Both the position numbers and the translations under genes were made by a program. Shown piece after piece: positions 1 to 64,000 of a stretch of 64,000 nucleotides of DNA. Location: positions 76,490 through 140,489 of the forward strand of contig JBEGOD010000055.1 of the NCBI GenBank assembly GCA_041182185.1, given 5' to 3'. Within the stretch, counting starts at the first letter, position 1; every line of letters begins with the position of its first letter. Source of the DNA: Pseudomonadota bacterium (GTDB lineage: Bacteria > Pseudomonadota > Alphaproteobacteria > Sphingomonadales > Sphingomonadaceae). The notes beneath the pieces are model-generated. The model was not told the origin of the DNA, ran no database searches, and was given only the letters and a program-made list of their open reading frames with translations.

Positions 1-2
1 GG

Positions 3-1454
3 CTCGCGGCGCATGGCGTCGGACGCGGTCACTCGGTAGGCCTCTATTTGTACAATGGACCAGCCTACCTCGAATCCTTCATCGCCGCCTGCAAGCTGGG
101 GGCAGTCCCCTATAATGTGAACTACCGCTACCGCGCGGATGAGCTGCGCTATCTCTTCGCCAATGCCGATAGCGTTGCGATCATCCATGATGCCGAATTC
201 TCGCCGATAATGCGTGAGGTCCGCGGTGACGTGCCGACACTGAAACTTGCCGTGGCGGTGGATGACGGCTCAGGCGCGGATAGTTCCGGTTCGGTCCCCT
301 ATGCCGAACTGCTGGCGCACGAGCCAGGCGGACCGTGGGAACGCAGCGAGCAAGACTATCTGCTGTGTTACACCGGGGGCACCACCGGCATGCCCAAGGG
401 CGTGATGTGGCCGCACCGGGCCTTCGTTTTCGCTTGTGCCGGCGGGGCGGGCTATTTCAATCCCCATGGCCCGCTGCAAGTCCCGCAGGACATCGAAAGC
501 CGCGCGCGCGACGGTTATCCGCTCAAGATGTTTCCCCTCGCCCCACTGATGCACATGGCTGCGATGTGGACAGCCTGGAGCGCCCTGCTCAACGGCGTGA
601 CGATCGTGCTCGACGAAGGCCGGGTCTTCGATCCCGAGCGCGTTTTCGACATTGCCGAGCGTGAAGGCGCGAACATGATCCAGTTCGTCGGCGATGCCAT
701 GGCCACGCCGCTGCGCGATGCCTTGCGCGCCAATCCGGGGCGCTGGAACCTTTCGGCCGTGGTCAACCTCGGTTCGGGCGGGGCGGTCTTTTCGCAGCAC
801 CTCAAGGACGATCTCAAGGCCCTGGTCCCAAGCGCCAGCATCACCGACGGGCTTGGCTCTTCGGAGACAGGCATGTCCGGCATGGCCGAGAAGTCGGATG
901 AGGGGGTGATGCGCCTGCCGGCCAATGCCAACCAGCAGATCATCGTCGATGGCCGGATCGGCGCTGTTGGCGAGACCGGCTTCGTGGCCCGGACCGGCAA
1001 TACCCCGATCGGCTATTACAACGACCCGGTGAAGACGGCGGAAACCTTCTTGACCATCGACGGGAAGGTCTGGGCCGTCTCGGGCGACGCCGGCCGGCTG
1101 GATCCCGACAGCATGATCACGATTTTCGGCCGGGGCTCCACCTGCATCAACACCGGCGGCGAGAAGGTATTTCCCGAAGAAGTCGAAGAGGTCCTGCGCG
1201 CGCACCCCGCGATCTTCGACGCAGTCGTTGCTGGCCAGCCTGACGAGCGCTGGGGCGAACGCGTCATTGCGGTAGTCTCGCGCCGCGAGGGTTCGACTGA
1301 ACCTGACTTCGACGAAGTAAAGAACTTCCTTGGTCCCCGGCTAGCCGGTTACAAGGTGCCCAAGGCCCTGGTCTGGGTCGATGAGGTCAAGCGTTCGCCC
1401 GCTGGCAAGCAGGACTACCGCTGGGCCAAGGAAATGGCGGCAGCAGCACAATGA
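3..1454 (+). CDS. Acyl-CoA synthetase, FadD19/steroid-CoA ligase-like (5' truncated by window edge)
   Basis: Frame is open from base 3. AMP-binding motif YTGGTTGMPKGVMW, GSSETG, SGDAG, GRGSTCINTGGEKVFPEEVE, C-terminal AGK. Confidence 0.85.
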   Translation, partial: LAAHGVGRGHSVGLYLYNGPAYLESFIAACKLGAVPYNVNYRYRADELRYLFANADSVAIIHDAEFSPIMREVRGDVPTLKLAVAVDDGSGADSSGSVPYAELLAHEPGGPWERSEQDYLLCYTGGTTGMPKGVMWPHRAFVFACAGGAGYFNPHGPLQVPQDIESRARDGYPLKMFPLAPLMHMAAMWTAWSALLNGVTIVLDEGRVFDPERVFDIAEREGANMIQFVGDAMATPLRDALRANPGRWNLSAVVNLGSGGAVFSQHLKDDLKALVPSASITDGLGSSETGMSGMAEKSDEGVMRLPANANQQIIVDGRIGAVGETGFVARTGNTPIGYYNDPVKTAETFLTIDGKVWAVSGDAGRLDPDSMITIFGRGSTCINTGGEKVFPEEVEEVLRAHPAIFDAVVAGQPDERWGERVIAVVSRREGSTEPDFDEVKNFLGPRLAGYKVPKALVWVDEVKRSPAGKQDYRWAKEMAAAAQ

Positions 1455-3118
1455 GCCAGGTCGATCCCGTCTTCGCCGCCGTCACCGCGCCAGGCACACC
1501 GTTCGAACTGATCGAACGCGATGGCTTGCTGCAGTTCGCCAATGCCGCCCCGGATCTGGCGCTGATGATCGACCATGCCCGGCGGCATGGCGACAAGACT
1601 TTCCTGGTCGATTTCTCATCCGACGGAGCCGAGCGGCGGCTGACTTTCGAGCAAGTCTTCGCGTGGCGCGATCAGTTGACACCGATGCTGCACATCCGGC
1701 GCGGCGATCGTGTGGCGATCTGCATGCGCAACCGCGCTGAATGGATCGTGGCCTTCATGGCGGTGATCAAGGCCGGCGGGATCGCTGCCCTGCTAAACAG
1801 CCGCGGATCGCCCGCCGAGCTGGTAGCAATGATCGAGGACGTCACGCCAGCGCTGGTCCTGGCCGATAGCCGCCGCGCTGCGCTGATTCGCGAAGGCGGC
1901 TATGCCGGCCGGATGCTGGACCTGACCAAGCCCTTTGACGGGCAGGAGATCGCGCGGCGCGCGGCCGAAGCCCTGCCCGATCCCGGCCTGGCGAAACCGC
2001 TGGACCCGGCCGCGATCCTGTTCACCTCTGGCACGACCGGACGGGTCAAGGGCGCCGTTCTGACGCACCGGAGCCTGATAACCGGGCTGATGCTGATGCA
2101 GCTTTCGGGCGTGATGGTGCTCCACAACATGGCCCGGGCGCGCGGCATTCCAGCTGAGACGCTGATGGCCAGTCTACCGCAGCAGTCGGTCCTGCTGGTC
2201 TATCCGCTGTTCCACATCTCGGGCTTGGGCGCGGCGTTCCTGTCTCCGCTGTTCGCCGGATCAAAAGTCGTGATCATGCGCCGCTGGGACGCGCAGGAAG
2301 CCGTGCGGCTGATCGGGACCGAAAAGATCACCATGTTCTCGGCCGTTCCGACCATGCTGTGGGACATGCTCCACCGGGCAAAGCTGGGCAACGCCGACCT
2401 CTCCTCGCTGCGCAATATTGCCTCGGGCGGGCAGGCCCTGCCGGTCAACCTGCTGGACGAGATCCGTGCGGTCTGCCCGCAGGCGGTCATGGGCACCGGT
2501 TATGGGATGACCGAAGCCTCGGGCTCGCTGGCCCAGGCCGTGGGTGAGGACTTCATCCGCAACCGCGCCTCGGCCGGGCGCGTCCTGCCGCTAGCCCAAG
2601 TTCGGATTGTCGCACCGGACGGCACGATCATGCCAATCGGCCAGAGCGGCGAGATCCAGCTCAGGGGTGCGATGGTCATGGCGGGTTACTGGAACCGCCC
2701 AGAAGAGACCGCCACCGCCTTTAGCGATGATGGCTGGCTGCACACCGGCGATGTCGGTTACGTTGACGACGAGGGCTATATCTTCATCGTCGATCGGGTG
2801 AAGGACATGGTCATTTCCGGCGGCGAGAATATCTATTGCGCCGAAGTCGAGCGGGTCATGGGCGAGATGCCCGGCGTTGGCGAATGCGCCGCTTTCGGCA
2901 TTCCCGACGAGCGTCTGGGCGAACTGCTGGTGGCCGTTGTGCGGGGCGAAAGCCTTGGCGAGCAGGCGGTCAAGGACTGGGTGGGCGAACGACTGGCCCG
3001 CTACAAGACGCCCGGCCGGGTCGTGATCATTTCAGAACCCCTGCCCCGCAACGACGTGGGCAAGGTCAACAAGGCGGCGCTGCGCGCTGCCTGGCCAGCA
3101 TTATCCGGAGAACAATGA
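1451..3118 (+). CDS. Class I adenylate-forming enzyme (long-chain acyl-CoA ligase)
   Basis: FTSGTTGRVKG, GYGMTE, WLHTGDVG, SGGENIY, GKVNK; ATGA overlap with the upstream gene. Confidence 0.9.
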   Translation: MSQVDPVFAAVTAPGTPFELIERDGLLQFANAAPDLALMIDHARRHGDKTFLVDFSSDGAERRLTFEQVFAWRDQLTPMLHIRRGDRVAICMRNRAEWIVAFMAVIKAGGIAALLNSRGSPAELVAMIEDVTPALVLADSRRAALIREGGYAGRMLDLTKPFDGQEIARRAAEALPDPGLAKPLDPAAILFTSGTTGRVKGAVLTHRSLITGLMLMQLSGVMVLHNMARARGIPAETLMASLPQQSVLLVYPLFHISGLGAAFLSPLFAGSKVVIMRRWDAQEAVRLIGTEKITMFSAVPTMLWDMLHRAKLGNADLSSLRNIASGGQALPVNLLDEIRAVCPQAVMGTGYGMTEASGSLAQAVGEDFIRNRASAGRVLPLAQVRIVAPDGTIMPIGQSGEIQLRGAMVMAGYWNRPEETATAFSDDGWLHTGDVGYVDDEGYIFIVDRVKDMVISGGENIYCAEVERVMGEMPGVGECAAFGIPDERLGELLVAVVRGESLGEQAVKDWVGERLARYKTPGRVVIISEPLPRNDVGKVNKAALRAAWPALSGEQ

Positions 3119-3119
3119 C

Positions 3120-3986
3120 ATGGGCATGCCCAAGGACATCGGCATCATCGACTGCATGCTCGGCATTCCCGAGGCGGAAGACCGGTCGGACTGGTTCACG
3201 GCCTTCCGCCCGCTGATCAAGGACGCGCAGACGCTGCAGCAGTTCTCGATGCCGGCCCAGTACATGTTCAAGGACGTACCCCAGACTGGCCATGCCGACG
3301 ACTACGTCAAGTGGACGGTCGACCAGATGGACCAGCACGGCATTGCCAAGGCGCTGGTCGGCTGGAACGAGAACGAAACCTCGCGCCGCGCCAAGGAGCT
3401 CTTTGGCGACCGCTTCTTCTTCGACCTGCCCTGCGATCCCAACAAGGGGATGGAAGAAGTGCGGCGGATCAAGCGGATCCATGCCGAGGTCGGCCTCTCC
3501 GCGATCAGCGTGTTTCCGGCCGGCACGCTTCCGCAGGTGGCGATCAACCACAAGTACATGTTCCCGCTTTATGCCTGTGCGGTCGAGCTGGACATTCCGA
3601 TCTGCCTCAACGTCGGCATTCCGGGCCCGCGGATCCCGATGGAAACCCAGAAGGTCGAACATCTCGACGAAGTCTGCTGGTTCTTCCCGGACCTGAAGAT
3701 CGTGATGCGCCACGGGGCCGAGCCCTGGGAGGACCTGGCCGTGAAGCTCATGTTGAAGTGGCCGAACCTCTATTATTCGACCAGCGCCTTCGCCCCCAAG
3801 CACTATCCCAAGGCGATCATCGACTACGCCAATACCCGCGGCTCCGAGAAGATCATCTACGCCGGCTATTTCCCGATGGGGCTCAGCCTGGAGCGGATCA
3901 TGTCGGACATGGTGAACGTGCCCCTCAAGGACGAGGTTTGGCCCAAGTTCCTGCGCGAGAACGCCGAGCGCGTCTTCAAGCTCTGA
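3120..3986 (+). CDS. Amidohydrolase_2 (LigW/LigJ-like TIM-barrel) family protein with non-canonical metal site
   Basis: IID start strand, FPDLKIVMRHG, KWPNLYYSTSA, KFLRENAERVFKL; RBS GGAG upstream. Confidence 0.8.
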   Translation: MGMPKDIGIIDCMLGIPEAEDRSDWFTAFRPLIKDAQTLQQFSMPAQYMFKDVPQTGHADDYVKWTVDQMDQHGIAKALVGWNENETSRRAKELFGDRFFFDLPCDPNKGMEEVRRIKRIHAEVGLSAISVFPAGTLPQVAINHKYMFPLYACAVELDIPICLNVGIPGPRIPMETQKVEHLDEVCWFFPDLKIVMRHGAEPWEDLAVKLMLKWPNLYYSTSAFAPKHYPKAIIDYANTRGSEKIIYAGYFPMGLSLERIMSDMVNVPLKDEVWPKFLRENAERVFKL

Positions 3987-4028
3987 CCTTCAACCAGACA
4001 AGAACACCGGTTCCCCGGGGAGAATGAC

Positions 4029-5135
4029 ATGACCGAAGTCGCGACCGACGCCCGCACAGCCCCCGTGGCCGTTTGGCAGGTGCTGGAGAAGATGACCAAG
4101 GAAGAGCGTGAGGCCTGGCGCGTCGCGCCGATCGCCAACCGCCCCAGCGCGGAGCAGCGCAACCTCGACATCGGTTTCCCGTTCGGCTGGTACCCCTTCA
4201 TGCTGGCGCAGGACCTGGCCGTGGGCGAGGTCAAGCCGGCGCGCTATTTCGCGCGCGACCTGGCGGTCTGGCGCGGCGAGGACGGCCAGGTCCGGATGAT
4301 CGATGCTTATTGCAAGCACCTCGGCGCCCATCTGGGCCACGGCGGCAAGGTGGCTGGCAACCTGCTGGAATGCCCGTTCCACGCCTGGCGCTATGATGGC
4401 GAGGAAGGGGTGGTCAAAGAGATCCCCTATGCCAAGGCGATCCCGCCGCAGGTGAAGCGCAAGTGCACCCGCACCTGGCACATCCGTGAAGCGAACCAGT
4501 GGCTATGGGTCTGGTATCACCCGGAAGACGCGGCCCCGCAGTACGAAGTGGTGCACCTGCCCGAGGCGAGCGACCCGGCCTGGACGCCCTACGACGTGGT
4601 CGAGTGGCGGATCTTCGGCTCGCTCCAGAACATGGCCGAAAACGGGGTCGATTTCGCTCACTTCAAGTACATCCACGGCACAGCTGAGCTGCCGACATCA
4701 GAGCTTTCTTGGGGCGAATGGGACCGCCAGGGTATTGTCCGCGCCAAGATGGGCACGCCCAAGGGCATGGTCGATGGCGCGATCACCAGCAATTCGATGG
4801 GCCCCGGCCAGGCCTGGGTGCGCTTCACCGGCATTTGCGAAACCCTGCTGGTGGCCTGCATCATCCCGGTCGAACTCGATGAACTTCAGGTGATCTACTG
4901 CTACACCCAGACCAGGGAACAGGCCGAAGGACCGATGGCTGGGCTGGCCCGCGCGATCATCAAGGACGTCAACAAGCAGCTCGACCAGGACAAGGTCGTC
5001 TGGGACCGGATGCGCTACGAACCAAACCCGATCATTTGCGATGGTGACGGCCCGATCCCGCATTTCCGCAAGTTCTACGCGCGCTTCTACGCTGCGAACG
5101 ACGGGGTTCCGTCTTCGCAGCGGCAGGCCCGCTGA
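4029..5135 (+). CDS. Rieske non-heme iron monooxygenase, KshA-like (type A, copy 1)
   Basis: CKH-x17-CPFH Rieske motif, ENGVDFAHFKYIH Fe motif, QDKVVW, CDGDGPI..FRKFY KshA-like C-terminus. Confidence 0.88.
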   Translation: MTEVATDARTAPVAVWQVLEKMTKEEREAWRVAPIANRPSAEQRNLDIGFPFGWYPFMLAQDLAVGEVKPARYFARDLAVWRGEDGQVRMIDAYCKHLGAHLGHGGKVAGNLLECPFHAWRYDGEEGVVKEIPYAKAIPPQVKRKCTRTWHIREANQWLWVWYHPEDAAPQYEVVHLPEASDPAWTPYDVVEWRIFGSLQNMAENGVDFAHFKYIHGTAELPTSELSWGEWDRQGIVRAKMGTPKGMVDGAITSNSMGPGQAWVRFTGICETLLVACIIPVELDELQVIYCYTQTREQAEGPMAGLARAIIKDVNKQLDQDKVVWDRMRYEPNPIICDGDGPIPHFRKFYARFYAANDGVPSSQRQAR

Positions 5136-5136
5136 G

Positions 5137-6651
5137 ATGGCGACACGGCGCGAAGTAGTGGCTGGCGGCGCTGCGGCAATCGCCGTCGCTACCGCAGCAG
5201 GAGCAAAGACAATGACCGCCAGCGGGATCGAAGGCCTCCTCTCCAGCCACGACGCGCTCGGGCTGGCCCAGCTGGTACGCAAGCGGCAGGTCTCGCCGAG
5301 CGAATTGCTCGATGCGGCGATTGCCCGGACCGAAGCGCTCAACCCGCGCTTCAATTTCATCGCCCAGCGCCACTACGATTATGCCCGCAAGGCTATTGCC
5401 GCCGGCCTGCCCAAGGGACCCTTTACTGGGGTTCCGTGGCTGCTGAAGGACCTCAATACCAATATCGCCGGAGAACTGACCGAAGGCGGGAGCCGCTTTT
5501 ACAAGGGATTCCGGGCTCCGGTAACATCAGAGCTGGTCAAGCGGGCAGAACGAGCCGGCTTCGTGGTCTTTGGCAAGACCGCCACCCCGGAACTCGGCCT
5601 GACCGGCACAACCGAGAACAAGCTAACGGGCGATACCCGCAACCCCTGGGATCCAGCCCGCATTGCCGGCGGCTCGTCGGGAGGCGCCGCAGCAGCTGTT
5701 GCTGCTGGCGTTATCCCCGCTGCCCATGCCACCGACGGCGGTGGCTCGATCCGTATTCCTGCATCCTGCTGCGGCCTGTTCGGACTCAAGCCCAGCCGTG
5801 GCCGAGTGCCGATGGGACCGCTGCGCACCGAAGGCTGGGGCGGCCTTTCCACACACCATGCTGTCAGCTGGTCAGTGCGCGACAGCGCAGCAATCCTGGA
5901 TGCGACCCACGGCATCGAACCTGGCTCGCGGTACGGCGCGCCCGCCCCGGTTGATGGTTTTCTGGCACAGGTGGGCAAGAACCCGGGCAAGCTGCGGATC
6001 GCCCTGATGCTCGATTCGCCTACCGGGAGTCCGGTCGATCCGGAGTGCCGCGCGGCGACCGAAGCTGCGGCGCGGCTTTGTGAAAACCTAGGCCATCATG
6101 TCGAAATAGCCCAGCCCAAGTGGAATGTCGGCGCAGTCGGACTGGCCGCGTTCCAGATCATGGCACCGGCAATCGCCGCCGATCTGATCGATCGGGGCAA
6201 GGCAATCGGCATCGCACCGGGACCGGAAGTGCTGGAGCCGATTACCCTGGCGTTCATGGGTTTCGGCCAGACGGTCTCCGGCATGGATTACGCCCGCGCC
6301 AACAACACGTTGCAGACGCTGGCCATAACCGTGGGGCAGTTCATGGACCGGTATGACGTGATCCTTGCCCCGACACTGGCCGCGCCGCCGCTGCCGCTCG
6401 GCCGGATCAACCTGACGCCCGATTGCGATTTCCAGCAATGGGGCCAGCGGGTCGCGGTCTTCTCGCCGTTCGCGCAGATGGCCAACCTGACCGGGCAACC
6501 CAGCATGTCGGTCCCGCTCGGCCAGTCCCAGGCGGGCCTGCCGATCGGGGTGATGTTCACCGGCCGGTTCGGGGAAGAGGCGCTGCTCTATCGCCTGGCC
6601 GGACAGCTTGAGCGGGCAGCTCCGTGGGCCGCGCGGCGGCCCAAGATTTAG
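5137..6651 (+). CDS. Amidase signature family enzyme with putative Tat signal peptide
   Basis: LLKD, GGSSGG and DGGGSIRIPAS (Ser-cisSer-Lys triad); N-terminus MATRREVVAGGAAAIAVATAAGA; start re-called to ATG 5137. Confidence 0.88.
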   Translation: MATRREVVAGGAAAIAVATAAGAKTMTASGIEGLLSSHDALGLAQLVRKRQVSPSELLDAAIARTEALNPRFNFIAQRHYDYARKAIAAGLPKGPFTGVPWLLKDLNTNIAGELTEGGSRFYKGFRAPVTSELVKRAERAGFVVFGKTATPELGLTGTTENKLTGDTRNPWDPARIAGGSSGGAAAAVAAGVIPAAHATDGGGSIRIPASCCGLFGLKPSRGRVPMGPLRTEGWGGLSTHHAVSWSVRDSAAILDATHGIEPGSRYGAPAPVDGFLAQVGKNPGKLRIALMLDSPTGSPVDPECRAATEAAARLCENLGHHVEIAQPKWNVGAVGLAAFQIMAPAIAADLIDRGKAIGIAPGPEVLEPITLAFMGFGQTVSGMDYARANNTLQTLAITVGQFMDRYDVILAPTLAAPPLPLGRINLTPDCDFQQWGQRVAVFSPFAQMANLTGQPSMSVPLGQSQAGLPIGVMFTGRFGEEALLYRLAGQLERAAPWAARRPKI

Positions 6652-6696
6652 GGATCGGTTCGGATCCCGAAGAATGATTGAATAGCGGAGGACAGC

Positions 6697-7455
6697 ATGC
6701 GCGGTTTGAAGGACAAAGTCGGCGTGGTCGCCGGGGGCGGTCGCGGGATCGGGGCGGCCACTGCGCGGCGGCTGGCCGAAGAGGGTGCGGCTGTCGTGAT
6801 CGGCGACATCACCGAGGATTGGGCCAAGGAAACTGCCGAGGCGATCTGCGCCGCTGGCGGCCGGGCGATCGGCGTCTATCTGGACGGGACCAAGGCCGCT
6901 TCGCAAGCAGCGATCGTCAAGGCCGCGCTCGATGAATTCGGCGGGCTGGATTTCTATCATTCCAACCTCGCCGGTGGGACCGAAGGCGATATCGACGCGC
7001 TCAATTGCACCGAGGAAGTGCTCGACCGCTCTTTCGCGATCAATACCAAGAGCCACATGTTCGCGACCCAGGCCGCACTGCCGGTGATGCTGGAGCGAGG
7101 CGGCGGAGCAATGATCTACACTTCATCTGGCGCCGCGATTGTTGGCAATCCATTCCAGGTAGCCTATCCAATGACCAAGAACGCGATCCACGCGCTGGTC
7201 CGGCACGTCGCCGCCAAGTACGGCAAGAAGGGCATCCGCTCCAACGGGATCTGCCCCGGCGTGGTCCTGACCGAAGCGGTCAAACAGCACCTTAGCGATG
7301 ATTACGTCGCAGCGACGCTCAAGACCGTGCCGCACACCAGGCTGGGCCATCCTGATGACATTGCCGCCGCTGTCGCCTTCCTCGCTTCGGACGACGGGGC
7401 CTGGGTCAACGGGCAGGTCTGGCATGTCAACGGCGGTCTGATCAAACGTGACTGA
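6697..7455 (+). CDS. Short-chain dehydrogenase/reductase
   Basis: AGGGRGIG, acidic residue after beta2 (GD), YPMTK, ICPG; RBS GGAGG. Confidence 0.9.
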   Translation: MRGLKDKVGVVAGGGRGIGAATARRLAEEGAAVVIGDITEDWAKETAEAICAAGGRAIGVYLDGTKAASQAAIVKAALDEFGGLDFYHSNLAGGTEGDIDALNCTEEVLDRSFAINTKSHMFATQAALPVMLERGGGAMIYTSSGAAIVGNPFQVAYPMTKNAIHALVRHVAAKYGKKGIRSNGICPGVVLTEAVKQHLSDDYVAATLKTVPHTRLGHPDDIAAAVAFLASDDGAWVNGQVWHVNGGLIKRD

Positions 7456-8719
7456 GGCACCTGGCCAGCGCCTGTCGAACCCCTGGGTGGTGCTCGCCAC
7501 CCTGCTGGTGATCTATATCTTCAACTTTGCCGACCGGTACTTGCTGACTGGCCTGATCGGCCCGATCAAAGCCGAATTCGACATTGGCGACAACATCATT
7601 GGCCTGCTGATGGGGCCGGCCTTCGTGGTTCTCTATGTGGTGATGGGCGTGCCCTTTGCGCGCCTGGCCGACCGTGGCTCGCGGATCCGGGTCATCGCCG
7701 CGGGCTGTGTCCTATGGAGCCTGGCGACTGCCGCAACAGGCCTTGCGACTGGACCGATCTCTTTGGGCTTGGCCCGGATTGGCGTCGGGGTTGGCGAGGC
7801 CGCTTTCGTCGCGCCGGCCTATTCCCTGCTGACCGATTATTTCAAGCCGGAACGGCGCGGATTGGCCTTCGCGATCCTGGGCCTTGCTACCTACATTGGT
7901 CAGATCGCCGGTCAGGCCGGCGGGCCGGCGCTCGCTGCCGAACACGGCTGGCGTTTCACCTTCCTGCTCATCGGATTGCCTGGTGCAATCCTCGGCGTGC
8001 TGGCGCTGCTGCTGGTGAAGGAGCCACCCCGCACTCTTGCCGCGGATGGCACGGCGATCGTGGCCATTCCGATCGGCCGGCTGGTCGGACTGCTGCTGCG
8101 CAGTCCCGGCTATGTCTTCATGGCGCTGGGATTCGGCTTTGGCACCTTGTCGGGCGTGACCTTCGGCTATTGGGGCCCTGAACTCTTTGCGCGCAGTTTT
8201 GCGCTTGATCCGGTCACGATCAAGACCGCCTTCGCCCTGAACTTCGGACTGGCCGGGCTCTGCGGAATGCTGGCCTTCGGAGCCTTGTCGGACAAGTTGT
8301 CGCAGCGCGGTCGGGTGTGGCCGGTAAGGCTTGCCGGGCTGGCTCTGCTATGCGCGACGGCGCTGGTACTCGCAGCGGTCTGGGCGCCCAGCTTCGAGAC
8401 GGCGATGCTGGTGGCGATTCCCTGCGGTCTGCTGGGCGGTGGCTGGTCGGTGGGGCTGTATGCGGGGCTGCAGCACATGCTGCCAGCACCTTACCGCGCC
8501 AGTGCTACCGCCCTGTTTATCGCCTTTATTACGCTCCTTGGATACTTCGTCGGGCCATGGGCGACTGGGGCAATAAGCCAGGCCCTGGGTGACGATGCAC
8601 GCTCCTTGCAGCTGGCAATCAGTGTGGTCGTCCCGGCCGGATTTCTGGCTGGCCTGTTTGCCTTGTACGCAGCTGGCAGAGTTGAGACTGACCGATTGCG
8701 GCTGGCCGAGGCGGGTTGA
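7448..8719 (+). CDS. MFS transporter (spinster-like)
   Basis: FNFADR, RLADRGSR motif A, GVGEA, about 12 hydrophobic segments. Confidence 0.88.
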   Translation: MTEAPGQRLSNPWVVLATLLVIYIFNFADRYLLTGLIGPIKAEFDIGDNIIGLLMGPAFVVLYVVMGVPFARLADRGSRIRVIAAGCVLWSLATAATGLATGPISLGLARIGVGVGEAAFVAPAYSLLTDYFKPERRGLAFAILGLATYIGQIAGQAGGPALAAEHGWRFTFLLIGLPGAILGVLALLLVKEPPRTLAADGTAIVAIPIGRLVGLLLRSPGYVFMALGFGFGTLSGVTFGYWGPELFARSFALDPVTIKTAFALNFGLAGLCGMLAFGALSDKLSQRGRVWPVRLAGLALLCATALVLAAVWAPSFETAMLVAIPCGLLGGGWSVGLYAGLQHMLPAPYRASATALFIAFITLLGYFVGPWATGAISQALGDDARSLQLAISVVVPAGFLAGLFALYAAGRVETDRLRLAEAG

Positions 8720-8724
8720 CGGTC

Positions 8725-9225
8725 ATGACGCCAACACAGTCCTTCACTGCGCCCCAGGCGCTGCATGACCTGGCCTTTCGCTATGGCCTGGCCGTCGATA
8801 ACCGCGACGCGGCAATGCTCGGATCAATCTTTACGAGCGGCGGATGCCTTCGCGGCTACGGCCAGCCGGGTGCGCGCTATGCCGGTCCGGCGGGCTGGAA
8901 GGCAATGATTGCAGAGGTCAGTGCCAGCTTCGACAAGACCATGCACAACGTCTACAATCAGACTTTCGAAATCGCGCCGGATGGCACCATTTCGGGACTG
9001 ACAACGGGCATTGCCAGCCACATCTTGCCGGCAGGCGAGGAGGTGGATGAACTGCCACTGCTGGACTTTGCCATGCGCTATCACAACCGCTATGCAATCG
9101 AAGAAGGCGCCTGGAAATTTACCGAGCGTGCGCTGGAAGTCCTCTGGATCGAAAGACGTTCAGTCAGGCGTTTCAGCGCGAAGATGCTGGGTCAGGAATT
9201 GCGGGGCTTTACAGCCGTGGATTGA
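8725..9225 (+). CDS. NTF2/SnoaL-like protein (BaiE/LinA dehydratase-like fold)
   Basis: LHDLAFRYGLAVDNRD, TMHNVYN, RYHNRY...WKFTER; ATG 8725 preferred as start. Confidence 0.75.
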   Translation: MTPTQSFTAPQALHDLAFRYGLAVDNRDAAMLGSIFTSGGCLRGYGQPGARYAGPAGWKAMIAEVSASFDKTMHNVYNQTFEIAPDGTISGLTTGIASHILPAGEEVDELPLLDFAMRYHNRYAIEEGAWKFTERALEVLWIERRSVRRFSAKMLGQELRGFTAVD

Positions 9226-9285
9226 TCGGGCGGAGCGGCGTCCGGACTGTTGACCTGGCTTGGAAATGGGGGTTGTTCCAGCATA

Positions 9286-9765
9286 ATGAGTGATGATTTC
9301 TCCATCGACGATATCGACCGCGCGATTGTCGAGCAGCTGCGGCTGAACGGCCGGGCAACCAACCAGCAGATCGCCAATGTCCTTGGTCTGACGGCGGCGA
9401 CGGTGTCCGCGCGCATCCGCCGCATGGAAGATGCCGACAAGCTGCGCGTTGTGGCCGTGTCGGACTTCTCGGCCCATGGCTACAACGTGCTGATGGAAGT
9501 GGCGATCGAGGTCGATGGCCGCCCCGCTTCGGAAGTTGCGGCCGAACTGGCGGAGTTTCCAGAGGTCTTCGCCGCCCACCTGGTCACTGGTCGCTATGAT
9601 ATCGACATGCTGGTGGTGCTGCGCGAATTCGACGACCTGCCCGCTTTGCTGCTGGAGAAATTTTCCAAGGTCCGCGGAATCCGCTCGATGGTCCCGGCCA
9701 TCGCCGTCGACGTCATCAAGTACAAGTTTGACGTTGCGCCGATCGAGGCACGGGGGGATCTATGA
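9286..9765 (+). CDS. Lrp/AsnC family transcriptional regulator 1
   Basis: IDDIDRAIVEQLRLNGR HTH, TVSARIRRME, VTGRYD RAM domain. Confidence 0.88.
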   Translation: MSDDFSIDDIDRAIVEQLRLNGRATNQQIANVLGLTAATVSARIRRMEDADKLRVVAVSDFSAHGYNVLMEVAIEVDGRPASEVAAELAEFPEVFAAHLVTGRYDIDMLVVLREFDDLPALLLEKFSKVRGIRSMVPAIAVDVIKYKFDVAPIEARGDL

Positions 9766-10253
9766 CCACGGTTCAGCTTGACGATCTCGACCGCCAGTTG
9801 ATTGAAGTTCTGGCCCGCGATGCCCGCGTTTCCAACCGCAAGATCGCGGTCGACCTGGGCGTCACCGAAGGCACGGTTCGCGGCCGGATCAAGCGGCTGC
9901 AGCAGGATGGGCTGATTTCCTTCACCGCCATCACCAGCTTCGGCCTGGCAGACTCCGCCCGGATGGCCTTCATCGGGGTCCAGGCCGAGGTCAGCGACGT
10001 GCGCGAAGTCGCGCGCAAGATTGCCGACCTGACCCAGGTCAATGCCGTAATGCTGACCATGGGGCGCTTCAACATCCTGGCGATCTGCTTGTTCAACTCG
10101 CTGGATCACCTGCACGAGGTCGCATCCGACAAGATCCTGGCGATCCCCGGGGTTCATCACGTCGAAACATCGATCGCGGTAAAGACGCTAAAGTACAATG
10201 CGCGAGTGGTGCGCATCACCGAGGTGCAGTCTGCAACCGACGATGCCGACTAA
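9762..10253 (+). CDS. Lrp/AsnC family transcriptional regulator 2
   Basis: LDDLDRQLIEVLARDAR, TVRGRIKRL, TMGRFN, IPGVHHVETSI; ATGA overlap with regulator 1. Confidence 0.9.
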   Translation: MTTVQLDDLDRQLIEVLARDARVSNRKIAVDLGVTEGTVRGRIKRLQQDGLISFTAITSFGLADSARMAFIGVQAEVSDVREVARKIADLTQVNAVMLTMGRFNILAICLFNSLDHLHEVASDKILAIPGVHHVETSIAVKTLKYNARVVRITEVQSATDDAD

Positions 10254-10256
10254 TTT

Positions 10257-10286
10257 CGCGTAACCACGCCATAACAGAATTACGCA
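10257..10286. promoter_or_regulatory. Putative operator YGCGT-N20-RCGCA, site 1
   Basis: CGCGT AACCACGCCATAACAGAATT ACGCA upstream of Rieske gene 10387; same spacing at three other promoters. Confidence 0.65.
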
Positions 10287-10348
10287 TTTTGTGCGATTTC
10301 TGCGATTAATATCTTCGTTCTCGTATCCCGCTTGCAAAATCCCTGCGT

Positions 10349-10370
10349 TTTGAGTTATTGACGACTCAAA
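10349..10370. promoter_or_regulatory. Perfect inverted repeat TTTGAGT-N8-ACTCAAA (second operator or 5'UTR hairpin)
   Basis: 7-8-7 palindrome just upstream of the RBS of 10387. Confidence 0.35.
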
Positions 10371-10386
10371 CCTGAGGGGAGAGACA

Positions 10387-11469
10387 ATGGCCACGACCGC
10401 AGACTATGGCCTCGGCGAATTCACCTACCCGCGCGGCTGGTTCATGGTGGCCCGGTCTGAAGAGATCGGCACGACACCGGTGGCAGCCCGCTATTTCGGC
10501 GAAGACGTCGTACTCTATCGCGGCGGCCAGAGCGGCAAGGTCTTCATGCTGGAGGCCTATTGCCCCCACATGGGCACGCACCTGGCCCGCAACACCACGT
10601 CCTATGTCGTCAAGGACGGTGAGCATGTCGAAGGTGACAACATCCGCTGCCCTTATCATGGCTGGCGGTTTGGGCCCGATGGCCGCGTCAACCAGATTCC
10701 CTATTCGCCCGCCCCGGTGCCCAAGTCGGCATGCATCAAGAGCTGGAAGGTTACCGAGCGCGCCGGCTGCCTGTGGACCTGGTATGATCCAGAGGGGCAG
10801 GAGCCCGACTACGAATTGCCGCCGTTCGAAGGCTACGATGCACCGCACTGGGTGAACTGGAACGTGCGCGCGTTGGGCGAGCTCAAGTGCCACCCCCAGG
10901 AAGTGGTCGATAACATGGCCGACAAGGCGCATCTTGGGCCGGTTCATGGGTCAATCGACATGGTCTCGTTCGAAAATGCCTTCGACGACCACGTCTGCCG
11001 ACAGATTCTTTCGGCTGGACACAAGACCCTTGCATCCGACGGCGGCGAGCCGATGACCAACGATACCTGGTACACCGGGCCGGGCATTCTCCAGTCGGTG
11101 ATGGTCGGCGCCAATCCCTCGCACATGCTGATCGCGCACACCCCGATCGACGATGGGGTGATCAAGGTCTGGTACGGGCTGCTGGTCAAGGTCGACAATG
11201 CCTCGCCCTCTGCGGACGACGTGGCCCTGGCCCGCGCCTATGAAGAAGCTGGCGTCGATGCCTTTGCCCAGGATTTCGAGATCTGGTCGAACAAGCGCCC
11301 CTGCCTGCACCCCATGATGGTCCGCGGCGATGGTCCCTTCGACAAGGTGCGGGTCTGGTATCGCCAGTTCTATAACCCGCGCGCCCAGGCCGAAACCTTC
11401 CAGAAGCGTGTCAATGGTCGCTACACCACCAAAGGAACCAAGACCGCCCCTTGGGAAAGCGCCGCCTGA
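10387..11469 (+). CDS. Rieske non-heme iron monooxygenase, KshA-like (type B, copy 1)
   Basis: CPH-x26-CPYH, DNMADKAHLGPVH, QDFEIWSNK, GDGPF..VRVWYRQFY. Confidence 0.88.
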   Translation: MATTADYGLGEFTYPRGWFMVARSEEIGTTPVAARYFGEDVVLYRGGQSGKVFMLEAYCPHMGTHLARNTTSYVVKDGEHVEGDNIRCPYHGWRFGPDGRVNQIPYSPAPVPKSACIKSWKVTERAGCLWTWYDPEGQEPDYELPPFEGYDAPHWVNWNVRALGELKCHPQEVVDNMADKAHLGPVHGSIDMVSFENAFDDHVCRQILSAGHKTLASDGGEPMTNDTWYTGPGILQSVMVGANPSHMLIAHTPIDDGVIKVWYGLLVKVDNASPSADDVALARAYEEAGVDAFAQDFEIWSNKRPCLHPMMVRGDGPFDKVRVWYRQFYNPRAQAETFQKRVNGRYTTKGTKTAPWESAA

Positions 11470-11491
11470 TCCATCTAGCTCCCGAAAGAAC

Positions 11492-11527
11492 AGGCCCGCC
11501 CCTGCAATCCGGAGCGGGCCTTTTTTT
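11492..11527 (+). terminator. Rho-independent terminator
   Basis: AGGCCCGC...GCGGGCCT stem followed by a T run, between convergent genes. Confidence 0.8.
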
Positions 11528-11544
11528 GAACGCTTGTCGCCCGG

Positions 11545-12297
11545 TCAGGTCGCCGTGGCACCCCCATCAACCACCAGCGGATGCCCGGTGACAAAGCTGG
11601 CCTGGTCCGAACAGAGCCACAGCACCGCCGCAGCAATTTCCTCGGCCTGGCCCATGCGGCCCATCGGGGTCATGCCATCAAGCACCTTCTTCATCTCGGG
11701 ATTGGCCGTCAGCGGCGCCGTCATCGGGGTTTCAATCACGCCTGGGCAGACGGCGTTGACGCGGATTCCCGCCTTGGCCCAGCGCAGCGCGCCGTGCCGG
11801 GTCAGGCCGATCACACCGTGCTTGGTGGCGGTATAGCCCGGCTGCGCGCCATTGCCGACCAAGCCGTTGATCGACGAGGTATTGACGATCGCACCCTTGC
11901 CTTGGGCCAGCATCACCTCGGCCTCTTCGCGCATGCAGTACATCACGCCCGAAAGGTTGATCGCAATCGCACGGTCCCACACCGCGTCATCGTATTCGTT
12001 GGCACCCATGTTGTTGATGCCGGCATTGTTGTGCGCGAAATCAAGCCGGCCGAATTCACCGACAGCGCGGCCGACAAGGGCCTTCACCTCATTAGCCTCT
12101 GCAACGTTACAGCGCTGGTAGACGGCCTTGCCGCCAGCCGCGGCGATCAGTGCCACGGTCTCTTCCCCACCGGCATCGTTGACATCGGAAACGACGACCG
12201 CCGCGCCCGAGGCAGCAAAGCCCAGCGCGGTTGCGCGGCCGATCCCGCCGCTGGCGCCCGTGACCAGCGCGACCTTGCCGTCAAACCCGTAATTCAT
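11545..12297 (-). CDS. Short-chain dehydrogenase/reductase
   Basis: TGASGGIG, NNAG, YTATK, VCPG; start re-called to ATG 12297 (MNYGFDGK) after AGGAGAGG. Confidence 0.9.
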   Translation of the reverse strand: MNYGFDGKVALVTGASGGIGRATALGFAASGAAVVVSDVNDAGGEETVALIAAAGGKAVYQRCNVAEANEVKALVGRAVGEFGRLDFAHNNAGINNMGANEYDDAVWDRAIAINLSGVMYCMREEAEVMLAQGKGAIVNTSSINGLVGNGAQPGYTATKHGVIGLTRHGALRWAKAGIRVNAVCPGVIETPMTAPLTANPEMKKVLDGMTPMGRMGQAEEIAAAVLWLCSDQASFVTGHPLVVDGGATAT

Positions 12298-12314
12298 CCT
12301 GCCTCTCCTTGATA

Positions 12315-12344
12315 TGCGTAGAAATTGGCTTACAAGATAACGCA
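12315..12344. promoter_or_regulatory. Putative operator YGCGT-N20-RCGCA, site 2
   Basis: TGCGT AGAAATTGGCTTACAAGATA ACGCA in the divergent SDR/OYE promoter. Confidence 0.7.
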
Positions 12345-12382
12345 AATGGCGGTCAATGGCCGAAATTAGGAGTTAAACTCGA

Positions 12383-13450
12383 ATGCTCAGCAGTCTCTTT
12401 ACCCCTATTACCCTGGGCGAGATCGCGCTGGCCAACCGCATCGTCATGGCCCCCATGACGCGCGACCGCGCCGGACCTGGCGATGTGCCGACCGGCCTGA
12501 TGGTAGAATACTATGCCCAGCGGGCAAGCGCCGGACTGATCGTGACCGAGGGCGTACAGCCGAGCGCAGTCGGCAAGGGCTATTGGCGCACCCCGGGCAT
12601 CCACAGCGAGGAGCAGATCGCCGGCTGGCGCCAGGTCGCCGATGCGGTTCATGCCAAAGGCGGGCGGATCGTGACGCAGTTGATGCATTGCGGCCGGGTA
12701 GTCGTTCCGGCGAACCGCGGCTTCGCGGCGGATGTCATCGCGCCTTCGGCAGTGCCCTGTCCGGTCCAGGTCCCCGGGCCGGATGGAGTCCCCGCCGACT
12801 GTGCCCTGCCGCGAGCAATCCTGGCCGAGGAGATTCCGGCACTGGTCGCCGAATATGCCCAGGCTGCGCGCAACGCCGTGGCGGCGGGCATGGACGGTGT
12901 GGAGCTGCATTGTGCCAGCGGCTACTTGATCAACCAGTTCCTCAACCCCGCTAGCAACCGGCGCGAGGATGATTATGGCGGCCCGGTAGAGAACCGGATC
13001 CGCTTTCCCATCGCGGTCCTGCAGGCAATGGCCGATGCCATCGGCGCCGGCCGGGTTGGCTTCCGCATTTCGCCCGGCAATCCGTACAATGGCATGGATC
13101 CGGCAGATCCGGCCGCGACTTTTGGCCCCTTTGTCCAGGCGGCCGATGCTCTTGGCCTGGCTTATCTCCATGTGGTCGATATGGGCCTGTCCGAATTCGA
13201 CACGCTGGACCTGCTGCGCGCCAATTTCAGCGGGCCGATCATGGCCAACAACAACCTGAAGGGCGATAGTGCCGCTGCGCTGCTTGATGCCGGCCGGGCC
13301 GAGGCCGTCAGTTTCGGGCGCGCCTTCATTGCCAATCCCGACCTGGTCGAACGGATCGCCGCCGGAGCGCCGCTGGCCAAGCCTGACTATACCCAGCTCT
13401 ATACCGGCGAGAACCAGGGTTACACCGACTATCCGGCCTGGGCTGGCTAA
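12383..13450 (+). CDS. Old yellow enzyme / alkene reductase (NemA-like)
   Basis: NRIVMAPMTR, YYAQRASAGLI, ELHCASGYL, FGRAFIANPDL, GYTDYP. Confidence 0.92.
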   Translation: MLSSLFTPITLGEIALANRIVMAPMTRDRAGPGDVPTGLMVEYYAQRASAGLIVTEGVQPSAVGKGYWRTPGIHSEEQIAGWRQVADAVHAKGGRIVTQLMHCGRVVVPANRGFAADVIAPSAVPCPVQVPGPDGVPADCALPRAILAEEIPALVAEYAQAARNAVAAGMDGVELHCASGYLINQFLNPASNRREDDYGGPVENRIRFPIAVLQAMADAIGAGRVGFRISPGNPYNGMDPADPAATFGPFVQAADALGLAYLHVVDMGLSEFDTLDLLRANFSGPIMANNNLKGDSAAALLDAGRAEAVSFGRAFIANPDLVERIAAGAPLAKPDYTQLYTGENQGYTDYPAWAG

Positions 13451-13456
13451 CGCGAA

Positions 13457-13485
13457 ACGGGCCCCGGCGCAGCACCGGAGCCCGT
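13457..13485. terminator. Probable bidirectional terminator hairpin
   Basis: ACGGGCCCCGG-loop-CCGGAGCCCGT between convergent genes. Confidence 0.55.
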
Positions 13486-13509
13486 CGTTTCCGTTACTGG
13501 TGGAAGAAC

Positions 13510-14631
13510 TCAGCCCACGGCGCGCAGGTTGGGCTGGTCGCCTTCGCTTGCGGGCTTGGCATAATAGCGGCTATACCATTGGCGGAACTGCGGGATCGGG
13601 CCGTCGCCATCGCAGATGATCGGATTCGGCTCATAGCGCATCCGGTCCCAGATCACCTTGTCCTGGTCGAGTTGCTTGCAGATATCGCGGATCAACGCCT
13701 TGGCCAGGCCTGCACTGGGGCCATCGGCCTGGCTCTTGGGCTGCATGAAGCCGTAGCGGACGCGCAGCACGTCCTCCTCGATCGGCACCAGGCTGGCGAC
13801 CAGCAAGGTCTCCGAGATCCCGCGGAAGCGCACCCAGCTTTGCCCGGCCCCCATCGTGTCATAGCTGATCAGGCCATCGACCACGCCGCCGGGCGTGCCC
13901 ATCTGTGCCTTCACATCGGCGCCGCGCCCCCATTCGCCCCAGCGCAGCTCTGCTTGGGGCACGTCGGCCGTGCCGTGGATGTACTTGAAGTGGGCCACGT
14001 CGACGCCGTTCTCGGCCATGTTCTGGATCGATCCGTAGACGGTCCATTCATGCATGTCGTACTCGGTCCAGGCGGGATCGCCGTACTCCTCATGCACCAC
14101 CACGTCCCACATCGGCGCGACGTTCTGGTCCGGATGATACCAGACCCAGATCCAGCCGTTAGCCTCGGTCACCGGCCAGGTGCGCAGGCACTTGCGCTTG
14201 ACCTGCGGCGGGATTGCCTTGGCATAGGGGATCTCTTTCACCACCCCTTCCCCGCCGTCGTAGCGCCAGGCATGGAACGGGCACTCCAGCAGGTTGCCGT
14301 GGACCTTGCCGCCGTGGCCCATGTGGGCGCCGAGGTGCTTGCACCAGGCATCTGTCACGCGGACCTGGCCGTCCTCGCCGCGCCAGATCGCCAGGTCCTT
14401 GGCGAAGTAACGCATCGGCTTGACCTGGCCGACGGCGACGAAATCGACCTGCTCGACCGCGTACCAGCCGAACGGGAAGCCGATGTCGAGCCCGCGCTCG
14501 GCGGGAGCGGGCCGGCCTTCCAGCGGCGCGACCCGCCAGTCGACCAGGTCCTGCCCGCGCAGTTTTTCAAGGATCTGCCAAACCGCCACGGGGGCGGTGC
14601 GGGCGTCGGTGGCATTTGCCGGATTGCTCAT
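13510..14631 (-). CDS. Rieske non-heme iron monooxygenase, KshA-like (type A, copy 2)
   Basis: CKH-x17-CPFH, ENGVDVAHFKYIH, QDKVIW; long identical blocks shared with 4029-5135. Confidence 0.88.
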   Translation of the reverse strand: MSNPANATDARTAPVAVWQILEKLRGQDLVDWRVAPLEGRPAPAERGLDIGFPFGWYAVEQVDFVAVGQVKPMRYFAKDLAIWRGEDGQVRVTDAWCKHLGAHMGHGGKVHGNLLECPFHAWRYDGGEGVVKEIPYAKAIPPQVKRKCLRTWPVTEANGWIWVWYHPDQNVAPMWDVVVHEEYGDPAWTEYDMHEWTVYGSIQNMAENGVDVAHFKYIHGTADVPQAELRWGEWGRGADVKAQMGTPGGVVDGLISYDTMGAGQSWVRFRGISETLLVASLVPIEEDVLRVRYGFMQPKSQADGPSAGLAKALIRDICKQLDQDKVIWDRMRYEPNPIICDGDGPIPQFRQWYSRYYAKPASEGDQPNLRAVG

Positions 14632-14644
14632 CGTAGGTGCCTCC

Positions 14645-15733
14645 TCACGCAGCCTGGGACTTGGCGCCGGGCCGCTTGTCGATCGTGGTGTGGACGCCGT
14701 TCACGCGCCGGTGGAATTCCGCAGCCTTGTCGCGGGGGTTGTAGAACTGCCGGTACCAGATGCGTTCCTTGTGGAACGGCCCGTCGTCAGGGATCTGCAT
14801 GATGGTGAGCGCCGGCTCCTTGTACTTCCAGACCTCGAAATCCTGGGCAAAGGCGTCCAGTGCAACGTCCTGGTAGGACCGCGCCATCGACACGCCGGCC
14901 TCATCGGCAGGACCCTCGCCCACCTTGACCATCAAGGCGTACCACACGCGGACCTCGCCATCCTCTACCGGCGTGTTGCAGATCATGATGATCGAGGGAT
15001 GCTGCCCTTCCATCCGCGAAAGCAGGATGCCGGGGCCGGTGTACCAGGTGTCATTGATCAGCACGTCCGCATCACTGTCTGACACCAGCGTCCGGTGACC
15101 CGCGCCGAAGCGCTGGAAGATCAGATGATCACGGAACTCGTTCTCGAAATAGACGATATCCTTGCTGCCATGGACCGGCACGAAGTGGGCCACGTCGACC
15201 ATGTTGTCGACGATCTCCTGCGGGTGGATCGGCAGGCTTCCCAGGTGGTCGATCCGCCAGCGGACCCAGCCCTCACCCTCCATGTCCCATTCGGGAAACA
15301 GCGGCAGTTCAAAGTCCGGCTGGCCGCCTTCCTCATCGTGCCACATCCAGATGCAGCCGGCCCGCTCGATCACCGGGAAGGTCTTGATGCAGGCCGCCTT
15401 GGGAATGCCGTGGGTGGAATAGGGGATGTCATCGGCCTTGCCATCCGGGCCGAAGCGCCAGCCGTGGCCCGGACAGCGGATCGATTCGCCCTGGATCTGT
15501 TCACCGTCCTTGACCACGTAGCTCGTGGTGTTGCGGCCAATGTGGATCCGCATGTGCGGGCAATAGGCATCGACCAGATAGACCCGGCCGCTTTCGCCGC
15601 GATAGGCCACGAATTCGCGCCCGAAATAATGCAGCGGCACCGGCTTGTCGGCGATCTCCGAACTTTCGGCGATCATGAACCAGCCGCGCGGGAAGGTCAG
15701 CGGGCCAAGCCCGTATTCGGCAGTCGTCGCCAT
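14645..15733 (-). CDS. Rieske non-heme iron monooxygenase, KshA-like (type B, copy 2)
   Basis: CPH-x26-CPGH, DNMVDVAHFVPVH, QDFEVW; paralogue of 10387-11469. Confidence 0.88.
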   Translation of the reverse strand: MATTAEYGLGPLTFPRGWFMIAESSEIADKPVPLHYFGREFVAYRGESGRVYLVDAYCPHMRIHIGRNTTSYVVKDGEQIQGESIRCPGHGWRFGPDGKADDIPYSTHGIPKAACIKTFPVIERAGCIWMWHDEEGGQPDFELPLFPEWDMEGEGWVRWRIDHLGSLPIHPQEIVDNMVDVAHFVPVHGSKDIVYFENEFRDHLIFQRFGAGHRTLVSDSDADVLINDTWYTGPGILLSRMEGQHPSIIMICNTPVEDGEVRVWYALMVKVGEGPADEAGVSMARSYQDVALDAFAQDFEVWKYKEPALTIMQIPDDGPFHKERIWYRQFYNPRDKAAEFHRRVNGVHTTIDKRPGAKSQAA

Positions 15734-15754
15734 AGTTTCTCTCCCTCTCGCGGA

Positions 15755-16945
15755 TCAGATGAAGGTGTCGGTGTTCGGATTACCGAGCAGCACCGCGCCA
15801 AGGTTGCGGCTGACCGAACCGGGATTGTTAGCCACGTGGGTGCGACCCGAATGGATATCGACAAAGGCCCGGACCAGCGGGCTGGACCGGTAGATGCCAA
15901 GCGCCCCGCATGAATAGAACATCCGCGTGATCAGGTTGGCACAGCGATCGAGGATCTGGCCGGACTGGAAGCGGAACAGCAGGCGCTGCTCCAGATCATA
16001 GTCCGCACCAGCTGAGGCCTGTCCCATCAACACGTCGAAGTTGCGGTTCAACACCAGCTGCATCTCGTCGATCGCGGCAGCGGTCTCGGCGATGACCCGC
16101 TGCGCATCGGGATCGTTGGCCGTGCGCGAGAAATCATTCGAACTGACTCGTTCGGAACCATAGGCCCGGAAGGCATCGAGTGCGCCCTTGAGCGCCCCGA
16201 TCGCGGAGGACGAAACGGCCCGCACGAAGATCTGGCCGAATGGCAGCTTGTAGAGCGGCGCATCATTGACCTTCAGTCCCGGACTGGTCGTCTGGAACCC
16301 ATCCTTGGAGCGGTGTGTGCGATAGGCCGGAACGAAGGCGTCCTTGACCACCACGTCCTGGCTGCCAGTGCCGCGCAGGCCCAGCGTGTCCCAGACCCGA
16401 TCGACCGCGAAGTCACTGCGCGGGACCAGGAAGGTGCGATAGTCCGGCGGGCCGCCTTCCGGATCGGGGACCAGCCCGCCCAGGAACGCCCACTGGCAAT
16501 GATCAACCCCCGATGAAAAGCCCCAGCGCCCGCTGATCCGGTAGCCGCCCTCGACCGGCGTGACCTCGGCCCGCGGCATGTATGAAGAAGAGATCAGCAC
16601 CGACGGATCTTCGCCCCAGACATCGGCCTAGGCCTGGGCATCAAACAGGGCGAGCTGCCAGTTGTGGACCGCGACCACGCCCAGCACCCAGGCCGAGCTC
16701 ATGCAGGCTTCGGCCAAGGTCATCTGCACGGCATAGAAGCTCTGCGGATCAAGCTCGTACCCGCCCCAGCGGCGCGGCTGGAGGATCTTGAAGAAGCCAG
16801 CCTCCTGGAAATCCCGGATCGTCGCATCGGGCACCTTGCACTCGTCTTCGCATTGCTGCGCACGTTCGCGCAGCGCGGGCAACATGGCACGGGCCCGATC
16901 GACCAGGGTCTGGGTCAGGTCGGTCTTGGCGGCATTGGTCTGCAT
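15755..16945 (-). pseudogene. hsaA: HsaA/TesA-like flavin-dependent monooxygenase (seco-steroid phenol hydroxylase) interrupted by one in-frame TAG
   Basis: The two ORF-track pieces are in the same frame: LALFDAQA*ADVWGEDPSVLISSSYMP, with TAG at 16628-16630; also SGRWGFSSGVDH and WDTLGLRGTGS. Confidence 0.82.
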
Positions 16946-16967
16946 GGGTGTTCTCCCGCTGAAATGG

Positions 16968-17882
16968 TCAGGCTGCATCGGCCATGGCCGCCTGTTCGTC
17001 GGCCCCGAAGCCGACGCTGAAGTCGTGACCCCACAGGCTGACCGAGGTGCTTTCGAAAACGGTGTGGTGATCCCAGTCGATCGTTCGACCGCCAAAGCCG
17101 TATTCGATCGCGAAGCCGCCGGGGGACATGAAGTAGAAGCTGGTCATGTGATCGTTGGTGTGCTTGCCCAGCGTCGCCATCAGCCGCACGCCGCCGGCCA
17201 GCATCCGGTCATAGGCGCGGCCAACCTCGTCCAGGCTGTCGACCTCGAACATCAGGTGGACACAGCCCGAAGGGACCTCACCCTCGAACAGTGCCAGGCT
17301 ATGGTGGCGGCGGTTGCCGCAATGCATGAAATCGATCCGCTGCTCGATCCCAGGTGCCGGACGATGGATCAGGATGTCTGACAAGCCAAAGCCCAGCACC
17401 TCCTTCAGGAAGGCACGGGTTGCGGCAATCCTGGGTGCAGGCAGGACCGTGTGGCCCAGACCAAGTTCGCCTGTCACGAAGCGTGGGACGCCAGCCGACG
17501 AAACGAACCGGGCGAAGTCGGTCTGGTAACCCCAGGCAAGCTCATGCCGATTGCCAGAGGGATCGTGCAGCCAGACCATGTCGAAGACATGCCGCAAGGC
17601 AATCTCTGCGGCAGTCCCGGCATGAAAAGCGATACCGCTGGATTTCAGCTGGTCGCAGGCAGCCTTGAACTCTGCCTCGCTGCGCAGTTCCCAACCGGAG
17701 GCGAAATAGCAGTCCGCCGAACCCGGAGCGATGAAGACTCGGCCAACCCGCTCATCCATCTTCAGGGCAAGCCCACCGACCAGATCCTGTGCGGACATGC
17801 CCAGCACGACCTCACCGAAATGCCGCCACTGCTGCGGATCGCGCGCCTGGACGACCACATAGCCAAGTGCTGCAATGTCCAT
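16968..17882 (-). CDS. hsaC: Type I (VOC) extradiol dioxygenase, HsaC/TesB/BphC-like
   Basis: ALGYVVV, GLGHTVL, FMHCGNRRHHSLA, CVHLMFE, LGKHTNDHMTSFY, EYG, SLWGH; adjacent to hsaA. Confidence 0.82.
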   Translation of the reverse strand: MDIAALGYVVVQARDPQQWRHFGEVVLGMSAQDLVGGLALKMDERVGRVFIAPGSADCYFASGWELRSEAEFKAACDQLKSSGIAFHAGTAAEIALRHVFDMVWLHDPSGNRHELAWGYQTDFARFVSSAGVPRFVTGELGLGHTVLPAPRIAATRAFLKEVLGFGLSDILIHRPAPGIEQRIDFMHCGNRRHHSLALFEGEVPSGCVHLMFEVDSLDEVGRAYDRMLAGGVRLMATLGKHTNDHMTSFYFMSPGGFAIEYGFGGRTIDWDHHTVFESTSVSLWGHDFSVGFGADEQAAMADAA

Positions 17883-17966
17883 CCCGGTCCTCCACCTTAA
17901 TTACGAGCAAAGGCTAGGTCGGAGACAGGCGGCGAAACATTGACCGGAATCAAATTGATCAATGTT

Positions 17967-17996
17967 TGCGTAATTCATGTGCACTTTGGTAACGCA
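17967..17996. promoter_or_regulatory. Putative operator YGCGT-N20-RCGCA, site 3
   Basis: TGCGT AATTCATGTGCACTTTGGTA ACGCA in the divergent hsaC / flavin oxidoreductase promoter. Confidence 0.7.
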
Positions 17997-18124
17997 ATCA
18001 ATCGCCGAAATGCCATATATGACCTCACTATGCGAACCAACGTGTCAGACGGAATGTCGAATCACATTGACCCGCAGGGCCGGCTGCGACAAAGCTTCGG
18101 CAAGGGATCGAGGAGTTGAAACGC

Positions 18125-20239
18125 ATGGCTGGCACCGCGCATTTGCTGTCCGCAGGGCGCATCGGATCGATGGAACTGCGCAACCGGATCATCGTCACCG
18201 CAATGGGAGTCAGCCTCTCCGAAGCAGACGGCCATGTCGGCGAGCGCCTGCTCGCCTATCACGAAGCCCAGGCCAAGGGCGGTGCCGGGCTGATCATCAG
18301 TGGCGTGGCCGGGGTCGCCTGGCCGATCGGTGCCGTGCAGCCGAACCAGACGGCCATTTCCGACGATCGCTTCTTGCCGGGCCTGCAGGCCCTGACCGAG
18401 CGGGTCCACCGGCACGGGGCCAAGATCGCGGCACAGCTCCATCACGGCGGACTGGTCGCCGGTTACTCATCCGATGCGTTCGACCAGGAACTGTGGGCGC
18501 CATGTTACCCGCCGCCGATGAAGGGCGATTTCGTCGACTATTTCCTGCCCGAGGAAATGGCCGGGTTCTCTGGCAAGATGCCGCGAATCAAGCTGCTGGA
18601 ACCGGCCGACATCGATCTGGTGGTCAGCCAGTTCGGTGCCGCGGCAACCCGGGCCAAGACCGCCGGATTCGATGCAATCGAGATCCATGGCGGGCACGGC
18701 TACCTGCTGTCCTCGTTCATGTCGCCCAAGACCAACAGCCGCACTGACGACTATGGCGGCCCGCTGGAAAACCGCGCGCGCCTGCTGCTGCGGGTGATCG
18801 GCGCGGTGCGCGATGCGGTCGGGCCGGACTTCCCGGTCTGGGTCAAGCTGGACTCGGTCGAAGTCGGCAAGGACGGCGGCATCACGCTGGACCTCGCGAT
18901 CGAGGCGGCGCGGCTGGTCGAGGCGTCCGGGGTCGATGCGATCACCGTTTCGGCTTACCACGACACGGGCAAGGGCAAGCTGCACTCGGCCTCCAACATC
19001 CCGCACGAACCGGAAACCAACGTCCCGGCCGCTGCCGCGATCAGGGCGGCGGTCAAGGTGCCGGTGATCGCCTCTGGCCGGGTCGAGGTCGAAGCGGCGG
19101 ATGCTCACATTGCTGCGGGCAAGTATGATTTCCTGGCGATGGGCCGCAAGCTGCTCGCCGATCCAGCGCTGCCCGCGAAGCTGGCCGGCAATGCCCCGGA
19201 GATGATCCGGCCCTGCATCTATTGCTACACCTGCGTATCGACCGCCTATGTCCGCCAGCCGCTGCGCTGCGCGGTCAATCCGGAGACCGGTTTCGAATGC
19301 GAGCAGGTAGCGCCACATGTAGCCGGAAAACACTATGTGGTGATCGGCGGTGGTCCGGGCGGAATGGAAGCCGCCTGCCGCCTGGCCGATGCCGGCAACC
19401 GCGTGACCCTGCTGGAAAAGGGCGCGCGGCTGGGCGGGACCCTGCGGATTGCCTCGCTCGCCTATCCTGCCAACGAGCGCCTGCTTGACTGGCTGGTGGA
19501 GCGCGTAGCCCGCTCGAACATCAAGGTGCAGCTTGAAACCGTGGCGAGCGAAGCACTGCTGCGCAGCCTGGCACCCGATGCGGTGATCGTCGCCACCGGC
19601 GCGCGGCGCGACATGCCGGACCTGCCCGGCAAGGATCTGTCCCACGTGTTCAGCGGCGAAGACATGCGCCGGATGTTGCTGGGCGAGAGTTCGGACGAGC
19701 TGAAGCGCAAGACCGGGCTGATGACCCGACTGGCGACCAGGGTAGGCGCGGCAACCGGCCTTACCGCCAACCTCGATTTCGTGCGCAACGCGACCAAGGC
19801 CTGGATGCCGCTGGGCGAGCACGTCGCGATCATCGGCGGCGAACTGGTCGGAATCGAACTGGCCGAATTCCTGCACGAGCGTGGCCGCAAGGTAACCGTG
19901 ATCGAACCGGCCCCGCGCCTTGGCAAGGGCTTGCTGCTGGTCCGGCGGATGCGGATCCTGGCCGAGTTGAAGGAGCACGGGGTCTCGCTCAATGGCGGCG
20001 CGCGGGACATTGCAATCCGCACCGATGCCGTGACCTTTACCGATGCTGCGGGCGAGCCGCAGACGGTCCAGGCCGACCATGTCATCGTGGCGATGGGGGC
20101 AGAGGCCGATACCGCCCTGGCCGACCGGCTGCGCAGCGCCGGCTTCACGGTCGAGACCGTGGGCGACTGCAATGGCGTTGGTTACATCGAAGGCGCGATC
20201 CGCGGTGGAGCGGATGCGGCGAGGCGGCTGACCGCCTGA
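18125..20239 (+). CDS. NADH:flavin oxidoreductase with OYE barrel + 4Fe-4S + FAD domain (FadH/BaiCD-like)
   Basis: EIHGGHGYLL, CIYCYTC-x11-C cluster motif, GGGPGG, second GGELVG; ATG 18125 after AGGAG. Confidence 0.88.
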   Translation: MAGTAHLLSAGRIGSMELRNRIIVTAMGVSLSEADGHVGERLLAYHEAQAKGGAGLIISGVAGVAWPIGAVQPNQTAISDDRFLPGLQALTERVHRHGAKIAAQLHHGGLVAGYSSDAFDQELWAPCYPPPMKGDFVDYFLPEEMAGFSGKMPRIKLLEPADIDLVVSQFGAAATRAKTAGFDAIEIHGGHGYLLSSFMSPKTNSRTDDYGGPLENRARLLLRVIGAVRDAVGPDFPVWVKLDSVEVGKDGGITLDLAIEAARLVEASGVDAITVSAYHDTGKGKLHSASNIPHEPETNVPAAAAIRAAVKVPVIASGRVEVEAADAHIAAGKYDFLAMGRKLLADPALPAKLAGNAPEMIRPCIYCYTCVSTAYVRQPLRCAVNPETGFECEQVAPHVAGKHYVVIGGGPGGMEAACRLADAGNRVTLLEKGARLGGTLRIASLAYPANERLLDWLVERVARSNIKVQLETVASEALLRSLAPDAVIVATGARRDMPDLPGKDLSHVFSGEDMRRMLLGESSDELKRKTGLMTRLATRVGAATGLTANLDFVRNATKAWMPLGEHVAIIGGELVGIELAEFLHERGRKVTVIEPAPRLGKGLLLVRRMRILAELKEHGVSLNGGARDIAIRTDAVTFTDAAGEPQTVQADHVIVAMGAEADTALADRLRSAGFTVETVGDCNGVGYIEGAIRGGADAARRLTA

Positions 20240-20338
20240 TTGTTCGCAATTGCTGTTGCCAGGATGCCCTGGGCGTCTCCGCTGCGACGCGCCCATTTTC
20301 CGCGCCGCCAGCTGCCGTCACGGCAACTGGCTCGGGCC

Positions 20339-20399
20339 AAAAACAAAGGCGGGGGTGTCTTCCGGCTTGATCGAACCGGCTGACACCCCCGCCCTGTTT
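20339..20399 (-). terminator. Rho-independent terminator of the TonB receptor gene
   Basis: 12-bp stem GGCGGGGGTGTC/GACACCCCCGCC, followed on the minus strand by TTTGTTTTT. Confidence 0.75.
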
Positions 20400-20427
20400 G
20401 CCCGTCAAGCGGGCTGGGTTCAGTGCA

Positions 20428-22977
20428 TTAGAACTTAAGGCCCAGCGTAGCGCCGTAAGTCCGCGGATCGGCAAAGTAACCGCCGGCATAACCCAGCGCA
20501 CCGAAATCAATGCCGCGGGCGAATTCGTGGCGATTGGTCAGATTCTTGCCCCAGAACATGATCTGGGCTTCGCCACCGGCAACCTTGATGCCGTCGATCG
20601 AAATCTGGGCATCGACCTGCTTCTTCGGATCGGACTTCAGCTGCTCGTTGAACGGCGTCGAGATCGTGTTCGAGAAGCTGTATTTCGGCGATTCATAGGT
20701 GTAGCCGACCCGCGCATTAAGCGTCATGCCATTGTCGCTCATCGGTACGCGCAGATTTGCGGCAATGTTGCCGGTGTAGCGCGAGGTGTAGCCTTCGCGG
20801 GCGATCGAGGCGATATCCACGATCGGCGCGCCAACCGCACCCGAGGTCGGTATCAGGAATTCCTTGTAGTTGACGTCCACGTAACCGAAGGTCCCGTCGA
20901 TCGAGAGGTAATCGTTGATCACCGCCCGGGCTTCGACTTCGAAGCCGGTGTAATCGACCTTGCCGACATTGACGATGCGCGAACCGAACACACCCGGGGT
21001 CGAGGTAACGACCGGAATGTTGGCTGCCAGGTTCTTGAACCGGTTGCTATAGCCGGCCAGGTTGACCCGCAGGTGGCGATCGAACAGTTCGGCCTTGATT
21101 CCCGCTTCGTAGGACACGATCGTTTCGGAATCGAACGGCACCATGGTGCTCGTCCCGGCCTGACTGGTATCGGGGGCATTGAAGCCGCCCGAGCGATAGC
21201 CGCTGGCTGCGCGCAAATAGGCCGAAACGTCGTCAGTGAGCTCATACCGCGCCATCGCGTTCCAGGTCAGCCGGCTGAAGTCACCGGTACCACGATCTGG
21301 TGTGGCCAACGCGGTCGCGCCGGTCTGCAAACGGATGATCGACTTGTGATCCCACGTATAACGGAGGCCGCCCGTCAGGCTGAGCTTCCCGTCGCGGCCG
21401 CCAACGTAGTAGGTCGCCTGGCCATAGAGCGCGGTCGATTCCGCACTGGTGGTGTAGCGCAGTACGCCATTGGTCACGACAAGCCGGTAGCGGGCCGGGT
21501 TGGCGGCAACGAACGAGGGTCCAAGCGGACCGAAGTTGGCGGTGAAAATCTGGTTGGTATCCAGCACGAAGCCCGAGTTCTGCGGGTTGTTCTCGCTGCC
21601 CTTTTCCCAGAAGTAGAAACCACCAACCACCCAGTCGAGGACATCGCTGTCACCGGAAACTTCGATTTCCTGGCTGAACTGCTGGTGCTTGCGAACGTTG
21701 TTGGTGTCGAACAGCCCCTGGGTGGTCGTCGGGACCGGCGATGCAGCGATGAACGGCGCAAAAGCGGACGGAATCGACGGGATGAAGGCTAGCAGCGAAG
21801 CGGGCATGCCGTTGAACAGGCTTGCGTTGCTGAACAGCGGGCCGCGGAACTGACCGAGGCCATCCAGATCCGAGCTCTGCGAGATGCTGTCCCACTTGCG
21901 GTAGCCTGCGGTCATCTTGACCTGGAAGCCACCGAAGTCGTTCTGGAGCTGCAGGTTGTGGCCCTGGACCTCGTCGATTGCATCCTTGTCTGCATCAAGG
22001 CAGATCGTGTCGCGGTAAGCGCGGGTCGGAGCGGCCAGGGCAGCGCAGCCGGCGTTGAGGAACGTCGCTCCCGCAAGGTATTGCTGGACCGATGCCTGTT
22101 GAGTCTGGGTGATGCCGGGCTGGCCATTGACTACCAGCGGCGCGCGGAACGTGCCGTTGGCAACATTGGTCAGCTGGAACGCCACGTTGCGGCCAGTGGT
22201 CTTCGACCAGTCGAAGATATAGCGGATGCTGCCGGTCCCGCCGAGGTCAACCTTGAGCGCGCCACGGAAGGCGTCAGTCTTGCGCGAGCCCGGGTCCTTT
22301 GAGTCTTCAGGTTGCAGGATATTGTCGACGGTGCCGTTGCGCTGGCTGCGCGAATAGGAAAAGCTGGTCTTCAGCCCACCAAGGATCTCGCCGGTGTCGA
22401 GCGAGACCTTGGCGTTCCAGGCGCCATAGTTGCCGTACCCGCCACGAGCGGCCACGCGCAGCTCATCCGAGGGATCGCGACTGATGAAGGCGATCGCACC
22501 GCCGGTCGAGTTGCGACCGAACAACGTACCCTGCGGCCCGCGCAGCACTTCGACGCGTTCGATGTCCATCACGTCGAGCGCGCTGGCGCCCGAACGCGCG
22601 ATATAGATGCCATCGACATAGAGCGCATTGGCCTGGTCGAGGCCGAACGATTCGCTGGCCGGCGAGGTGATGCCGCGGATCGAGATGACCGCCGCCGAAT
22701 TGCTGGTGGTGCCCTGGACAATGGTCACGTTGGGGGCAAGGCCGCTGAGGTCGCGGGTATCGCGGACGTTGAGCCGCTCAAGCTTTTCCGAACCGATGGC
22801 GCTGATCGCGATCGGCACGTCCTGCAGGTTCTGTTCGCGCTTCTGTGCGGTCACGACGATCTCGTCGAGCCCGCCTTCCTCGGCTGCCTCTTGCGCAAAA
22901 ACGGGGCTGGCAACGGCGAGCAGGCTGGCGCCCAGCATCAGGCGAACGGCGACACGCGGGCTTTGAGCTACTTTCAT
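20428..22977 (-). CDS. TonB-dependent outer-membrane receptor
   Basis: Signal peptide ending PVFA-Q, EIVVTAQKREQ, ERVEVLRGPQGTLFGRN, C-terminal Phe; ATG 22977 after GAGGGGAGG. Confidence 0.95.
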   Translation of the reverse strand: MKVAQSPRVAVRLMLGASLLAVASPVFAQEAAEEGGLDEIVVTAQKREQNLQDVPIAISAIGSEKLERLNVRDTRDLSGLAPNVTIVQGTTSNSAAVISIRGITSPASESFGLDQANALYVDGIYIARSGASALDVMDIERVEVLRGPQGTLFGRNSTGGAIAFISRDPSDELRVAARGGYGNYGAWNAKVSLDTGEILGGLKTSFSYSRSQRNGTVDNILQPEDSKDPGSRKTDAFRGALKVDLGGTGSIRYIFDWSKTTGRNVAFQLTNVANGTFRAPLVVNGQPGITQTQQASVQQYLAGATFLNAGCAALAAPTRAYRDTICLDADKDAIDEVQGHNLQLQNDFGGFQVKMTAGYRKWDSISQSSDLDGLGQFRGPLFSNASLFNGMPASLLAFIPSIPSAFAPFIAASPVPTTTQGLFDTNNVRKHQQFSQEIEVSGDSDVLDWVVGGFYFWEKGSENNPQNSGFVLDTNQIFTANFGPLGPSFVAANPARYRLVVTNGVLRYTTSAESTALYGQATYYVGGRDGKLSLTGGLRYTWDHKSIIRLQTGATALATPDRGTGDFSRLTWNAMARYELTDDVSAYLRAASGYRSGGFNAPDTSQAGTSTMVPFDSETIVSYEAGIKAELFDRHLRVNLAGYSNRFKNLAANIPVVTSTPGVFGSRIVNVGKVDYTGFEVEARAVINDYLSIDGTFGYVDVNYKEFLIPTSGAVGAPIVDIASIAREGYTSRYTGNIAANLRVPMSDNGMTLNARVGYTYESPKYSFSNTISTPFNEQLKSDPKKQVDAQISIDGIKVAGGEAQIMFWGKNLTNRHEFARGIDFGALGYAGGYFADPRTYGATLGLKF

Positions 22978-23032
22978 GATTCCTCCCCTCAACCTTGGTT
23001 TTCAGGCTTGAGACGAGAAACGAATGCACATT

Positions 23033-23062
23033 TGCGTAAAAAATGTCAACTACTGTTGCGCA
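23033..23062. promoter_or_regulatory. Putative operator YGCGT-N20-RCGCA, site 4
   Basis: TGCGT AAAAAATGTCAACTACTGTT GCGCA upstream of the TonB receptor gene. Confidence 0.65.
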
Positions 23063-23161
23063 ATACGCCAGAGATTGCCTCTGGTCATGCGAGAATATGT
23101 TGGAATTGACAGCCTGATCGCCGGAATCGGGGATTCGGCTCCTGGGTACTCGCCGCTGACG

Positions 23162-23608
23162 TCAGTCGCTGCCGCAAGCGGCTAGCGCAGTCTCCATCTC
23201 GCGCAGGTAGCGCAGCGTGCTGGCAGTCAGGTCCCGCAGTTCCTCGTTGGCCTGATCGGTCGCCGTAACGAAGCGCAGCTCGTCGCGCCGCACCCAGCCC
23301 CTGGCGATCAGCTGCTCGATCTTCCGACGCACGGTTTCACGCGGGATACCGCTGTAGTCGGCGATCGACTGGAGGTTGATCGCCAAGGGCTCAACCGATT
23401 CGACCGTCCCTTCCAGGAACTCGTCGTGGCTCATGGCTTCGGGCGCGAACCGCGGGCTGAAGGTCCGTTCGCCGATGATGGTCAGGACCAGGAACAGGTC
23501 GAGGTCGCCGTCGCAGGCACGGCGGCATTCGATCAGGTGCCGCGTGAATGCCGAGACATGCAAGGCATGCAGCTTGCCGAAATTGCGCTCCAGGCGGTCG
23601 CCTGCCAC
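23162..23608 (-). CDS. Winged-helix DNA-binding protein of unknown function
   Basis: INLQSIADYSGIPRETVRRKIEQLIARGWV HTH; GTG start after AGGAG. Confidence 0.7.
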   Translation of the reverse strand: MAGDRLERNFGKLHALHVSAFTRHLIECRRACDGDLDLFLVLTIIGERTFSPRFAPEAMSHDEFLEGTVESVEPLAINLQSIADYSGIPRETVRRKIEQLIARGWVRRDELRFVTATDQANEELRDLTASTLRYLREMETALAACGSD

Positions 23609-23705
23609 TGTCCGCTCCTGTCAGACCGGCCCGGCCGGAGCGACCGGTGCCGCAGACTGGTTTATGCCTTTGTGACGCCGCCGACAACCGCGGCCTGCGG
23701 CCGGA

Positions 23706-25688
23706 TCACGGCTCGACGATGTTGAAATCCAGCCTGGGCTGTTCCAACATTGGCAGGAGCTGCCGGATCGGGGCAGGATCGCCTGTCACCGATACCTGTC
23801 CCGCCGCAACCATGCGGTCGAGCGGCACTTGGCGGAACAGGATCCCCAGCAGCACGGGCTTGGGCCCAGTCAGCGTCGGAGCGCCGGCGAAGGCCTGGCC
23901 CTTCTCGCTGACCAGCACCGAATTACCCAGCGACAACGCAAAGCGATCGCCGCTGGTGCTATCGACCAGGTTGAAGCCCAGTCTGGTATCGCCTGCGCGT
24001 TCGGGCACCAGGGTCGTCGCCAGCAGATCGAGGAAACTGCCAAGCGGGGTCGCCATCATCAGGTAGCTCGGTCCGCCCTCGGCAAAGCCGTCGGGGCGGC
24101 CTTGCCGCAGTTCCCGAGCACCGGTGAGATAGATGTTTCTCCAGATCCCGCTTTCGGACTGGTAGCCAAGTTGCTCATAGCTATCGGCCACCAGGTTGCG
24201 CGACACTTGGTCAGCAGGGTCGGCGAATACGCCGAAATTGGCCAGCTCGGCCGACCAGCGATAGTCCCCGGCCGCAAAGGCAGCTGCGGCCTGCTTGTGC
24301 AAGGCCTTGGCCCCGCCCATCGCCCGCACCATGCGCTTGGCCTTCTCGACCGGCGGGAGCGGATTGAGGTTGGCGGGAACCCCGTCGTACCAGCCCATGT
24401 AGCGATCGTAGACCGCCTTGGCGTTGTGGCTGACAGTGCCGTAGTACTCGCGCACCGACCAGTCGTTTCGCAAGGCCGTGGGCAGCTTCAGGCCCTCGGC
24501 GATCTCGGTGGGCGTCTGCCCCTGGTTCATCCGGCGCACGGCCTGGTCGTGGATGAACTTGTAGGCATCGCGCTGATGCGCGATGTGTTGAACAACCGCC
24601 GCAGTGCCGAAGCGCGGCCAGTGGTGCGAGGCAAAACTCAGTTCGGCTTGCCCGCCCCATAGCCGCAGCGCCTCGGTCAGGTAATCGGCCCAGGCCTTGG
24701 CGTCGCGCACCTTGGCGCCGCGCAGGGTCTGCACGTTATGCAGCGTGGAAGTGGCGGTTTCGGCCAGGCATAGCGCCTTGAGCGAGGGGATCCAGAGATT
24801 GAACTCCGTCGGGGCCTCGGCCCCCGGGGTCATCTGGAAGACCAGTTCCACGCCATCGATCGTGACACTCTGGCCAGTGCGTTCGATCTCCAGAGTCGGC
24901 GGGATGAAGCCCTGCTTGCCCGCCGCGATTGCCGTGCCCATGCCCATGCCGGCATGGCCCTGGGGGCCCCGCGGCAGGAAATAGCCGAACTGGTAGAAGG
25001 CCCGGCGCCCCATCGCCGTGCCCGCCAGCATCCATTCGCTGACCACCTCTTCGACAAAGCCCTTGGGCGCAATCACCTGAACGCGGCCAGCCGCGACATC
25101 GCGCGGATCGACGATCCCGGTGGCACCGGCAAAATGATCGGTGTGGCCGTGGGTATAGATTACCGCGAGCACCGGCTTGTCGGCCACATGCTTTTTCAGC
25201 AGGTCGAAGGCAGCCTTGGCGACCTCCTCCACGGTCAGCGGATCGATCACGATCCAGCCGCGCGGGGTCTCGATAAAGGACACGTTGCTGTTGTCGAAAT
25301 TGCGGACCTGGTAGAGCCCCGGGGCAAGGCGGAACAGGCCCTCGGCGCGAAGCACCCGGTTCTGGCGCCACAGCGCGGGATTGACCGTATCGGGCGCGGG
25401 CCCCTCGATGAAGTCGTTACCAGACAGGTCGAACGAGGGCTTGCCATTGGCCTGGCGAATGACGGCTTCCGGCCAGGTCGCGATGAAGCCGCGGCGGGCG
25501 AATTCAAAGTCAGCGCCATCCTCGGGCGGCAGGGATTTCGCCGCCTCGGCCAGCACGGCCCGCGTCGCCGCTGTTGCGGCACGAGGCGCGGCTGCGCCGG
25601 TTGGCGGGGCCGGTTCGGCTTGAAGGCTTCCAGCCGCCATGGCCAGCAGGCCAAGGCCAACGATAAAGGCACGGCTCAAAATGGGCAT
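23706..25688 (-). CDS. Alkyl sulfatase, SdsA1/Pisa1-like (metallo-beta-lactamase fold, dimerisation and SCP2-like domains), exported
   Basis: THGHTDHFAG, GAEAPTE, HNVQTLRGAKVRDA, SHHWP, YYGTVSHN, RNIYL; signal peptide; ATG 25688. Confidence 0.92.
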   Translation of the reverse strand: MPILSRAFIVGLGLLAMAAGSLQAEPAPPTGAAAPRAATAATRAVLAEAAKSLPPEDGADFEFARRGFIATWPEAVIRQANGKPSFDLSGNDFIEGPAPDTVNPALWRQNRVLRAEGLFRLAPGLYQVRNFDNSNVSFIETPRGWIVIDPLTVEEVAKAAFDLLKKHVADKPVLAVIYTHGHTDHFAGATGIVDPRDVAAGRVQVIAPKGFVEEVVSEWMLAGTAMGRRAFYQFGYFLPRGPQGHAGMGMGTAIAAGKQGFIPPTLEIERTGQSVTIDGVELVFQMTPGAEAPTEFNLWIPSLKALCLAETATSTLHNVQTLRGAKVRDAKAWADYLTEALRLWGGQAELSFASHHWPRFGTAAVVQHIAHQRDAYKFIHDQAVRRMNQGQTPTEIAEGLKLPTALRNDWSVREYYGTVSHNAKAVYDRYMGWYDGVPANLNPLPPVEKAKRMVRAMGGAKALHKQAAAAFAAGDYRWSAELANFGVFADPADQVSRNLVADSYEQLGYQSESGIWRNIYLTGARELRQGRPDGFAEGGPSYLMMATPLGSFLDLLATTLVPERAGDTRLGFNLVDSTSGDRFALSLGNSVLVSEKGQAFAGAPTLTGPKPVLLGILFRQVPLDRMVAAGQVSVTGDPAPIRQLLPMLEQPRLDFNIVEP

Positions 25689-25798
25689 CGAAGTCCTCTC
25701 CAGCAATCCTCGCGGGCTTTATAGCGTCAGACCAGACAGCCTGGAATGCGCTCGCTGCCCATTCCGGGCGCAACTGCAGATGGCCCAGGGGCAGGGAT

Positions 25799-27433
25799 AT
25801 GGACAGGTTGGAAGCCGAATTCGTGATTGTCGGCGCCGGATCGGCAGGCTGCGTGCTGGCCAACCGACTTTCCGCCGACCCGGCCAACCGTGTCATCCTG
25901 ATCGAAGCCGGCGGCAGCGGCACCAGCCCATTCGTGACCATGCCGGCAGGCTATGGCAAGACCACTGCGGAATTCGGCCATTCGTGGCACTATTCCAGCG
26001 CCGCAGAACCCGGCATCGGCGGGCGGCAGATGCTACTACCGCGCGGGCGCGGGCTGGGCGGCTCCTCCAACATAAACGGTCTGCTTTATGTTCGCGGACA
26101 GCCGACTGACTATGACAGCTGGAGCAACCTGGGGGCGATCGGGTGGAGCTGGGCGGATGTTGCGCCCTATTTCCGGCGCGGTGAAACCTATGCCGGTGGC
26201 GGCGACGGATCGCGCGGCCATGCCGGGCCGCTGCGCGTGGAAGAACTGCGCCACCGCGATCCCACCAACGACGCGGTGCTGGCCGCCTTTGCCGAGATCG
26301 GCGTGCCGCTGAACCCGGACTACAATGGCGCGGACCAGACCGGCGCGTTCTATTACCAGGCCACCATGGCAAACGGGCGGCGCTGTTCAGCCGCCGACGC
26401 CTATCTGCGCCCCGTGATGGGTCGGGCCAATCTTACCGTGCTGACCGGGGCCCACTGCAACCGGGTAGTGTTCGACGGCAAGCGCGCCACAGGGGTCGAG
26501 CTCGAACGCGGCGGGGCCGGGCAGATCGTTCACGCCCGCCGGGAAGTGATCCTGGCAGCGGGGGCCTATCACAGCCCCAAGCTGCTGATGCTGTCCGGCA
26601 TTGGCCCGGGCGCCCACCTGGCCGAACTGGGCATCCCGGTGCTGCACGATTGCCCGGCAGTCGGCGCGGGCCTGCAGGACCATTATATCCTGCCGATGAG
26701 CTGGCAGCTCAAAGCCGAAGCCTTCAGCTACAACCGCGAGCTGGCAGGCGTGCGGCTTGCCTGGAACGTGCTGCGCTATTTCGCCACGCGCCAGGGAGCA
26801 ATGACGATCCCGGCCGCCCAGACCGGCGCGTTCGTCAAGTCCGACCCCGTGCTCGACCGGCCCGACCTCCAGTTCCACTGTCTACCCGTCAGCGGCGAAC
26901 TGGACGGCGCGGCCGCTGATCGCAAGCCGCAGCTCTCACCCTACCCCGGACTGACCCTCGCCCCGACCGTGCTGCGGCCCGAGTCCCGGGGATGGATCAG
27001 GTTGGCGAGGCCCGATCCGCGCGCCGTGCCTGAGATCGTGCACAACTATCTGGAGGCCAGGGCCGACCGCGAACTGTCGCTCAAGGCCATGCGGATGACC
27101 CGGATGCTTGCCTGTGCGCCGGCGCTGGCCCGGTTGATTGATCGGGAAGCATACCCTGGTCCCTCGGTAATCGAGGATGACGCCTTGCTTGATTACGCAC
27201 GGCAGACCGGAAACACCGGCTACCACCCGGTGGGCACCTGCCGGATGGGCCTCGACGCGGCGGCGGTCACCGACCCACAATTGCGCGTTCGCGGGGTCGA
27301 AGGGCTCCGGGTGATCGATGCTTCCGTCATGCCGCGCCTCATTTCCGGCAACACCAATGCTGCCGCCATGATGATTGGGGACAAGGGCGCCGATCTGGTT
27401 CTGGGAAATGGTGGGCCCAGGCCTGATGCCTGA
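25799..27433 (+). CDS. GMC oxidoreductase (BetA/AlkJ-like)
   Basis: [43 protein letters not shown]. Confidence 0.92.
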
Positions 27434-27452
27434 TGCCTGATGCCTGATGCCT
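27421..27452 (+). repeat. Tandem repeat (GCCTGAT) x about 4.6
   Basis: gcctgat gcctgat gcctgat gcctgat gcct, spanning the GMC stop codon. Confidence 0.9.
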
Positions 27453-27674
27453 TCCCGGACAGCGGAAAGCAGACCGTCTTGTTCAATGCAGCGGGACAGG
27501 TCCCGAAACAGGGCAGCGCGCGGCGGACAAGCTGCTACCCAAATCTGCTTTTGCGCTCTGGCGATTGGCCATCCTGACCCTGCTGCGCCGGTTGACAGCT
27601 TTCCCGATCAAAGGGTGCCCCTGGATGAAACAGTCAAGTTCCTGGATGGATAAGGCTGCCTTTATCTTGCGCTG

Positions 27675-28370
27675 TCAGACCACCCGGTCAGCAATCAGTT
27701 TCAAGCCCCCAACGTCAGTAAGTTCTATCTTCCCGTAGCCAAGTCTGATCAGCCCGGCTGCCTCGAAGTTTGATAGATGCTGGTTGATGGTCTTGCGCGT
27801 CAGGCCCATCATTTCGCCCAGCAGTTCCTGGCTGACCTTGATGACATGCCGATCAGCAGATTGGACATGATCGTGGAAGGCCAGCAACCGGGCCGCTATT
27901 CTCTCGCGGGGGCGCAGCGAGATGACCTCCGCAGCCATCCGAACTGCACTGCGCATGTGCGCATAGGCAAAGCCCGCCATCGCTTGCCAGATATGGGGAG
28001 CCTGCGAACCAATCCGGTCAAGGGCCTCCTCCGAAAGTTCGAGGAAGGTGCTGGGTTCGACACATACGGCGGTGACCAGGCGTGGCCCCCCGCTATAGCG
28101 CGTGGCGTGACCGATCACCGAACCGGGCCCGACCAGGCCAATCAGCACCTCGCGATCGCCCGGCGCGGCACAATAGGAATGGAGCAGGCCCGAAATGACC
28201 ACCGACAGGCCCGGTCGATCATCGCCCTCGGCCTGGGCCCATTCACCGACGTTGAGCCGGACCAGGCGGCCTTCGCTCACCAGTCTGTGAACCAGGTCGT
28301 CGGGATAGCCCTGCAGCCAGGCCGAATGCCGCAGGGCTTCGAATACCAATGACTGATCGTCTGCTTGCAT
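27675..28370 (-). CDS. Crp/Fnr family transcriptional regulator
   Basis: cNMP-like domain (SGLL...GPGSVIG...PRLVTA), RERIAARL, VSQELLGEMMGLTRKTINQHL HTH, YGKI. Confidence 0.9.
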   Translation of the reverse strand: MQADDQSLVFEALRHSAWLQGYPDDLVHRLVSEGRLVRLNVGEWAQAEGDDRPGLSVVISGLLHSYCAAPGDREVLIGLVGPGSVIGHATRYSGGPRLVTAVCVEPSTFLELSEEALDRIGSQAPHIWQAMAGFAYAHMRSAVRMAAEVISLRPRERIAARLLAFHDHVQSADRHVIKVSQELLGEMMGLTRKTINQHLSNFEAAGLIRLGYGKIELTDVGGLKLIADRVV

Positions 28371-28378
28371 GAGCCGAT

Positions 28379-28394
28379 TGTAACGACGGTGACA
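28379..28394. promoter_or_regulatory. CRP-type box TGTAA-N6-TGACA
   Basis: 8/10 match to TGTGA-N6-TCACA, in the 77-bp divergent gap next to a Crp-family gene. Confidence 0.6.
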
Positions 28395-28447
28395 GTTTCG
28401 GGCAATTGATCCTGTTAGCCACGATCCTCACGAGGAGAGGACGGGCC

Positions 28448-30280
28448 ATGGATGAGAACACCGCGCGCAAGGAGATCGTCCGGATCGGCGGCGCAACTGC
28501 CTCCTTCTCGGACACCGCACTCTCAGTGCCGCAACTGCTTGAAGCGGGCGATCTCGACTATCTGGTTTTCGACTATCTGGCCGAAGGATCGATGGGGATC
28601 TTCGGCAGAATGCAGGCCGCAGATCCTGCGGCTGGGTTCGGCACCGATTTCCTGACGGTTCATGTCGGCCCCCATCTGCACGCAATCGCCGCGCAGGGGG
28701 TGAAGGTCGTCGCCAACGCCGGTGGGGTCAATCCATCCGGACTTGCTGCGGCACTAGAAGCCTTGATCGCCGAACAGGGGCTTTCGCTCACCGTTGCTTA
28801 TGTCGAGGGGGACGACTTGCGCGATCGCGTCGCGGAACTGCGCGCAGCCAGGTACTGCGACATGTTCGACGGCACTCCTTTCCCCGACCGCGTCATCAGC
28901 GCCAATGCCTATCTTGGCGCTTTCCCGATTGCCGCAGCGCTGGCGGCTGGTGCCGACATTGTCGTCACGGGGCGCGTTGTCGATAGCGCCGTGGTGCTGG
29001 GCCCGCTGATCCACGAATTCCAGTGGACGCCCGACGATCACGATCTGCTGGCCGCCGGCACGCTTGCTGGCCATCTGCTAGAATGCGGGGCGCAGGTGAC
29101 GGGCGGGACCTTCACCGATTGGCGCGCGGTGCCGGATTGGGCCAATATCGGCTACCCCATCGGCGAATGCCATGCCGACGGCACGCTGGTGATTACCAAG
29201 CCACAAGGGACCGGCGGTCTCGTCTCGATTGGCACGGTTGCCGAACAGCTGCTGTACGAAGTCGACGATCCCTCGGACTATATCGTCGCCGACGTCCGCT
29301 GCGATTTCAGCGAGGTCCGGCTGGAACAGCTTGCTCCGGATCGGGTCCGCGTCAGCGGGGCAAAGGGACGCACGCCAACCGACAGCTACAAGGCCTGCAT
29401 CACCTTCGACAAGGGCTGGCGGGCGATTGCCTATCAACCGATCATTGGCGAAGACGCGCAGGAAAAGGCGGAGCGGCAAGCCCAGGCGCTGTTCGCCCGG
29501 TCCAGCGTTCTGCTCCGCGCCCGCAACCTGCCCGATTTTACCCTCACCGAGACAGTGATGATCGGTGCCGAGCAGAGCTTTGGTGCGCACGCGCGGACCG
29601 GAGGCACACGTGAACTGATTTCCAAACTGGTGGTCGATCACCCCACCCAAGAAGGCGCCGCCATCTTTGCGCGCGAGCAATGGGCCGGCATTTCCGGCAT
29701 GGCGGTCGGCACTTCGATCAATCTTGCCACCCATGTCATGCCGCTGACCGGCACGTTCCTGTTCCTGATCGACAAGCTGGCCACTCGCGCGACCATGACG
29801 ATCGGTGGCACGACCCACGAGATACCGATCGCAGCCGGCGAGCCTTTGGTTGCCGTCACCGCCGCTGCTCGGCGAGCAGCGGTCCCGCTGGTGCTGCCGG
29901 ACCCGGTCGAGGTCGACCTCGTCCGTTTGGCCTGGGCGCGCAGCGGTGACAAAGGGCAACTATTCAACGTGGCTGTCATTGCCCGCCGGCCCGAGTGGCT
30001 GGCCTTTCTCAGGGCGGCATTGACGGCTGAGGCGGTGAGCGAATGGTATCGGCATCTTGGGCCGAACGGACAGCAACCGGCGGTTCGCGCCCATGATGTT
30101 CCCGGCGTTCATGCGATCAACTTCGTGATCGATGGCGCGTTGCCGGGCGGGATCAACGCCAGCACCCGGCTCGATCCTGCGGCAAAGGGGATGGCCCAGA
30201 TGCTGCTGCGCTTCCCGGTGCCGGTCCCGGCCGCCCTGGCCGCTTCCCTCAATTGCCAAGCATCGAACTCAGGAGACTGA
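28448..30280 (+). CDS. AtuA-like protein (DUF1446, acyclic terpene utilisation family)
   Basis: VRIGGA, YLVFDYLAE, NAGGVNP, SANAYLGAFPI, TGRVVDSA, GHLLECG, EQLLYE, ARSGDKG, DPAAKG. Confidence 0.9.
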   Translation: MDENTARKEIVRIGGATASFSDTALSVPQLLEAGDLDYLVFDYLAEGSMGIFGRMQAADPAAGFGTDFLTVHVGPHLHAIAAQGVKVVANAGGVNPSGLAAALEALIAEQGLSLTVAYVEGDDLRDRVAELRAARYCDMFDGTPFPDRVISANAYLGAFPIAAALAAGADIVVTGRVVDSAVVLGPLIHEFQWTPDDHDLLAAGTLAGHLLECGAQVTGGTFTDWRAVPDWANIGYPIGECHADGTLVITKPQGTGGLVSIGTVAEQLLYEVDDPSDYIVADVRCDFSEVRLEQLAPDRVRVSGAKGRTPTDSYKACITFDKGWRAIAYQPIIGEDAQEKAERQAQALFARSSVLLRARNLPDFTLTETVMIGAEQSFGAHARTGGTRELISKLVVDHPTQEGAAIFAREQWAGISGMAVGTSINLATHVMPLTGTFLFLIDKLATRATMTIGGTTHEIPIAAGEPLVAVTAAARRAAVPLVLPDPVEVDLVRLAWARSGDKGQLFNVAVIARRPEWLAFLRAALTAEAVSEWYRHLGPNGQQPAVRAHDVPGVHAINFVIDGALPGGINASTRLDPAAKGMAQMLLRFPVPVPAALAASLNCQASNSGD

Positions 30281-30281
30281 C

Positions 30282-31088
30282 ATGGCCGACTATTCCTATC
30301 TGATGAATGGCATCAAATCTGTCGCAACCGAGAGCAGCGTCCTGGTCAGCTCGTCGAAGTACCTCAACGATGCGCGGGTCCGGGACTGGGTGGCGACGCA
30401 TCTGCTGCGCCGCAACGGTCCGGATGTGCCCACCCCGTCCGACTCGATCCAGCTCGTACAGATCCTGCGCGAAGTTCAGGACATCGATCACATCAATGCC
30501 CTGCTGGCCGCCGAGCGGGAAATCAATCCCGCTCTCGACGCCTGGTTCCGCGAGGGCTTCTCGTCAACCTTTACGCTCGATGATCTGAAGCGCTACGCGC
30601 CGGATACCGTAGGCGGCATCTTCTACGCCCAGCTCACCGACAATGCCCTCGACGTAAACATCGTACCGCCATTCGTGCCGAGGAACGATTTCGAGTACTT
30701 TCAATTGCGCGCCGGCCAGACCCACGACCTGGAGCACATTCTTGGCGGCGGGGGCTTCGATTTTATCGGCGAACTGGTCCCTTACTACATGCGCCTGACC
30801 AACCTGTTCGTCCATCTGTCGCCAGAACTGGCGGGTGAGCTTTCCGCCTTCTCGATCCTGGGCTCGACCCGGATCATTACCCGCGCCGTGCTGCATTATC
30901 CGCAGACCTGGCTGACCACGCTGGATGCCCTTGAGCGAGGCTCTCGCGTCGGGCGGCAATCCGCGCCGATCTTCATGATGCGCTTCGAGGACGTGTTCGA
31001 CCTGACCCCCGCAGCAGCGCGCGAGGCACTGGGAATAAAGGGCGTCGAGCTGGCAGATACCGCCACCGCCTCGGCCCAGTGGAACTGA
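30282..31088 (+). CDS. Coq4-like metal-binding protein
   Basis: HDLEH-x11-E (HDxxH-x11-E motif), DDLKRYAPDTVG, AREALGI; ATG 30282 after AGGAG. Confidence 0.7.
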   Translation: MADYSYLMNGIKSVATESSVLVSSSKYLNDARVRDWVATHLLRRNGPDVPTPSDSIQLVQILREVQDIDHINALLAAEREINPALDAWFREGFSSTFTLDDLKRYAPDTVGGIFYAQLTDNALDVNIVPPFVPRNDFEYFQLRAGQTHDLEHILGGGGFDFIGELVPYYMRLTNLFVHLSPELAGELSAFSILGSTRIITRAVLHYPQTWLTTLDALERGSRVGRQSAPIFMMRFEDVFDLTPAAAREALGIKGVELADTATASAQWN

Positions 31089-31104
31089 TCCGGAGGACCA
31101 TGCC

Positions 31105-31905
31105 ATGAACAAGCCCCTCCGCAGCAATCCGATCCTCGAAAAGCTGGCGCCGCACCCCGGCCGCTATCCGCTGTTGCCCGATCTCACCCCGCAACAGGAA
31201 CTCGCCCTGCTGTGCCGCATGCTCCATCGCGAAGGCTATGACGATCACATCGCCGGGCACATCACCCTGGCCCAGGACGACGGCAGCTTCCTGGTCAATC
31301 CCTGGGAACTGGCCTGGGACGAACTGACTGCAGCCGACATCATCCGCGTCGATGGCGCAGGCCAGGTGATCGAGGGCGAATGGAACGTGACGCCGGCGAT
31401 CGGCCTGCATCTGGCCGTGCACCGCAACCGTCATGACCTGAAGGTCGCCATCCACAACCATCCACGCTGGGGTTCCGTCTGGTCGGCGGCCGGCCGAATC
31501 CCGCCTGTCTACGACCAGACTTCGGGCCAGGTCGAGGGCGATCCGGTACTCTACGACGAGTATGCCGGAACCGTCGACGGCGCTTCCCAGGCCGAGGCGG
31601 CCGCAGCGGCGCTGGGCGGGGCAAAATGGGCGATCCTCAGGAATCACGGCGTTTTCCTCGTCGCCAGGGATATACGCCAGGCCCATCTGCGCGCGATCAC
31701 ACTCGAGCACCGCTGCCGGCTCGCCTGGCAGGTCGAGGCGCTCGGCGGCGGCCAGCCTGTCAACGACCCTGAGACGCTGCGGGTCGCGCAGATGTCGGAC
31801 GACCTCGGCTTCCCTTTCCTATGGGAGGCCATGGCCCGCCGCGAAATCCGGCACGATCCGGCGGTGCTTGGCGGTGATGCGTTTGCGGAAGGACGCGGGC
31901 GATGA
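31105..31905 (+). CDS. Class II aldolase/adducin family protein
   Basis: AGHIT, FLVNP, LHLAVH, IHNH, LRNHG zinc-ligand pattern. Confidence 0.88.
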   Translation: MNKPLRSNPILEKLAPHPGRYPLLPDLTPQQELALLCRMLHREGYDDHIAGHITLAQDDGSFLVNPWELAWDELTAADIIRVDGAGQVIEGEWNVTPAIGLHLAVHRNRHDLKVAIHNHPRWGSVWSAAGRIPPVYDQTSGQVEGDPVLYDEYAGTVDGASQAEAAAAALGGAKWAILRNHGVFLVARDIRQAHLRAITLEHRCRLAWQVEALGGGQPVNDPETLRVAQMSDDLGFPFLWEAMARREIRHDPAVLGGDAFAEGRGR

Positions 31906-33383
31906 GCCGGGCCAGACCGCTCAAGGCGATTGTCGTCGGCGCAGGCATGGCTGGCCTGCTGGCCGCGATCCGTCTGCGTGAGCGCGGCGATGACGTGATT
32001 GTGCTCGAAAAGGGCGACGAGATTGGCGGAACCTGGCGGGATAACCGCTACCTGGGCCTGACCTGCGATGTCCCGGCCCACTCCTATACCTATTCCTTTG
32101 CACCGAACCCCGACTGGAGCCGCTATTTCGCCAGCGGGAGCGAGATCCTCGACTATTTTCGCGGCGTCACCGATCGCTTTGGCCTGCGCGAGCTGATCCG
32201 GTTCGGGCAGGATGTAGTCTCCACCCGCTGGATCGACGGCGGCTGGACAGCAGAAACGCGCAGCGGTGAAACATACCGGGGCGATGTGCTGATCGCGGCA
32301 ACCGGCGTGCTCCACTATCCCCGTTTCCCGGAGATTGCTGGGCTGGAAAGCTTCGCCGGGGACTGCTTCCATTCGGCCCAATGGCCGGATGGCATCGACC
32401 TGGCGGGCAAGCGCGTCGCGGTGATCGGCAACGGCTCGACCGGGGTCCAGCTCGTCTCCGCGCTCGCGGACGTGGCCGGCCATGTCCAGCATTTCCAGCG
32501 CTCGCCGCAATGGATCATGCCGGTTCAGGATTTCGCCTGGTCGCCCGAGGACAGGGAGCGCTTTCGCGGCGACCCGGCAGCGATCGACGCGATCCGTTAT
32601 GACCCGGAATACATCGCCAATGTCAGGCGCTTCAACGATGCCATCATCGATCCCGGCTCCGACGCGATGACCCAGATCGAGACCTTTGTCAGGGATCATC
32701 TGGAAACGGCAGTCAGCGATCCCGAACTGCGCGAAAAGCTGCGCCCCGACTATCGCGCCGCCTGCAAGCGCCTGATCTACTCTCCTTCGTATTACGAGAA
32801 AGTCCAAAGCCCGAACGTGACAGTGGTGCGAGAAGGCATCGATCATGTCGAGCCTGAAGGCGTGCGAACGCGCGACGGCATGCTCCATCAGAGCGATGTC
32901 CTGATCCTTGCCACCGGCTACCATGCCGATCGCTTCGTCCGCCCGATTCAGCCGGTCGGCCGCGCCGGGCAACGCCTGGACCAGGTGTGGGAGCGCCGCG
33001 CCACAGCCTATCTGGCGATCAGCGTGCCCGAGTTTCCCAACCTCTTCATGCTCAACGGACCCACTGGCCCGGTCGGCAACTTCTCGCTGATCGACATTGC
33101 CGAAGCGCAGTGGGGCTATATCGACCAGCTGCTCGACCTCATCAGGAACGGCTCCGCCAGCGAGATCTCCGCCAGCCACGCCGCAATGGACGATTACGAG
33201 CAGCGCCGTATCGCCGCTGCCCGCACCACCGTTTTCGCCAGCGGCTGTTCGAGCTGGTATCTCGATAAGGAAGGCGTGCCGCAGTGCTGGCCCTGGAGCT
33301 TTGACCGGTTCTTCGAGGAAATGAGCAGGCCAGATTTCGGAGCATTCGAGCTGCGAAGTACCAGTGGGGAGGATCAGTCATGA
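31902..33383 (+). CDS. Type I Baeyer-Villiger-type flavin monooxygenase
   Basis: GAGMAG, GGTWRDNRY, FAGDCFHSAQWP (FxGxxxHxxxWP fingerprint), GNGSTG, ATGY, GCSSWY. Confidence 0.88.
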   Translation: MSRARPLKAIVVGAGMAGLLAAIRLRERGDDVIVLEKGDEIGGTWRDNRYLGLTCDVPAHSYTYSFAPNPDWSRYFASGSEILDYFRGVTDRFGLRELIRFGQDVVSTRWIDGGWTAETRSGETYRGDVLIAATGVLHYPRFPEIAGLESFAGDCFHSAQWPDGIDLAGKRVAVIGNGSTGVQLVSALADVAGHVQHFQRSPQWIMPVQDFAWSPEDRERFRGDPAAIDAIRYDPEYIANVRRFNDAIIDPGSDAMTQIETFVRDHLETAVSDPELREKLRPDYRAACKRLIYSPSYYEKVQSPNVTVVREGIDHVEPEGVRTRDGMLHQSDVLILATGYHADRFVRPIQPVGRAGQRLDQVWERRATAYLAISVPEFPNLFMLNGPTGPVGNFSLIDIAEAQWGYIDQLLDLIRNGSASEISASHAAMDDYEQRRIAAARTTVFASGCSSWYLDKEGVPQCWPWSFDRFFEEMSRPDFGAFELRSTSGEDQS

Positions 33384-34186
33384 CCGGCAGCCAGAAGCTC
33401 GCCGTAGTGACCGGCGCGGCGAACGGGATCGGTGCGGGCCTCTCGCGGGAAGCGGCAAGAGCGGGCTACCGTGTCCTGCTGGCTGATTGCAACGAGCCTG
33501 CCCTGGCCCGGACAGCAGCGGCGATCCCTGGTGCCGAATATCGCGTCACCGATGTGACCGATCCCATCCAGATGGCCGCGCTAGCAGACCATGCCGAAGC
33601 CTTGGGCGGCGCGGATCTGCTGTTCAACAATGCCGGGGTAATGACCACAGGTTTTAGCTGGGAGATCCCCGCCGCCGATTGGGACCGCGCAATCGCGATC
33701 AATATCGGCGGTGTCCTGAACGGGGCCCGCGCTTTCATCCCGCGCATGATCGCGCGGGGCAAGCCTGCGCAAATCGTCAACACCGCCTCGGTCGGCGGGT
33801 TCCTGCCCAGCCCGCTGATGGCGCCCTACTCGGCCACCAAGTTTGCGATCGTCGCGATCACCGAGGCCATGCAATGCGAACTGGAACTGTTGGGCGCCCC
33901 GATTTCGATCAGCCTCCTGGCCCCCGGACCGGTCCTGTCCGAGATCTTCGCAAGCCCCTTCGGAGGAGACGCTCACCCGGCGACCGAGCGGTTTGTCGAG
34001 ACAATGAAGGAAATGACCGCGCTGCACGGCATGGGGGCCGATGAATTCGCCGCCCTGGTCTTTCAGGGCATCGGCCGGGGTGAATACTGGATCATTCCAC
34101 AGCCCGAAGCACTGGATCCGTTCCTGCAGGCCCGGCACGAAATGATCCGGGAGCGTCGTCGGCCGACCGGCTCGATGACAGGCTAG
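33380..34186 (+). CDS. Short-chain dehydrogenase/reductase
   Basis: TGAANGIG, NNAG, NTAS, YSATK. Confidence 0.9.
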   Translation: MTGSQKLAVVTGAANGIGAGLSREAARAGYRVLLADCNEPALARTAAAIPGAEYRVTDVTDPIQMAALADHAEALGGADLLFNNAGVMTTGFSWEIPAADWDRAIAINIGGVLNGARAFIPRMIARGKPAQIVNTASVGGFLPSPLMAPYSATKFAIVAITEAMQCELELLGAPISISLLAPGPVLSEIFASPFGGDAHPATERFVETMKEMTALHGMGADEFAALVFQGIGRGEYWIIPQPEALDPFLQARHEMIRERRRPTGSMTG

Positions 34187-34201
34187 AGCGCGGAGTGCCC
34201 C

Positions 34202-35113
34202 ATGATTGACTCTGAAATCCAAGCCCTGCTGACAGCACTGGCCGAGAGTGGCTTTGCCCTGCCAGAGCCCCTTGATCCCGTTGCGCTGCGCGCCATGCTC
34301 GATGTTCCAATCCCTGCACCGCCAGTCGACATTGCCCGCACCGACCTGGTGATTGCCGGGCAGGATCGTGCGCTACCGGCGCGGCTTTATCACGCCGCGC
34401 CAGGTCAGGCTTTGCCTGTGGTGCTTTTCTTCCATGGCGGCGGCTGGGTCCATGGCACCCTCGATACGCATGACCGGTTAGCGGCGGCCCTTGCCGTACA
34501 AGCGCAATGCGCCGTCCTGTCGGTCGGCTATCGACTGGCTCCGGAAAATCCATTCCCGGCAGCATGGGAAGATGCGCTGCTGTCCTTGAGGTGGTTGAAG
34601 GAAAATCACGCCCGGCTGGGTGTTGACGCAAGCTATATCGCTTTGGCCGGGGATAGTGCGGGCGGCAATCTGGCAGCTGCGGCAGCTCAGGCCGTGGCCG
34701 GCGATGCTTCGGTCGTTCACCAGTTGCTGCTCTATCCGGCCCTGGATGGCTCGTGCTCAACCCGCTCTTTCGGCACACACTATCCGGGCTTTCTCAGTCC
34801 GGCGCAAATGAACTGGTATTGGGAGCAGTATGCCAAGGAACGGCGCTTCGATCCCAGGGTCTCTCCAGCGGCAGGGCGCATCCTGCCAGCCCTGGCACCC
34901 GCTACCATTATCCTTGCAGCGAACGACCCGCTCCATGACGAGGGCGCAGCATATGCAGCGCAGCTTCGTGCCGCCGGGATCAAGGTGGACCTCCATGACT
35001 ATGACGGTGCAGTGCATGGTTTCATGAGCTTGATTGGCCTGGCAGCCCTGGCCGACGCGGCTGTCTCAGTGGCCAGCACCGCTCTGCATCGGGCATTCTC
35101 AGGGCATCGTTAA
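34202..35113 (+). CDS. HSL-family esterase (alpha/beta hydrolase_3)
   Basis: HGGGW, YRLAPE, GDSAGG, DPLHDEG, HGF. Confidence 0.92.
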   Translation: MIDSEIQALLTALAESGFALPEPLDPVALRAMLDVPIPAPPVDIARTDLVIAGQDRALPARLYHAAPGQALPVVLFFHGGGWVHGTLDTHDRLAAALAVQAQCAVLSVGYRLAPENPFPAAWEDALLSLRWLKENHARLGVDASYIALAGDSAGGNLAAAAAQAVAGDASVVHQLLLYPALDGSCSTRSFGTHYPGFLSPAQMNWYWEQYAKERRFDPRVSPAAGRILPALAPATIILAANDPLHDEGAAYAAQLRAAGIKVDLHDYDGAVHGFMSLIGLAALADAAVSVASTALHRAFSGHR

Positions 35114-35254
35114 AGCATCTCCTGCGGATTAACGTCGCGTCAGGATTGCCGACCACCGCTACCCCCAGGACTAGTGCCGCCGATCAGACGCTCTGAAGGG
35201 AGCGCCACATTGCGGCGGCGGAGACCGTGGGAATTCTCTGCTCGAGCAGACTTT

Positions 35255-35311
35255 GTGGCGGGGGGGCAGTCGACCGGCGTCGAACCTTCTCTGAGGCGTA
35301 AGCTATTGAAT
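35255..35311. other. Putative attachment-site relic (tRNA 3'-end-like) plus IHF-like site
   Basis: Minus strand reads GGTTCGA...CCCCCCCGCCA. TAAGCTATTGAAT at 35299-35311 is one mismatch from the IHF consensus. Coincides with a visible drop in GC. Confidence 0.4.
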
Positions 35312-35394
35312 TATAATAATTGTACTGGGTTCGGAACCTAGATACGGCATTAATCCGACTAAAGATATGTCCAGTTAAGAACCCAAAAGTCCCG

Positions 35395-35967
35395 CTATTC
35401 CGCCAGTATAGCCGAGACCAGCCGTCTCAAATCCATTTCAAGCTCCTCTCTGCTTTTAGCCTGTTCACTGATCCCGATTGATGCGCAGAAAATAAGCCTG
35501 GCATCATCGCGAGGCGTACTCGACCCGGCCGCTTGCAACGCTCGAAAGATAGCGTCCTCGATTGCCCTATCCATTGCGTTGAAAAGTTGCCCAAATTCAT
35601 GTCTGCGCGTGTCGAGCAATTCCAATCTATGAGGGCTTCCGATGGCCGCATCAAATGCTCGCCCATGTTTTGCCATAAGCGCATTCGATATGCGGTCAGC
35701 CAGGCTGCCTTTTTCCTTAAGCGCAGCGATAACTCCTAGTTGCATGTCGCTTGCCAAGCGCGATGCCACAGCGGAAAAAACGGTCATTTTATCAGGGAAG
35801 TATGCGTAAAGTGTCGCCTTAGAGATGGAACTAGCCGCAGCAATCGCTTCCATTGTAGCTGATCTCAGGCCAACCTTGGCAAACAAGCTCTCGGCAGCGT
35901 CGAGAATACGATCGCGCTTGATCGTCTTCGCACGAGTTATCGGTTTTGGGTCATCTTCGCGGGTCAT
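35395..35967 (-). CDS. TetR/AcrR family regulator
   Basis: RILDAAESLFAKVGLRSATMEAIA..SKATLYAYFPDK. Confidence 0.92.
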   Translation of the reverse strand: MTREDDPKPITRAKTIKRDRILDAAESLFAKVGLRSATMEAIAAASSISKATLYAYFPDKMTVFSAVASRLASDMQLGVIAALKEKGSLADRISNALMAKHGRAFDAAIGSPHRLELLDTRRHEFGQLFNAMDRAIEDAIFRALQAAGSSTPRDDARLIFCASIGISEQAKSREELEMDLRRLVSAILAE

Positions 35968-36020
35968 CTCCACTTGATAGTTTCCCGCCTTGACATCTGC
36001 AACCGATCAAACAAACGTAC

Positions 36021-36037
36021 TAAACGATAGTCGTTTA
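36021..36037. promoter_or_regulatory. Probable TetR operator TAAACGA-TAG-TCGTTTA
   Basis: Perfect 7-3-7 palindrome in the divergent tetR/reductase gap, upstream of a TATGAT -10-like hexamer. Confidence 0.65.
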
Positions 36038-36063
36038 AAACGTATGATTCTGAGGACGCCGCT

Positions 36064-37089
36064 ATGCAAGAACGGGTACTGGTCACGGGAGCCAATGGCT
36101 TTATTGCCTCGCACATCACCAAGCTGCTGCTGGAGCAGGGATTCGCCGTTCGGGGGACGGTTCGTAATCCGCTGAAGGCAGATACGGTTGGCTTTCTTAA
36201 AGCGTTGCCAGATTCCGGCAATTTAGAGCTTGTTTCGGCGGACTTGAACGATGAAGGCGCATTCTCAAATTATACTGCAGATGTGGATTATGTAATCCAC
36301 ACTGCGAGCCCATTTGTTATCGACGTTGAGGACGTTGAGCGCGACCTAGTCCAACCTGCGGTGCGCGGCACCGTCTCGGCATTGGAGGCTGCAGCGAAGT
36401 CTAGCCGCGTTAAGCGCGTTGTTCTCACTTCTTCCATGGCCGCGATCACCGATGCGCCAGATGGCAGGGTGCTGACCGAAGCGGATTGGAATGAAAAATC
36501 TTCTGTAACCCGCAACCCTTACTACTATTCCAAGACGCAAGCTGAACGTGCCGCCTGGACTTTTACGAAGGAAAATAGCACCGGCTTTGATCTAGTCGTC
36601 ATAAACCCCTTCATGGTTGCCGGACCTTCGCTAAGCACCGGTGTCAGTACGTCCAATCAGCTCTTCATTGACATCGCCAATGGTCAATATCCTGCCTTGA
36701 TGGCACTCAACTGGGGCTTTGTTGACGTTCGAGAGGTAGCCGAGGCCCATGTTCGCGCAATGAAGGCGTCGAACGCCAAAGGGCGCTACATCTGCGCTGC
36801 GGGCAATATGGATATGCACCAAATTACCAATCTAATGAAGTCGGTCGGCGTGCAGGGTAAGCTTCCATCATTCGACATGAGCGGACGCATTGGGACCACA
36901 ACGATGAAGCTTCTCTCAAATTTCCAGCCGAGTGGCATAGGAAGCTACCTCAGAACACATCTTGGAAGCGTTCCGCGGTTTGATAATAGCAAAATCCAGC
37001 GCGATCTCGGCATAGGGTTTCGTGACGTCGAAGAGACAATTTATGATACCGTGCACGACCTCATCGAATGGGGGCATTTGTCTAATTGA
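36064..37089 (+). CDS. Extended SDR, aldehyde reductase / dihydroflavonol-reductase-like
   Basis: TGANGFIA, VRGTVR, HTASP, TSSMAA, YYYSK, FVDVREVA. Confidence 0.9.
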   Translation: MQERVLVTGANGFIASHITKLLLEQGFAVRGTVRNPLKADTVGFLKALPDSGNLELVSADLNDEGAFSNYTADVDYVIHTASPFVIDVEDVERDLVQPAVRGTVSALEAAAKSSRVKRVVLTSSMAAITDAPDGRVLTEADWNEKSSVTRNPYYYSKTQAERAAWTFTKENSTGFDLVVINPFMVAGPSLSTGVSTSNQLFIDIANGQYPALMALNWGFVDVREVAEAHVRAMKASNAKGRYICAAGNMDMHQITNLMKSVGVQGKLPSFDMSGRIGTTTMKLLSNFQPSGIGSYLRTHLGSVPRFDNSKIQRDLGIGFRDVEETIYDTVHDLIEWGHLSN

Positions 37090-37351
37090 ATGTCCAGCTG
37101 CGACCTTTGGTCCGATTTGCTGGGTGCTTTCTCGCCATGCAACCTACGCCTTGGCATCGCCAATGAAACTTGCGATTTTGGGATCATCTATAGAGGCTTC
37201 ATGGCTAAATGCGCGACAATTGACGCGGGACGCCGACTAGGAGTTCCTCACCCGTCGATTTCGAACGGCAGCATATTATGAAAGCGGAAGGAATCCAGAA
37301 CACTAGGGGCTACTCGGATTATATGCCCCACCTCTTTAGGTGTTGCTCTTT

Positions 37352-37777
37352 CTAACTGCTAATATGGCTCTTCAGTTCGATCCCGTTGCCCTCTGGGTCT
37401 GTTAAATAAATGGATGGGGCGAACCCCCGCGCACCAAACCGCATTTTGGGAGGAGCGACGTTGATACCAAAAGCCACCAAATGGGTTCTCAGTGCCTCGA
37501 AGTCGAACGGGCTAATGCATAGGCACAGGTGATCAACATTTTTGCCGGAGCGGTCATCTTGCGATGTCGCCCTCTCTCCGATGTCGTGATTGATGCTCAC
37601 AATGTCGATCATCGTATCACCTGCTCTGAGATGCGTTAGGCCAATCTCGGGCCGATCCCAAACGAGCTCGCAGCCGATAACATTGATATAGAACGCTATT
37701 AGATTAGGTCTGCTCAATGACCGGATAACAACATGGTCAATTGTCGTAAGACTGAATGGCGGCATATACCTTTTCAT
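37352..37777 (-). CDS. VOC (glyoxalase) family protein
   Basis: IDHVVI, NVDHLCL, RFGARG, SIYLTDPEGNGIELK. Confidence 0.85.
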   Translation of the reverse strand: MKRYMPPFSLTTIDHVVIRSLSRPNLIAFYINVIGCELVWDRPEIGLTHLRAGDTMIDIVSINHDIGERATSQDDRSGKNVDHLCLCISPFDFEALRTHLVAFGINVAPPKMRFGARGFAPSIYLTDPEGNGIELKSHISS

Positions 37778-37879
37778 TACCCTGCTTAATTAACAAAATT
37801 CGCGTCACTCATATGGGGGTGTTATAATGCAAAAGCTCTGACCAAAGCCGGGCATCATAATTCGTATTGGTCTGCCATG

Positions 37880-38803
37880 TTATGCCATCAGTCCAAGCGG
37901 GTTTTCGATCAGGTCCTTGAACGCCTGCATCAGTTGCGCGCCGTCGGCGCCATCGATGGCGCGGTGGTCGAAGCTGCCGGTCGCGCTCATCACGCTGGCG
38001 ACGGAAAGCGCACCGTCGACCACATTGGGCCGCAGCTCGCCCGCACCGACAGCCATGATCATCGCTTGGGGCAGATTGATGACGGCGTCGAACTGCTTGA
38101 TCCCGAACATACCGAGGTTGGAGAGGCTGGCTGTGCCACCTTGGTATTCGTGCGGCATCAACTTGCCGTCGCGGGCCTTGTCGGCCAGCGCCTTCATCTC
38201 GTTGCTGATCTGCGCCACGCCCTTGGCCGCGGCATCGACGATGATCGGGGTGATCAGACCTGAGGGAGCCGCCACCGCAACTGAGATGTCTGCGCGGCTG
38301 TACTTGCGCAGTTCATCGCCAGCAAAGCTGACGTTGCACCTGGGCACCCGGATCAGCGCCTTGGCCAGTGCCTTGATCAACAGATCGTTGACCGACACCT
38401 TCACGCCGTCGGCTTCGAGCGCCTTGTTCAGTTCGCCGCGCAGCTTGAGCAGGGCATCAAGCCGCACGTCAACGGTCAGGTAAATGTGCGGAATGGCCTG
38501 CTTAGCCTCGGTCAGGCGGCGGGCGATCGTTTTTCGGACATTGTTCAATTTTTCAGCTTCGTAAGGAATGCCGAAATCCGAAACGGCGGACAGAGCCGCT
38601 TGCGACGGAGTAGCGGACGAAGCAGGGAGCGGTGCCGCGCCGGGCTGTGCAGCCTCGACATCGGCCTTCACTATCCGGCCATTCGGACCGCTGCCCCTGA
38701 CTGCCTTAAGGTCCACGCCCTTCTGATTGGCGATCCGCTTGGCGAGCGGTGAGGCGATCACGCGATTAGGCTGAATCATCCCAGTCTGGTCAGATTTTGG
38801 CAT
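37880..38803 (-). CDS. pdhC: Pyruvate dehydrogenase E2 (dihydrolipoamide acetyltransferase) lacking the N-terminal lipoyl domain
   Basis: Begins at the subunit-binding domain ([17 protein letters not shown]); catalytic DHRAIDG intact; overlaps the pdhB stop, so there is no room for a lipoyl domain. Confidence 0.85.
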
Positions 38804-40145
38804 AGCAGACCTTGCGCACCGCCTCGACGATGCGGGGGGCGTCGATCAGGGCTGCTCGTTCAAGATTCGCTGCGTAAGGCAGCGGCACGTCCTCATCGCA
38901 CACCCTTAGTACCGGCGCGTCGAGATAATCGAACCCGTCTTCCATGCAGATCGCCATGACCTCGGACGCGATCGAACATTGCGGCCAGCCTTCCTCGGCA
39001 ATGATAAGGCGGTTGGTCTTGGCCAGCGAGGTCAAAACGGCCTCACGGTCCAGCGGACGCAGGGTGCGCAGGTCGAGCACTTCGGCATCGATCCCCTCCG
39101 CCGCCAGCGTCTCTGCGGCTTCCAGCGCGAAGCCGACGCCGATTGAGTAGGACACGATCGTCACGTCGCTGCCCTCACGCATGAGCCGCGCCTTGCCGAT
39201 CGGCAGCACGTGGTCGTCGAGTTCCGGAAGTGCGAAGCTGCGGCCATAAACCAGCTCGTTCTCGAGAAACACGACAGGGTCCTCGCTGCGGATCGCAGCC
39301 TTGAGCAGGCCCTTGGCATCCGACGCATCGTACGGCGCGATCACCACAAGTCCGGGCACATTGGAGTACCACGGTGCATAGTTCTGACTGTGTTGCGCGC
39401 CGACGCGGCTGGCCGCACCGTTCGGGCCGCGAAACACAACCGGACAACGCATCTGACCGCCGGACATGTAATTGGTCTTGGCGGCAGAATTGATGATGTG
39501 GTCGATCGCTTGCATGGCGAAGTTGAACGTCATGAACTCCACGACTGGCCGCAAGCCGCCCATCGCCGCACCGGTGCCGATCCCGGCGAAACCGTATTCG
39601 GTAATCGGGGTATCGATCACGCGCTTCGCGCCGAATTCCTCGAGCAGCCCCTGGGTGACTTTGTAGGCGCCCTGGTATTCCGCCACTTCCTCGCCCATCA
39701 CGAAGACGCGGCTGTCTCGGCGCATTTCCTCGGCCATGGCGTCGCGCAGTGCCTCGCGCACGGTCACGGTCTTCATATTTGTGCCAGCCTGAACTTCCGG
39801 ATCGGCCGCAAGAGGAACGGACACCGACCGCTGAGCAGGAGCTGGCTGCACGGGTGCGATCTGCGCCGGCGCTGCGGCCGCTGCCGGAGCAGACACCGCT
39901 TCGCCCTCGCCACCGATCACCGCAATCACGGTGCCGACCTTCACGCCTTCGGTGCCTTCGGGCACAAGAATCTTGCCGATCACCCCTTCGTCGACTGCCT
40001 CGAATTCCATCGTCGCCTTGTCGGTTTCGATCTCGGCGATGATGTCACCCGATTTAACCTCGTCGCCTTCCTTTACGAGCCACTTGGCCAGCGTGCCCTC
40101 TTCCATCGTAGGCGAGAGCGCGGGCATCTTTAGTTCGACGCTCAT
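38790..40145 (-). CDS. pdhB: Pyruvate dehydrogenase E1 beta with N-terminal lipoyl domain
   Basis: [16 protein letters not shown] lipoyl motif; [36 protein letters not shown]. Confidence 0.95.
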
Positions 40146-41200
40146 CAGTAGCTCTCCACCAGTACGTCGGTGTAGAGTTCAGGCATATCTGGCTCCGGCG
40201 AATTTTCTGCAAAATCGGCAGCTTCGTTGACAATGCTGCGAATCTGCTTGTCGATTTCCTTGATGCGATCCTCGGGGACACCGCGCCGGGCAAGCTCGAC
40301 CTTGGCGGCGTCGATCGGATCGTGCTTTTCGCGCATTTCCTGCACTTCCTCGCGCGTGCGATACTTGGCCGGGTCTGACATCGAGTGACCACGATAGCGG
40401 TAAGTGTGCAATTCCATCAGCACCGGACCGTTGCCGTCGCGCACATGCTTGATAGCGACTTCGGCTGCGGCCCGCACTTCGAGCACGTCCATTCCGTTGA
40501 CGTCCATGCCGGGAATGCGGAACGCCGTGCCGCGGCGGTAGAAATGCGTCTCCGCCGAACCGCGCTTGACCGCCGTACCCATGGCATAACCGTTGTTTTC
40601 GACCACGAAGATCACCGGCAGGTTCCACAGCGCAGCCATGTTGAACGCTTCATAGACCTGACCTTGGTTGGAGGCACCATCGCCGAAGTAGGACATGCAG
40701 ATGCCGCCATCATCGCGGTACTTGTGACCGAATGCCAATCCGGCGCCGAGCGGCACCTGCGCACCGACGATGCCGTGGCCTCCGTAGAACTTGCGATCAG
40801 TCGAGAACATGTGCATCGACCCGCCCTTGCCGCGCGAAATACCGGCGGCGCGGCCGGTCAGTTCTGCCATGATGAGCTTCGGATCGATCCCGTAGGCCAG
40901 CATATGCCCGTGATCGCGATAACCGGTGATCACGCTGTCCTTGCCCGCTTCGAGCGCCGACTGCAAACCCACGGCAACAGCTTCCTGACCGATGTAGAGG
41001 TGGCAGAAGCCGCCGATCAGGCCCAGGCCGTACAGCTGCCCGGCCTTCTCCTCGAAACGCCGGATGAGCAGCATCTGCTGATATAACCTCAGCAATTCCT
41101 CATCGCTTGCGTCGTAGCGCGGGTTCGCGACGTAGGCGTCTTGCAGGTTGCGCAGCGGAACACCCCCCGTTTCCGGAAGTGTCTTCGATCTCTTCGGCAT
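40145..41200 (-). CDS. pdhA: Pyruvate dehydrogenase E1 alpha
   Basis: [31 protein letters not shown] ThDP motif, [15 protein letters not shown]. Confidence 0.95.
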
Positions 41201-41214
41201 GGTTGGAGCTCTTG

Positions 41215-41934
41215 TCAGTATTTAATTGTGCCGCCATCGACGACAAGTGTTTGCCCCGTCATGAATGCAGCTTCTTCTCCAGCGAGGAAGAGGATTGCCC
41301 CCAAGACGTCTTTGGGCGTTGCTACCCTTGGGATTGATTGTGAAGCAATAGTTTGCGCTACGACTTCAGGAGCATTTGCCTCAACAACGGCAGTCCCTTC
41401 GGTTCGCGTAAAATTCGGAGCTACGCAGTTTACCGTCAATCCAAATTCACCAAACTCAGAGGAGAGTGATCGAGACATCCCAATAATTGCTCCCTTACTA
41501 GCAATATAGTGAGCCATATTGGGCAACCCCATAAAAAATGTATTCGAAACAATATTTATTATTCGACCCCATTTTTTCTTTTTCATATTTGGAATAGAAG
41601 CTTGGCAGGTGTTAAAAACCGAACTTACATTTGTCGTAATAACCCTATCCCATTCCTCTTTCGTGATCTTTTCGAACGGCTGCATGGGATACACTCCTGC
41701 ATTATTTACAAGAATGTCGATTGGCCCAACTGCCGCTTCGGTATCGCTAAACAATGCCATCACGCTATTTTTGTCACTTACGTCACAATGCGCACGGATC
41801 ATTTCTGCTGATGTGTTGAAGCCGGCGTAAGAGACATCCGCCCCGACAACCGAGAAGCCGCGGGCAGAAAAGGCTTCTGCAATTGCTGCCCCGATACCCT
41901 GAGCACTGCCTGTAACAAGAACCACTTTAGACAT
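41215..41934 (-). CDS. Short-chain dehydrogenase/reductase
   Basis: TGSAQGIG, NNAG, YIASK; AT-rich codon usage. Confidence 0.9.
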   Translation of the reverse strand: MSKVVLVTGSAQGIGAAIAEAFSARGFSVVGADVSYAGFNTSAEMIRAHCDVSDKNSVMALFSDTEAAVGPIDILVNNAGVYPMQPFEKITKEEWDRVITTNVSSVFNTCQASIPNMKKKKWGRIINIVSNTFFMGLPNMAHYIASKGAIIGMSRSLSSEFGEFGLTVNCVAPNFTRTEGTAVVEANAPEVVAQTIASQSIPRVATPKDVLGAILFLAGEEAAFMTGQTLVVDGGTIKY

Positions 41935-41943
41935 GCGCGCCTC

Positions 41944-42717
41944 TCACCAAGCTGTTGTACCGCCATCGACGGCCAAATCAGTGCCGGTTATCCATTTTGC
42001 GTCATCCGATGCGAGAAAGGCTGCGGCGGCGGCCACATCCTCTGGTTGACCAATGCGATCCAACATTATTTTGGATTGCATGGCGCCTGCCCATTCGGGA
42101 TCATCTAGCAGCGCCTTACTCTGGTTCGTCAAAATCAGTCCGGGTGAGATGGAATTGACGCGGATGCCATGTGGCGCGCCCTCCATCGCTAGATGGCGGC
42201 TCATAGCTAGTATTCCCGATTTTGCAGTTGAATGCGCCAAGCCAGGAACAACCTTGTAACAAATATGCGCTGACACAGATGCGGTGTTTATTATAACCCC
42301 TCGACCCTGTTCAATGAATAGAGGCCATATCGACTTACAGGTATGGAAAACTAAATCGACTTCTTCGCGCATCGTCCTCGAAAATGTCTCAAATGACATG
42401 TCCGTGAACCATGCAAAATGCGCCATGGCCGCATTGTTGTATAGTATGTCTATCGCGCCATAAACGGACTTTGCTTTTGCAATAAGCTCGGATACCTGAA
42501 TTGGATCTGTGAGATCGCATTGAATAAACATGGCGTCTGAACCGCCGGCGGAACGAACCGCTTCCAATGCCTCTTCACCACGTGAAGGATCAACATCGCA
42601 GCCTATGACCCTCGCTCCTTCGGCGGCAAAACGGAGGCATGCAGCAAGACCAATGCTACCTCCGCTGCCTGTGATCAAAACCACCTTATCCCGGAGACGA
42701 GAGTGGATGTGGTGCAT
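41944..42717 (-). CDS. Short-chain dehydrogenase/reductase (HxxxK active-site variant)
   Basis: TGSGGSIG, NNAA, NTAS, AHSTAK where YxxxK is expected. Confidence 0.88.
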   Translation of the reverse strand: MHHIHSRLRDKVVLITGSGGSIGLAACLRFAAEGARVIGCDVDPSRGEEALEAVRSAGGSDAMFIQCDLTDPIQVSELIAKAKSVYGAIDILYNNAAMAHFAWFTDMSFETFSRTMREEVDLVFHTCKSIWPLFIEQGRGVIINTASVSAHICYKVVPGLAHSTAKSGILAMSRHLAMEGAPHGIRVNSISPGLILTNQSKALLDDPEWAGAMQSKIMLDRIGQPEDVAAAAAFLASDDAKWITGTDLAVDGGTTAW

Positions 42718-42739
42718 AACTCTCGTCTCCGGGATAATA

Positions 42740-45100
42740 TCAGTAGCGATAGTTCAGGCGGACATACCAAGTTCGCTTGTCGGCATACGCGCGGCCAGCA
42801 TACTCGGGGACGGAACCAAAGAAGCCGGTCGTCCAGTATGTCTTGTTGAACAGGTTATCGACGCCTGCCGTGACTGACATGCTATCATCCTTGGTCGCAT
42901 ACGTCAGACTTGCACTTGCAACCTCGTAGGCATCAACGCGCTCGGAATCGAGGTTAGCTACACCCAAGCCGTTGAAATGCTTGCCGACGCCGTCCATGGA
43001 TGCATTGAACATCAGGCTACCAGCATCCTTCAGTTCGACGCGATAGTTTGCCCCCACGCTGAAGCTGTACTTCGGTGTTGAGACCGGATGGGCATTCAGA
43101 CCAGGCGCATAGCCTGTAAAGTCGGGCGCGAAGATCGGATGAGTGGGATCAGCGCGGGTGTACTCCGCATCGAGAAGACCAAGGTTGCCATAGATCTGAA
43201 GACCCGGAGTTGGTGCCCACGTAATCTCAGCTTCGAGGCCGTTGATCCGCTGATCTGACAACGCCACTGTCTGAGGCGAAATGAGATCGGCGTGATTCTT
43301 GTACTTGCTCGAGAATGCCGTGATGTTGGTCCGTAAGGTGCGGCCAAACCAATCAGCCTTGATACCTGCCTCGAAGGTCTTCACCGTCTCCGGTGCTAGG
43401 AAACGCGACGCTGGAACGGGGTCGGTTGCGCGGTCGCCTTCAAGGTTCCCGGCCTTGTAGCCCGTCGTGTAGGTCGCATAGAGAAGGATATCGCGTGTCG
43501 CCTGCCAGTTCAGGCCCACGCGTGGCGTGAAGCGGCTGAAGTCCTTGCTCGGAAAGACTGGGAAGCCCGGATAGTGGGTCTGCTGGTCCTCGAAGAGCGA
43601 GTCATACCGGACCTTCTTCTTGTCCCAAGTCTGGCGCACGCCTCCCAGCAGGAACAGGTTGTCCAGGACCTCCCATGTGCCGTCGAAATAAAGCGCGTAA
43701 CTCTTCGCGTCCTGGAAAGTGTCCTGGTACGAGCCGCCGAACTTTTCCGTAAAGCCGGGGTGCGCCACGGGAGAGAACTCGACCGGCACACCGATGGTGG
43801 AACCGTATTGCAGCTGCCCCCACTGGTTGCTGAAATAGAACGCCCCAAGGGTATATTTGAAGCGCTCCCCGATAGAACCCGAGAGCTGCAGCTCCTGCGT
43901 GAACTGGTCGTAATCCTCGTCAGTGTCCACGGTGCTGCCGAGTGTGATGCCGAAGATCGTGGAACGGGTGAGGTCGGAACCGAGCTGGGACACGTAATGG
44001 CCATCATAGTGCCGAAAGCCGGAAATCGACTTTAGAGTGCCGATGTCGGTCTCAGCCGAGGCCTTGAACACGATGCCGTAGCCGTCGAAGTTGTGGCCCG
44101 GACGACGCCCGAACCCACCCATATCAGTTAGAGGTTCAAGTGCCCCACGGTTGGCCCCATAGACAGGCGTGAACTTCACCGAGCCGTTTTTGGAAAGAAG
44201 CTGGGCAAGGGACGTCGGATCTGACGGAGCAATCGGGGTCATCAAGTTGGTCCCGTCGTCCTGCTTGAAGACGTCGAGATTAAGTTCAAATTCCACCTTT
44301 TCGTTCGGCTTAAAATAGGTCGCCAGGCGCGCGCCATAGTGCAGAAGCTTCGAAATGTCGTCCTTGATGACCCGGTTTGATGAATCGACCTGCCTCATGA
44401 ATCCGTCGTTCGCAGTGCGGTAGGCGTCGAGCTTAATCGCCAGCTTGTCCTCGATAAGGGGGATGCTGACGTTGCCCTTCACATCGATGCGGTTCCGGCT
44501 GCCAAACGTAACCGAGGCAGACCCTTTGACATCATTGAGGTCTGGCTTACGCGGAACAAATTTGATCGCGCCGACCGTCGCATTGCGCCCATACAGCGTG
44601 CCCTGCGGACCACGCAGTACTTCAACCCGTTCGAAGTCGATCATATCGACATACGCTGCAGCCGTAGACTGGAGATAGATGTCGTCAACGAACACGGCGA
44701 CAGCGTTTTCGGCGTTCCAGTTGTTGTTCGCCCGGCCCGCACCACGCAGGTAGAACTGGGGCGCAGCGAACGAAACGGTGTTCTTTGGTGCCTGAAAATT
44801 GGGAACGATGGACGAGAGATCCATCACGCTCTTAACGTCGCGCTGTTCAAGCTGCTCGCCAGCCACGGCTGAGATCGCGATTGGCACAGCCTGCATGCTT
44901 TCCGAACGCTTACGCGCGGTGACCACGATGTCGACAATGCCCGTGTCTTCGGCCGGTGTCATGCTTGCACTTTCCTGGGGCGCCGCTGTTTGCGCAAATG
45001 CTGGCACTGCAAAAGCAGCAGCGGCAATCACTGCGACGGAGCTTGCCCGCAATAGCGAACGATGAAGTCGCTGAATGGTCTTATGTTGGCTTTGGATCAT
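42740..45100 (-). CDS. TonB-dependent outer-membrane receptor
   Basis: Signal peptide PAFA-Q, DIVVTARKRSE, ERVEVLRGPQGTLYGRN, aromatic C-terminus. Confidence 0.95.
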   Translation of the reverse strand: MIQSQHKTIQRLHRSLLRASSVAVIAAAAFAVPAFAQTAAPQESASMTPAEDTGIVDIVVTARKRSESMQAVPIAISAVAGEQLEQRDVKSVMDLSSIVPNFQAPKNTVSFAAPQFYLRGAGRANNNWNAENAVAVFVDDIYLQSTAAAYVDMIDFERVEVLRGPQGTLYGRNATVGAIKFVPRKPDLNDVKGSASVTFGSRNRIDVKGNVSIPLIEDKLAIKLDAYRTANDGFMRQVDSSNRVIKDDISKLLHYGARLATYFKPNEKVEFELNLDVFKQDDGTNLMTPIAPSDPTSLAQLLSKNGSVKFTPVYGANRGALEPLTDMGGFGRRPGHNFDGYGIVFKASAETDIGTLKSISGFRHYDGHYVSQLGSDLTRSTIFGITLGSTVDTDEDYDQFTQELQLSGSIGERFKYTLGAFYFSNQWGQLQYGSTIGVPVEFSPVAHPGFTEKFGGSYQDTFQDAKSYALYFDGTWEVLDNLFLLGGVRQTWDKKKVRYDSLFEDQQTHYPGFPVFPSKDFSRFTPRVGLNWQATRDILLYATYTTGYKAGNLEGDRATDPVPASRFLAPETVKTFEAGIKADWFGRTLRTNITAFSSKYKNHADLISPQTVALSDQRINGLEAEITWAPTPGLQIYGNLGLLDAEYTRADPTHPIFAPDFTGYAPGLNAHPVSTPKYSFSVGANYRVELKDAGSLMFNASMDGVGKHFNGLGVANLDSERVDAYEVASASLTYATKDDSMSVTAGVDNLFNKTYWTTGFFGSVPEYAGRAYADKRTWYVRLNYRY

Positions 45101-45385
45101 GGAAATCCTCCCCTCCCTTGTTGATTCGCAGTCTCAATGCCTAACCGGCTGGCTGCAATCGCCTATCTTTCGGACGGCGGCAGCTTCGTGTCCTGCCGGC
45201 AGAAAGAAGGAATTTGGTGGAATAGACTGCGAAGTGCACCTCCCGGGTTCGGCCGAAAGATAGGTGCTCGCAATCGCGGCCCTCTGCTTAGGTCTCATTC
45301 ATAAGCATCCGAGTCGGGACCGATTTGCCCATGCAAAACTACCTAAGACTGGGTGTGTCGATGAGTTTGAAGGAGGGATTCGTCC

Positions 45386-46615
45386 ATGGAAGTAGCATTT
45401 TTCATTCCGCCAACTGTCGGTACCCGCGAAGAACTGATGCAAGGTCTAGCGGGTCGTAGAACTGATCTTTATCAAAAGATGCTTGGTGGACTCACTGAAA
45501 TAGCGCAGTTCATGGACGATTTTGGATATTTTGGCATGGGCTTCACTGAGCATCACCTCTCAGTGGAAGGCATGACGCTTTCCAATAGTCCTTCAATGCT
45601 TGGGCTTTATCTAGGACAGCAGACTAAGCACCTGAACTTTGGCGCGCTTGGATATGTTTTGCCCGTCCATGACCCATTGCGGGTCGCGTCGGAAGTGACC
45701 ATGCTGGATCAGATGACGCAGGGCCGAGCATTTGCCGGTTTCGCCCGCGGGGTGCAGACGCGGTGGATTAACACCATGGCGCAGCATCGTTACAGCCTCG
45801 CGGATAACATTACCGATCCTAAGCGTTACGACGACGATCGACGCAAGCTGTTTTACGAGCATCTTGAGATCATTCTTAAAGCTTGGGACAATGATACTTT
45901 TTCGCACAAGGGCGAGTTCTGGACTATTCCAGCGCCAAAAACCGCTTGGCCGGGGCAGCGGATGAGCCGTGAAATGGGTGGGCGTAGTTTAGACGCAGAC
46001 GGAAATCTTGTCGAAGTCGGTGTCGCGCCAGCGATGTACAATCGCAAGCGTCCTTTGATGTTTGAGCCGTTCTCGGTGAGCCACAGTTCCATCGAAACGG
46101 CAGCGTCGAATGGCTTGGTTCCTATCGGGATCATGTGTGATCCCAAAATTGTGTCTGAACAGCTCGATGCGGCTCAGCGAGGATGGGAGAAGGCCGGGGT
46201 TAGCACTAAGCGAGGCGAAAAGGTCGGCTTTGCTCGTTACATGATTGTGGGCGAAACAGACGAAGAAGCGATGGAATTCGCTGAGCTTGCCATGTTTGAG
46301 TGGACCTATTTCTTCGCTCAATTCGGCTTCAACGCCGTGCTGGCCCGGGAAGGCGAAGACTGGAAGAGCATTCCGTCAACCATTCCGGAATTTATTAAGC
46401 GCGGCATTCTCTTCTGCGGCAGCCCGGACACCGTCAACAGGCAGCTCGAAGTTGCGCTGAAAAATATGCCGGTTGAGTACCTTTGGCTGTTTACGGCCAA
46501 CGGCCTGCTCCCTCAGCATATGATGATGAAGCATCTCGATCTTATGTCGCGAAAGGTGTTGCCCAACTTTACGGACAAGATCGGTCCGAATGTGCACCGC
46601 AAAGCTGCCGCCTGA
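45386..46615 (+). CDS. Luciferase-like (LLM) FMN-dependent monooxygenase
   Basis: FTEHH, HDPLRVASE..MLDQMTQGR..GFARG, GSPDTV, KVLPNF. Confidence 0.88.
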   Translation: MEVAFFIPPTVGTREELMQGLAGRRTDLYQKMLGGLTEIAQFMDDFGYFGMGFTEHHLSVEGMTLSNSPSMLGLYLGQQTKHLNFGALGYVLPVHDPLRVASEVTMLDQMTQGRAFAGFARGVQTRWINTMAQHRYSLADNITDPKRYDDDRRKLFYEHLEIILKAWDNDTFSHKGEFWTIPAPKTAWPGQRMSREMGGRSLDADGNLVEVGVAPAMYNRKRPLMFEPFSVSHSSIETAASNGLVPIGIMCDPKIVSEQLDAAQRGWEKAGVSTKRGEKVGFARYMIVGETDEEAMEFAELAMFEWTYFFAQFGFNAVLAREGEDWKSIPSTIPEFIKRGILFCGSPDTVNRQLEVALKNMPVEYLWLFTANGLLPQHMMMKHLDLMSRKVLPNFTDKIGPNVHRKAAA

Positions 46616-46629
46616 CAGGAGCGACACTG

Positions 46630-47505
46630 ATGGATTTCATGAGCCTGTGGAGCGATGTTTATCGCTCCGCATTCGAACAGGGCTATCTCGACGCCAATGG
46701 CATCAAGACTCGTTACATACGGGCAGGTGACAGGTCCAAGCCCAAGTTGATTTTCCTGCATGGAACGGGAGGGCATGCGGAAGCTTTTCTGCGTAACCTC
46801 GATGCGCATGCCGAGCATTTCGATACCGTCCTGATCGACTACTTGGGGCACGGCTGGACCGACAAGCCAGATGTCGCCTACGAGATGCCTGACTATTGCG
46901 ATCATCTCGCTGCCACGATGGATGCCTTAGGATTTTCCAAAGCTTCCATCTGCGGGGAATCGATGGGTGGTTGGATTGCGGCCTGGTTCGCCATTCAAAA
47001 TCCCGACCGAGTGGAACGGCTGGTCCTAAACACCATGGGCGGGGCCACGATGAACTCGCAGGTGATGCAAACCGTATATGAGAAGACCCTTGCAGCCGTG
47101 GAGCATCCGGAGACGCTTACCCGTCCTCGGCTCGAGTGGCTCATGGCAGATCCGTCGGTTGTTACGGATGATCTCGTTGCCTGCCGGACTCGGATTTATG
47201 CCCAGCCGGGCATGAAGGAAACGATGCGCAAAATCCTGTGTTTACAACAGGAGGAGCCGCGCCGACGCAATCTCATGACACCCGACAATATGGGACAGAT
47301 CAAGGCACCGACGCTGGTCATCTGGACCAGCAAGGATCCTACCGCCTCTGTCGAGACCGGACGAGAAATTGCCAGCTGGGTGCCAGGCTCGAAGTTCGCC
47401 GTCATGGAAAATTGCGGACATTGGCCTCAGTACGAAAAGCCGTATGAATATAACAAGCTATCTCTTGGCTTCTTGCTTGATGGCGACGTCCAGGGAGTAG
47501 CTTGA
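46630..47505 (+). CDS. Meta-cleavage product hydrolase, MhpC/HppC-like
   Basis: LHGTGGH, GESMGG nucleophile elbow, CGHWPQYE; ATG 46630; directly upstream of the MhpB homologue. Confidence 0.78.
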   Translation: MDFMSLWSDVYRSAFEQGYLDANGIKTRYIRAGDRSKPKLIFLHGTGGHAEAFLRNLDAHAEHFDTVLIDYLGHGWTDKPDVAYEMPDYCDHLAATMDALGFSKASICGESMGGWIAAWFAIQNPDRVERLVLNTMGGATMNSQVMQTVYEKTLAAVEHPETLTRPRLEWLMADPSVVTDDLVACRTRIYAQPGMKETMRKILCLQQEEPRRRNLMTPDNMGQIKAPTLVIWTSKDPTASVETGREIASWVPGSKFAVMENCGHWPQYEKPYEYNKLSLGFLLDGDVQGVA

Positions 47506-48458
47506 TGCCTGCACAGGCTATCTGCATGGGGCATGGAGGCCTGATGAACTTCCATGAGCTCCTGTCAGGCGACGAAGACCAGGAGGTTCGCTCAGAGCTC
47601 GCCTATGCTCGCGAGCAGGTGGAAACCTATTCGCCTGACCTCGTGGTCAAATTCGGCAATGACCATAACAGCGGCTTCTCGCTCCGTTTGATGCCGGCCT
47701 TCCTTGTGGCCCTAAGAGCACGTACTCTCGGAGATTTCGGAACGACTGCCCAAAAACTGGCGGTTGATGAAACCATCGGGCGTGAGCTTGTGACCTTCCT
47801 TCACGAGGCTGGCGTGGACGTGGCAACATCCTATGATGCGCTCTTCGACCATGGCATGGTCATGGCGCTCGACAAGTTGTTCGAAGAACCAGCGCATGTG
47901 CCTGTTATTCCGGTTTTCACCAATTGCGGGGGCGACCTGCGACCCCCACTCAAGCGATCGAAGGAGCTGGGCAAGGTAATAGGGGCGTTCTTTCGCGACC
48001 ATCATCCCGACCTCAAGGTCTTGTTTATCGGATCGGGAGGACTCTCCCACGACCCCCCTCTACCCATCTTCACAACCGCGCCTGTAGATGTGCAACAGCG
48101 CATGATCGACGGGGTCCAGTGGTCGGACGAGACACTCGCCACTAGGACCGTGAACGTCATTGCAGCTGGCAAGGAGCACGGGCGAGGAGAAGGACCGCTG
48201 CAGCCGCTCAACCCCACTTGGGACAACTGGCTTCTCGACTGTTTCCAGATCGGAGACTTGGAAGCCGTGGTGGCGCTCAGCGACGACGAGGTTATTGCCC
48301 AAGGTGGCCGCGGCGGAAGCGAAATCCGGAACTGGATCGCTGCTCTGTCGGCGCTGGGTGAGTACGGGCGTGAGAGTTACGCGGTGGACCACCGCTTCTA
48401 CCGTGCTTTACCCAGCTGGATAACGGGCTTCGGCCTTCTCCACGCACGTGCCAACTAA
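47505..48458 (+). CDS. mhpB: LigB-family extradiol dioxygenase, 2,3-dihydroxyphenylpropionate 1,2-dioxygenase-like
   Basis: CMGH, NDHNSGF, DHG, SGGLSHDPPLP, PLNPTWD, EIRNWIAA, WITGFG. Confidence 0.82.
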   Translation: MPAQAICMGHGGLMNFHELLSGDEDQEVRSELAYAREQVETYSPDLVVKFGNDHNSGFSLRLMPAFLVALRARTLGDFGTTAQKLAVDETIGRELVTFLHEAGVDVATSYDALFDHGMVMALDKLFEEPAHVPVIPVFTNCGGDLRPPLKRSKELGKVIGAFFRDHHPDLKVLFIGSGGLSHDPPLPIFTTAPVDVQQRMIDGVQWSDETLATRTVNVIAAGKEHGRGEGPLQPLNPTWDNWLLDCFQIGDLEAVVALSDDEVIAQGGRGGSEIRNWIAALSALGEYGRESYAVDHRFYRALPSWITGFGLLHARAN

Positions 48459-48478
48459 GTTATTCTGAAAGGCAAAAA

Positions 48479-49402
48479 ATGTTTATTGATCCCGCAGCAA
48501 AGGCTTTCCTCGACAGCCTCGGCAATGGACCTCCGCCGCCTGCGGACATCAATGAGCAACGCGCTGGCTTCAGTGCACTGTGGCAGAGCATGGCGCCTGA
48601 GCCGCCGTCCGGCCCAGTCAGAATCACGAAAGAGGTCATGTCCGACGGGAGGCAGATCGAATGTCTGGTCTACCGACCAAATGAAGTCGAGGAAAACCTG
48701 CCCGTCCTCGTTTTCTATCATGGCGGCGGAGGCATCATGCTCTCGCCGGAGGATTTCGATGCAACCAGCCGAATGCTTGCCGAGCATGCATCCTGTATGG
48801 TTGTCGTGCCTCGATACCGGCAGGCACCGGAAAACCCGTTCCCCGCGCCGATTGACGATTGTCTGGCCGTTTACGCCTGGTTGACGAAAAATGCTTCTTC
48901 CTGGGGAGGCGATGCTTCTCGGATCGCGGTCAGTGGTGACAGTGCCGGCGGTTATCTCGCGGCTGCAGTGGCACAGGACGCCAAACGGAACGGCTTGTCA
49001 CTGCCGATCGCCCAGGTTCTGCTCTATCCGATGCTCGATATGGCTAGCGCAGTCCCCAGCAGGTTCGATCGCGCGGCATTTACCAGCCACGAAGCTCTGG
49101 TTGGAACGGTCCAGCTTCACTTTGGCAACAATGTCCTTGATCCGCGCGCATCACCCTTGCGCGAGCCCGACCTTGTCGGACTTCCCCCTGCATTGATCAT
49201 CGCGGTGGATACCGATCCACTCGTCGACGAAGCACGTGCCTACGTACATCGCCTAAGGGCTGCCGGAGTCTCAACCTCCTATTTTGTCTACGAGGGCCAA
49301 GTGCATGGCTTCTTCTCGTTTGGCGGTTTCATGGAGGAGGGAAACCGGTGCGTCCTGCACGTTGCCAGCTGGCTGTCCCATGCATTTACAAAGGCGCGGT
49401 AA
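48479..49402 (+). CDS. HSL-family esterase/lactonase
   Basis: HGGGG, YRQAPE, GDSAGG, DPLVDE, HGF. Confidence 0.9.
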   Translation: MFIDPAAKAFLDSLGNGPPPPADINEQRAGFSALWQSMAPEPPSGPVRITKEVMSDGRQIECLVYRPNEVEENLPVLVFYHGGGGIMLSPEDFDATSRMLAEHASCMVVVPRYRQAPENPFPAPIDDCLAVYAWLTKNASSWGGDASRIAVSGDSAGGYLAAAVAQDAKRNGLSLPIAQVLLYPMLDMASAVPSRFDRAAFTSHEALVGTVQLHFGNNVLDPRASPLREPDLVGLPPALIIAVDTDPLVDEARAYVHRLRAAGVSTSYFVYEGQVHGFFSFGGFMEEGNRCVLHVASWLSHAFTKAR

Positions 49403-49408
49403 GGCGGG

Positions 49409-50515
49409 ATGAGTGAAGAGGTAGATTGCATCGTCATCGGTGCAGGTGTCGTTGGCCTCGCCTGCGGCGCCGCCTTGGCTGCTGCCGGGCGCGAAGTACT
49501 CATACTGGAAAAAGAAGGCCTGATTGGAAGCGAGACGAGCAGCCGCAACTCCGAGGTCATCCATGCGGGCATCTATTACCGGCCCAATTCACTTAAGGCC
49601 CGCCTTTGCCGTGAAGGCAAGGAACGGCTTTATGCATATTGCCTCGCCCGGGGTGTTCCACACAAGCGCCTGGGCAAGATCATTGTAGCTACCAGCGAGG
49701 ATCAGTTCGGAAAATTAAAGGCGATTCATGCTAACGCCGCTGCGAACGGTGTGACTGACCTTACCTGGCTCTCGAGCTCGGAAGTCTGCTCGCTTGAGCC
49801 AGCTTTGACGTGCTCTAGTGCGCTATACTCCCCCTCAACGGGTATCATCGACAGTCATTCTTTCATGCAGGCGCTTGAGGGGGATTTGTCTACACATGGA
49901 GGCATGGTCGCCCTCAACGCTCCGGTAGAGCGGGGCGTCGTCGACAAAGCAGGCATCTCACTCTTTATCGGCGGAGGCGAGCCGATGGTGTTGCGGGCTC
50001 GGACGGTAATCAACTGTTCAGGTCTCCATGCACCCAAGCTCGCCGCCAGCCTCACAGGGTTGGATCAGCTGCACGTGCCGATCGCGCATTATGCCAAAGG
50101 ACATTATTACAGGATGGCGGGGAAGGCCCCATTCAGCCATCTGATCTATCCGGTTCCTGAGGATGGGGGGCTCGGTGTTCACCTGACCCTGGATCTCGGA
50201 GGCCAGGCCAAGTTCGGGCCCGACGTACGCTGGATTTCCGAGATAGATTACGCGTTCGATGACAGCCGTAGGGATGACTTCATTGCGGCAGTGCGGAGCT
50301 ATTTTCCTTCCCTCGACAGCGATCGGTTCGAGCCTGACTACACTGGCATCCGTCCCAAGCTCGCCGGCCCGGGCAGTGATGAGCAAGACTTCAAGATCGA
50401 AGGGGAGAGTTTGCATGGCATTCCGGGGCTCGTGAACCTTTTTGGTATCGAGTCCCCGGGCCTAACCGCCTCCCTTGCGATCGCGGACTATGTTGAGCGT
50501 CTGCTCAGGCGGTAA
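49409..50515 (+). CDS. FAD-dependent oxidoreductase, L-2-hydroxyglutarate oxidase (LhgO/L2HGDH)-like
   Basis: GAGVVG, TSSRNSEVIHAGIYY, SLKARLC, LIYPVP..GLGVH, GIRPK, GIESPGLTASLAIA. Confidence 0.85.
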   Translation: MSEEVDCIVIGAGVVGLACGAALAAAGREVLILEKEGLIGSETSSRNSEVIHAGIYYRPNSLKARLCREGKERLYAYCLARGVPHKRLGKIIVATSEDQFGKLKAIHANAAANGVTDLTWLSSSEVCSLEPALTCSSALYSPSTGIIDSHSFMQALEGDLSTHGGMVALNAPVERGVVDKAGISLFIGGGEPMVLRARTVINCSGLHAPKLAASLTGLDQLHVPIAHYAKGHYYRMAGKAPFSHLIYPVPEDGGLGVHLTLDLGGQAKFGPDVRWISEIDYAFDDSRRDDFIAAVRSYFPSLDSDRFEPDYTGIRPKLAGPGSDEQDFKIEGESLHGIPGLVNLFGIESPGLTASLAIADYVERLLRR

Positions 50516-51422
50516 AATTGAGACTCAACCCTGGTCGAGGCCAGTGTGCCTTGACCAACTGCCCTTTCCCGGAAAGCGTCATGTAAGCGGTCTGCATGTC
50601 TGGACCTCCGAACGCGATATTCGTGGTGGCCGGGTCGCCAGTCTCAATTAGGCCGAGGTCTTCGCCGATCGGAGAGATGATCCTGATCCCACCGGTTGCA
50701 AGCGCGGCAACGCAGACGTTACCCGACGCCTCGACAGCCAGTGAATCGTAAAGCTCAAACCCTGGTGCGCCAAAGAGCAATGCTTGGGGGTTCAGCAAGC
50801 CCGCAGGGACTTCGACGCGTCCGGGCGCAACAACCTCATACTGCCAGACCCTGCCAGCCATCGTCTCCGAAACGTAGAGAGTGCTACCATCGGGAGAGAG
50901 GCCGATGCCGTTAGGGTGGCTGCGAGGGTAAACTTGTTCGGAGATGAAAGAGCCGTCGCAGGTTGCATAGTACACCGAGCCGACGTCCTCAGAGCGGGCA
51001 TAGCGTTTGCCATTGTCCGTGAACCAGAAACCGCCTTGAGTATCGAACACTATGTCGTTCGGACCTTTCAAGGATACGCCATCGCACTGGGTGTAGAGGG
51101 TCTCGACTTCGCCAGTGGCAAGATCGACGCGCTGGATACTCCCTCCAGTGTAGTCGGGCGGGGTCAGTCCTGGCAGCAAGGCACCGTTGACTTCATGCCA
51201 TTCAAAGCCGCCGTTGTTGCAGATATAAACCTTGCCGTCTGGACCTATGGCGGCCCCATTAGGACCTCCACCTGTATGCGCGACGACCTCGACCTGACCG
51301 TCTAAAGTCACCCTGCTTAGCGTGCCCCGGGCAATTTCGACGACCAAGATGCTGCCGTCTTCCATGACTACCGGCCCTTCGGGAAATTTCAGGCCGGTCG
51401 CAATTACTTCAAGTTTCAGCAT
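50505..51422 (-). CDS. SMP-30/gluconolactonase family lactonase
   Basis: FPEGP, GPNG, GPND, PNGIGLSPDG, TNIAFGG; ATG 51422. Confidence 0.9.
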   Translation of the reverse strand: MLKLEVIATGLKFPEGPVVMEDGSILVVEIARGTLSRVTLDGQVEVVAHTGGGPNGAAIGPDGKVYICNNGGFEWHEVNGALLPGLTPPDYTGGSIQRVDLATGEVETLYTQCDGVSLKGPNDIVFDTQGGFWFTDNGKRYARSEDVGSVYYATCDGSFISEQVYPRSHPNGIGLSPDGSTLYVSETMAGRVWQYEVVAPGRVEVPAGLLNPQALLFGAPGFELYDSLAVEASGNVCVAALATGGIRIISPIGEDLGLIETGDPATTNIAFGGPDMQTAYMTLSGKGQLVKAHWPRPGLSLNFTA

Positions 51423-51473
51423 CACACTCTCCCGCTTGCTTTGAACCGGGAGATAGATTTGGAGTCGCGCAAA

Positions 51474-51497
51474 GGCACCCGCTGAAAGATAGGTGCC
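51474..51497. promoter_or_regulatory. Inverted repeat GGCACC-N12-GGTGCC in divergent promoter
   Basis: 6-12-6 palindrome between the lactonase and SDR starts. Confidence 0.3.
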
Positions 51498-51548
51498 CTG
51501 CAAAGCTTTAGGGGCAACCTGACGCACTTAAACGGGAGAAACGAAACT

Positions 51549-52310
51549 ATGGCAAATCTGCTCACTGGAAAAGTCATCATCGTGACCGGAGCGGGCGGTG
51601 GCATAGGTCAGGCCGCAGCGGAATACTTTGCTGCTGAGGGTGCCAAGGTGGTGGCGGCCGGAAGAACCGAAGAAAGCGTGGTTCGTATCGCCAGCAGCAT
51701 AACCGCCAATGGTGGCAATTGTATTCCAATTCGGGTCGACGTCACCGCTGCGGACGATTGCTTGGCAATGGTCGATCTTGCTTTGTCTTCATTCGGTAGA
51801 TTGGATGGAGCATTCAATAATGCTGGCATTGATGGACCACTTGTTCCAGCAGCCGACTATCCCGAAGATGCTTTCGACGAGGTGATCGCGATCAACCTGA
51901 AGGGCGTCTGGAATTGCATGCGATACGAGATCCCGGCCATGCTAAAATCCGGAGGCGGAAGCATCGTTAACAACGCCTCCGGTCTGAGCGAGGTCGGCCA
52001 GTTCAATATGGTCGCATACTGTGGCGCTAAAGCAGGTGTTCTTGGCCTCACCCGCGGGGCTGCTCTCGATTACGGCGCTCAAGGAATCCGCGTGAATGCT
52101 CTTTCACCCGGCGTCATCGAGACGCCGATGATGGCGAACCAGATGGAGGCCTATCCGGAACTGCGCGCGATGCTGCTTGCGAGACACCCTATCGGACGCC
52201 TCGGCACCCCGATCGAAATGGCTAGGGCGGCTGGGTGGATGCTTTCCGATAACTCAACCTTCATGCTCGGGGCCAACATGTCTGTCGATGGCGGCTACGT
52301 CGCTCTCTGA
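51549..52310 (+). CDS. Short-chain dehydrogenase/reductase
   Basis: TGAGGGIG, basic residue after beta2 (AGR, NADP-type), NNAG, YCGAK. Confidence 0.9.
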   Translation: MANLLTGKVIIVTGAGGGIGQAAAEYFAAEGAKVVAAGRTEESVVRIASSITANGGNCIPIRVDVTAADDCLAMVDLALSSFGRLDGAFNNAGIDGPLVPAADYPEDAFDEVIAINLKGVWNCMRYEIPAMLKSGGGSIVNNASGLSEVGQFNMVAYCGAKAGVLGLTRGAALDYGAQGIRVNALSPGVIETPMMANQMEAYPELRAMLLARHPIGRLGTPIEMARAAGWMLSDNSTFMLGANMSVDGGYVAL

Positions 52311-52346
52311 CTGATCGTAATGCTAAGAATTCAGAAGGATACCAGT

Positions 52347-53441
52347 GTGGCCAATGAATCGCTTTTCAGCCCGGTTAACCTTGGCACCCACGAGCTACCC
52401 AACCGGATCGTGATGGCTCCCATGACTAGGCTGCGGGCGCCGGGAAGCATGCCTAATGCACTTATGGCCCAATACTATGCGCAGCGAGCATCGGCCGGTC
52501 TTATCGTCACCGAATGTGTGATGGTGTCCGACACAAGCGCTGCCTACATGAACGCGCCAGGGATTTATGCCGACGAGTTCATCGAAGGGTGGCGTCTCGT
52601 CACTGACGCGGTCCACGAAGCTGGCGGTAAAATCTTCATCCAGTTGTGGCACTCCGGCCGGGTAGCGCATGTATCGTTGATGCCGGGCGGGCAGGCTCCG
52701 CTTGCACCAAGCGAGATTTCCGGCGTTGGCGAACTTCATACACCCACCGGCAAGCACCCCATGTCCATGCCGCGGGCGATTACGGCCGACGAAATCCGTG
52801 GACTTACGAAGGCATTCGGCAAGGCTGCAGAGCGTGCCCGTAGGGCCGGTTTCGACGGGGTCGAGATCCACGGTGCGTTCGGCTACCTGATCGACCAGTT
52901 TCTCCGCGACGGCAGCAACAAGCGTGTGGACCTTTATGGCGGTTCTTTAGAAAATCGCGCGCGCTTCTTGCTTGGGGTGATTACTGCGGTCCAGCAATCA
53001 TTCGGGCAGGACGTGGGCGTGAAGCTGTCTCCTGCAAGCCGGGCGCATGGAATGAGCGACAGCCGCACGGAAGGTACTTTTGCAGAGGTTCTCGGACTGC
53101 TCAACGAGGCTGATCTGGCTTATGTGCACATGATGGAGCCTCTTCAGGGTGACGAAATACCCTCGCTGCTGCTGTCCGATACGGTCGCCTTTGCGCGGCG
53201 CCATTATTCCGGAACGCTCATCGCCAATGGAGGATTTTCGCCAACTTCAGCGGATACGCTGGTCACCGAGGGAGGGGCCGACCTCGTTTCGTTTGGCCAG
53301 GCGTTTCTAGCCAACCCCGACCTCCCGGCGCGGATCCGTAGTGGAGCGCAGTTGGCCTTCCCGGACTTCAGTAAAGTCTACGGTATTCCCGGCCAGCCAA
53401 TGGAGGACGGATACACAAATTATCCTTCACTTGGCGCATGA
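52347..53441 (+). CDS. Old yellow enzyme / alkene (quinone) reductase
   Basis: NRIVMAPMTR, QLWHSGR, EIHGAFGYL, ANPDL, GYTNYP; GTG 52347 preferred (ATG 52320 possible). Confidence 0.92.
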   Translation: MANESLFSPVNLGTHELPNRIVMAPMTRLRAPGSMPNALMAQYYAQRASAGLIVTECVMVSDTSAAYMNAPGIYADEFIEGWRLVTDAVHEAGGKIFIQLWHSGRVAHVSLMPGGQAPLAPSEISGVGELHTPTGKHPMSMPRAITADEIRGLTKAFGKAAERARRAGFDGVEIHGAFGYLIDQFLRDGSNKRVDLYGGSLENRARFLLGVITAVQQSFGQDVGVKLSPASRAHGMSDSRTEGTFAEVLGLLNEADLAYVHMMEPLQGDEIPSLLLSDTVAFARRHYSGTLIANGGFSPTSADTLVTEGGADLVSFGQAFLANPDLPARIRSGAQLAFPDFSKVYGIPGQPMEDGYTNYPSLGA

Positions 53442-53959
53442 CGGAACAAGCCAACCACGCGAGGGTCCTGTGGGAGAAGGGCCAGCTAAAAAACCTGATC
53501 CTCGATTTCGGGTGGGCGCTCGATTCAGGGGATTGGGACCTGTATCGGTCTTGCCTGCATGATCGGGTTCTGATCGATTTCGAACGCCTGACCGGGTTCC
53601 CCGAGGTAGAAGTCAGCGCCGCAGACTGGACCGAATTTGCCCGGCATGCCCTGACCCCTGTCCGCAGGCACCACTCCTATACGAACTTTCGGATCGATGT
53701 GTTCGAAGAGACGGCTCGCGCACGCGTCCATATGGTTGCGCGGCATTTCCACTCCACGGACAATGGCGCTGCCGAGAACACTCAATACGGTTGGTATGAG
53801 TCTACTTTCACCCGGACGGCCGGTGGTGCCTGGAAAATCAGCCGCGTGCGTCATTCCTTCCAATGGGTGTCGGGCAACGCAGGCCTCTTCGACTTCTCTA
53901 AAGAGCCTGTCGCATCGGCCGCAGCGCGGGTCTTCCACCCCGGCAACCGCGTTAGCTGA
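53438..53959 (+). CDS. NTF2/SnoaL-like protein, scytalone-dehydratase-like
   Basis: ALDSGDW, LIDF, RRHH, VARH, GWY...WKI. Confidence 0.75.
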   Translation: MTEQANHARVLWEKGQLKNLILDFGWALDSGDWDLYRSCLHDRVLIDFERLTGFPEVEVSAADWTEFARHALTPVRRHHSYTNFRIDVFEETARARVHMVARHFHSTDNGAAENTQYGWYESTFTRTAGGAWKISRVRHSFQWVSGNAGLFDFSKEPVASAAARVFHPGNRVS

Positions 53960-56732
53960 TCAGGCCGATCTGCCGAGCCTTGAAGACGGCTTCCGAACGC
54001 CGGTTTACGCCTAGCTTGCTGTAGATCTGCTGCAGGTACCATTTCACCGTACCTACAGTGAGGCCCGACTCTTCGGCGATCTGCGAGTTCATCAAGCCCA
54101 TTGCCACCATGAGTAGAATCTCTGCTTCGCGTTCGTTCAAAGCCTGATACTGACCGCCCAGCTTTTCTAGATCGATCGTGGGACCGCGTGGTGGGGTCGC
54201 GGCAGAGGTCAAAGAAGCGATCACTTGTTCGTGGTAGCGCCCGAGTTCGTCCCAGTGCCCCCCAATGCCCAGCTTCATCTGCTCGATCTGTGCGCGAACG
54301 GCACTATTGGCATCTGAGAACAGCCTAAGGAAGCCGCTCTGGGCGCCCGTCTGGATCGCTGATCTGAGCGTCCGATGACATGCCTTTGGATCACCGCTCA
54401 GTATCTGCACGTGCGCCAGTTGAAGCGCGAACCTGATATAAAGGCGAGCGAACTGGTGGGTTTCGAGAAAGCGCATCCAGCGGCGCAGGAGGACGTCTGC
54501 CTCTGAAAGACGGTTTTCGGCAATCGCAAGATATGAGGACGCGAGCGCGCGTCCGGCCATAGCAGTTGTCTGGCCCGGGCCCGGGCAGAACGTGTCGCCT
54601 GCATTCACAAAGTTATTGACGATCGAGACGCGCTTGAGCTCGCTGATGTCCCCCGCCGCCGAAAGGATGCGTAGTCTGTCGATGATAAGGAGCAGGTTCA
54701 GCCGATCGAAATCGCGCGAGAGGGCAAGCTCTGCCCCTTCATCGATAACATTGAGAGCTGCTTCTGACGAGATCAGGTTCGCCAAACGCACCTTGGTGTG
54801 GTAGCCCGCCACCAATTGGTCTACCAAGCCGATCCGCGTGGAAAGTGGCAGAAATTCCTCGACCAAGGCGTCAGCCTCGAGCGTGTGCCCCTGCTCGTAT
54901 GCAAGCTCGGCGAGATGCAGTGCTGGCATTGCCGTGGTTGGGTTAGATCGGCCCACCACGCTGATTGCGGTCTTGAAAGCCTCGTTGAAGATGCTCCCGG
55001 CCTTTGTCAGCTGGCCCAATTGAACATATCCGGCACCAATGATGCAGTCGTGCCAGATCGTGCCCCAACGGTTGTCGTTGCTAACAAAGATCTCTCTCGC
55101 CTTGCCGGATGACCCAATGCTCTGGCTGTTGAACTGCTCTCGCTGGGCGTAAATCAGCGAGGTCTGGCTGACTGCATCTTCGAAGTAGGAGTATTCCCCC
55201 TCCATCGAGAGCCACTGGCGCGCCAAGGCCTCAGCCCGGACCATGTCGTCCTTCAGGATCGCCAGCTGCATTTCGCAGTAAACCTGCTTTCGAAGAACCC
55301 GCTCCATATCGAGGCCAAGTTCTGACCAATGCGTGGTGCGCTGGCTGCTGGTCAAAGCGGCCTTGACGTCGCGAAGTATCCGCTGGGCTTCGCTGAATTG
55401 CCAAGTCAACGTGAGCGTATAGGCCCGTTCCAGCTGAAGTTCCGGGAAGTCGATCAGGATATCCTGCGGAAGTTCAGCGGCATAGCGCAGCAACGTCCCT
55501 TCACGACCCGACTGCACGAGCTTTGACGCCACCTTGTCCAACAACTTCGCCGAGGCAACGGGGTCGCCGGCGGCAAAGATATGCTTCAGTGCCCTAGCTG
55601 GATAGCCGCGCTCACTGAACCATGCCGCGGCCTTTTGATGCAGGAACGATTTCCTATCTGGGTCTCTGCGTGTGACGATAGTTGAAATCGAGTCCGTGAA
55701 AATCTGGTGAAAGCGATACCACCCAGGATCGCCGACGCGCATGATAAAGAGCTGGAGCGTCTCGATCTGCTTGATCAGGGCGGCGCTATCGGACCTTCCC
55801 AGTACGAAGTCGCATAGTTCGGATGAAAATTCTCCCAAAATACCGGTGTCTGCAACGAAGTCCGCCAATCCATCGGGCAGGTTATCGATCACTTCATCCC
55901 TGAGGAATTCTTCGACAGCAGAGCCCGATGCCAGCTGCGGTAGGGCTCCGAAATCACCGTGTCCGGACGTCAGAGCGATCAGGCGTAGCCCGACAGGCCA
56001 GCCTTCGGTCCTGGCGTAGAGATTGTCGATTTGGGTGTCATCGAGCTGCTCCCCGCTAGCCTGCTCGAGAAACATCGTCGCTTCATGGCGATCGAACTTC
56101 AGCTCCTCGACGCTTATCTCACGCACAAGCCCCTGAGCACGAAGCTTGGCAAGCCGAAGCGGTGGAATGAAGCGGGAGCCAATCACGACGTGCAGGAAAT
56201 CGCTTCGATAGTTCAACAGCTGCGAGATCGACTGCCAGACGTCCGCATTGCTAACGAAATGCAAATCGTCGATGAATAGCGTGGTCCGGCGGCCGCTTCG
56301 CTCCAGAGCGTTGAGTATCGAGACGATGGCCGACTTGAGATCGAGGTCAATCTTATAATCCGGAGTAAGCTTCAGCCGCTCATTGATACCTGGATTACCG
56401 CCGGAAAGTGCGGAGACGAGGTGATTAGCGAAAAGGAGTTTGTCGTCGTCACTGTCGTCAAGGGTCAGCCAGGCTACGTTCTCTCCGAGGTCCTTCAAGT
56501 CAGCATAACATTGCCCCAGCAGGGTCGTTTTCCCATACCCCGCCGGAGCTACGATAATCGTGGCAGCAAGTCCTAGTGCGGACTTGATCCGGTCTGCCAG
56601 CGAAGTGCGCTCGATCAGGTCGACTCCATGGGTTTTGGGCGGAGTCAACTTGGCCGCGAGGATGTAGCCGGACAGTCCAGCCTGAATGCTACCAAGCGCA
56701 GATGCCGTGGTTGTATCCTGCATGTCAGGCAA
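53952..56732 (-). CDS. MalT-type (STAND ATPase-LuxR) transcriptional activator
   Basis: APAGYGKTT Walker A, IDDLH, RTEGWPVGL, WYRFHQIF, C-terminal LuxR HTH (TVKWYLQQIYSKLGV). Confidence 0.93.
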   Translation of the reverse strand: MPDMQDTTTASALGSIQAGLSGYILAAKLTPPKTHGVDLIERTSLADRIKSALGLAATIIVAPAGYGKTTLLGQCYADLKDLGENVAWLTLDDSDDDKLLFANHLVSALSGGNPGINERLKLTPDYKIDLDLKSAIVSILNALERSGRRTTLFIDDLHFVSNADVWQSISQLLNYRSDFLHVVIGSRFIPPLRLAKLRAQGLVREISVEELKFDRHEATMFLEQASGEQLDDTQIDNLYARTEGWPVGLRLIALTSGHGDFGALPQLASGSAVEEFLRDEVIDNLPDGLADFVADTGILGEFSSELCDFVLGRSDSAALIKQIETLQLFIMRVGDPGWYRFHQIFTDSISTIVTRRDPDRKSFLHQKAAAWFSERGYPARALKHIFAAGDPVASAKLLDKVASKLVQSGREGTLLRYAAELPQDILIDFPELQLERAYTLTLTWQFSEAQRILRDVKAALTSSQRTTHWSELGLDMERVLRKQVYCEMQLAILKDDMVRAEALARQWLSMEGEYSYFEDAVSQTSLIYAQREQFNSQSIGSSGKAREIFVSNDNRWGTIWHDCIIGAGYVQLGQLTKAGSIFNEAFKTAISVVGRSNPTTAMPALHLAELAYEQGHTLEADALVEEFLPLSTRIGLVDQLVAGYHTKVRLANLISSEAALNVIDEGAELALSRDFDRLNLLLIIDRLRILSAAGDISELKRVSIVNNFVNAGDTFCPGPGQTTAMAGRALASSYLAIAENRLSEADVLLRRWMRFLETHQFARLYIRFALQLAHVQILSGDPKACHRTLRSAIQTGAQSGFLRLFSDANSAVRAQIEQMKLGIGGHWDELGRYHEQVIASLTSAATPPRGPTIDLEKLGGQYQALNEREAEILLMVAMGLMNSQIAEESGLTVGTVKWYLQQIYSKLGVNRRSEAVFKARQIGLIS

Positions 56733-57390
56733 ATTGTCCCAGATCCAAGCCGGTCACCCCCACTTTTAGGTTAGGCAGCTCCCTGCTGAATGCCAGAGCT
56801 TCTGCCTCGATCACTGCAGTACCCCGGATGATCAAGATAGGACAACCTACACGCCCTGCAAGTTCGGCGCAAAAGGCCGTGCAAGCAACATCGCCCTGTT
56901 TGTCAAGGATATCACACCACGCGATGGCATCGGCCCCACTTGTTTGCAACTCATAATCGAGAGCAAGCGAGACTAGCTCAAGGGCACCGGGCGCCTCCCT
57001 GCTAATCACAGCAGGCATTATGTGCCCAGGAGTGACCAGATCCTCAGAGCGGCTGGAGCGGTCACCCAGCGTGTTCAACGTAAGGGCTCGTTCTGAAGTG
57101 GAAATGCCAGTCTCGGTGCATCGTGCGGCCTCTACGCTCGTGAAGTAAGTGGAGGCGGCCCTATCCAGTGAGAGCTTACGCATAGGATAGAGCTGCAACG
57201 CATAGGCTCGCTCTGGCCTCATTGCCGCTGAGATAATCCCACGCCCATGTGTTGCCATAACATTGACTTCGTCGGGCGAAATGGTCGCGGCGGCCTTGAA
57301 AAATATGGCTCGTCCACGACCCGACAACGCGTTCTGGTCAATCAGAATGGCAAGGCGGCTTGCGGGCCTGTCTTCAACCAACTCCTTCAC
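56725..57390 (-). CDS. RibB (DHBP synthase)-fold protein with degenerate catalytic motifs
   Basis: Keeps VNVMATHGRG, TSVEA..TGIS..ERALT and LVTPGHIMP; lacks the acidic RENEGD loop and the GHTE motif. Confidence 0.72.
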   Translation of the reverse strand: MKELVEDRPASRLAILIDQNALSGRGRAIFFKAAATISPDEVNVMATHGRGIISAAMRPERAYALQLYPMRKLSLDRAASTYFTSVEAARCTETGISTSERALTLNTLGDRSSRSEDLVTPGHIMPAVISREAPGALELVSLALDYELQTSGADAIAWCDILDKQGDVACTAFCAELAGRVGCPILIIRGTAVIEAEALAFSRELPNLKVGVTGLDLGQFA

Positions 57391-57574
57391 ACATTTCTCT
57401 CCTGCGATCTGGTGTGCGCCAACATCCTACGGTCGACGATGAACCAACCGTGGATGAAGCTTCATGACCAACTTTGGTATCTGATGGCAGACTAACAACC
57501 CGCCAAAGGAAAGGTGCGCGGGCAGTAAAATCCGTCGAAGCAGGCGCAACGCAGAATGGAAGAGCCTCTAGCCC

Positions 57575-58117
57575 ATGTCCGAAGTTCAGACCGCCAACTT
57601 TTCTGAATCTGGCAAATATAGTGGGGGCGATGAGCAAGACCCCAATGACGTCCAAATAGGCCTTAACTTCCGCATGGCGATGAGGCGGCTGGCAGCGGCC
57701 GTCTCGGTAATTACCACCAGTAGTGAAGGTGAATGGGCAGGGCTTGCCGCGACCTCCGTGAGTTCCTTATCCATGGAGCCGCCTTCACTGCTGGTCTGCG
57801 TCAATAAGAGTGCCTCAATCCGCCCTCTGCTCAAGGCGGGCCAGCCTTTCGCCGTCAATCTTCTCGGCCAGGATCATAGCCACATATCCAAGGCGTTCGG
57901 AGGAGCGGCAAAGGGACACGAGCGGTTCCAGACTGGCGACTGGTCGGAGGGCAATAACGGTATCCCGACACTCGACGACGCAATTGCTGTTGTGGAGTGT
58001 GAGGTCGATGGCGAAGTCGACTACGCGAGCCACACAATCGTCATTGGACGGGTGACCCGTAGCCACCTTTCGCCGAGCGAAGAGCCGCTTATCTACTGCA
58101 ATGGACGCTACCTATGA
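57575..58117 (+). CDS. Flavin reductase (HpaC/DszD-like)
   Basis: FRMAMRRLAAAVSVITT, SVSSLSMEPPSLLVC, HTIVIGRV, PLIY. Confidence 0.92.
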   Translation: MSEVQTANFSESGKYSGGDEQDPNDVQIGLNFRMAMRRLAAAVSVITTSSEGEWAGLAATSVSSLSMEPPSLLVCVNKSASIRPLLKAGQPFAVNLLGQDHSHISKAFGGAAKGHERFQTGDWSEGNNGIPTLDDAIAVVECEVDGEVDYASHTIVIGRVTRSHLSPSEEPLIYCNGRYL

Positions 58118-58908
58118 CTGACCTTTCACACGAAAAGCTGGGAAGCGTCCTCTTCGGCGCACTCCGGAGCCGGCGGTCCATTCCGCCATTGAGCAAGCAG
58201 TATCCTTCGCTGACCATCGATGATGCCTATGCGATCAGCCTCGATTTCCTCTCGCGTCGCCTGAAGGACGGGGAAAAGGTCGTCGGCAAAAAGATCGGCG
58301 TTACCAGCAAGGCCGTGCAGGACATGCTCGGCGTGCACCAGCCCGACTTCGGCTTCCTGACCGACTGGATGTTCGTCGAGGGCGACATCGAAATCGACGG
58401 CAAAGCAATGATCGCGCCCCGCGCCGAAGCCGAAATCGCCTTCATCCTCAAGAGCAGTCTCAACGGTCCCGGCGTGACCGCCGCCGACGTGCTTGCCGCG
58501 ACCGAGAGCGTCGCCCCCTGCTTCGAGATCGTCGACAGCCGGATCGATGACTGGAAGATATCGATCGTCGACACGGTGGCAGACAACGCATCCTGCGGCG
58601 TCTACGTGATCGGAAAGGAACGGCTCGACCCGGCCGGGCTCGACCTGCCGAACCTACACGTGACAGTGACCAAGAACGGCGCCCCCCTGTCGGAGGGCTA
58701 CGGCCACGCCGTGCAGGGTGATCCGGCCCAGGCCGTGGCTTGGCTGGCGAATACGCTGGGCGCCTATGGCGTCACGCTGAACGCTGGCGACGTGATTCTC
58801 TCGGGCAGCCTCGTGCCGCTCGCCGACGCCGTGAAGGGCGACCGTTTCGAAATGACCCTGAGCAATGCAGGCGGCCCGCTGGGCACCTGCGTTGCCAACT
58901 TCGTTTAA
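58114..58908 (+). CDS. mhpD: 2-oxopent-4-enoate hydratase
   Basis: [46 protein letters not shown]. Confidence 0.88.
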
Positions 58909-58919
58909 GGAAAAGAGCA

Positions 58920-59858
58920 ATGGCGCGCGTGAAGGCCGCGATCATCGGTTCGGGCAACATCGGCACCGACCTGATGATGAAGATGATCAAGTACCCGCAG
59001 AACATGGAACTCGCCATCGTGGTGGGAATCGACGAGAAGTCGGAAGGGCTCGCCATGGCGCGCGAGCACGGCATCGCGACGACCCACGAGGGCATCGAGG
59101 GGCTGAAGGCGCACCCGCTCTACAACGAGATCGGCATCGCCTTCGACGCGACCTCGGCCTATGCCCACAAGGTGCATGACGAGGCCCTGCGCGCCGACGG
59201 CATCCAGGTGGTCGACCTCACCCCGGCCGCCATCGGCCCGTTCACGGTGCCGCCGGTCAACATGAGCCAGCACCTCGACCAACCCAACGTCAACATGGTG
59301 ACCTGCGGCGGCCAGGCGACCATCCCGATGGTCGCCGCCGTCGCCCGCGTCTCCGACAAGCTCCACTACGCCGAGATCGTCGCCTCGGTCTCGTCGCGCT
59401 CGGCCGGGCCGGGCACGCGCGCCAACATCGACGAGTTCACCCGCACCACCGCGCGGGCGATCGAGGTGGTCGGCGGCGCGACCAAGGGCAAGGCGATCAT
59501 CATTCTCAACCCGGCCGAACCGCCGATGATCATGCGCGACACGGTATTCACCCTCAGCGAGGGCGGCAGCGAGGACGCCATCCGCCGTTCGGTGGAAGAG
59601 ATGGTCGCCGAAGTGCAGAAGTACGTTCCCGGCTACCGGCTGAAGCAGGAAGTCCAGTTCGAGCGCTATGGCGACAACAACCGCCTGAAGATCCCCGGCA
59701 TGGGCGAATTCACCGGCATCAAGTCGATGATCATGCTCGAGGTCGAGGGCGCGGGCGATTATCTGCCGAGCTATTCTGGCAATCTCGACATCATGACCGC
59801 CGCGGCCAAGGCCACCGGCGAACTGCTAGCTGCGCGCCGCATGGCTGCAACCGCCTGA
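58920..59858 (+). CDS. mhpF: Acetaldehyde dehydrogenase (acylating)
   Basis: [46 protein letters not shown]; ATG 58920. Confidence 0.95.
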
Positions 59859-59872
59859 AAGGACGTCATTCC

Positions 59873-60919
59873 ATGAAAGCTAACTTCAACGTCGATGCGG
59901 GCGACAAGCTCTACATCCAAGACGTGACGCTGCGCGATGGCATGCACGCCGTACGCCACATGTACGGGATCGACCATGTCCGCGCGATTGCCCAAGCGAT
60001 CGAGGCTTCGGGAGTGGACGCGATCGAAGTGGCCCATGGCGATGGCCTGTCCGGCGCCAGTTTCAACTACGGCTTTGGCGCCCATACCGATTGGGAATGG
60101 CTCGAAGCCGTGGCTGAAGTGCTGGACAAGTGCGTCCTGACCACGCTGATCCTGCCGGGCGTCGGTACGGTCGAAGAATTGCGCCGTGCTTATGACATCG
60201 GTGTCCGCTCGGTTCGCGTGGCAACCCATTGCACCGAGGCCGACGTTTCCAAACAGCACATCGGTATCGCTCGTGACCTTGGCATGGACGTGGCGGGCTT
60301 CCTAATGATGAGCCACATGATCGAGCCGGAAGTGCTCGCCCAGCAGGCTCTCCTGATGGAAAGCTATGGCGCACAGTGCGTTTACGTCACCGACAGCGGC
60401 GGCGCGCTCGACATGGACGGGGTCCGCGCCCGGTTCGAAGCCTATGACCGGGTGCTGAAGCCCGAAACCCAGCGCGGGATGCACGCGCACCACAACCTGT
60501 CGCTTGGCGTGGCCAATTCGATTGTTGCGGCGCAGTGCGGCGCGGTGCGAATCGACGCCAGCCTGACCGGGATGGGCGCGGGCGCGGGCAACGCTCCGCT
60601 GGAAGTGTTCATTGCCGCTGCCGACCGCAAGGGCTGGAACCACGGCTGCGACGTCAACTTGTTGATGGATGCCGCAGAAGACCTCGTGCGTCCGTTGCAA
60701 GACCGCCCGGTTCGCGTCGATCGCGAGACGCTGAGTCTCGGCTATGCGGGTGTCTATTCCAGCTTCCTGCGTCATGCCGAAAAGGCCAGCGAAACTTACG
60801 GAATCGACACGCGCGAAATCCTGCTCGAACTTGGCCGCCGCAAGATGGTTGGCGGGCAGGAAGACATGATCGTCGATGTCGCGCTTGATATGCTGAAGTC
60901 TGAGCCCCTTGGGGCCTAA
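59873..60919 (+). CDS. dmpG: 4-hydroxy-2-oxovalerate aldolase
   Basis: [47 protein letters not shown]. Confidence 0.95.
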
Positions 60920-61224
60920 GGCTAGGCAGGGCCGTAAAGGGATCAAACTCCCCAAACACACGCAGTGCGTATTTGACGCAAAAGCACACCAGGAAGTCTA
61001 CATAAGCGCATAATATTAAGCAATTCTATAAATTTGACCCCCGGTCGTTAATTCGCGGTTGCGTGTATTTTGGATCGAGAGCGGTGTCCCACTCGCAACC
61101 TTTATAGTTTTACCCTCCCCCCCCCGGGGAGTTAGGGATGAAGCACCTTTAGGCGACTACCCCTGAATCGGAGCCTGGATTCCGTTGCCGCCGTCCGAGA
61201 TCTTTCTAAGGCTTCAAGGGGGCG

Positions 61225-61376
61225 GATTGAAACATTTGGCCACCCAAACCCCCGGGATTTCTAGGTAATATATAATCTTTCAATTATTCAATATTTCTAG
61301 GGGATACCTCTCTGACTCTTAAAACGCGCGCGTACGCGAGGCTATATACAGGGCACCCCTTGAAAGATTGAAACAT
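61225..61376. repeat. AT-rich structured non-coding segment with direct and inverted repeats
   Basis: GATTGAAACAT at 61225 and 61366; TTTCAATTATTCAA/TTGAAAGATTGAAA inverted pair; central CGCGTACGCG palindrome. Confidence 0.55.
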
Positions 61377-61619
61377 CTCCGGATCTCAATTTTCTCCAGC
61401 TTTTCCATGGGGTTGAAGGGGTTAATTGTTCATTTTGAAGCATTTGGGCCGCTGAAGCATTCGCCAGCCGTGGCGCGCGTTACGCGCATGAAAACGCCGC
61501 CTGCTAAGCGCTCGAAGAAAAAGTTCGGCACTTGATGTCCCGATTGGCGAACATGGATGGCTTTTCCCGTTTGAAATCCACTGCTCGACGATCTCGAGCG
61601 TCAAACGGAGACTGCACCT

Positions 61620-61847
61620 GTGAACGCCTCCCAAGCGATCCCTGAAACTACTGCGCAATGCCTTGTGCCCAATACAATGTCCGCTTCGGAGCGCATCGCC
61701 GAGATCGGGCAGATATTGGCTGCCGGAATCCTGCGCATGGCCGAGAAGTCCAGTTCTATATCTGCACCGGAGGGAGATAGTTCACTCGCTATCACGCGGC
61801 GGAAGAGCGTCAGTCGAACCCGGGCAAAGGCCCGAGTTGGAGAATGA
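61620..61847 (+). CDS. Small hypothetical protein of the kind that precedes DUF2924
   Basis: MSASERIAEIGQILAAGILR amphipathic helix; stop overlaps the DUF2924 start. Confidence 0.45.
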   Translation: MNASQAIPETTAQCLVPNTMSASERIAEIGQILAAGILRMAEKSSSISAPEGDSSLAITRRKSVSRTRAKARVGE

Positions 61848-61849
61848 TG

Positions 61850-62311
61850 ATGCAAACATACGACGACCCGCAGGTGCTTGCGCGGCTTGCCGCGCTGAAA
61901 ACTATGACCGTGAAGGAGCTCAAGGAACAATGGGCTTCGCTGATGGGGACCGAGGCGCCGAACAACAGCAGCCCATACATGATCCAGCGCCTGTCCTAAC
62001 GGATCCAGGAGCTGGCATGGGGCGGGATGAACAAGGCCTTACTGCGCAATCTCGACGCCCTGGCCGATGAATACGAAGGCAAGAAAGTCCGGAAATCGGT
62101 AATTGCCGATCCTCGCAACCCGATTATTGGCACACGCCTGATCCGTGAGTGGGACGGGATCGAGCATACCGTGACGGTGATGAAGGATGGGTTCGACTGG
62201 CAAGGACGGCGGTTCAAATCACTGTCAGCGGTGGCGAGAACGATCACCGGCACACGCTGGAACGGTTATCGCTTCTTTGGCCTTCGCCCGGCCGAAGGCG
62301 GTGCACGATGA
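61850..62311 (+). pseudogene. DUF2924 family protein interrupted by in-frame TAA
   Basis: MQTYDDPQVLARLAALK...IQRLS*RIQELAWGG...GTRLIREW...SLSAVARTITGTRWNGYRFFGL; TAA at 61997-61999. Confidence 0.8.
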
Positions 62312-63621
62312 GCGACCTGTCTCCTCGCCGCCGCCTGCGCTGCGCGATCTACACCCGCAAGTCCTCCGAGGAAGGGCTCGAGCAGGAGTTCAACAGCCTC
62401 GACGCACAGCGCGAGGCCTGCGAGGCCTATATTGCCAGCCAGCGCGCTGAGGGCTGGATTGCAATGCGCGAGGCCTATGATGATGGCGGCTTCTCGGGTG
62501 GCACGCTCGAGCGGCCGGGCCTTAGGAACCTGCTCGACGACATCGAGGCCGGACTTGTCGACATCATCGTGGTCTACAAGATCGACCGGCTCTCCCGCTC
62601 GCTGATGGACTTCGCCAAGCTTGTCGAGGTGTTCGACCGGCATCAGGTGACGTTCGTCTCGGTGACGCAGGCCTTCAACACCACCACCTCGATGGGCCGA
62701 CTGACCTTGAACGTCCTGCTGTCATTTGCGCAGTTCGAGCGCGAAGTGACCGGCGAGCGCATCCGCGACAAAATCGCGGCCTCACGCGCCAAGGGCATGT
62801 GGATGGGCGGTTTTATTCCGTGGGGGTACGATGTCATCGATCGAAAGCTGGTGATCAATCCATCTGAAGCAGCGAGCATCCGATACCTGTTCGAGCGGTT
62901 CGTCGAACTGGAATCCGCGACCAAGCTTGCCCGCGAGGTTGTTCGACAAGGGATCGTCAACAAGCGGGGCCGCGCCATCGACAAAGGTTTCCTATACAAG
63001 CTGTTCCGCAACAGGGTCTACCTGGGCGAAGCCGTGCACAAAGGCACCAGCTATCCCGGCGAACATGAGGCCATCATAGACCAACCGCTCTGGGGCAAGG
63101 TCCACGCCATCCTTGAGGTGAATTACCGCCAGAGGGCGATGAAAACCCGCACACAGACACCCTACTTGCTGAAGGGGTTGATGTTCACGGGCACAGGTGC
63201 TGCCATGACGCCCAGCCACACGCGTAAAGGAGAGCGGATCTACCGTTACTACGTCTCTATGGATGCTATCCATAATCGCGCCGGGGAGGATGGGCCGTTG
63301 CCGCGACGCCTCAATGCAGGGATGGTTGAGGGCGTGGTAATTCAAGAACTGCGGCGGTTGCTGGTATCTCCTGCCATCACGGCTCAAGCCATTAAGGCCG
63401 TCCGTCAGTGCCAGCCGGACATTGATGAGAATGACGTGATATCAGCCCTCACGGGGTTCGAGCAGCTCTGGGAAACTCTATTCCCGGCTGAGCAAGCGCG
63501 CATCGCGAGGCAGCTCATTCGTAAGGTCACGGTGAATGATAACGGTCTTGCCGTTGACCTGCGCACCGACGGTCTGGGCCCCATTGTTCATGATATGCTG
63601 GCTCCGAGGATGGCGGCATGA
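62308..63621 (+). CDS. Large serine recombinase (resolvase + recombinase domains)
   Basis: CAIYTRKSS catalytic Ser, DGGFSG, KIDRLSRS, FAQFERE, GGFIPWGY, YRYY; ATG 62308. Confidence 0.93.
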   Translation: MSDLSPRRRLRCAIYTRKSSEEGLEQEFNSLDAQREACEAYIASQRAEGWIAMREAYDDGGFSGGTLERPGLRNLLDDIEAGLVDIIVVYKIDRLSRSLMDFAKLVEVFDRHQVTFVSVTQAFNTTTSMGRLTLNVLLSFAQFEREVTGERIRDKIAASRAKGMWMGGFIPWGYDVIDRKLVINPSEAASIRYLFERFVELESATKLAREVVRQGIVNKRGRAIDKGFLYKLFRNRVYLGEAVHKGTSYPGEHEAIIDQPLWGKVHAILEVNYRQRAMKTRTQTPYLLKGLMFTGTGAAMTPSHTRKGERIYRYYVSMDAIHNRAGEDGPLPRRLNAGMVEGVVIQELRRLLVSPAITAQAIKAVRQCQPDIDENDVISALTGFEQLWETLFPAEQARIARQLIRKVTVNDNGLAVDLRTDGLGPIVHDMLAPRMAA

Positions 63622-64000
63622 GCACTGAGCCCGATACCTTGCGGATCATCATTCCGCTGTCAGTGCGCCGAAGAAATGGGCGACCTCGGATCCAGCCGCC
63701 AGCTGAATACATCCCAGTTAATGACGGCGGAACCGACCCGCACGTCCTGCGAGCCCTGGCCCAAGCGTGGTCCTGGCGTCGCAAGTTGGAGAGCGGTGAG
63801 GTTGCAACGATCGAGGACATGTCGCGGCTGGCCAACGTGACCCATCGCATGGTTGGCCGGATGCTGAAGTTGACTTATTTGGCGCCGAAAGTGCTGGAAA
63901 AGCTCCTGCTCGAACGCATGCCGCCACGGGTATCTTTACGTGCTCTCATTGAAACGGCTGACCTAAACTGGACAGATCAGTTGCGACAGAATGGCCAACT
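63618..64000 (+). CDS. Recombinase-associated hypothetical HTH protein (3' truncated by window edge)
   Basis: Not in the ORF track. MSTEPDTLRIIIPLSVRRRNGRP..RALAQAWSWRRKLESG..LTYLAP..WTDQ, open to the window end; ATGA overlap. Confidence 0.75.
   Translation, partial: MSTEPDTLRIIIPLSVRRRNGRPRIQPPAEYIPVNDGGTDPHVLRALAQAWSWRRKLESGEVATIEDMSRLANVTHRMVGRMLKLTYLAPKVLEKLLLERMPPRVSLRALIETADLNWTDQLRQNGQ

Follow-up and report, generated by a model that had tools for sequence, protein, structure and literature searches.

What might a sphingomonad degrade with an operon in which genes for an AtuA-family protein and a Coq4-like protein precede those of a Baeyer-Villiger route? The operon lies in a 64,000-nucleotide stretch of DNA (hereafter the window) from an 85.9%-complete MAG of a freshwater sphingomonad (2.8-Mb assembly). 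As a preliminary description of this DNA had stated, six tightly packed genes and a divergent Crp/Fnr-family gene are all present, and the Pfam calls agree with those given there. The gaps across the six genes are 1, 16, -4, -4 and 15 nt: the coq4-like gene begins 1 nt past the atuA stop, and stop/start codon overlaps join the aldolase-like gene (ald) to the Baeyer-Villiger monooxygenase (BVMO) gene and the latter to the short-chain dehydrogenase/reductase (SDR) gene. For atuA the ATG at 28448, behind GAGGAGAGGA, and for the coq4-like gene the ATG at 30282, behind CAGGAGA, are better placed than the longest-ORF starts. Pfam, NCBIfam and motif inspection showed the gene families of the operon to be intact, with their catalytic motifs preserved.

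The Crp/Fnr-family transcription factor (231 aa; 27675-28370, minus strand; Pfam cNMP_binding and HTH_Crp_2) has only two cysteines and lacks an FNR-type cysteine cluster, and every NCBIfam match to it is far under the cut-off. The box reported earlier as TGTAA-N6-TGACA is real: TGTAACGACGGTGACA at 28379-28394 is an imperfect palindrome (TGTAAC-N4-GTGACA) whose GTAAC half faces crp, and TGTAAC-N4-GTKACA is the better notation. With one mismatch allowed, TGTAACNNNNGTKACA has three matches in the window, two of them being the operator on each strand (0.12 expected by chance), and the 14-nt core GTAACNNNNGTKAC occurs a single time in the whole assembly. The operator is not a chance match, because it occupies the same position in 47/47 crp/atuA intergenic regions of other genomes, where its distance to a conserved TA is also fixed. 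Related loci carry one operator each; crp-less type B loci are devoid of it, except for L030 and L032, each with one copy well away from atuA. The box-anchored alignment shows the TA at columns 38-39 and a conserved GCAA at columns 24-27. The corresponding putative -10 element, TAGCCA (28416-28421, plus strand), would put the box centre near -41.5, as is typical of class II activator sites. A sigma-70 consensus scan revealed no plus-strand promoter at this site, as expected if the promoter is activator-dependent, and no internal promoter signal within the operon, for which the operator is single. The Crp/Fnr-family protein would appear to act by activation and not by repression.

The extent of the conserved unit was determined from 59 orthologous coq4 loci. 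The atuA gene is directly upstream of coq4 in 53 of them, divergent crp orthologues (46-94% identity) are found at 42, and in 21 the aldolase-like gene comes next after coq4. The full set of six families recurs in 14 other loci from several genera, where the gene order takes three forms and the BVMO is of one or the other of two unrelated types. The genes thus do co-occur elsewhere, contrary to the refuting case named in the preliminary description, and its view of an uncharacterised, regulator-coupled catabolic unit is borne out; its self-contained six-gene set does recur but is not invariant, the core being crp, atuA and coq4, to which the aldolase-like gene is sometimes added. Many loci hold crp-atuA-coq4 alone, with or without ald, so the core can do without the BVMO, SDR and esterase, which are a recurrent but optional extension of it. 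On the pNL2 plasmid, an SDR-BVMO pair adjoins a lone Coq4 gene, without AtuA.

The AtuA-family protein (610 aa; 28448-30280, plus strand; Pfam PF07287 at 432 bits and PF23544) is the only AtuA copy in the source genome. Its AF2 model (pLDDT 95.3) aligns with the citramalate lyase subunit CmlA (9evf_A) over 419 residues (VIA-align, Z 32.0, rmsd 3.4 Å); Foldseek matches it to 9evf_A at E 6e-20 and its C-terminal domain to 9evf_B, and a profile of AtuA relatives finds 9erq/9evf at E 1.6e-9. Judging from the model, AtuA joins in one chain a lyase body of the CmlA type and a ferredoxin-like C-terminal domain of the CmlB type. The chemistry of the AtuA family, left blank in the earlier account, is now partly known, as CmlAB (PDB 9erq/9evf) is a member and AtuA is its clear structural homologue. 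The substrate of CmlA is citramalate, a tertiary hydroxy-acid, which CmlAB splits directly to pyruvate and acetate (bioRxiv 10.64898/2026.01.16.699985). AtuA shares the fold of CmlAB (DUF1446 and DUF4387) over the whole large subunit, with the small subunit corresponding to its C-terminal domain, and a GR..D motif is common to both. However, both subunits are fused in one chain in AtuA, which occurs in a steroid-type catabolic setting with a Coq4-like partner, and citramalate is not established as its substrate; at 16% identity between AtuA and CmlA, the substrate class is therefore not transferable with confidence. This setting differs from the glutamate-fermentation or mesaconase context of a DUF1446 gene in E. 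coli O157:H7 (PMC4682846).

The Coq4-like protein (268 aa; 30282-31088, plus strand) scores 22.0 bits against PF05019, slightly under the 22.9 cut-off, and has an exact HDxxH-x11-E at residues 148-164. Its profile matches PDB 3msq at E 3e-9, and its model matches 6e12 and 3msq at TM 0.73-0.74; 6e12, which has the Coq4 fold, holds metal and lipid (prenyl or fatty) ligands, and metal and lipid binding is predicted here. The metal motif and the helical fold are those of eukaryotic COQ4 and the cyanobacterial Alr8543/Npun Coq4-like proteins; unlike in COQ4 systems, ubiquinone genes are absent from the neighbourhood. The family has a patchy distribution, with members in 32 of 301 Sphingomonadaceae genomes, some with eight or more matches, and therefore does not fit an essential role in quinone biosynthesis. 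Its members always have an AtuA or amidohydrolase partner.

The class II aldolase/adducin-family metalloenzyme (266 aa; 31105-31905, plus strand; Pfam 137 bits) has H117-x-H119 and H181, and its sequence places it in the NovR/TqaM-like branch of the family, with 4xxf, NovR 9ryg, 3ocr and TqaM as the nearest solved chains. The type I BVMO (493 aa; 31902-33383, plus strand) carries FxGxxxHxxxWP at residue 151 (fingerprint FAGDCFHSAQWP) and two GxGxxG (Rossmann) motifs. Its best PDB match is CHMO (E 3e-72), it is 57.6% identical to SARO_RS19410 on pNL2, and we take it to be of the short, EthA-like type. In most related operons this slot is filled by a PAMO/steroid-monooxygenase-like enzyme, close to steroid monooxygenase (E 1e-152) and 30% identical to the EthA-like BVMO here. 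As two unrelated BVMO types occupy the same slot in different lineages, it is the Baeyer-Villiger step as such that is conserved, which upholds its inclusion in the unit as first proposed. The classical SDR (268 aa; 33380-34186, plus strand; adh_short, 146 bits) has the motifs TGAANGIG (TGxxxGxG) and YSATK (YxxxK), and its homologues in related operons are 51-57% identical (37% in L053). The HSL-type (hormone-sensitive-lipase-family) carboxylesterase (303 aa; 34202-35113, plus strand; Abhydrolase_3, 218 bits) shows HGG, GDSAG and HGF, scores 278 bits against LipP1, under its cut-off, and has homologues of 61-71% identity in related operons.

Genomic context points to steroids. Just upstream of the operon the window holds CasG-like CoA ligases, Nov2c228-like Rieske proteins, an amidase, HsaC and a BaiCD-like gene; homologues of the bile-salt side-chain cluster lie 10-27 kb upstream. 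Downstream of the same atuA-coq4 pair, other lineages carry genes for an acyl-CoA synthetase, an ACAD pair, a ChsH2-like hydratase and an Ltp2-like thiolase. Sphingomonas, Rhizorhabdus and Steroidobacteraceae have canonical ChsE/ChsH/Ltp2-like genes beside the core, which is therefore not simply their substitute. Paralogous AtuA/Coq4 pairs in other genomes adjoin KstD-like, amidase, Rieske and CasG-like genes. Of the 301 Sphingomonadaceae genomes, 27 combine Coq4-like genes with the bile-salt side-chain Rieske marker (3.1 expected), so that 27/29 marker genomes have Coq4-like genes, with Coq4-like genes alone in five and the marker alone in two; Fisher p-values for this association are too strong, as the genomes are related. 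The marker is present in 14/14 genomes with a Coq4 orthologue and in 10/10 with the ald gene (eight of these at 77% identity or more), and 12 of the 27 genomes have a Coq4-like gene no more than 25 kb from it. Common megaplasmids or islands could also produce this co-occurrence without a common pathway, and no steroid genes are evident within 12 kb of the orthologue in the Sphingobium Tom strains. In Caenibius tardaugens, cholate relative to testosterone induces a class II aldolase gene beside a Crp/Fnr gene at a log2FC of 3.1, the two being only candidate counterparts of the genes here, and a DUF1446 gene at 0.96; for this gene and its Coq4 partner the response is weak, at 1.9-fold and 1.2-fold (PMC12882949, supplement 2).

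On balance, we lean towards the operon being a dedicated, activator-controlled catabolic unit, an accessory one for side-chain breakdown, within the sphingomonad gene set for degradation of steroids (bile salts or sterols); its genes recur in steroid-degrading bacteria and may supply a side-chain cleavage step there. The steroid substrate, the individual reactions and their order given below are our proposals. The Crp/Fnr-family protein would bind the sole genomic operator, about 41.5 bp upstream of the predicted transcription start, and turn on six translationally coupled genes. By analogy with citramalate cleavage, AtuA, as a fused homologue of both CmlAB subunits, most probably cleaves a beta-hydroxy-carboxylate on the steroid side chain, giving a short acid and a carbonyl compound with no CoA thioester involved. 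The Coq4-like protein may prepare its substrate by hydration or decarboxylation, or present a hydrophobic substrate to the lyase, and in this lineage the NovR/TqaM-like enzyme may add a metal-dependent decarboxylation or an aldol-type step. From the ketone or aldehyde so formed the BVMO would make an ester; the esterase would hydrolyse it, and the SDR would oxidise the alcohol set free. That the three poorly understood proteins act before the BVMO, as the preliminary description had it, is likewise a proposal.

A different, rather unlikely reading is that two separate modules with different substrates are co-transcribed, crp-atuA-coq4-ald handling a small or unrelated hydroxy-acid (e.g. citramalate-like or alkylmalate-type) and BVMO-SDR-esterase being a ketone module, e.g. 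for 20-keto (progesterone-type) steroids or methyl ketones. Most loci indeed have the core without the other three genes, the BVMO type and gene order vary, the pNL2 pair stands without AtuA, CmlAB uses a small acid, and in C. tardaugens progesterone cleavage by a BVMO is encoded apart, in a pdc cluster (PMC12239570). Yet the recurrence of all six families across genera, gene orders and either BVMO type is difficult to account for unless they are functionally linked, and the single operator, the lack of internal promoter signals and the codon overlaps that bridge ald, BVMO and SDR argue against a division.

The preliminary description favoured a branched or isoprenoid lipid. A pathway for acyclic terpenoids or methyl-branched/isoprenoid lipids (citronellol-like alcohols, isoprenoid methyl ketones), unrelated to steroids, would accord with the name of the AtuA family, which derives from acyclic terpene utilisation in Pseudomonas, with the suitability of SDR, BVMO and esterase for subterminal oxidation of branched chains, and with the prenyl or fatty ligands of Coq4 relatives (6e12). 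It is nevertheless improbable: the atu-type (geranyl-CoA) carboxylase, AtuE-type hydratase and CoA ligase, already noted as missing, are absent between 23.7 and 37.1 kb (Pfam/NCBIfam), the single AtuA of the genome and terpene genes in 0/78 related loci speak against it, and neighbourhoods and genome-wide co-occurrence tie the family to steroid clusters. Acyclic terpenoids and prenylated aromatics are thus not what the setting suggests, whereas a steroid with a branched side chain fits the earlier idea loosely. Degradation of a prenylated or alkylated aromatic acid or quinone, in which the Coq4-like and NovR-like proteins act as (oxidative) decarboxylases by analogy with ubiquinone and novobiocin chemistry, is very improbable, even though eukaryotic COQ4 is implicated in C1 oxidative decarboxylation (PMC10680789, PMC7615680) and the aldolase-like protein has NovR and TqaM among its nearest solved relatives. 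Both relationships, to COQ4 and to NovR, are distant, the conserved unit is devoid of aromatic ring-cleavage and prenyl-handling genes, and the Coq4-like family tracks steroid markers.

Besides CmlAB and the Coq4 proteins above, the following known systems come closest to the operon. In Pseudomonas atuABCDEFGH, AtuA is left with acetate release from a tertiary hydroxy-acid intermediate, in agreement with CmlAB chemistry. The operon shares an AtuA-family protein with that cluster but lacks its other genes and has a Crp-type instead of a TetR-type (AtuR) regulator, and atu clusters have no Coq4-like partner, BVMO or esterase. Methyl-ketone BVMO-esterase operons, such as mekAB of Pseudomonas veronii and acmAB of Gordonia, likewise lead from an alcohol through a ketone and an ester to an acid plus an alcohol and have an esterase gene alongside; unlike the present operon, they have no lyase, Coq4-like or aldolase-like genes and no steroid context. 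In progesterone side-chain cleavage, by Rhodococcus steroid monooxygenase and C. tardaugens pdc, a BVMO turns a 20-ketosteroid into a 17-acetate ester, which is then hydrolysed, and the 17-ol is oxidised (PMC12239570); the second half of the operon may follow this chemistry. However, the BVMO in the window is of a different subtype, and the pdc cluster (BVMO-TetR-LuxR-LLM) lacks AtuA, Coq4, aldolase, SDR and esterase genes (PMC12239570). The bile-salt side-chain cluster of Sphingobium sp. Chol11 and its relatives (SclA, Scd4AB, Rieske Nov2c228, amidases) has been described without AtuA, Coq4-like, aldolase-like, BVMO or esterase genes, and these are not mentioned in two 2021 preprints or in the main text of PMC12882949. 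Its homologues nonetheless occur near the operon and beside AtuA/Coq4 paralogues, with near-perfect co-occurrence at the genome level.

All seven genes of the preliminary description are present at the places where it put them. A Crp/Fnr-family regulator gene (crp, 27675-28370, minus strand; a cNMP-binding-like domain and a C-terminal HTH_Crp_2 domain) diverges from atuA (28448-30280, plus strand), whose 610-aa product matched both Pfam models PF07287 (432.1 bits) and PF23544 (98.0 bits) above gathering scores. On the plus strand follow the genes for a 268-aa Coq4-like protein (30282-31088; PF05019), a class II aldolase-like protein (ald, 31105-31905), a type I BVMO (31902-33383), an SDR (33380-34186) and a hormone-sensitive-lipase-family (HSL) esterase (34202-35113; Abhydrolase_3, 218 bits), with intergenic gaps of 1, 16, -4, -4 and 15 nt along the operon; two gene starts were shifted from the longest ORF to ATGs behind good ribosome-binding sites. 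The catalytic motifs are undamaged in the BVMO, SDR, esterase, aldolase-like and Coq4-like proteins. The BVMO carries the fingerprint FxGxxxHxxxW[P/D] (FAGDCFHSAQWP at residue 151) and two GxGxxG dinucleotide-binding motifs (GAGMAG at 13, GNGSTG at 176), and matches CHMO, PAMO and STMO at E 1e-60 to 1e-72. TGxxxGxG and YxxxK are intact in the SDR, and the esterase has the elements of the HSL family (HGG at 78, GDSAG at 150, DPLHD at 242, HGF at 272). The aldolase-like protein (class II aldolase/adducin Pfam match, 137 bits) contains H117, H119 and H181, whose spacing we take to be that of a FucA-like three-His metal site. Immediately past 35.1 kb, after the esterase gene, G+C content drops to 51-54% from about 63%, and the unit has its 3' limit there. 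The low-GC DNA that follows (35114-38000) encodes a TetR-family ORF (35395-35973, minus strand) as well as an HpnA-like NAD-dependent epimerase (36064-37089), and seems to be a distinct insertion of recent origin that bounds the operon.

For the operator, the box TGTAAC-N4-GTGACA (28379-28394) lies between crp and atuA, and the 2.8-Mb assembly contains a single copy of its 14-nt core, GTAACNNNNGTKAC. When the crp/atuA spacer was taken from every related locus having both genes, the same box was found at the same position in 47 of 47 spacers, with the consensus (T/A)GTAAC-N4-GTGACA; the site claimed at the outset is thus not a chance match, and the view of a self-contained Crp-controlled operon is a fair description. 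The strict pattern appears about once per locus, in the crp/atuA spacer, across some 80 loci of about 20 kb each, and in atuA-coq4 loci without crp the box is missing next to atuA, with a copy elsewhere in L030 and L032. On the 3' side of the box the related spacers share a conserved GCAA and then, at a fixed distance, a conserved TA. If this TA opens the -10 hexamer (TAGCCA, 28416-28421), the box would be centred near -41.5, from which we infer the classical position of a class II CRP/FNR activator. A sigma-70 consensus scan of the spacer found no plus-strand promoter, and promoter and terminator scans gave nothing above chance; the only near-match, a minus-strand TTGCCC-17-TACAAT overlapping the box, was not relied on. 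The regulator has just two cysteines (C67 and C103) and lacks the N-terminal Cys cluster by which FNR holds its [4Fe-4S] centre, and is therefore not an oxygen-sensing FNR. A second box-like site at 41772-41787 (TGTGACGTAAGTGACA, one mismatch) is probably due to chance, as it falls inside a minus-strand ORF (41215-41934) where a luciferase-like monooxygenase island has its edge. In a Hellea MAG (L053:8038-8109) a longer crp/atuA spacer of 138 bp contains, instead of one box, two perfect palindromes GTAAC-N4-GTTAC that are 58 bp apart.

A Coq4-like profile search of species-representative genomes yielded 78 loci, onto which the seven proteins of the window were mapped and whose ORFs were clustered; ORF picking was crude, and some antisense ORFs of this high-GC DNA were included. 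Among the 59 loci regarded as orthologous (Coq4-like gene at 70% identity or more), atuA is directly upstream of coq4 in 53, crp is divergent in 42, ald comes next in 21, and the full set in canonical order is found in 9. The neighbourhood search for the six-gene set gave a divided answer: the families do recur together, in 14 loci, but the set is not fixed, being a core with optional parts. Three arrangements were distinguished. The order atuA-coq4-ald-BVMO-SDR-est is shared by the window and two Novosphingobium MAGs, and atuA-coq4-ald-SDR-BVMO-est occurs in Parasphingorhabdus, Erythrobacter, Hellea and others. In the third, atuA-ald-SDR-BVMO-est, a Coq4 paralogue is located directly after the esterase gene (L065, L068, L077), downstream of it beyond another SDR and a TonB-dependent receptor (L074), or upstream together with a divergent AtuA paralogue (L078). 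The BVMO of the second and third arrangements is PAMO/steroid-monooxygenase-like (E 1e-163 and 1e-152) and just 30% identical to that of the window, and this exchange of unrelated BVMO types in one slot argues that the Baeyer-Villiger step belongs to the pathway. The unit is thus modular, with an invariant regulator-lyase-Coq4 core and an optional yet recurrent BVMO-SDR-esterase extension, and the aldolase-like gene is confined to Sphingomonadales-type loci.

Other neighbours accompany the core elsewhere. In Steroidobacteraceae and unclassified proteobacterial MAGs (L037-L058), crp-atuA-coq4 is followed by genes for an SDR, a PurU-like formyltransferase-domain protein, a NosD-like beta-helix protein, a TonB-dependent receptor and an aldehyde dehydrogenase, with a prolyl oligopeptidase and a HutD-like gene upstream; the PurU-like formyl-handling gene might be a hint of formate release. 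The tomato-root 'Tom' isolates of Sphingobium carry the core at 73-75% identity on replicons of about 1 Mb, without adjacent ald, BVMO or esterase genes, and on the plasmid of Sphingobium sp. TomTYG65 (L082, 852307-854947) two TonB-dependent receptors lie upstream of it. The genus Sphingobium has been reported to catabolise steroidal glycoalkaloids (PMC10653915). Culturable strains with the orthologous operon include Sphingobium estronivorans AXB, Sphingomonas sp. KC8, Erythrobacter alti, Parasphingorhabdus sp. JC815 and P. halotolerans, and the paralogue is carried by N. aromaticivorans DSM 12444.

For AtuA, a single-sequence search of PDB sequences gave no match, and neither AtuA nor the Coq4-like protein has an NCBIfam model; the kinship with CmlA, of the citramalate lyase CmlAB (PDB 9erq/9evf; DUF1446 and DUF4387), emerged by profile and fold search only. 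The AlphaFold model (pLDDT 95.3, built with 55 diverse relatives) gave one strong Foldseek match, chain A of 9evf ('Citramalate lyase - ADP - pyruvate complex', E 6e-20), with which it aligns in VIA-align at Z 32.0 and an rmsd of 3.4 Å over 419 residues. Its C-terminal ferredoxin-like domain matches 9evf chain B in Foldseek (TM 0.73), and the AtuA alignment profile again finds CmlA, deposited under the title 'AtuA family protein / citramalate lyase subunit A (cmlA)'. Structural homology to both CmlA and CmlB is thus present in AtuA, in a single fused chain that is 16% identical to CmlA, whereas CmlAB consists of two separate subunits; for this reason the reaction type is transferable and the substrate is not. 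The preliminary description had left the chemistry of AtuA blank, and with a citramalate lyase now in the family, an enzyme that splits (S)-citramalate to give pyruvate and acetate, this blank can be filled in part: by analogy, AtuA proteins would cleave a tertiary beta-hydroxy-acid into a carbonyl compound and acetate, without a CoA thioester. To our knowledge, such a cleavage fits a step of the Pseudomonas atu pathway that has no assigned enzyme. In Pseudomonas, genes for the geranyl-CoA carboxylase subunits, AtuE hydratase, AtuD dehydrogenase and AtuH ligase adjoin atuA, whereas none of these was found within 23.7-37.1 kb of the window, in agreement with the earlier remark that the other atu genes are missing. 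The context of CmlAB differs as well: the glutamate mutase, methylaspartase and mesaconase genes clustered around the DUF1446 gene of E. coli O157:H7 (PMC4682846) do not occur in the window or the 78 related loci. The presence of an unexplained DUF1446 gene in the glutamate-fermentation cluster of E. coli O157 was reported in a 2015 paper.

For the Coq4-like protein, the Pfam score (PF05019, 22.0) is slightly below the cut-off of 22.9, and the motif HDxxH-x11-E at residues 148-164 is invariant in alignments A1 and A3. With a match to 3msq at E 3e-9 and a predicted structure at TM 0.73-0.74 to 6e12 (solved with Mg and oleic acid) and 3msq, it is, as modelled, a true Coq4-fold protein. Eukaryotic COQ4 has been implicated in C1 (oxidative) decarboxylation (PMC10680789, PMC7615680). 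A role in ubiquinone biosynthesis would call for a near-universal single-copy gene or a ubi/coq context, and neither was seen in 301 evenly sampled Sphingomonadaceae genomes, where Coq4-like genes occur in 32, with at least 8 matches in some and in catabolic contexts; such a patchy, multi-copy family does not fit quinone biosynthesis. As a guess by analogy, the Coq4-like protein may make the hydroxy-acid for the lyase, as mesaconase does for CmlAB, since the lyase needs such a partner and the Coq4-like protein is its constant neighbour. For the aldolase-like protein, the closest matches of solved structure include NovR and TqaM (E 7e-19 to 5e-16), representatives of the NovR/CloR/TqaM-type oxidative decarboxylases, which use oxygen to decarboxylate alpha-keto or alpha-hydroxy acids. 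About 90% of the Sphingomonadaceae genomes surveyed have no Coq4-like gene, and some others show a strong expansion, with at least 8 matches each, often within 50-150 kb (for example G169, G075, G242, G104 and G014). In a paralogous Coq4-like branch (46-58% identity) the place of AtuA as partner is taken by a protein of about 580 aa resembling Amidohydro_3/D-aminoacylase, in at least seven loci (L062-L076, for example L076:4767-7303, and L081:19286-22013), and this pairing looks like a second recurrent Coq4-partner module of steroid-type clusters.

The genomic surroundings of the core point to steroid catabolism. Upstream of the operon, the window encodes two acyl-CoA synthetases (one CasG-like), an amidohydrolase, an amidase, a TonB-dependent receptor, Nov2c228-like and KshA-like Rieske proteins, a 7-alpha-HSDH-like SDR, HsaC and a BaiCD-like flavoenzyme. 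In Sphingomonas, Rhizorhabdus and Steroidobacteraceae MAGs, atuA-coq4 is followed by genes for an acyl-CoA synthetase, two ACADs, a ChsH2-type hydratase and an Ltp2-type thiolase, which make up the canonical steroid side-chain set, and in the Steroidobacteraceae MAGs an aldehyde dehydrogenase gene also lies 3' of the pair. Paralogous AtuA/Coq4 pairs (about 50-55% identity) adjoin KstD-like flavoproteins, ACAD pairs and the amidase-Rieske-amidohydrolase-CoA ligase block, plasmid pNL2 of N. aromaticivorans being one case. This plasmid carries AtuA and two Coq4 genes in an 80-kb steroid-type cluster, and some 45 kb beyond, next to an SDR-BVMO pair, there is a third Coq4 gene; the strain with pNL2 has been reported as a bile-salt degrader (work on Sphingobium sp. 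Chol11). The pNL2 cluster also encloses an HSL-family esterase (L084:17749-18672) that AMRFinder identifies as the chloramphenicol hydrolase estDL136 at 100% identity, the window esterase being a more distant relative (CHL_hydrolase model, 231 bits against a cut-off of 500).

In the 301 genomes, the Nov2c228-like Rieske gene of bile-salt side-chain degradation (52% identity or more) served as marker; it was detected in 29 genomes, and together with Coq4-like genes in 27 against 3.1 expected. The marker is present in all 14 genomes with a Coq4 orthologue and in all 10 with the aldolase-like gene (8 of these at 77% identity or more). Repeatedly sampled genera show a concordant pattern, and in the window's own genus two of five genomes have both proteins and three have neither. 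In 12 of the 27 genomes the marker has a Coq4-like gene no more than 25 kb away, many assemblies being fragmented, and AtuA and Coq4-like genes are both present in 24 of the 301 genomes. The association is strong; its p-values are inflated by kinship and shared plasmids, so that it is an association and not proof of one pathway. When Caenibius tardaugens grown on cholate was compared with testosterone, a class II aldolase/adducin gene (EGO55_06905, log2FC 3.1) was among the dozen most induced and a DUF1446 gene rose about two-fold, its Coq4 neighbour being unchanged (PMC12882949). EGO55_06905 lies 91 bp from a Crp/Fnr gene (EGO55_06900), and the two are likened here to ald and crp by description; C. 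tardaugens is not among the 120 homologues listed by name. The weak response of the core in C. tardaugens, its often standing alone and its joining canonical genes in other lineages are the strongest points against the steroid reading. Full-text literature searches for steroids in connection with AtuA or 'acyclic terpene utilisation' brought up no relevant paper.

By analogy with the enzymes discussed, the operon would most likely work as follows. The Crp-family protein with its effector would activate one promoter, AtuA with the Coq4-like protein would split a steroid side chain at a hydroxy-acid, giving a short acid and a carbonyl product, and the aldolase-like enzyme may carry out a metal-dependent decarboxylation or aldol-type step. 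The BVMO would then put oxygen beside the carbonyl, the esterase would split the ester and the SDR would oxidise the alcohol. These last steps match the progesterone route (20-ketone to 17-acetate, 17-ol and 17-ketone; PMC12239570), whereas the C. tardaugens pdc cluster combines its BVMO with TetR, LuxR and an LLM (luciferase-like monooxygenase), all three absent from the operon. The proposed route would let sphingomonads shorten the side chain without a second beta-oxidation-like cycle, which has been reported missing from Sphingobium and Novosphingobium genomes (Chol11 work). The closest Ltp2 and ChsH2 relatives in the window's MAG are only 33-38% identical, in line with the missing cycle. 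Identification of the window BVMO with the progesterone BVMO by way of pNL2 was dropped; its match there is SARO_RS19410 (57.6%), and the published pdc homologue on pNL2 could not be distinguished. SARO_RS19430 of pNL2 has no Pfam match and so is not recognisable as an LLM; an annotated LLM is at 217 kb.

Work on Chol11 and C. tardaugens revealed no hydratase/aldolase/thiolase set that explains the side-chain step, or none that was induced (10.1101/2021.05.19.444901; 10.1101/2021.06.24.449856; PMC12882949), and these papers describe the lyase for this step as still to be identified. Sphingomonadaceae are without induced Sal/Ltp2-type aldolases. It is conceivable, though on balance unlikely, that their steroid side-chain degradation uses the AtuA-type lyase, partnered by the Coq4-like protein, as its missing carbon-carbon lyase that works independently of CoA, and that in lineages like that of the window the carbonyl product (a C22 aldehyde or 20-ketone) is removed carbon by carbon via Baeyer-Villiger oxidation, ester hydrolysis and alcohol oxidation to a 17-ketosteroid. 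The simpler notion of AtuA as a plain substitute for Ltp2/Sal2 lost weight, as the Sphingomonas and Steroidobacteraceae loci carry both. If true, the reading of AtuA as the missing lyase would mean that steroid side chains are removed by a new route and that a Coq4-family protein has, for the first time, a role in catabolism.

All enzyme families of the operon are known, and the BVMO-esterase logic is textbook knowledge. What is new is the conserved AtuA/Coq4-like pair, its one-site Crp-family regulon and the close genomic link of the pair with steroid catabolism; the literature searched contained none of the three. Bile-salt side-chain removal by Sphingomonadaceae is an open question, which the analysis turns into specific experiments on concrete candidates: an AtuA-type lyase from a family that had no solved member before 2025, a Coq4-like partner found in nearly the same genomes as the marker, and a Baeyer-Villiger branch. 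AtuA and bacterial Coq4-like proteins, long annotated without function, thereby gain a defined genomic role, and the one-site regulon, given its ligand, would be a possible biosensor. Elsewhere in the same MAG, a contig (G000 C132, 109-155 kb) carries a cluster of three thiolase-like genes, all with a small OB-fold/DUF35-like ORF after them (33-38% identity to Ltp2- and ChsH2-type queries), which may belong to the steroid ring or side-chain degradation of this organism.

Follow-up and report, generated by a model that had tools for sequence, protein, structure and literature searches.

A sphingomonad accessory pyruvate dehydrogenase operon with an arm-less E2 may rely on the lipoyl domain of E1 beta

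Every textbook model of a 2-oxo acid dehydrogenase complex puts the swinging arm on E2. That E1 beta of alphaproteobacterial pyruvate dehydrogenases (PDH) carries a lipoyl domain, as noted in a preliminary description of the DNA considered here, is correct: the arrangement, known from Zymomonas, is captured by the profile NF008854 and borne out by a title that PMC7873978 cites (Neveling et al, 1999). No published functional test of this alphaproteobacterial domain was found. In the PDH of Mycoplasma hyopneumoniae, only PdhD (E3) was found to be lipoylated (PMC7873978), and in actinobacterial OdhA/KGD a lipoyl-less E2 domain is served in trans by the arm of AceF (PMC10415282). No paper describing a PDH that combines an arm-less E2 with an arm on E1 beta was found.

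Such a layout is encoded in the 64,000-nt stretch of DNA analyzed here (the window; Table 1), which is derived from a freshwater sphingomonad. Normal pdhAB genes, two lpd genes and a pdhC of full length are also present in the same genome, which makes the PDH copy of the window an accessory one. Open reading frames and domain searches confirmed the initially reported gene order, with pdhC′ (encoding the arm-less E2, here E2′) overlapping the pdhB stop and retaining DHRAIDG, and with no E3 gene after it; the next gene downstream encodes the VOC/glyoxalase-fold protein. The co-orientation of the operon behind a TonB receptor gene and two SDR genes was borne out as well, the gaps being 22 nt (receptor to SDR2), 9 nt (SDR2 to SDR1) and 14 nt (SDR1 to pdhA). 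The operon is probably cotranscribed with the receptor and SDR genes; a scan of positions 37000-45500 for promoters and terminators yielded nothing above chance. SDR2 did not reach the threshold of any NCBIfam equivalog in the profile search. A gene for DmpG lies on the opposite strand at 59873-60919, 19 kb from the pdh operon, and the idea that the accessory PDH was recruited to drain pyruvate from DmpG is a guess.

Table 1. Features of the accessory PDH locus (positions within the window).
Feature	Position	Strand	Basis or remark
TonB-dependent receptor, heading the co-oriented genes	42740..45100	-	Pfam Plug and TonB_dep_Rec_b-barrel
SDR2 oxidoreductase, 257 aa	41944..42717	-	Pfam adh_short_C2
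SDR1 oxidoreductase, 239 aa, GC 0.46	41215..41934	-	cassette member common to window and L017
pdhA, PDH E1 alpha, 351 aa	40145..41200	-	TIGR03182, 493.7 bits vs cut-off 393.85; GC 0.60
pdhB, 451 aa, PDH E1 beta bearing an N-terminal lipoyl domain	38790..40145	-	NF008854
Lipoyl domain of E1 beta, residues 4-77, K43 in ETDKATME	39915..40136	-	Pfam PF00364, 75 bits
Junction filler, 37 nt, 46% GC	38765..38801	-	set against L019 and the 3′ ends of eight housekeeping pdhB genes
pdhC′, lipoyl-less E2, 307 aa	37880..38803	-	binding domain 38761-38654, catalytic domain 38563-37886
VOC/glyoxalase-fold protein (141 aa), closing the shared cassette	37352..37777	-	Pfam Glyoxalase, 31 bits

E2′ consists of a subunit-binding domain (E3_binding, PF02817; residues 15-50, 62.5 bits, profile positions 1-36 of 36) and a catalytic domain (2-oxoacid_dh, PF00198; residues 81-306, 254.9 bits). 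PF00364 was not found in E2′ by the Pfam search, and the match to TIGR01349 begins only at profile position 133, extending to 436 of 437 with 378 bits, below the cut-off of 445. Because pdhB ends at 38790, no upstream frame could encode a lipoyl domain for E2′. The catalytic motifs are intact (DHRAIDG at residues 279-285 and the SNLG serine motif), and the closest solved relatives are the 60-mer cores of mitochondrial PDC-E2. Two short NCBIfam acetyltransferase models, NF008815 (308 positions) and NF011416 (347 positions), were taken to represent arm-less E2 proteins, as they leave no room for a lipoyl domain; E2′ scored below the cut-offs of both (138.9 vs 378 and 179.6 vs 429 bits, respectively), and its likeness to these proteins is one of architecture only.

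The pdhC′ reading frame opens with the ATG at 38803 and shares 14 nt with the end of pdhB, whose stop codon occupies 38792-38790; a second in-frame ATG (M9) follows at 38779. The junction filler replaces the last codon of a housekeeping-type pdhB (VCYR*) and supplies both the new pdhB stop and the two candidate ATGs. A programmed frameshift fusing pdhB to pdhC′, whose frame is +1 relative to pdhB, was considered and dismissed, as AAA ATC TGA C matched neither a known slippery sequence nor an RF2-like site. The N-terminal KSDQTGM of E2′ resembles the lipoyl motif ETDKATM, but was rejected as a remnant of it: the first five codons of pdhC′ overlap the 3′ end of pdhB, and the 46%-GC filler is unlike any housekeeping sequence.

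Residues 1-448 of E1 beta match positions 1-463 of 464 of NF008854 with 792.7 bits (cut-off 454). Its lipoyl domain is followed by an Ala/Pro linker of ∼45 residues and by the Transket_pyr (PF02779, 126-299) and Transketolase_C (PF02780, 317-439) domains. The lipoyl domain is identical in 66 of 78 residues (85%) to that of the closest full-length E2 and in 73 of 78 to that of P0130, the E1 beta of a second accessory lineage; both lineages retain the domain with ETDKATME intact. For the C-terminal half of pdhB, dN/dS was 0.062 against L019, the locus of that second lineage, so that E1 beta too is under purifying selection. The accessory lipoyl domain is predicted to be lipoylated and to serve as the working arm.

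The substrate of the operon is presumably pyruvate. E1 and E2′ might instead act, like acetoin dehydrogenase, on an intermediate of the island (an acyloin, a diketone or another 2-oxo acid) that arises from the SDRs. The pdh genes are indeed tightly coupled to both SDR genes, with only 9-14 nt between neighbors; SDR1 has stayed with them in metagenome contig L017, and the best solved relative of SDR1 is an (S)-1-phenylethanol dehydrogenase (2ew8, E 2e-55). However, both E1 subunits score above the thresholds of the PDH equivalogs and share 85-95% identity with Novosphingobium housekeeping PDH E1. The identity between the accessory pdhB and the housekeeping one of the same genome, on C11, is 87%. 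Moreover, the only match among the models for acetoin dehydrogenase (AcoA/B/C) was that of the acetoin E2 model NF011457 to the lipoyl domain of pdhB, with 76 bits versus a cut-off of 307, and SDR partners are lacking from the independent versions described below. Such a change in chemistry is consequently considered improbable.

The identical junction was present in three metagenome contigs (L015-L017) and in a second Sphingomonadaceae metagenome-assembled genome (MAG; G196, locus L019); since these are independent assemblies, the junction is not an assembly artefact. In a scan of 185,579 species genomes, a relaxed junction pattern matched once (one MAG), and 1 of 400 family genomes sampled had the arm-less layout. 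Two further loci (L047 and L048, from G402 and G575) are cut by contig ends and were set aside, and none of the conclusions draws on the unpublished genomes G432 and G606. Seven short E2 proteins (P0071, P0011, P0014, P0017, P0022, P0036 and P0039) were rejected as arm-less because their genes seem to be of full length and only called too short. Movement of the cassette has taken it across a genus boundary (g1 and g111). In L017 it lies in a different context, with SDR2 cut by an IS66-like transposase; the VOC/glyoxalase gene is kept with the cassette there and in L015. Housekeeping pdhAB and pdhC occupy separate loci in the Sphingomonadaceae genomes sampled. Most likely, the operon is a horizontal acquisition, with Novosphingobium-like housekeeping genes captured into a catabolic island of lower GC content.

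Alternatively, the E2 fragment could be the remnant of a rearrangement drifting toward loss, as had also been proposed initially. Its narrow distribution would fit such a decay, as would the replacements P244L, Y260N and T103A at sites invariant in close relatives, and the state of the L017 copy, which carries G304R and lies downstream of the IS66-like insertion. Against this stands the selection acting on E2′: between the window and L019, two lineages sharing the junction, dS was 0.54 and dN/dS 0.09 (bootstrap interval 0.06-0.14), which is no higher than for pairs of housekeeping E2 (0.11-0.35). For the catalytic domain, dN/dS was 0.063 (68 synonymous versus 18 non-synonymous differences), and for the binding domain 0.16. 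No E2′ copy contains a stop codon or frameshift, the catalytic His/Asp and SNLG are intact, and the binding domain is conserved. Separate recent truncations in the two lineages, which alone would revive this reading, are argued against by the identical 37-nt filler. The truncation is not specific to one strain, and its evolution has not been neutral; decay is rejected as very improbable. The motif INLPQ, which had been taken as a hint of drift, proved to be no sign of it: P244L is specific to the sublineage of the window, the sister lineage keeps INPPQ, and the position varies among E2 paralogues (e.g., INRPE in the C184 E2 of the same genome). Among the near-identical copies (window and L015-L017), differences in pdhC′ are mostly non-synonymous (1-4 versus 0-1), but at counts too small to carry weight. 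Both arm-less lineages carry ∼8 catalytic-domain replacements at sites invariant or nearly invariant in 110 full-length relatives, and in root-to-tip length they rank among the longest, which together suggests that constraint may be somewhat changed or relaxed.

At least two further, independent losses of the E2 arm have occurred. On pSHV1 (NZ_CP020540.1; 6863-10286 of locus L037), a conjugative plasmid of the cultured strain Sphingobium herbicidovorans MH, pdhA and a lipoyl-bearing pdhB are followed after 5 nt by an arm-less E2 of 316 aa with binding domain, catalytic domain and DHRVIDG. There is no E3 gene, and a LysR gene is next. This E2 is 63% identical to E2′ of the window and 72-74% identical to full-length Sphingobium E2; because both the junction and the E2 lineage differ, the loss is independent. 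The PLSDB table lists no feature at this gene, and the genome paper of the strain does not mention it (PMC5737581). The pSHV1 operon does not lie beside meta-cleavage genes. The second case is an alphaproteobacterial family (f136; G535, G656 and G753) with genomes of 1.8-1.9 Mb that are 99-100% complete. E2 catalytic domains number just two in these genomes: a SucB-like one, which has an arm, and a PDH-type one, which has none; E1 beta bears the arm. Between two of the species, dN/dS of the arm-less E2 was 0.024. Neither the pSHV1 nor the f136 version has SDR partners. The SucB arm of f136 could in principle act in trans on the arm-less PDH.

Taken together, the operon is best explained as a working, streamlined accessory PDH in which the E1-beta arm would do the shuttling and the host would provide E3, a reading to which we assign a probability of roughly 0.6 on the basis of sequence comparisons. 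E2′ would still assemble the acetyltransferase core, and its binding domain would dock E1 (α2β2) and host E3. The lipoyl domain of E1 beta, on its Ala/Pro tether, would be reductively acetylated at the E1 site, hand the acetyl group to the E2′ site and be re-oxidized by host Lpd. Loss of the E2 arm would be possible because the E1-beta arm makes it redundant in this family. The broader proposition, that the E1-beta lipoyl domain is a fully competent arm and the E2 arm is dispensable and has been shed repeatedly (in this operon, on pSHV1 and in the sole PDH of f136), is slightly favored. The preliminary proposal of a natural minimal complex using the E1-beta arm thereby gained support, albeit indirect, from selection on both domains of E2′, the independent loss on pSHV1 and the existence of genomes with only this PDH; its part that makes E1 beta the sole arm in vivo is less secure, as full-length host E2, with 82% core identity, could co-assemble with E2′ and supply arms.

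In its strongest form, this objection holds that E2′ and the accessory E1 work only when mixed with host E2, whose arms matter, the E1-beta arm being incidental. Co-assembly of two such proteins into one core is known from mitochondrial E2 and E3BP. A full-length E2 is present in each of the three genomes known to host the accessory version (those of G000, G196 and S. herbicidovorans), the core domains of E2′ and host E2 are 78-82% identical, and OdhA provides an example of an arm-less E2 domain living on the arms of another protein (PMC10415282). However, the cassette crossed genera, E2′ shares more with other Novosphingobium E2 (91% identity) than with the E2 of either host (78-82%), and the near-complete f136 genomes without a full-length PDH E2 indicate that the arm-less layout can stand alone. 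An obligatory hybrid is therefore rather unlikely, and the streamlined complex served by E1 beta is preferred. If the broader proposition above is true, the rule that the arm belongs to E2 fails for a whole class of complexes, and an arm on E1 that serves three sites would constrain models of active-site coupling and complex geometry. An arm-less E2 under strong purifying selection is the cleanest available test of whether an E1-mounted arm can serve all three active sites, and with pSHV1 that test is within reach in a strain that has been cultured and sequenced. The copy in the window represents a module built from two unlinked housekeeping loci that can travel with catabolic islands and needs the host only for E3.

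The operon resembles the PDH of M. hyopneumoniae in having the arm off E2, but the mycoplasma complex carries it on E3 and comes from an unrelated lineage. OdhA differs from E2′ in that its E2 domain is fused to E1o, has succinyltransferase specificity, lacks a subunit-binding domain and receives its arms from E2p (AceF). The Zymomonas-type PDH (NF008854) shares the heterotetrameric E1 and the lipoyl domain on E1 beta; however, its E2 keeps its own lipoyl domain and is encoded in a separate pdhC-lpd unit, whereas in the window E2 has no lipoyl domain, is encoded in the same operon directly behind pdhB and has no E3 attached. A second PDH set on mobile catabolic DNA is likewise found on pCAR3 (Novosphingobium sp. 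KA1) and pSWIT01 (Rhizorhabdus wittichii RW1). That of pCAR3 lies directly beside ligAB-type ring-cleavage genes, and its proteins are 83-86% identical to those of the window, but both plasmid sets differ in encoding a full-length E2 (418-420 aa) together with their own lpd.

Open reading frame and profile searches bore out the layout claimed in the preliminary description: pdhA and a lipoyl-encoding pdhB precede a gene (here pdhC′) for an E2 of 307 amino acids (E2′) that lacks a lipoyl domain ("arm") in domain and profile searches but keeps DHRAIDG, and no E3 gene lies near the operon. Six genes succeed one another with spacings of 22, 9, 14, −1, and −14 nt; a seventh follows after a 102-nt gap. 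NF008854, which the pdhB product passes, is the model for E1β with an N-terminal lipoyl domain. E2′ comprises a subunit-binding domain (residues 15–50) and a catalytic domain (81–306; DHRAIDG and SNLG intact).

Coordinates of features in the window and at other loci
Feature	Locus	Position	Strand	Remarks
TonB-dependent receptor	window	45100-42740	-	gene 1
SDR2	window	42717-41944	-	gene 2
SDR1	window	41934-41215	-	gene 3
pdhA	window	41200-40145	-	passes PDH E1-alpha equivalog
pdhB	window	40145-38790	-	passes NF008854 over full length; ETDKATME, lipoyl lysine K43
37-nt filler	window	38801-38765	-
pdhC′	window	38803-37880	-	TIGR01349 match from profile position 133 onward only
small VOC-fold gene	window	37777-37352	-	past 102-nt gap
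large serine recombinase	window	62149-63621		near right end of island
SDR1 to VOC	window	37324-41993		five genes common with L017
transposase/SDR2 interruption	L017	10074-10273
katG	L017	2463-4685
pdhA, pdhB, arm-less E2	L037 (pSHV1)	6863-10286		NZ_CP020540.1 70739-74162
arm-less E2 locus	L044 (G535)	2558-4838
arm-less E2 locus	L045 (G656)	2435-4821
arm-less E2 locus	L046 (G753)	2165-3067
pdhC-lpdA-pdhA-pdhB	L035 (pCAR3)	5988-11114		own lpd
pdhA-pdhB-pdhC-lpd	L036 (pSWIT01)	5903-11055		own lpd

Elsewhere in the same metagenome-assembled genome (MAG; 2.8 Mb, 252 contigs, 86% complete), contig C11 carries a housekeeping pdhB 87% identical to that of the window, C40 a full-length pdhC with lipoyl domain (82% identical) followed by lpd, and C199 a second lpd; the window operon is therefore accessory. 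In a sample of 400 genomes from the family, the pdhB 3′ end and the start of the pdhC binding domain almost always gave separate matches, tens of kb apart, so that the housekeeping copies of pdhAB and pdhC are not linked there. The sole exception was G196, an uncultured Sphingomonadaceae MAG in which a separate, full-length E2 is also encoded. The 3′ end of housekeeping pdhB reads ...GTCTGCTAT CGN TGA/TAG (VCYR*). In the window, a 37-nt filler (46% GC) comes after TGCTAT; it gives pdhB three new codons and a stop (AKI*) and E2′ two in-frame ATGs, and pdhC homology picks up again past it. The GC content of the pdh genes (0.60–0.63) exceeds that of their neighbors (SDR1, 0.46; VOC, 0.50), which argues that high-GC, housekeeping-derived genes were inserted into a lower-GC island.

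The truncation is neither unique nor an assembly artifact: the search for other lipoyl-less E2 genes proposed in the preliminary description turned up the junction in independent assemblies. A degenerate junction pattern retrieved three metagenome contigs (L015–L017; 99.3–99.7% identical) and, with one base relaxed, one species-representative genome, G196 (L019/L028; 86% nucleotide identity), in which the filler is kept bar a few base changes. Protein searches returned arm-less relatives from several sources sharing the N-terminus, one group being 99% and another ∼90% identical (P0005–P0010, P0012, and P0247); P0130 (C-terminus VCYAKV), whose longest contig equals that of P0247 in length (27,659 bp) and which is therefore taken to be the E1β of another member of the second group, retains its lipoyl domain.

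Because the filler is common to both lineages, the window and L019 diverged after the truncation. Between them, dN/dS of the whole pdhC′ gene was 0.09 (bootstrap 0.06–0.14; dN 0.051, dS 0.54), that of the catalytic domain 0.063 (68 synonymous and 18 non-synonymous changes), and that of the binding domain 0.16; the C-terminal half of pdhB gave 0.062 and the catalytic domain in housekeeping E2 pairs 0.11–0.35. Purifying selection on both domains has maintained the arm-less E2, and decay of a captured gene, one of two alternatives initially considered, is contradicted by a ratio this low at a dS of 0.54 after a shared junction. INLPQ, previously taken as a hint of drift, reflects the change P244L, at a position that varies in other E2 families (e.g., INRPE in the C184 paralogue of the same genome). 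In the protein tree, the arm-less sequences and two full-length ones formed one clade (SH-aLRT 90) with an unresolved three-way split, which is compatible with a single origin. Root-to-tip distances were 0.074–0.099 for arm-less and 0.034–0.078 for neighboring full-length sequences, and each arm-less lineage has ∼8 catalytic-domain replacements (in the window including T103A, L136V, K155R, P244L, and Y260N) at sites (near-)invariant among 110 full-length relatives, which points to modest acceleration rather than decay. In E2′ of L017, a nearly invariant glycine is replaced (G304R).

The layout recurs outside this clade. On pSHV1, a conjugative plasmid of the cultured strain Sphingobium herbicidovorans MH, pdhA and a lipoyl-encoding pdhB (462 amino acids) are followed after 5 nt by an intact E2 gene (316 amino acids; binding and catalytic domains only) and then by a LysR gene, not an E3 gene. 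This E2 is 63% identical to E2′, 67% to the full-length E2 of pSWIT01, and 72–74% to full-length Sphingobium E2, including the host's own; the arm was therefore lost separately. The strain's genome paper does not mention it, and the PLSDB gene table has no feature at that position. In the alphaproteobacterial family f136, represented in a class-wide sample by three genomes (1.8–1.9 Mb, 99–100% complete), each genome encodes a single PDH-type E2, which is arm-less (open frame of 299–306 amino acids) and, in G535 and G656, lies directly behind a 459–460-amino acid E1β with a lipoyl domain. The only other E2 catalytic domain per genome resides in a protein of 405–414 amino acids with its own arm, presumably SucB. 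Between two congeneric species, dN/dS of the arm-less E2 was 0.024 (dN 0.020, dS 0.83). The arm-less layout is the sole PDH of these organisms, which is the strongest indirect support for the E1β arm being sufficient. In the ESM Atlas, the proteins of at least 30 clusters (∼300 amino acids each) combine a binding with a catalytic domain and lack a lipoyl domain, although some may be fragments. Some sphingomonad E2 (L041, L042, and L043 of G224) have tandem subunit-binding domains between the lipoyl and the catalytic domain; in P0322 and P0342 (376–383 amino acids), two binding domains but no lipoyl domain were called, possibly owing to a mis-called start.

L017 has only five genes in common with the window, flanked by an IS66-like transposase cutting SDR2 and by katG, and this copy of the cassette may be on its way out; SDR1 and VOC are the only non-pdh genes moving with it. 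Of proteins with solved structures, SDR1 is closest to (S)-1-phenylethanol dehydrogenase (2ew8; E 2e-55), as would suit an island pathway for aryl ketones or benzylic alcohols. The island, over which GC falls from ∼0.64 to ∼0.55 (36000-58000), also encodes a luciferase-like monooxygenase, a hydrolase, a LigB-type dioxygenase, esterases, OYE, a MalT-type regulator, a hydratase/DmpF/DmpG set, and a serine recombinase. A functional tie of the operon to DmpG-derived pyruvate is a plausible conjecture.

Among solved structures, E2′ most resembles 60-mer mitochondrial-type cores. Selection on its binding domain suggests that it would still recruit E1 and/or E3, and that on its catalytic domain that it would pass acetyl groups to CoA. 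Since the lipoyl domain of E1β is 85% identical to that of the nearest full-length E2, with identical sequence around the lipoyl lysine, it is expected to be recognized by E1, E2, and E3. Experimental precedents for an arm on another polypeptide are M. hyopneumoniae PdhD (PMC7873978) and, acting in trans, the AceF arm that serves OdhA (PMC10415282). In hosts having both, E2′ may mix with full-length E2. In full-text searches, no description came up of an E2 without a lipoyl domain that is paired with an E1β bearing one. Second PDH sets are annotated on the sphingomonad catabolic plasmids pCAR3, where the set directly adjoins ligAB-type ring-cleavage genes, and pSWIT01; extra PDH capacity on catabolic DNA thus recurs. 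Unlike E2′, however, the E2 of both sets is full-length. The window provides an accessory, mobile example of the arm-less layout, which, compared with the Zymomonas-type PDH, we rate a previously undescribed variant in which E2 has lost its arm.

Follow-up and report, generated by a model that had tools for sequence, protein, structure and literature searches.

Background

[quoted passage not shown] There, the breakdown of anthraquinone by Sphingobium AntQ-1 was proposed to involve an LLM and an adjacent hydrolase (PMC9836352). An LLM Baeyer-Villiger enzyme of Caenibius was shown to act on progesterone and has a homologue, Saro_3594, in N. aromaticivorans (PMC12239570). The lactonase Rpa3624 acts on aryl esters as well as on gamma-, delta- and epsilon-lactones, with dihydrocoumarin the top substrate in the kinetics rows covered; it is inhibited by 2-hydroxyquinoline and is inactive towards gluconolactone and coumarin (PMC9843451).

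The window, which here means the whole stretch of 64,000 nucleotides that was analysed, comes from a freshwater sphingomonad and carries a gene island whose most likely function, to judge from the proteins it encodes, is the breakdown of a ring-fused aromatic ketone or lactone. An earlier note on this DNA had described the genes and read them as an undescribed pathway; its gene observation was confirmed and its interpretation of the pathway was in part supported.

Results and discussion

Gene content and origin of the island

Every gene class that the earlier note had placed in positions 41215-60919, from the TonB receptor to MhpE, was real and was recovered with Pfam and NCBIfam (Table 1). 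The note had also claimed that an MhpA-type hydroxylase and a ring-hydroxylating dioxygenase were lacking, and no Rieske or FAD_binding_3 (MhpA-type) gene was found inside the cluster.

Table 1. Genes of the island and its flank, with window coordinates
Feature	Position	Strand	Basis
PDH-like E2 without lipoyl domain	37880-38803	-	Pfam, NCBIfam
PDH-like E1beta with N-terminal lipoyl domain	38790-40145	-	Pfam, NCBIfam
PDH-like E1alpha	40145-41200	-	Pfam, NCBIfam
SDR1, classical SDR	41215-41934	-	Pfam adh_short/adh_short_C2
SDR2, classical SDR	41944-42717	-	Pfam adh_short/adh_short_C2
TonB-dependent outer-membrane receptor	42740-45100	-	Plug + TonB_dep_Rec_b-barrel
Luciferase-like (LLM) FMN-dependent monooxygenase, 409 aa	45386-46615	+	PF00296
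MCP C-C hydrolase-type alpha/beta hydrolase (MhpC/BphD/HsaD-like), 291 aa	46630-47505	+	PDB matches
Class III (LigB-type) extradiol dioxygenase, MhpB-like	47502-48458	+	NCBIfam, PDB
Hormone-sensitive-lipase (HSL) family carboxylesterase (Abhydrolase_3)	48479-49402	+	Pfam 2.9e-60; NCBIfam LipP1 family, below cut-off; PDB matches are esterases, E 1e-52
FAD-dependent L-2-hydroxyglutarate dehydrogenase/oxidase-like enzyme (DAO family, Bp3253/3DME subfamily)	49409-50515	+	
Ca2+-dependent six-bladed beta-propeller lactonase (SMP-30/SGL); most likely start 51425, 306 aa	50505-51425	-	PDB match
SDR3	51549-52310	+	Pfam
Old Yellow Enzyme (OYE) ene-reductase	52320-53441	+	NemA subfamily model 328 bits
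SnoaL_4/NTF2-like protein	53438-53959	+	Pfam
MalT-type STAND/LuxR activator	53952-56732	-	GerE, TPR_MalT, NTPase domains; NCBIfam MalT 295 bits, below cut-off
RibB-like (DHBP-synthase fold) protein	56725-57390	-	PF00926 95 bits; rib models all below cut-off
NAD(P)H:flavin reductase (Flavin_Reduct)	57575-58117	+	PF01613 at 9e-40
2-Oxopent-4-enoate hydratase MhpD	58114-58908	+	DmpE-type hydratase model 349 bits vs 409
Acetylating acetaldehyde dehydrogenase MhpF	about 58905-59858	+	NCBIfam equivalog above cut-off
4-Hydroxy-2-oxovalerate aldolase MhpE	59873-60919	+	NCBIfam equivalog above cut-off

The island was horizontally acquired, its low GC3, which reached its lowest values in SDR1 and SDR2 (0.43-0.49), being the mark of an acquired module, and the acquired core extends from SDR1 to the flavin reductase (41215-58117). 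In contrast, the GC3 of MhpDFE (0.76-0.90) and of the PDH-like set (0.75) was like that of the core genome. A second MhpD/F/E copy, 73%, 95% and 96% identical, was located at C55:59628-62378 next to an HsaD-like gene. E1alpha and E1beta have counterparts on contig C11 with 85-86% identity, and E2 has one on C40 with 81%. Because of the native-like GC3 and, for MhpDFE and E1alpha/E1beta, the close paralogues elsewhere in the genome, both sets are recent recruits that lie outside the acquired module. The PDH-like set directly follows the two SDRs in the same direction (37880-41200, minus strand), and the earlier note had made it part of the pathway, but none of its three proteins had a match in orthologous loci L001-L007. 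It is probably a recruited paralogue that handles the pyruvate formed by MhpE, and its membership in the pathway is uncertain.

Conservation of the gene set

Conservation of the cluster had been proposed as a check in the earlier note. The ten core genes were found together in at least nine genomes, among them N. sediminis, S. algorifonticola, S. lactosutens, Parasphingopyxis algicola, Aquisediminimonas profunda and several MAGs (five cultured carriers), from planktonic freshwater, drinking water, sediment and a marine alga. In one cluster, whose LLM was 62% identical to that of the window, the order was shuffled. The recurrence of the same set, even in a different order, is more than chance, and the LLM was not found in any of the 150 genomes sampled from the family, so that the island is both rare and functionally coupled. 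A patchwork of independent detoxification or scavenging genes that merely travel together would agree with the later addition of E1/E2 and MhpDFE and with the accessory genes that were gained or lost from one carrier to the next. Against it stand the cohesion of the ten core genes through reshuffling, the single dedicated regulator and single receptor that they have in common, and the tight or overlapping junctions within the island, which indicate operons, so that we give this explanation only a slender chance.

The TonB receptor, presumably the substrate importer, is encoded in an operon with SDR1 and SDR2 (adh_short and adh_short_C2, E 1e-52 to 1e-59), divergent from the LLM operon. Receptor orthologues with 72-85% identity adjoin the LLM in five loci (L001-L004 and L007), and L039 and L040 likewise carry receptor genes next to theirs; beside the LLM of S. 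lactosutens (L005), no receptor gene was found. SDR1, whose best NCBIfam match was an SDR-type pyridoxal 4-dehydrogenase (below cut-off), has orthologues in most clusters and SDR2 in some. SDR3, OYE and SnoaL_4 form one operon (51549-53959), of which SDR3 occurred in every cluster, OYE in all except that of S. lactosutens, and SnoaL_4 only in some. The HSL esterase, which was not found in L001, L002, L004 and L039, is an accessory member. SnoaL_4 and the esterase, being absent from several of the orthologous clusters, cannot catalyse indispensable steps; the roles proposed for OYE, the SDRs and SnoaL are purely conjectural. The RibB-like gene overlaps that of the MalT-type activator, is translationally coupled to it and belongs to the cluster, the pair being kept in S. 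algorifonticola, S. lactosutens, a Rhodospirillaceae MAG and P. algicola.

The luciferase-like monooxygenase

The LLM was the best-conserved protein across the orthologous clusters (82-92% identity to its orthologues), and the E55-H56-H57 motif was invariant in its family. Its best solved sequence relative was 3,6-diketocamphane 1,6-monooxygenase (3,6-DKCMO; E 8e-10, residues 43-355), and the AF2 model (pLDDT 89.7) had its best fold matches in RslO1, 3,6-DKCMO and luciferases. The protein thus groups with type II BVMOs and luciferases rather than with LLMs of the SsuD/NTA type, although it shares only about 19% of its residues with 3,6-DKCMO, and the fold alone cannot give its function. Aromatic oxidation by LLM-type enzymes exists (hexachlorobenzene monooxygenase). 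On the basis of sequence and model, and in agreement with the earlier note, the LLM is proposed to be the oxygenating component of a two-component (type II) BVMO. The flavin reductase, for which the RutF, HpaC and HsaB-type models were all below cut-off, is its presumed partner; S. lactosutens, L017 and P. algicola have flavin reductase genes in their clusters as well.

In other phyla, relatives of the LLM adjoin unrelated hydrolases: an MBL-type lactonase in Peribacillus, an alpha/beta hydrolase without detectable similarity to that of the window in Streptomyces, and likewise a non-homologous hydrolase in an environmental genome. One relative sits in a P450-SDR-LLM-reductase array, and gammaproteobacterial homologues with 45% identity occur in contexts without ring-cleavage genes.

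Ring cleavage and lactone hydrolysis

A start at 46483 for the hydrolase gene was replaced by the ATG at 46630, which has an AGGAG ribosome-binding site and gives 291 residues, as in the called orthologues. The gene lies directly downstream of the LLM in every cluster seen. All of the best PDB matches were MCP hydrolases (DxnB2, CumD, CarC, HsaD, BphD, MhpC); the Ser-Asp-His triad and the equivalents of MhpC Arg188, Cys261 and Trp264 were kept, and all six of the aligned cluster proteins have Glu in place of Asn109 (GESMGG), a change that is atypical for MCP hydrolases. This alpha/beta hydrolase, following the LLM as it does, could itself be a lactone hydrolase. The MhpB-like protein matched MhpB (8K04, E 2e-55), with 35% identity to the E. 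coli enzyme over the full length and the conserved His and Glu motifs aligned, so that the catalytic residues of both claimed homologues, MhpB and MhpC, were retained.

The best NCBIfam match of the hydrolase was HsaD (128 bits), which raises the question of an accessory pathway that extends the neighbouring steroid or polycyclic catabolic genes. The LLM would then carry out a Baeyer-Villiger oxidation of a ketone in the D ring or side chain, in the manner of the Caenibius enzyme with progesterone, the lactonase or esterase would open the product, and the MhpB-like protein and MCP hydrolase would act on the aromatic A ring as analogues of HsaC and HsaD. The contig indeed also holds several KshA-like Rieske genes and an HsaD-like/flavin reductase/HsaEFG-like set, with which MhpF and MhpE share 95-96% identity, and steroid clusters typically include an activator of the LuxR type (PMC12239570). 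However, GC3 gives the island an origin other than that of the steroid genes, no steroid genes were among the flanking genes inspected in orthologous loci, an A-ring hydroxylase is absent and the L2HGDH-like enzyme would have no role. Moreover, the plasmid records of N. aromaticivorans, where Saro_3594 is presumably encoded, had no match to the window LLM at E 1e-30. We consider this explanation very unlikely.

The beta-propeller protein matched the Rpa3624 structures (7RIS/8DJF) at E 3e-106 and conserved all four catalytic or Ca-binding residues of that enzyme (E15, N123, N172, D229), in keeping with the lactonase that the earlier note had named. OYE, the dihydrocoumarin-active type of lactonase and MhpB/MhpC fit the known coumarin or 8-hydroxycoumarin route equally well. 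In such a pathway, OYE would, like XenA, reduce the C3=C4 double bond, the lactonase would open dihydrocoumarin, MhpB/MhpC and MhpDFE would degrade 3-(2,3-dihydroxyphenyl)propionate, the LLM and reductase would either act on a substituent or hydroxylate the phenol or coumarin as a novel type of hydroxylase, and the DAO would be incidental. XenA of P. putida 86, an OYE, is established to reduce 8-hydroxycoumarin and can be counted as a precedent; the MhpB-like protein nearly reached the cut-off of the 3-carboxyethylcatechol 2,3-dioxygenase equivalog (282 vs 291 bits), and the homologues of OYE, SGL, MhpB and MhpC are all core members of the orthologous clusters. In the same direction point the high activity of Rpa3624 on dihydrocoumarin and its inhibition by 2-hydroxyquinoline (PMC9843451). 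Yet the LLM, the DAO and two or three SDRs would be left without a role, and the release of succinate does not explain the conserved L2HGDH-type site. The nearest relatives of the LLM also disagree. The diketocamphane monooxygenase, RslO1 and luciferases all attack carbonyls, and no LLM is known to be a phenol ortho-hydroxylase. The coumarin route is thus unlikely.

The L-2-hydroxyglutarate dehydrogenase-like enzyme and the substrate

The DAO matched 3DME at E 4e-129 and Drosophila L2HGDH (dmL2HGDH) at E 2e-40 and scored 223 bits against the NCBIfam LhgO model (cut-off 299). In the alignment, S48, H52, Y247, L255, H258 and R315 corresponded to dmL2HGDH S88, H92, Y289, L299, H302 and R393, residues whose roles in substrate binding have been described (PMC10726252). 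The LhgO-like oxidase of the earlier note therefore keeps all six substrate-binding residues, five of which were confirmed in orthologues, L255 being read from the dmL2HGDH alignment only. The gene was a core member in every cluster examined. Homologues with about 60% identity are found by themselves in unrelated surroundings, and hence the gene could serve general 2-hydroxyglutarate repair and not report the side chain.

That the L-2-hydroxyglutarate site is complete, down to the Arg for the C5 carboxylate, speaks for a C5 hydroxy-diacid and so for a C4 side chain; a hydroxylated C4 side chain, and with it a C10 substrate of the tetralone or naphthoquinone type, would be the simplest fit to the oxidation by this enzyme. 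The earlier note had specified juglone-type naphthoquinones or hydroxytetralones, a subset of the preferred explanation, in which OYE and an SDR would give 4,8-dihydroxy-1-tetralone, the LLM would convert it to the lactone, the lactonase would yield 4-(2,3-dihydroxyphenyl)-4-hydroxybutanoate, and MhpB/MhpC would release 2-hydroxyglutarate. OYE and an SDR akin to levodione reductase and cyclohexanol dehydrogenase suit the conversion of a cyclic ene-dione to a hydroxy-ketone. The S. lactosutens cluster has an insert of a 2-oxoacid decarboxylase, an aldehyde dehydrogenase and a mesaconyl/citramalyl-CoA-type module, which fits a 2-oxo-dicarboxylate product and would suit a methyl-branched C5 diacid, as from 2-methyl-naphthoquinone; this variant also adds a VanA-type demethylase. 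On the other hand, nothing links the cluster to naphthalene-skeleton compounds, juglone, isosclerone or naphthoquinones, the nearest solved relatives of SDR3 are generic cyclic-alcohol/ketone SDRs with no naphthol reductase or scytalone-dehydratase relative among the solved-structure matches, and SnoaL_4 is dispensable in several clusters. Juglone is no obvious substrate in the habitats of the carriers, and indanones, chromanones or acyl-phenols would suit most of the genes equally. The juglone/tetralone route is plausible but doubtful as the specific version.

Proposed pathway

We favour, with a probability of about 0.5, the more general reading, based on sequences and models, that the island catabolises an aromatic compound bearing an aryl ketone, either ring-fused or ortho-hydroxylated, or a related lactone, through the LLM, the lactonase and meta-cleavage. 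The steps would be as follows, 1) the compound may enter through the TonB receptor, 2) an enone, quinone or alcohol may be brought to the oxidation state of the ketone substrate by OYE and the SDRs, 3) the LLM, using FMNH2 from the flavin reductase, would insert oxygen beside the carbonyl to form an aryl lactone or ester, a reaction suggested by the BVMO/luciferase-type sequence and structure, with the substrate a conjecture, 4) the Rpa3624-like lactonase, together with the HSL esterase where present, would open the lactone and expose a phenol next to an existing hydroxyl, giving a 3-(carboxyalkyl)catechol without a ring hydroxylase, 5) the MhpB-like dioxygenase would cleave the catechol and the MCP hydrolase would then produce 2-hydroxypenta-2,4-dienoate and the side chain as a dicarboxylic acid, 6) the acid released would be L-2-hydroxyglutarate or a close 2-hydroxy-dicarboxylate, which the L2HGDH-like flavoenzyme, given its binding site, could oxidise to the 2-oxo acid, 7) MhpD, MhpE and MhpF would convert the dienoate to pyruvate and acetyl-CoA, and 8) the MalT-type activator, possibly with the RibB-like protein, may control expression. 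For steps 4, 5 and 7, sequence or structure supports only the type of enzyme.

Comparison with known systems

Since routes that unmask a catechol with a BVMO and a hydrolase had already been published (PMC9836352), the word undescribed was overstated and the idea is less new than the earlier note claimed. The beta-propeller enzyme is a close homologue of a known protein, Rpa3624, a lactonase for hydrophobic and aryl lactones (PMC9843451).

Organization of the cluster

Pfam and NCBIfam searches recovered every gene type that the earlier note had named, and their layout is listed in the table. The genes encode a luciferase-like FMN monooxygenase (LLM), an alpha/beta hydrolase resembling the MCP hydrolases, an MhpB-like dioxygenase (LigB), an esterase of the Abhydrolase_3 family (HSL esterase), a DAO-family flavoenzyme resembling L2HGDH and LhgO (DAO), a beta-propeller lactonase (SGL), three short-chain oxidoreductases (SDR1-3) and an Old Yellow Enzyme (OYE). 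The claim that the cluster has neither an MhpA-type hydroxylase nor a ring-hydroxylating dioxygenase also held, in that there was no match to PF01494 or PF00355 between positions 117704 and 137408 of the contig. No feeder of MhpB of either type, as in the complete mhp pathway, was found within the cluster, and the nearest Rieske genes were those of the steroid region. Upstream in the window lie four genes with a Rieske domain, which are taken to be KshA-like, consistent with the steroid catabolic region noted before.

Layout of the cluster and its flanks (window coordinates; whole-contig coordinates where stated)
Feature	Position	Strand	Remarks
Four Rieske-domain genes	4188-15682 (contig 80677-92171)		Rieske-domain search
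TetR regulator and NAD-dependent epimerase/3beta-HSD-like protein	35395-37089		low GC (0.52); left flank of PDH-like genes
PDH-like E1alpha, E1beta (lipoyl-bearing), E2 (lacks lipoyl domain)	37880-41200	-	continues SDR operon, no real gaps
SDR1	41215-41934	-	operon with receptor and SDR2
SDR2	41944-42717	-	operon with receptor
TonB-dependent receptor	42740-45100	-	operon with SDR2 and SDR1
LLM	45386-46615	+	first plus-strand gene, divergent from receptor operon; 409 aa
Alpha/beta hydrolase	46630 (start ATG)-47505	+	AGGAG upstream; 291 aa, as in called orthologues
LigB/MhpB-like dioxygenase	47502-48458	+
Abhydrolase_3 (HSL) esterase	48479-49402	+
DAO-family flavoenzyme	49409-50515	+	368 aa
SGL beta-propeller	start most likely 51425	-	faces SDR3-OYE-SnoaL_4 operon
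SDR3, OYE, SnoaL_4	51549-53959	+	operon
MalT-type regulator	53952-56732	-
RibB-like gene (DHBP-synthase fold)	56725-57390	-	overlaps start of MalT-type regulator
Flavin reductase (57575-58117), MhpD, MhpF, MhpE	57575-60919	+	closes the cluster
Large serine recombinase	62149-63621		beyond cluster end

The TetR/epimerase pair and the serine recombinase bracket a compositionally mosaic region.

Conservation and acquisition

Orthologues of LLM with 82-92% identity were present in Novosphingobium sediminis, Sphingobium algorifonticola, S. lactosutens and several MAGs, and the neighboring genes recurred in each of these genomes. Parasphingopyxis algicola and Aquisediminimonas profunda, both with complete genomes, had the same arrangement as the window. 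A contig on which LLM was only 62% identical also had these gene families, but in another sequence: LigB, SDR, Abhydrolase_3, flavin reductase, DAO, MalT, LLM, hydrolase, OYE, SGL, TonB receptor, SDR, SnoaL_4, MhpD and MhpF. Retention of the same families despite this reordering is strong evidence that the cluster genes are functionally coupled. The core consists of the receptor, at least one SDR, LLM, the hydrolase, LigB, DAO, SGL, SDR3, OYE and the MalT-type regulator, while the accessory members are SDR2, SnoaL_4 and the HSL esterase. S. lactosutens was an exception to this core, having no receptor adjoining LLM and no OYE found nearby.

The LLM sequence was about 92% identical between genomes, compared with about 66-85% for its neighbors in the same clusters, a difference that would imply either an unusually strong constraint or a more recent exchange of the LLM gene alone.

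The GC3 values were 0.43-0.69 from SDR1 to the flavin reductase, 0.75 for E1/E2 and 0.76-0.90 for MhpDFE, a contrast that sets an acquired module apart from two native-like blocks. Both blocks also had close paralogues. The E1alpha and E1beta subunits were 85-86% identical to copies elsewhere in the genome, while MhpF and MhpE were 95-96%, and MhpD 73%, identical to a second mhpDFE copy at contig positions 59179-62378, 75 kb upstream, which adjoins an HsaD-like hydrolase and another flavin reductase. Given their native-like GC3 and close paralogues, the PDH-like set and MhpDFE are best seen as recent recruits or as products of gene conversion. The near-identity of MhpF and MhpE, in particular, indicates recent duplication or gene conversion between the lower pathway of the island and that of the steroid cluster. 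The "extra PDH", to which the earlier note had given a part in the pathway, and the lower pathway thus both fall outside the transferred core. Within this PDH-like operon, the 307-residue E2 has no lipoyl domain while E1beta has one, the identity to the copies on contigs C11 and C40 was 81-86%, and the GC3 was core-like compared with that of the adjacent island.

The neighboring steroid genes might suggest that the cluster is an accessory to steroid catabolism; its GC3 values and the orthologous loci that were inspected both argue against this, and it is considered very improbable.

LLM was not found in 150 sampled genomes of the same family (112 genera) or in two species of the same genus. 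The host assembly was 86% complete (2.8 Mb). When the whole region was searched at the nucleotide level against the PLSDB plasmids, only the mhpDFE end matched, so no described catabolic plasmid has the cluster. In a search of sequencing runs, this DNA turned up in metagenomes from freshwater, aquatic and drinking-water sources sampled by several studies; two RNA runs were among the matches, each with at most 8% of the query words.

The luciferase-like monooxygenase

LLM matched PF00296 with 107 bits. The NCBIfam subfamily matches were all weak, the database names of its relatives were generic, and the 276 database matches included many environmental homologues, most of which had no specific name. 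The closest solved sequence, and the only one that aligned over the full length, was 3,6-diketocamphane 1,6-monooxygenase (3,6-DKCMO), the archetypal type II Baeyer-Villiger monooxygenase (BVMO). An AlphaFold (AF2) model built on 32 homologues had a pLDDT of 89.7, and the folds it resembled most were those of RslO1, 3,6-DKCMO, luciferases and the OX domain of PuwE, a PKS/NRPS domain, with TM-scores, normalized to the target, of 0.77-0.85 for RslO1 and 3,6-DKCMO. SsuD/MsuD, SfnG and the Mer/F420 enzymes ranked below the BVMO and luciferase types, although the margins were modest and the identities were all 15-19%. Residues E55-H56-H57 were invariant in the family alignment and correspond to the EHH motif that contains the catalytic His44 of LuxA. 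The protein thus has the luciferase-like TIM-barrel fold expected of the oxygenase subunit of a type II BVMO and is closer to the BVMO and luciferase LLMs than to SsuD, NTA-MO or the F420 LLMs. A separate flavin reductase (PF01613) is encoded in the cluster, and also in that of locus L017 and those of S. lactosutens and P. algicola. Its relatives of the BVMO and luciferase types all attack a carbonyl with a flavin peroxide that serves as the nucleophile. Chemistry of the Baeyer-Villiger or Dakin type is thus favored over hydroxylation of an aromatic ring; with identities of 15-19% to these relatives, the sequence and model are an indication of such chemistry, not proof.

The context of more distant homologues was also informative. 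On a Peribacillus plasmid, the genes that come after a 40% identical homologue encode an MBL-type lactonase, a RibB-like protein and riboflavin kinase, and a flavin reductase gene and CoA-dependent diacid genes lie close by. A Streptomyces homologue has an alpha/beta hydrolase as its next gene, with no detectable sequence similarity to that of the window, and in one environmental genome an alpha/beta hydrolase lies directly upstream of LLM. Another environmental genome has a P450-SDR-LLM-reductase array, the classic order for hydroxylation, dehydrogenation and Baeyer-Villiger oxidation. The recurrent hydrolase or lactonase and the P450-SDR array lend contextual support, by analogy, to a putative role of LLM in inserting oxygen into a ketone to give an ester or lactone. 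The homologues found in a protein search of the PLSDB plasmids were at most 40% identical, and their contexts are weak evidence.

Two other connections were considered and rejected. In Gammaproteobacteria, 45% identical homologues lie 2.4-3.6 kb upstream of acetoin-type E1 genes with a two-component system between them, a link to E1alpha/E1beta that was judged coincidental; ring-cleavage genes were not seen at these loci. A search for a link to the progesterone LLM of Caenibius was negative. N. aromaticivorans has a homologue of that enzyme, Saro_3594, which we take to be plasmid-borne, and no plasmid record of this species matched the window LLM.

The lactonase and the hydrolase

SGL aligned with Rpa3624 of Rhodopseudomonas palustris (PDB 7RIS) over residues 4-304 with an E value of 2.6e-106, and E15, N123, N172 and D229 were all conserved in the alignment, so that it is a full-length homologue with the calcium-binding and catalytic residues retained. 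Rpa3624 is described as a Ca2+-dependent lactonase with activity on hydrophobic gamma-, delta- and epsilon-lactones and on some esters. It does not act on gluconolactone, coumarin or acyl-homoserine lactones, and dihydrocoumarin was its best substrate in the portion of the kinetics table covered (PMC9843451). The window gene is embedded in a catabolic cluster, whereas the physiological role of Rpa3624 itself has not been established.

All of the top PDB matches of the hydrolase were MCP hydrolases. In the window protein and five orthologues, the Ser-Asp-His triad and the equivalents of the dienoate-binding residues Arg188, Cys261 and Trp264 of E. coli MhpC were conserved. However, the Asn that precedes the nucleophile in MhpC (G-N-S-M-G-G) was replaced by Glu (G-E-S-M/L-G-G) in all six sequences (the window and loci L001, L003, L005, L007 and L017). 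Because of this change, the enzyme is classed as MCP-hydrolase-like, with membership of that family unproven, and the substitution might point to a substrate of different charge or to activity like that of an esterase. The alpha/beta hydrolase could, alternatively, itself be the lactone hydrolase. The minimal clusters have exactly two hydrolases, which matches the need for lactone opening followed by C-C hydrolysis.

The MhpB-like dioxygenase and the L2HGDH-like enzyme

LigB matched PF02900 with 102 bits. Its identity to E. coli MhpB was 35%, and the conserved His and Glu motifs of the two proteins aligned; its score on the MhpB equivalog NF009910, 282 bits, was just below the cut-off of 291.

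For DAO, the E values were 4e-129 against Bordetella Bp3253 (3DME) and 2e-40 against Drosophila L2HGDH (dmL2HGDH). The 2-OG/L-2-HG site of the Drosophila enzyme consists of Ser88, His92, Tyr289, Leu299, His302 and Arg393, all of which are conserved in Bp3253 (PMC10726252). The equivalents of all six, read from the printed alignment, are S48, H52, Y247, L255, H258 and R315 in DAO; five of these residues were also verified in two homologues that stand alone and in the orthologues from five clusters, while L255 comes from a single alignment. The label "LhgO-like" in the earlier note was therefore justified as far as the binding-site residues are concerned, but not by the curated LhgO equivalog NF008726, on which DAO scored 223.6 bits against a cut-off of 299, with a match limited to residues 6-272. 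Homologues about 60% identical stand alone in unrelated contexts, and the family was present in 12 of the 150 sampled relatives that lack LLM, so the presence of DAO need not report a side chain. In five cluster-carrying genomes, the cluster DAO was the best family copy in all five and the only copy in four.

The cluster of S. lactosutens (locus L030, contig C61 of its assembly, 44000-56000) has extra genes inserted between SDR3 and MalT. These encode a two-subunit 2-oxoacid decarboxylase, an aldehyde dehydrogenase, two acyl-CoA dehydrogenases, a MaoC hydratase, a RipC/CitE-type lyase and two family-III CoA-transferases, one of which resembles mesaconyl-CoA isomerase. This is the set that disposal of a branched 2-oxo-dicarboxylate would need, which fits a side-chain-derived 2-oxo diacid as the DAO product. 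A VanA-type Rieske oxygenase (8375-9613 of locus L005) adjoins LLM in this species.

The regulator and the RibB-like protein

The pair of MalT and RibB-like genes was conserved in five genomes (loci L027, L028, L029, L039 and the window). The RibB-like protein scored below all rib equivalog cut-offs. In P. algicola, the flavin reductase is the next gene in the same operon, and a RibB-like gene with riboflavin kinase also lies beside the Peribacillus homologue of LLM (locus L020). The RibB-like protein might work together with the MalT regulator as a sensor of a ligand or of flavin.

Proposed pathway

In the scheme that we favor, with a probability of about 0.5, an aromatic ketone would be imported and its oxidation state set by OYE and the SDRs. 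LLM and the flavin reductase would lactonize the ketone, and the beta-propeller lactonase would open the lactone to a 3-(carboxyalkyl)catechol. The MhpB-like and MCP-hydrolase-like enzymes would then cleave the catechol, releasing a 2-hydroxy-dicarboxylate, most simply L-2-hydroxyglutarate, for oxidation by the L2HGDH-like DAO, while MhpDFE would finish the dienoate.

The main rival is a route of the coumarin or 8-hydroxycoumarin type, which accounts very well for OYE, SGL, MhpB and MhpC but leaves LLM, DAO and the SDRs with no role, and which is rather improbable.

The version of the favored scheme put forward in the earlier note starts from juglone-type quinones or tetralones. It is chemically sound and offers the simplest way to 2-hydroxyglutarate, but no sequence points to a naphthalene skeleton; its probability is counted within that of the general scheme, and taken singly it is unlikely. 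Searches of solved structures gave generic SDRs for SDR3, including cyclohexanol dehydrogenase and levodione reductase, and one uncharacterized protein for SnoaL_4, matches that neither support nor exclude an analogy with scytalone dehydratase and naphthol reductase.

In its fullest form, which we regard as doubtful, the route is free of hydroxylases: a new LLM family of type II BVMOs and an Rpa3624-type aryl lactonase would turn ortho-hydroxy benzo-fused ketones (reduced juglone, lawsone or plumbagin, or fungal tetralones) into 3-(hydroxy-carboxyalkyl)catechols, and meta-cleavage would free L-2-hydroxyglutarate, to be returned to the TCA cycle by a dedicated L2HGDH-type enzyme. If so, this would be the first catabolic pathway in which the breakdown of an aromatic compound passes stoichiometrically through 2-hydroxyglutarate, and the Bp3253 and Rpa3624 families would gain their first physiological role.

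Should the general scheme hold, it would give a first physiological function to the LLM clade, the Rpa3624-type lactonases, the short Bp3253-type L2HGDH homologues and the RibB-like partner of MalT. Freshwater sphingomonads would then reach meta-cleavage from aromatic ketones or quinones with no ring-hydroxylating oxygenase at all, which would bear on how oxy-PAHs, quinones from plants and fungi and compounds resembling coumarin are turned over in waters. Type II BVMOs are, moreover, rare and sought after as biocatalysts. Since five cultured strains have the cluster, namely P. algicola, A. profunda, N. sediminis NBRC 106119, S. algorifonticola TLA-22 and S. lactosutens, the question is directly testable and the cluster is a good experimental target.

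Comparison with known systems

No described cluster of this composition was found in the literature. One of the closest parallels is plasmid pANTQ-1 of Sphingobium sp. AntQ-1, where an LLM (sphantq_4473) and a hydrolase (4474) were proposed from omics data to act as a type II BVMO and a lactone hydrolase on anthraquinone (PMC9836352). Both systems are sphingomonad islands with LLM directly beside an alpha/beta hydrolase and a TonB-type receptor nearby, and in both a catechol, formed with no ring-hydroxylating dioxygenase, would feed meta-cleavage (xylE and mhpDEF in AntQ-1; PMC9836352). The AntQ-1 cluster makes use of phthalate genes, a XylE-type dioxygenase and a further BVMO, of type I, whereas that of the window has the MhpB and MCP-hydrolase types, the beta-propeller lactonase, OYE and the L2HGDH-like enzyme. 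On the Sphingobium plasmids in PLSDB, a collection that may or may not include pANTQ-1, no relative of the window LLM exceeded 29% identity. An LLM of Caenibius has been shown to carry out the Baeyer-Villiger oxidation of progesterone (PMC12239570).

The E. coli pathway for 3-(3-hydroxyphenyl)propionate, MhpABCDFE, likewise combines a LigB-type extradiol dioxygenase with a C-C hydrolase of the MCP type, a hydratase, an aldolase and an acetaldehyde dehydrogenase. The cluster differs in that 1) MhpA, MhpR and MhpT are missing, 2) Asn109 of the hydrolase is replaced by Glu, 3) the NCBIfam equivalog cut-offs are missed by the dioxygenase and, for every listed model, by the hydrolase, and 4) LLM, lactonase, OYE, SDR and L2HGDH-like genes are added. 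Like the 2,5- and 3,6-DKCMO of the P. putida CAM plasmid with their reductase Fred, LLM is a two-component FMN oxygenase with a separate flavin reductase, and the camphor pathway likewise has an SDR or P450 that makes the ketone and a lactone that is then hydrolyzed. However, LLM is only about 19% identical to 3,6-DKCMO and is longer (409 compared with about 378 residues), and its substrate has to become an aromatic catechol rather than an alicyclic terpenoid.

The quinoline "8-hydroxycoumarin" and coumarin/melilotate pathways proceed through a XenA-type OYE, lactone opening and 3-(2,3-dihydroxyphenyl)propionate to MhpB/MhpC-type cleavage. OYE, lactone opening and this type of cleavage are thus shared with the cluster, but those pathways use Rieske or FAD hydroxylases and, unlike the window, have no LLM and no L2HGDH-like enzyme. 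DAO resembles dmL2HGDH (8W75), Bp3253 and E. coli LhgO in being a DAO-fold FAD enzyme with the six site residues retained. It is shorter than LhgO and L2HGDH, Bp3253 is itself uncharacterized, and DAO is a core gene of an aromatic catabolic island rather than a partner of CsiD or an enzyme of repair.

Formation of a ring-cleavage substrate by Baeyer-Villiger oxidation and ester hydrolysis is already a known principle, as in 4-hydroxyacetophenone monooxygenase with its esterase and in the conversion of indanone to dihydrocoumarin during fluorene degradation, and the cluster is not a categorical novelty in this respect. What is new here is the joining of a distinct, unstudied LLM clade to an Rpa3624-type lactonase and MhpB-type cleavage, an L2HGDH-type enzyme as a core member and a RibB-like protein coupled to a MalT regulator.
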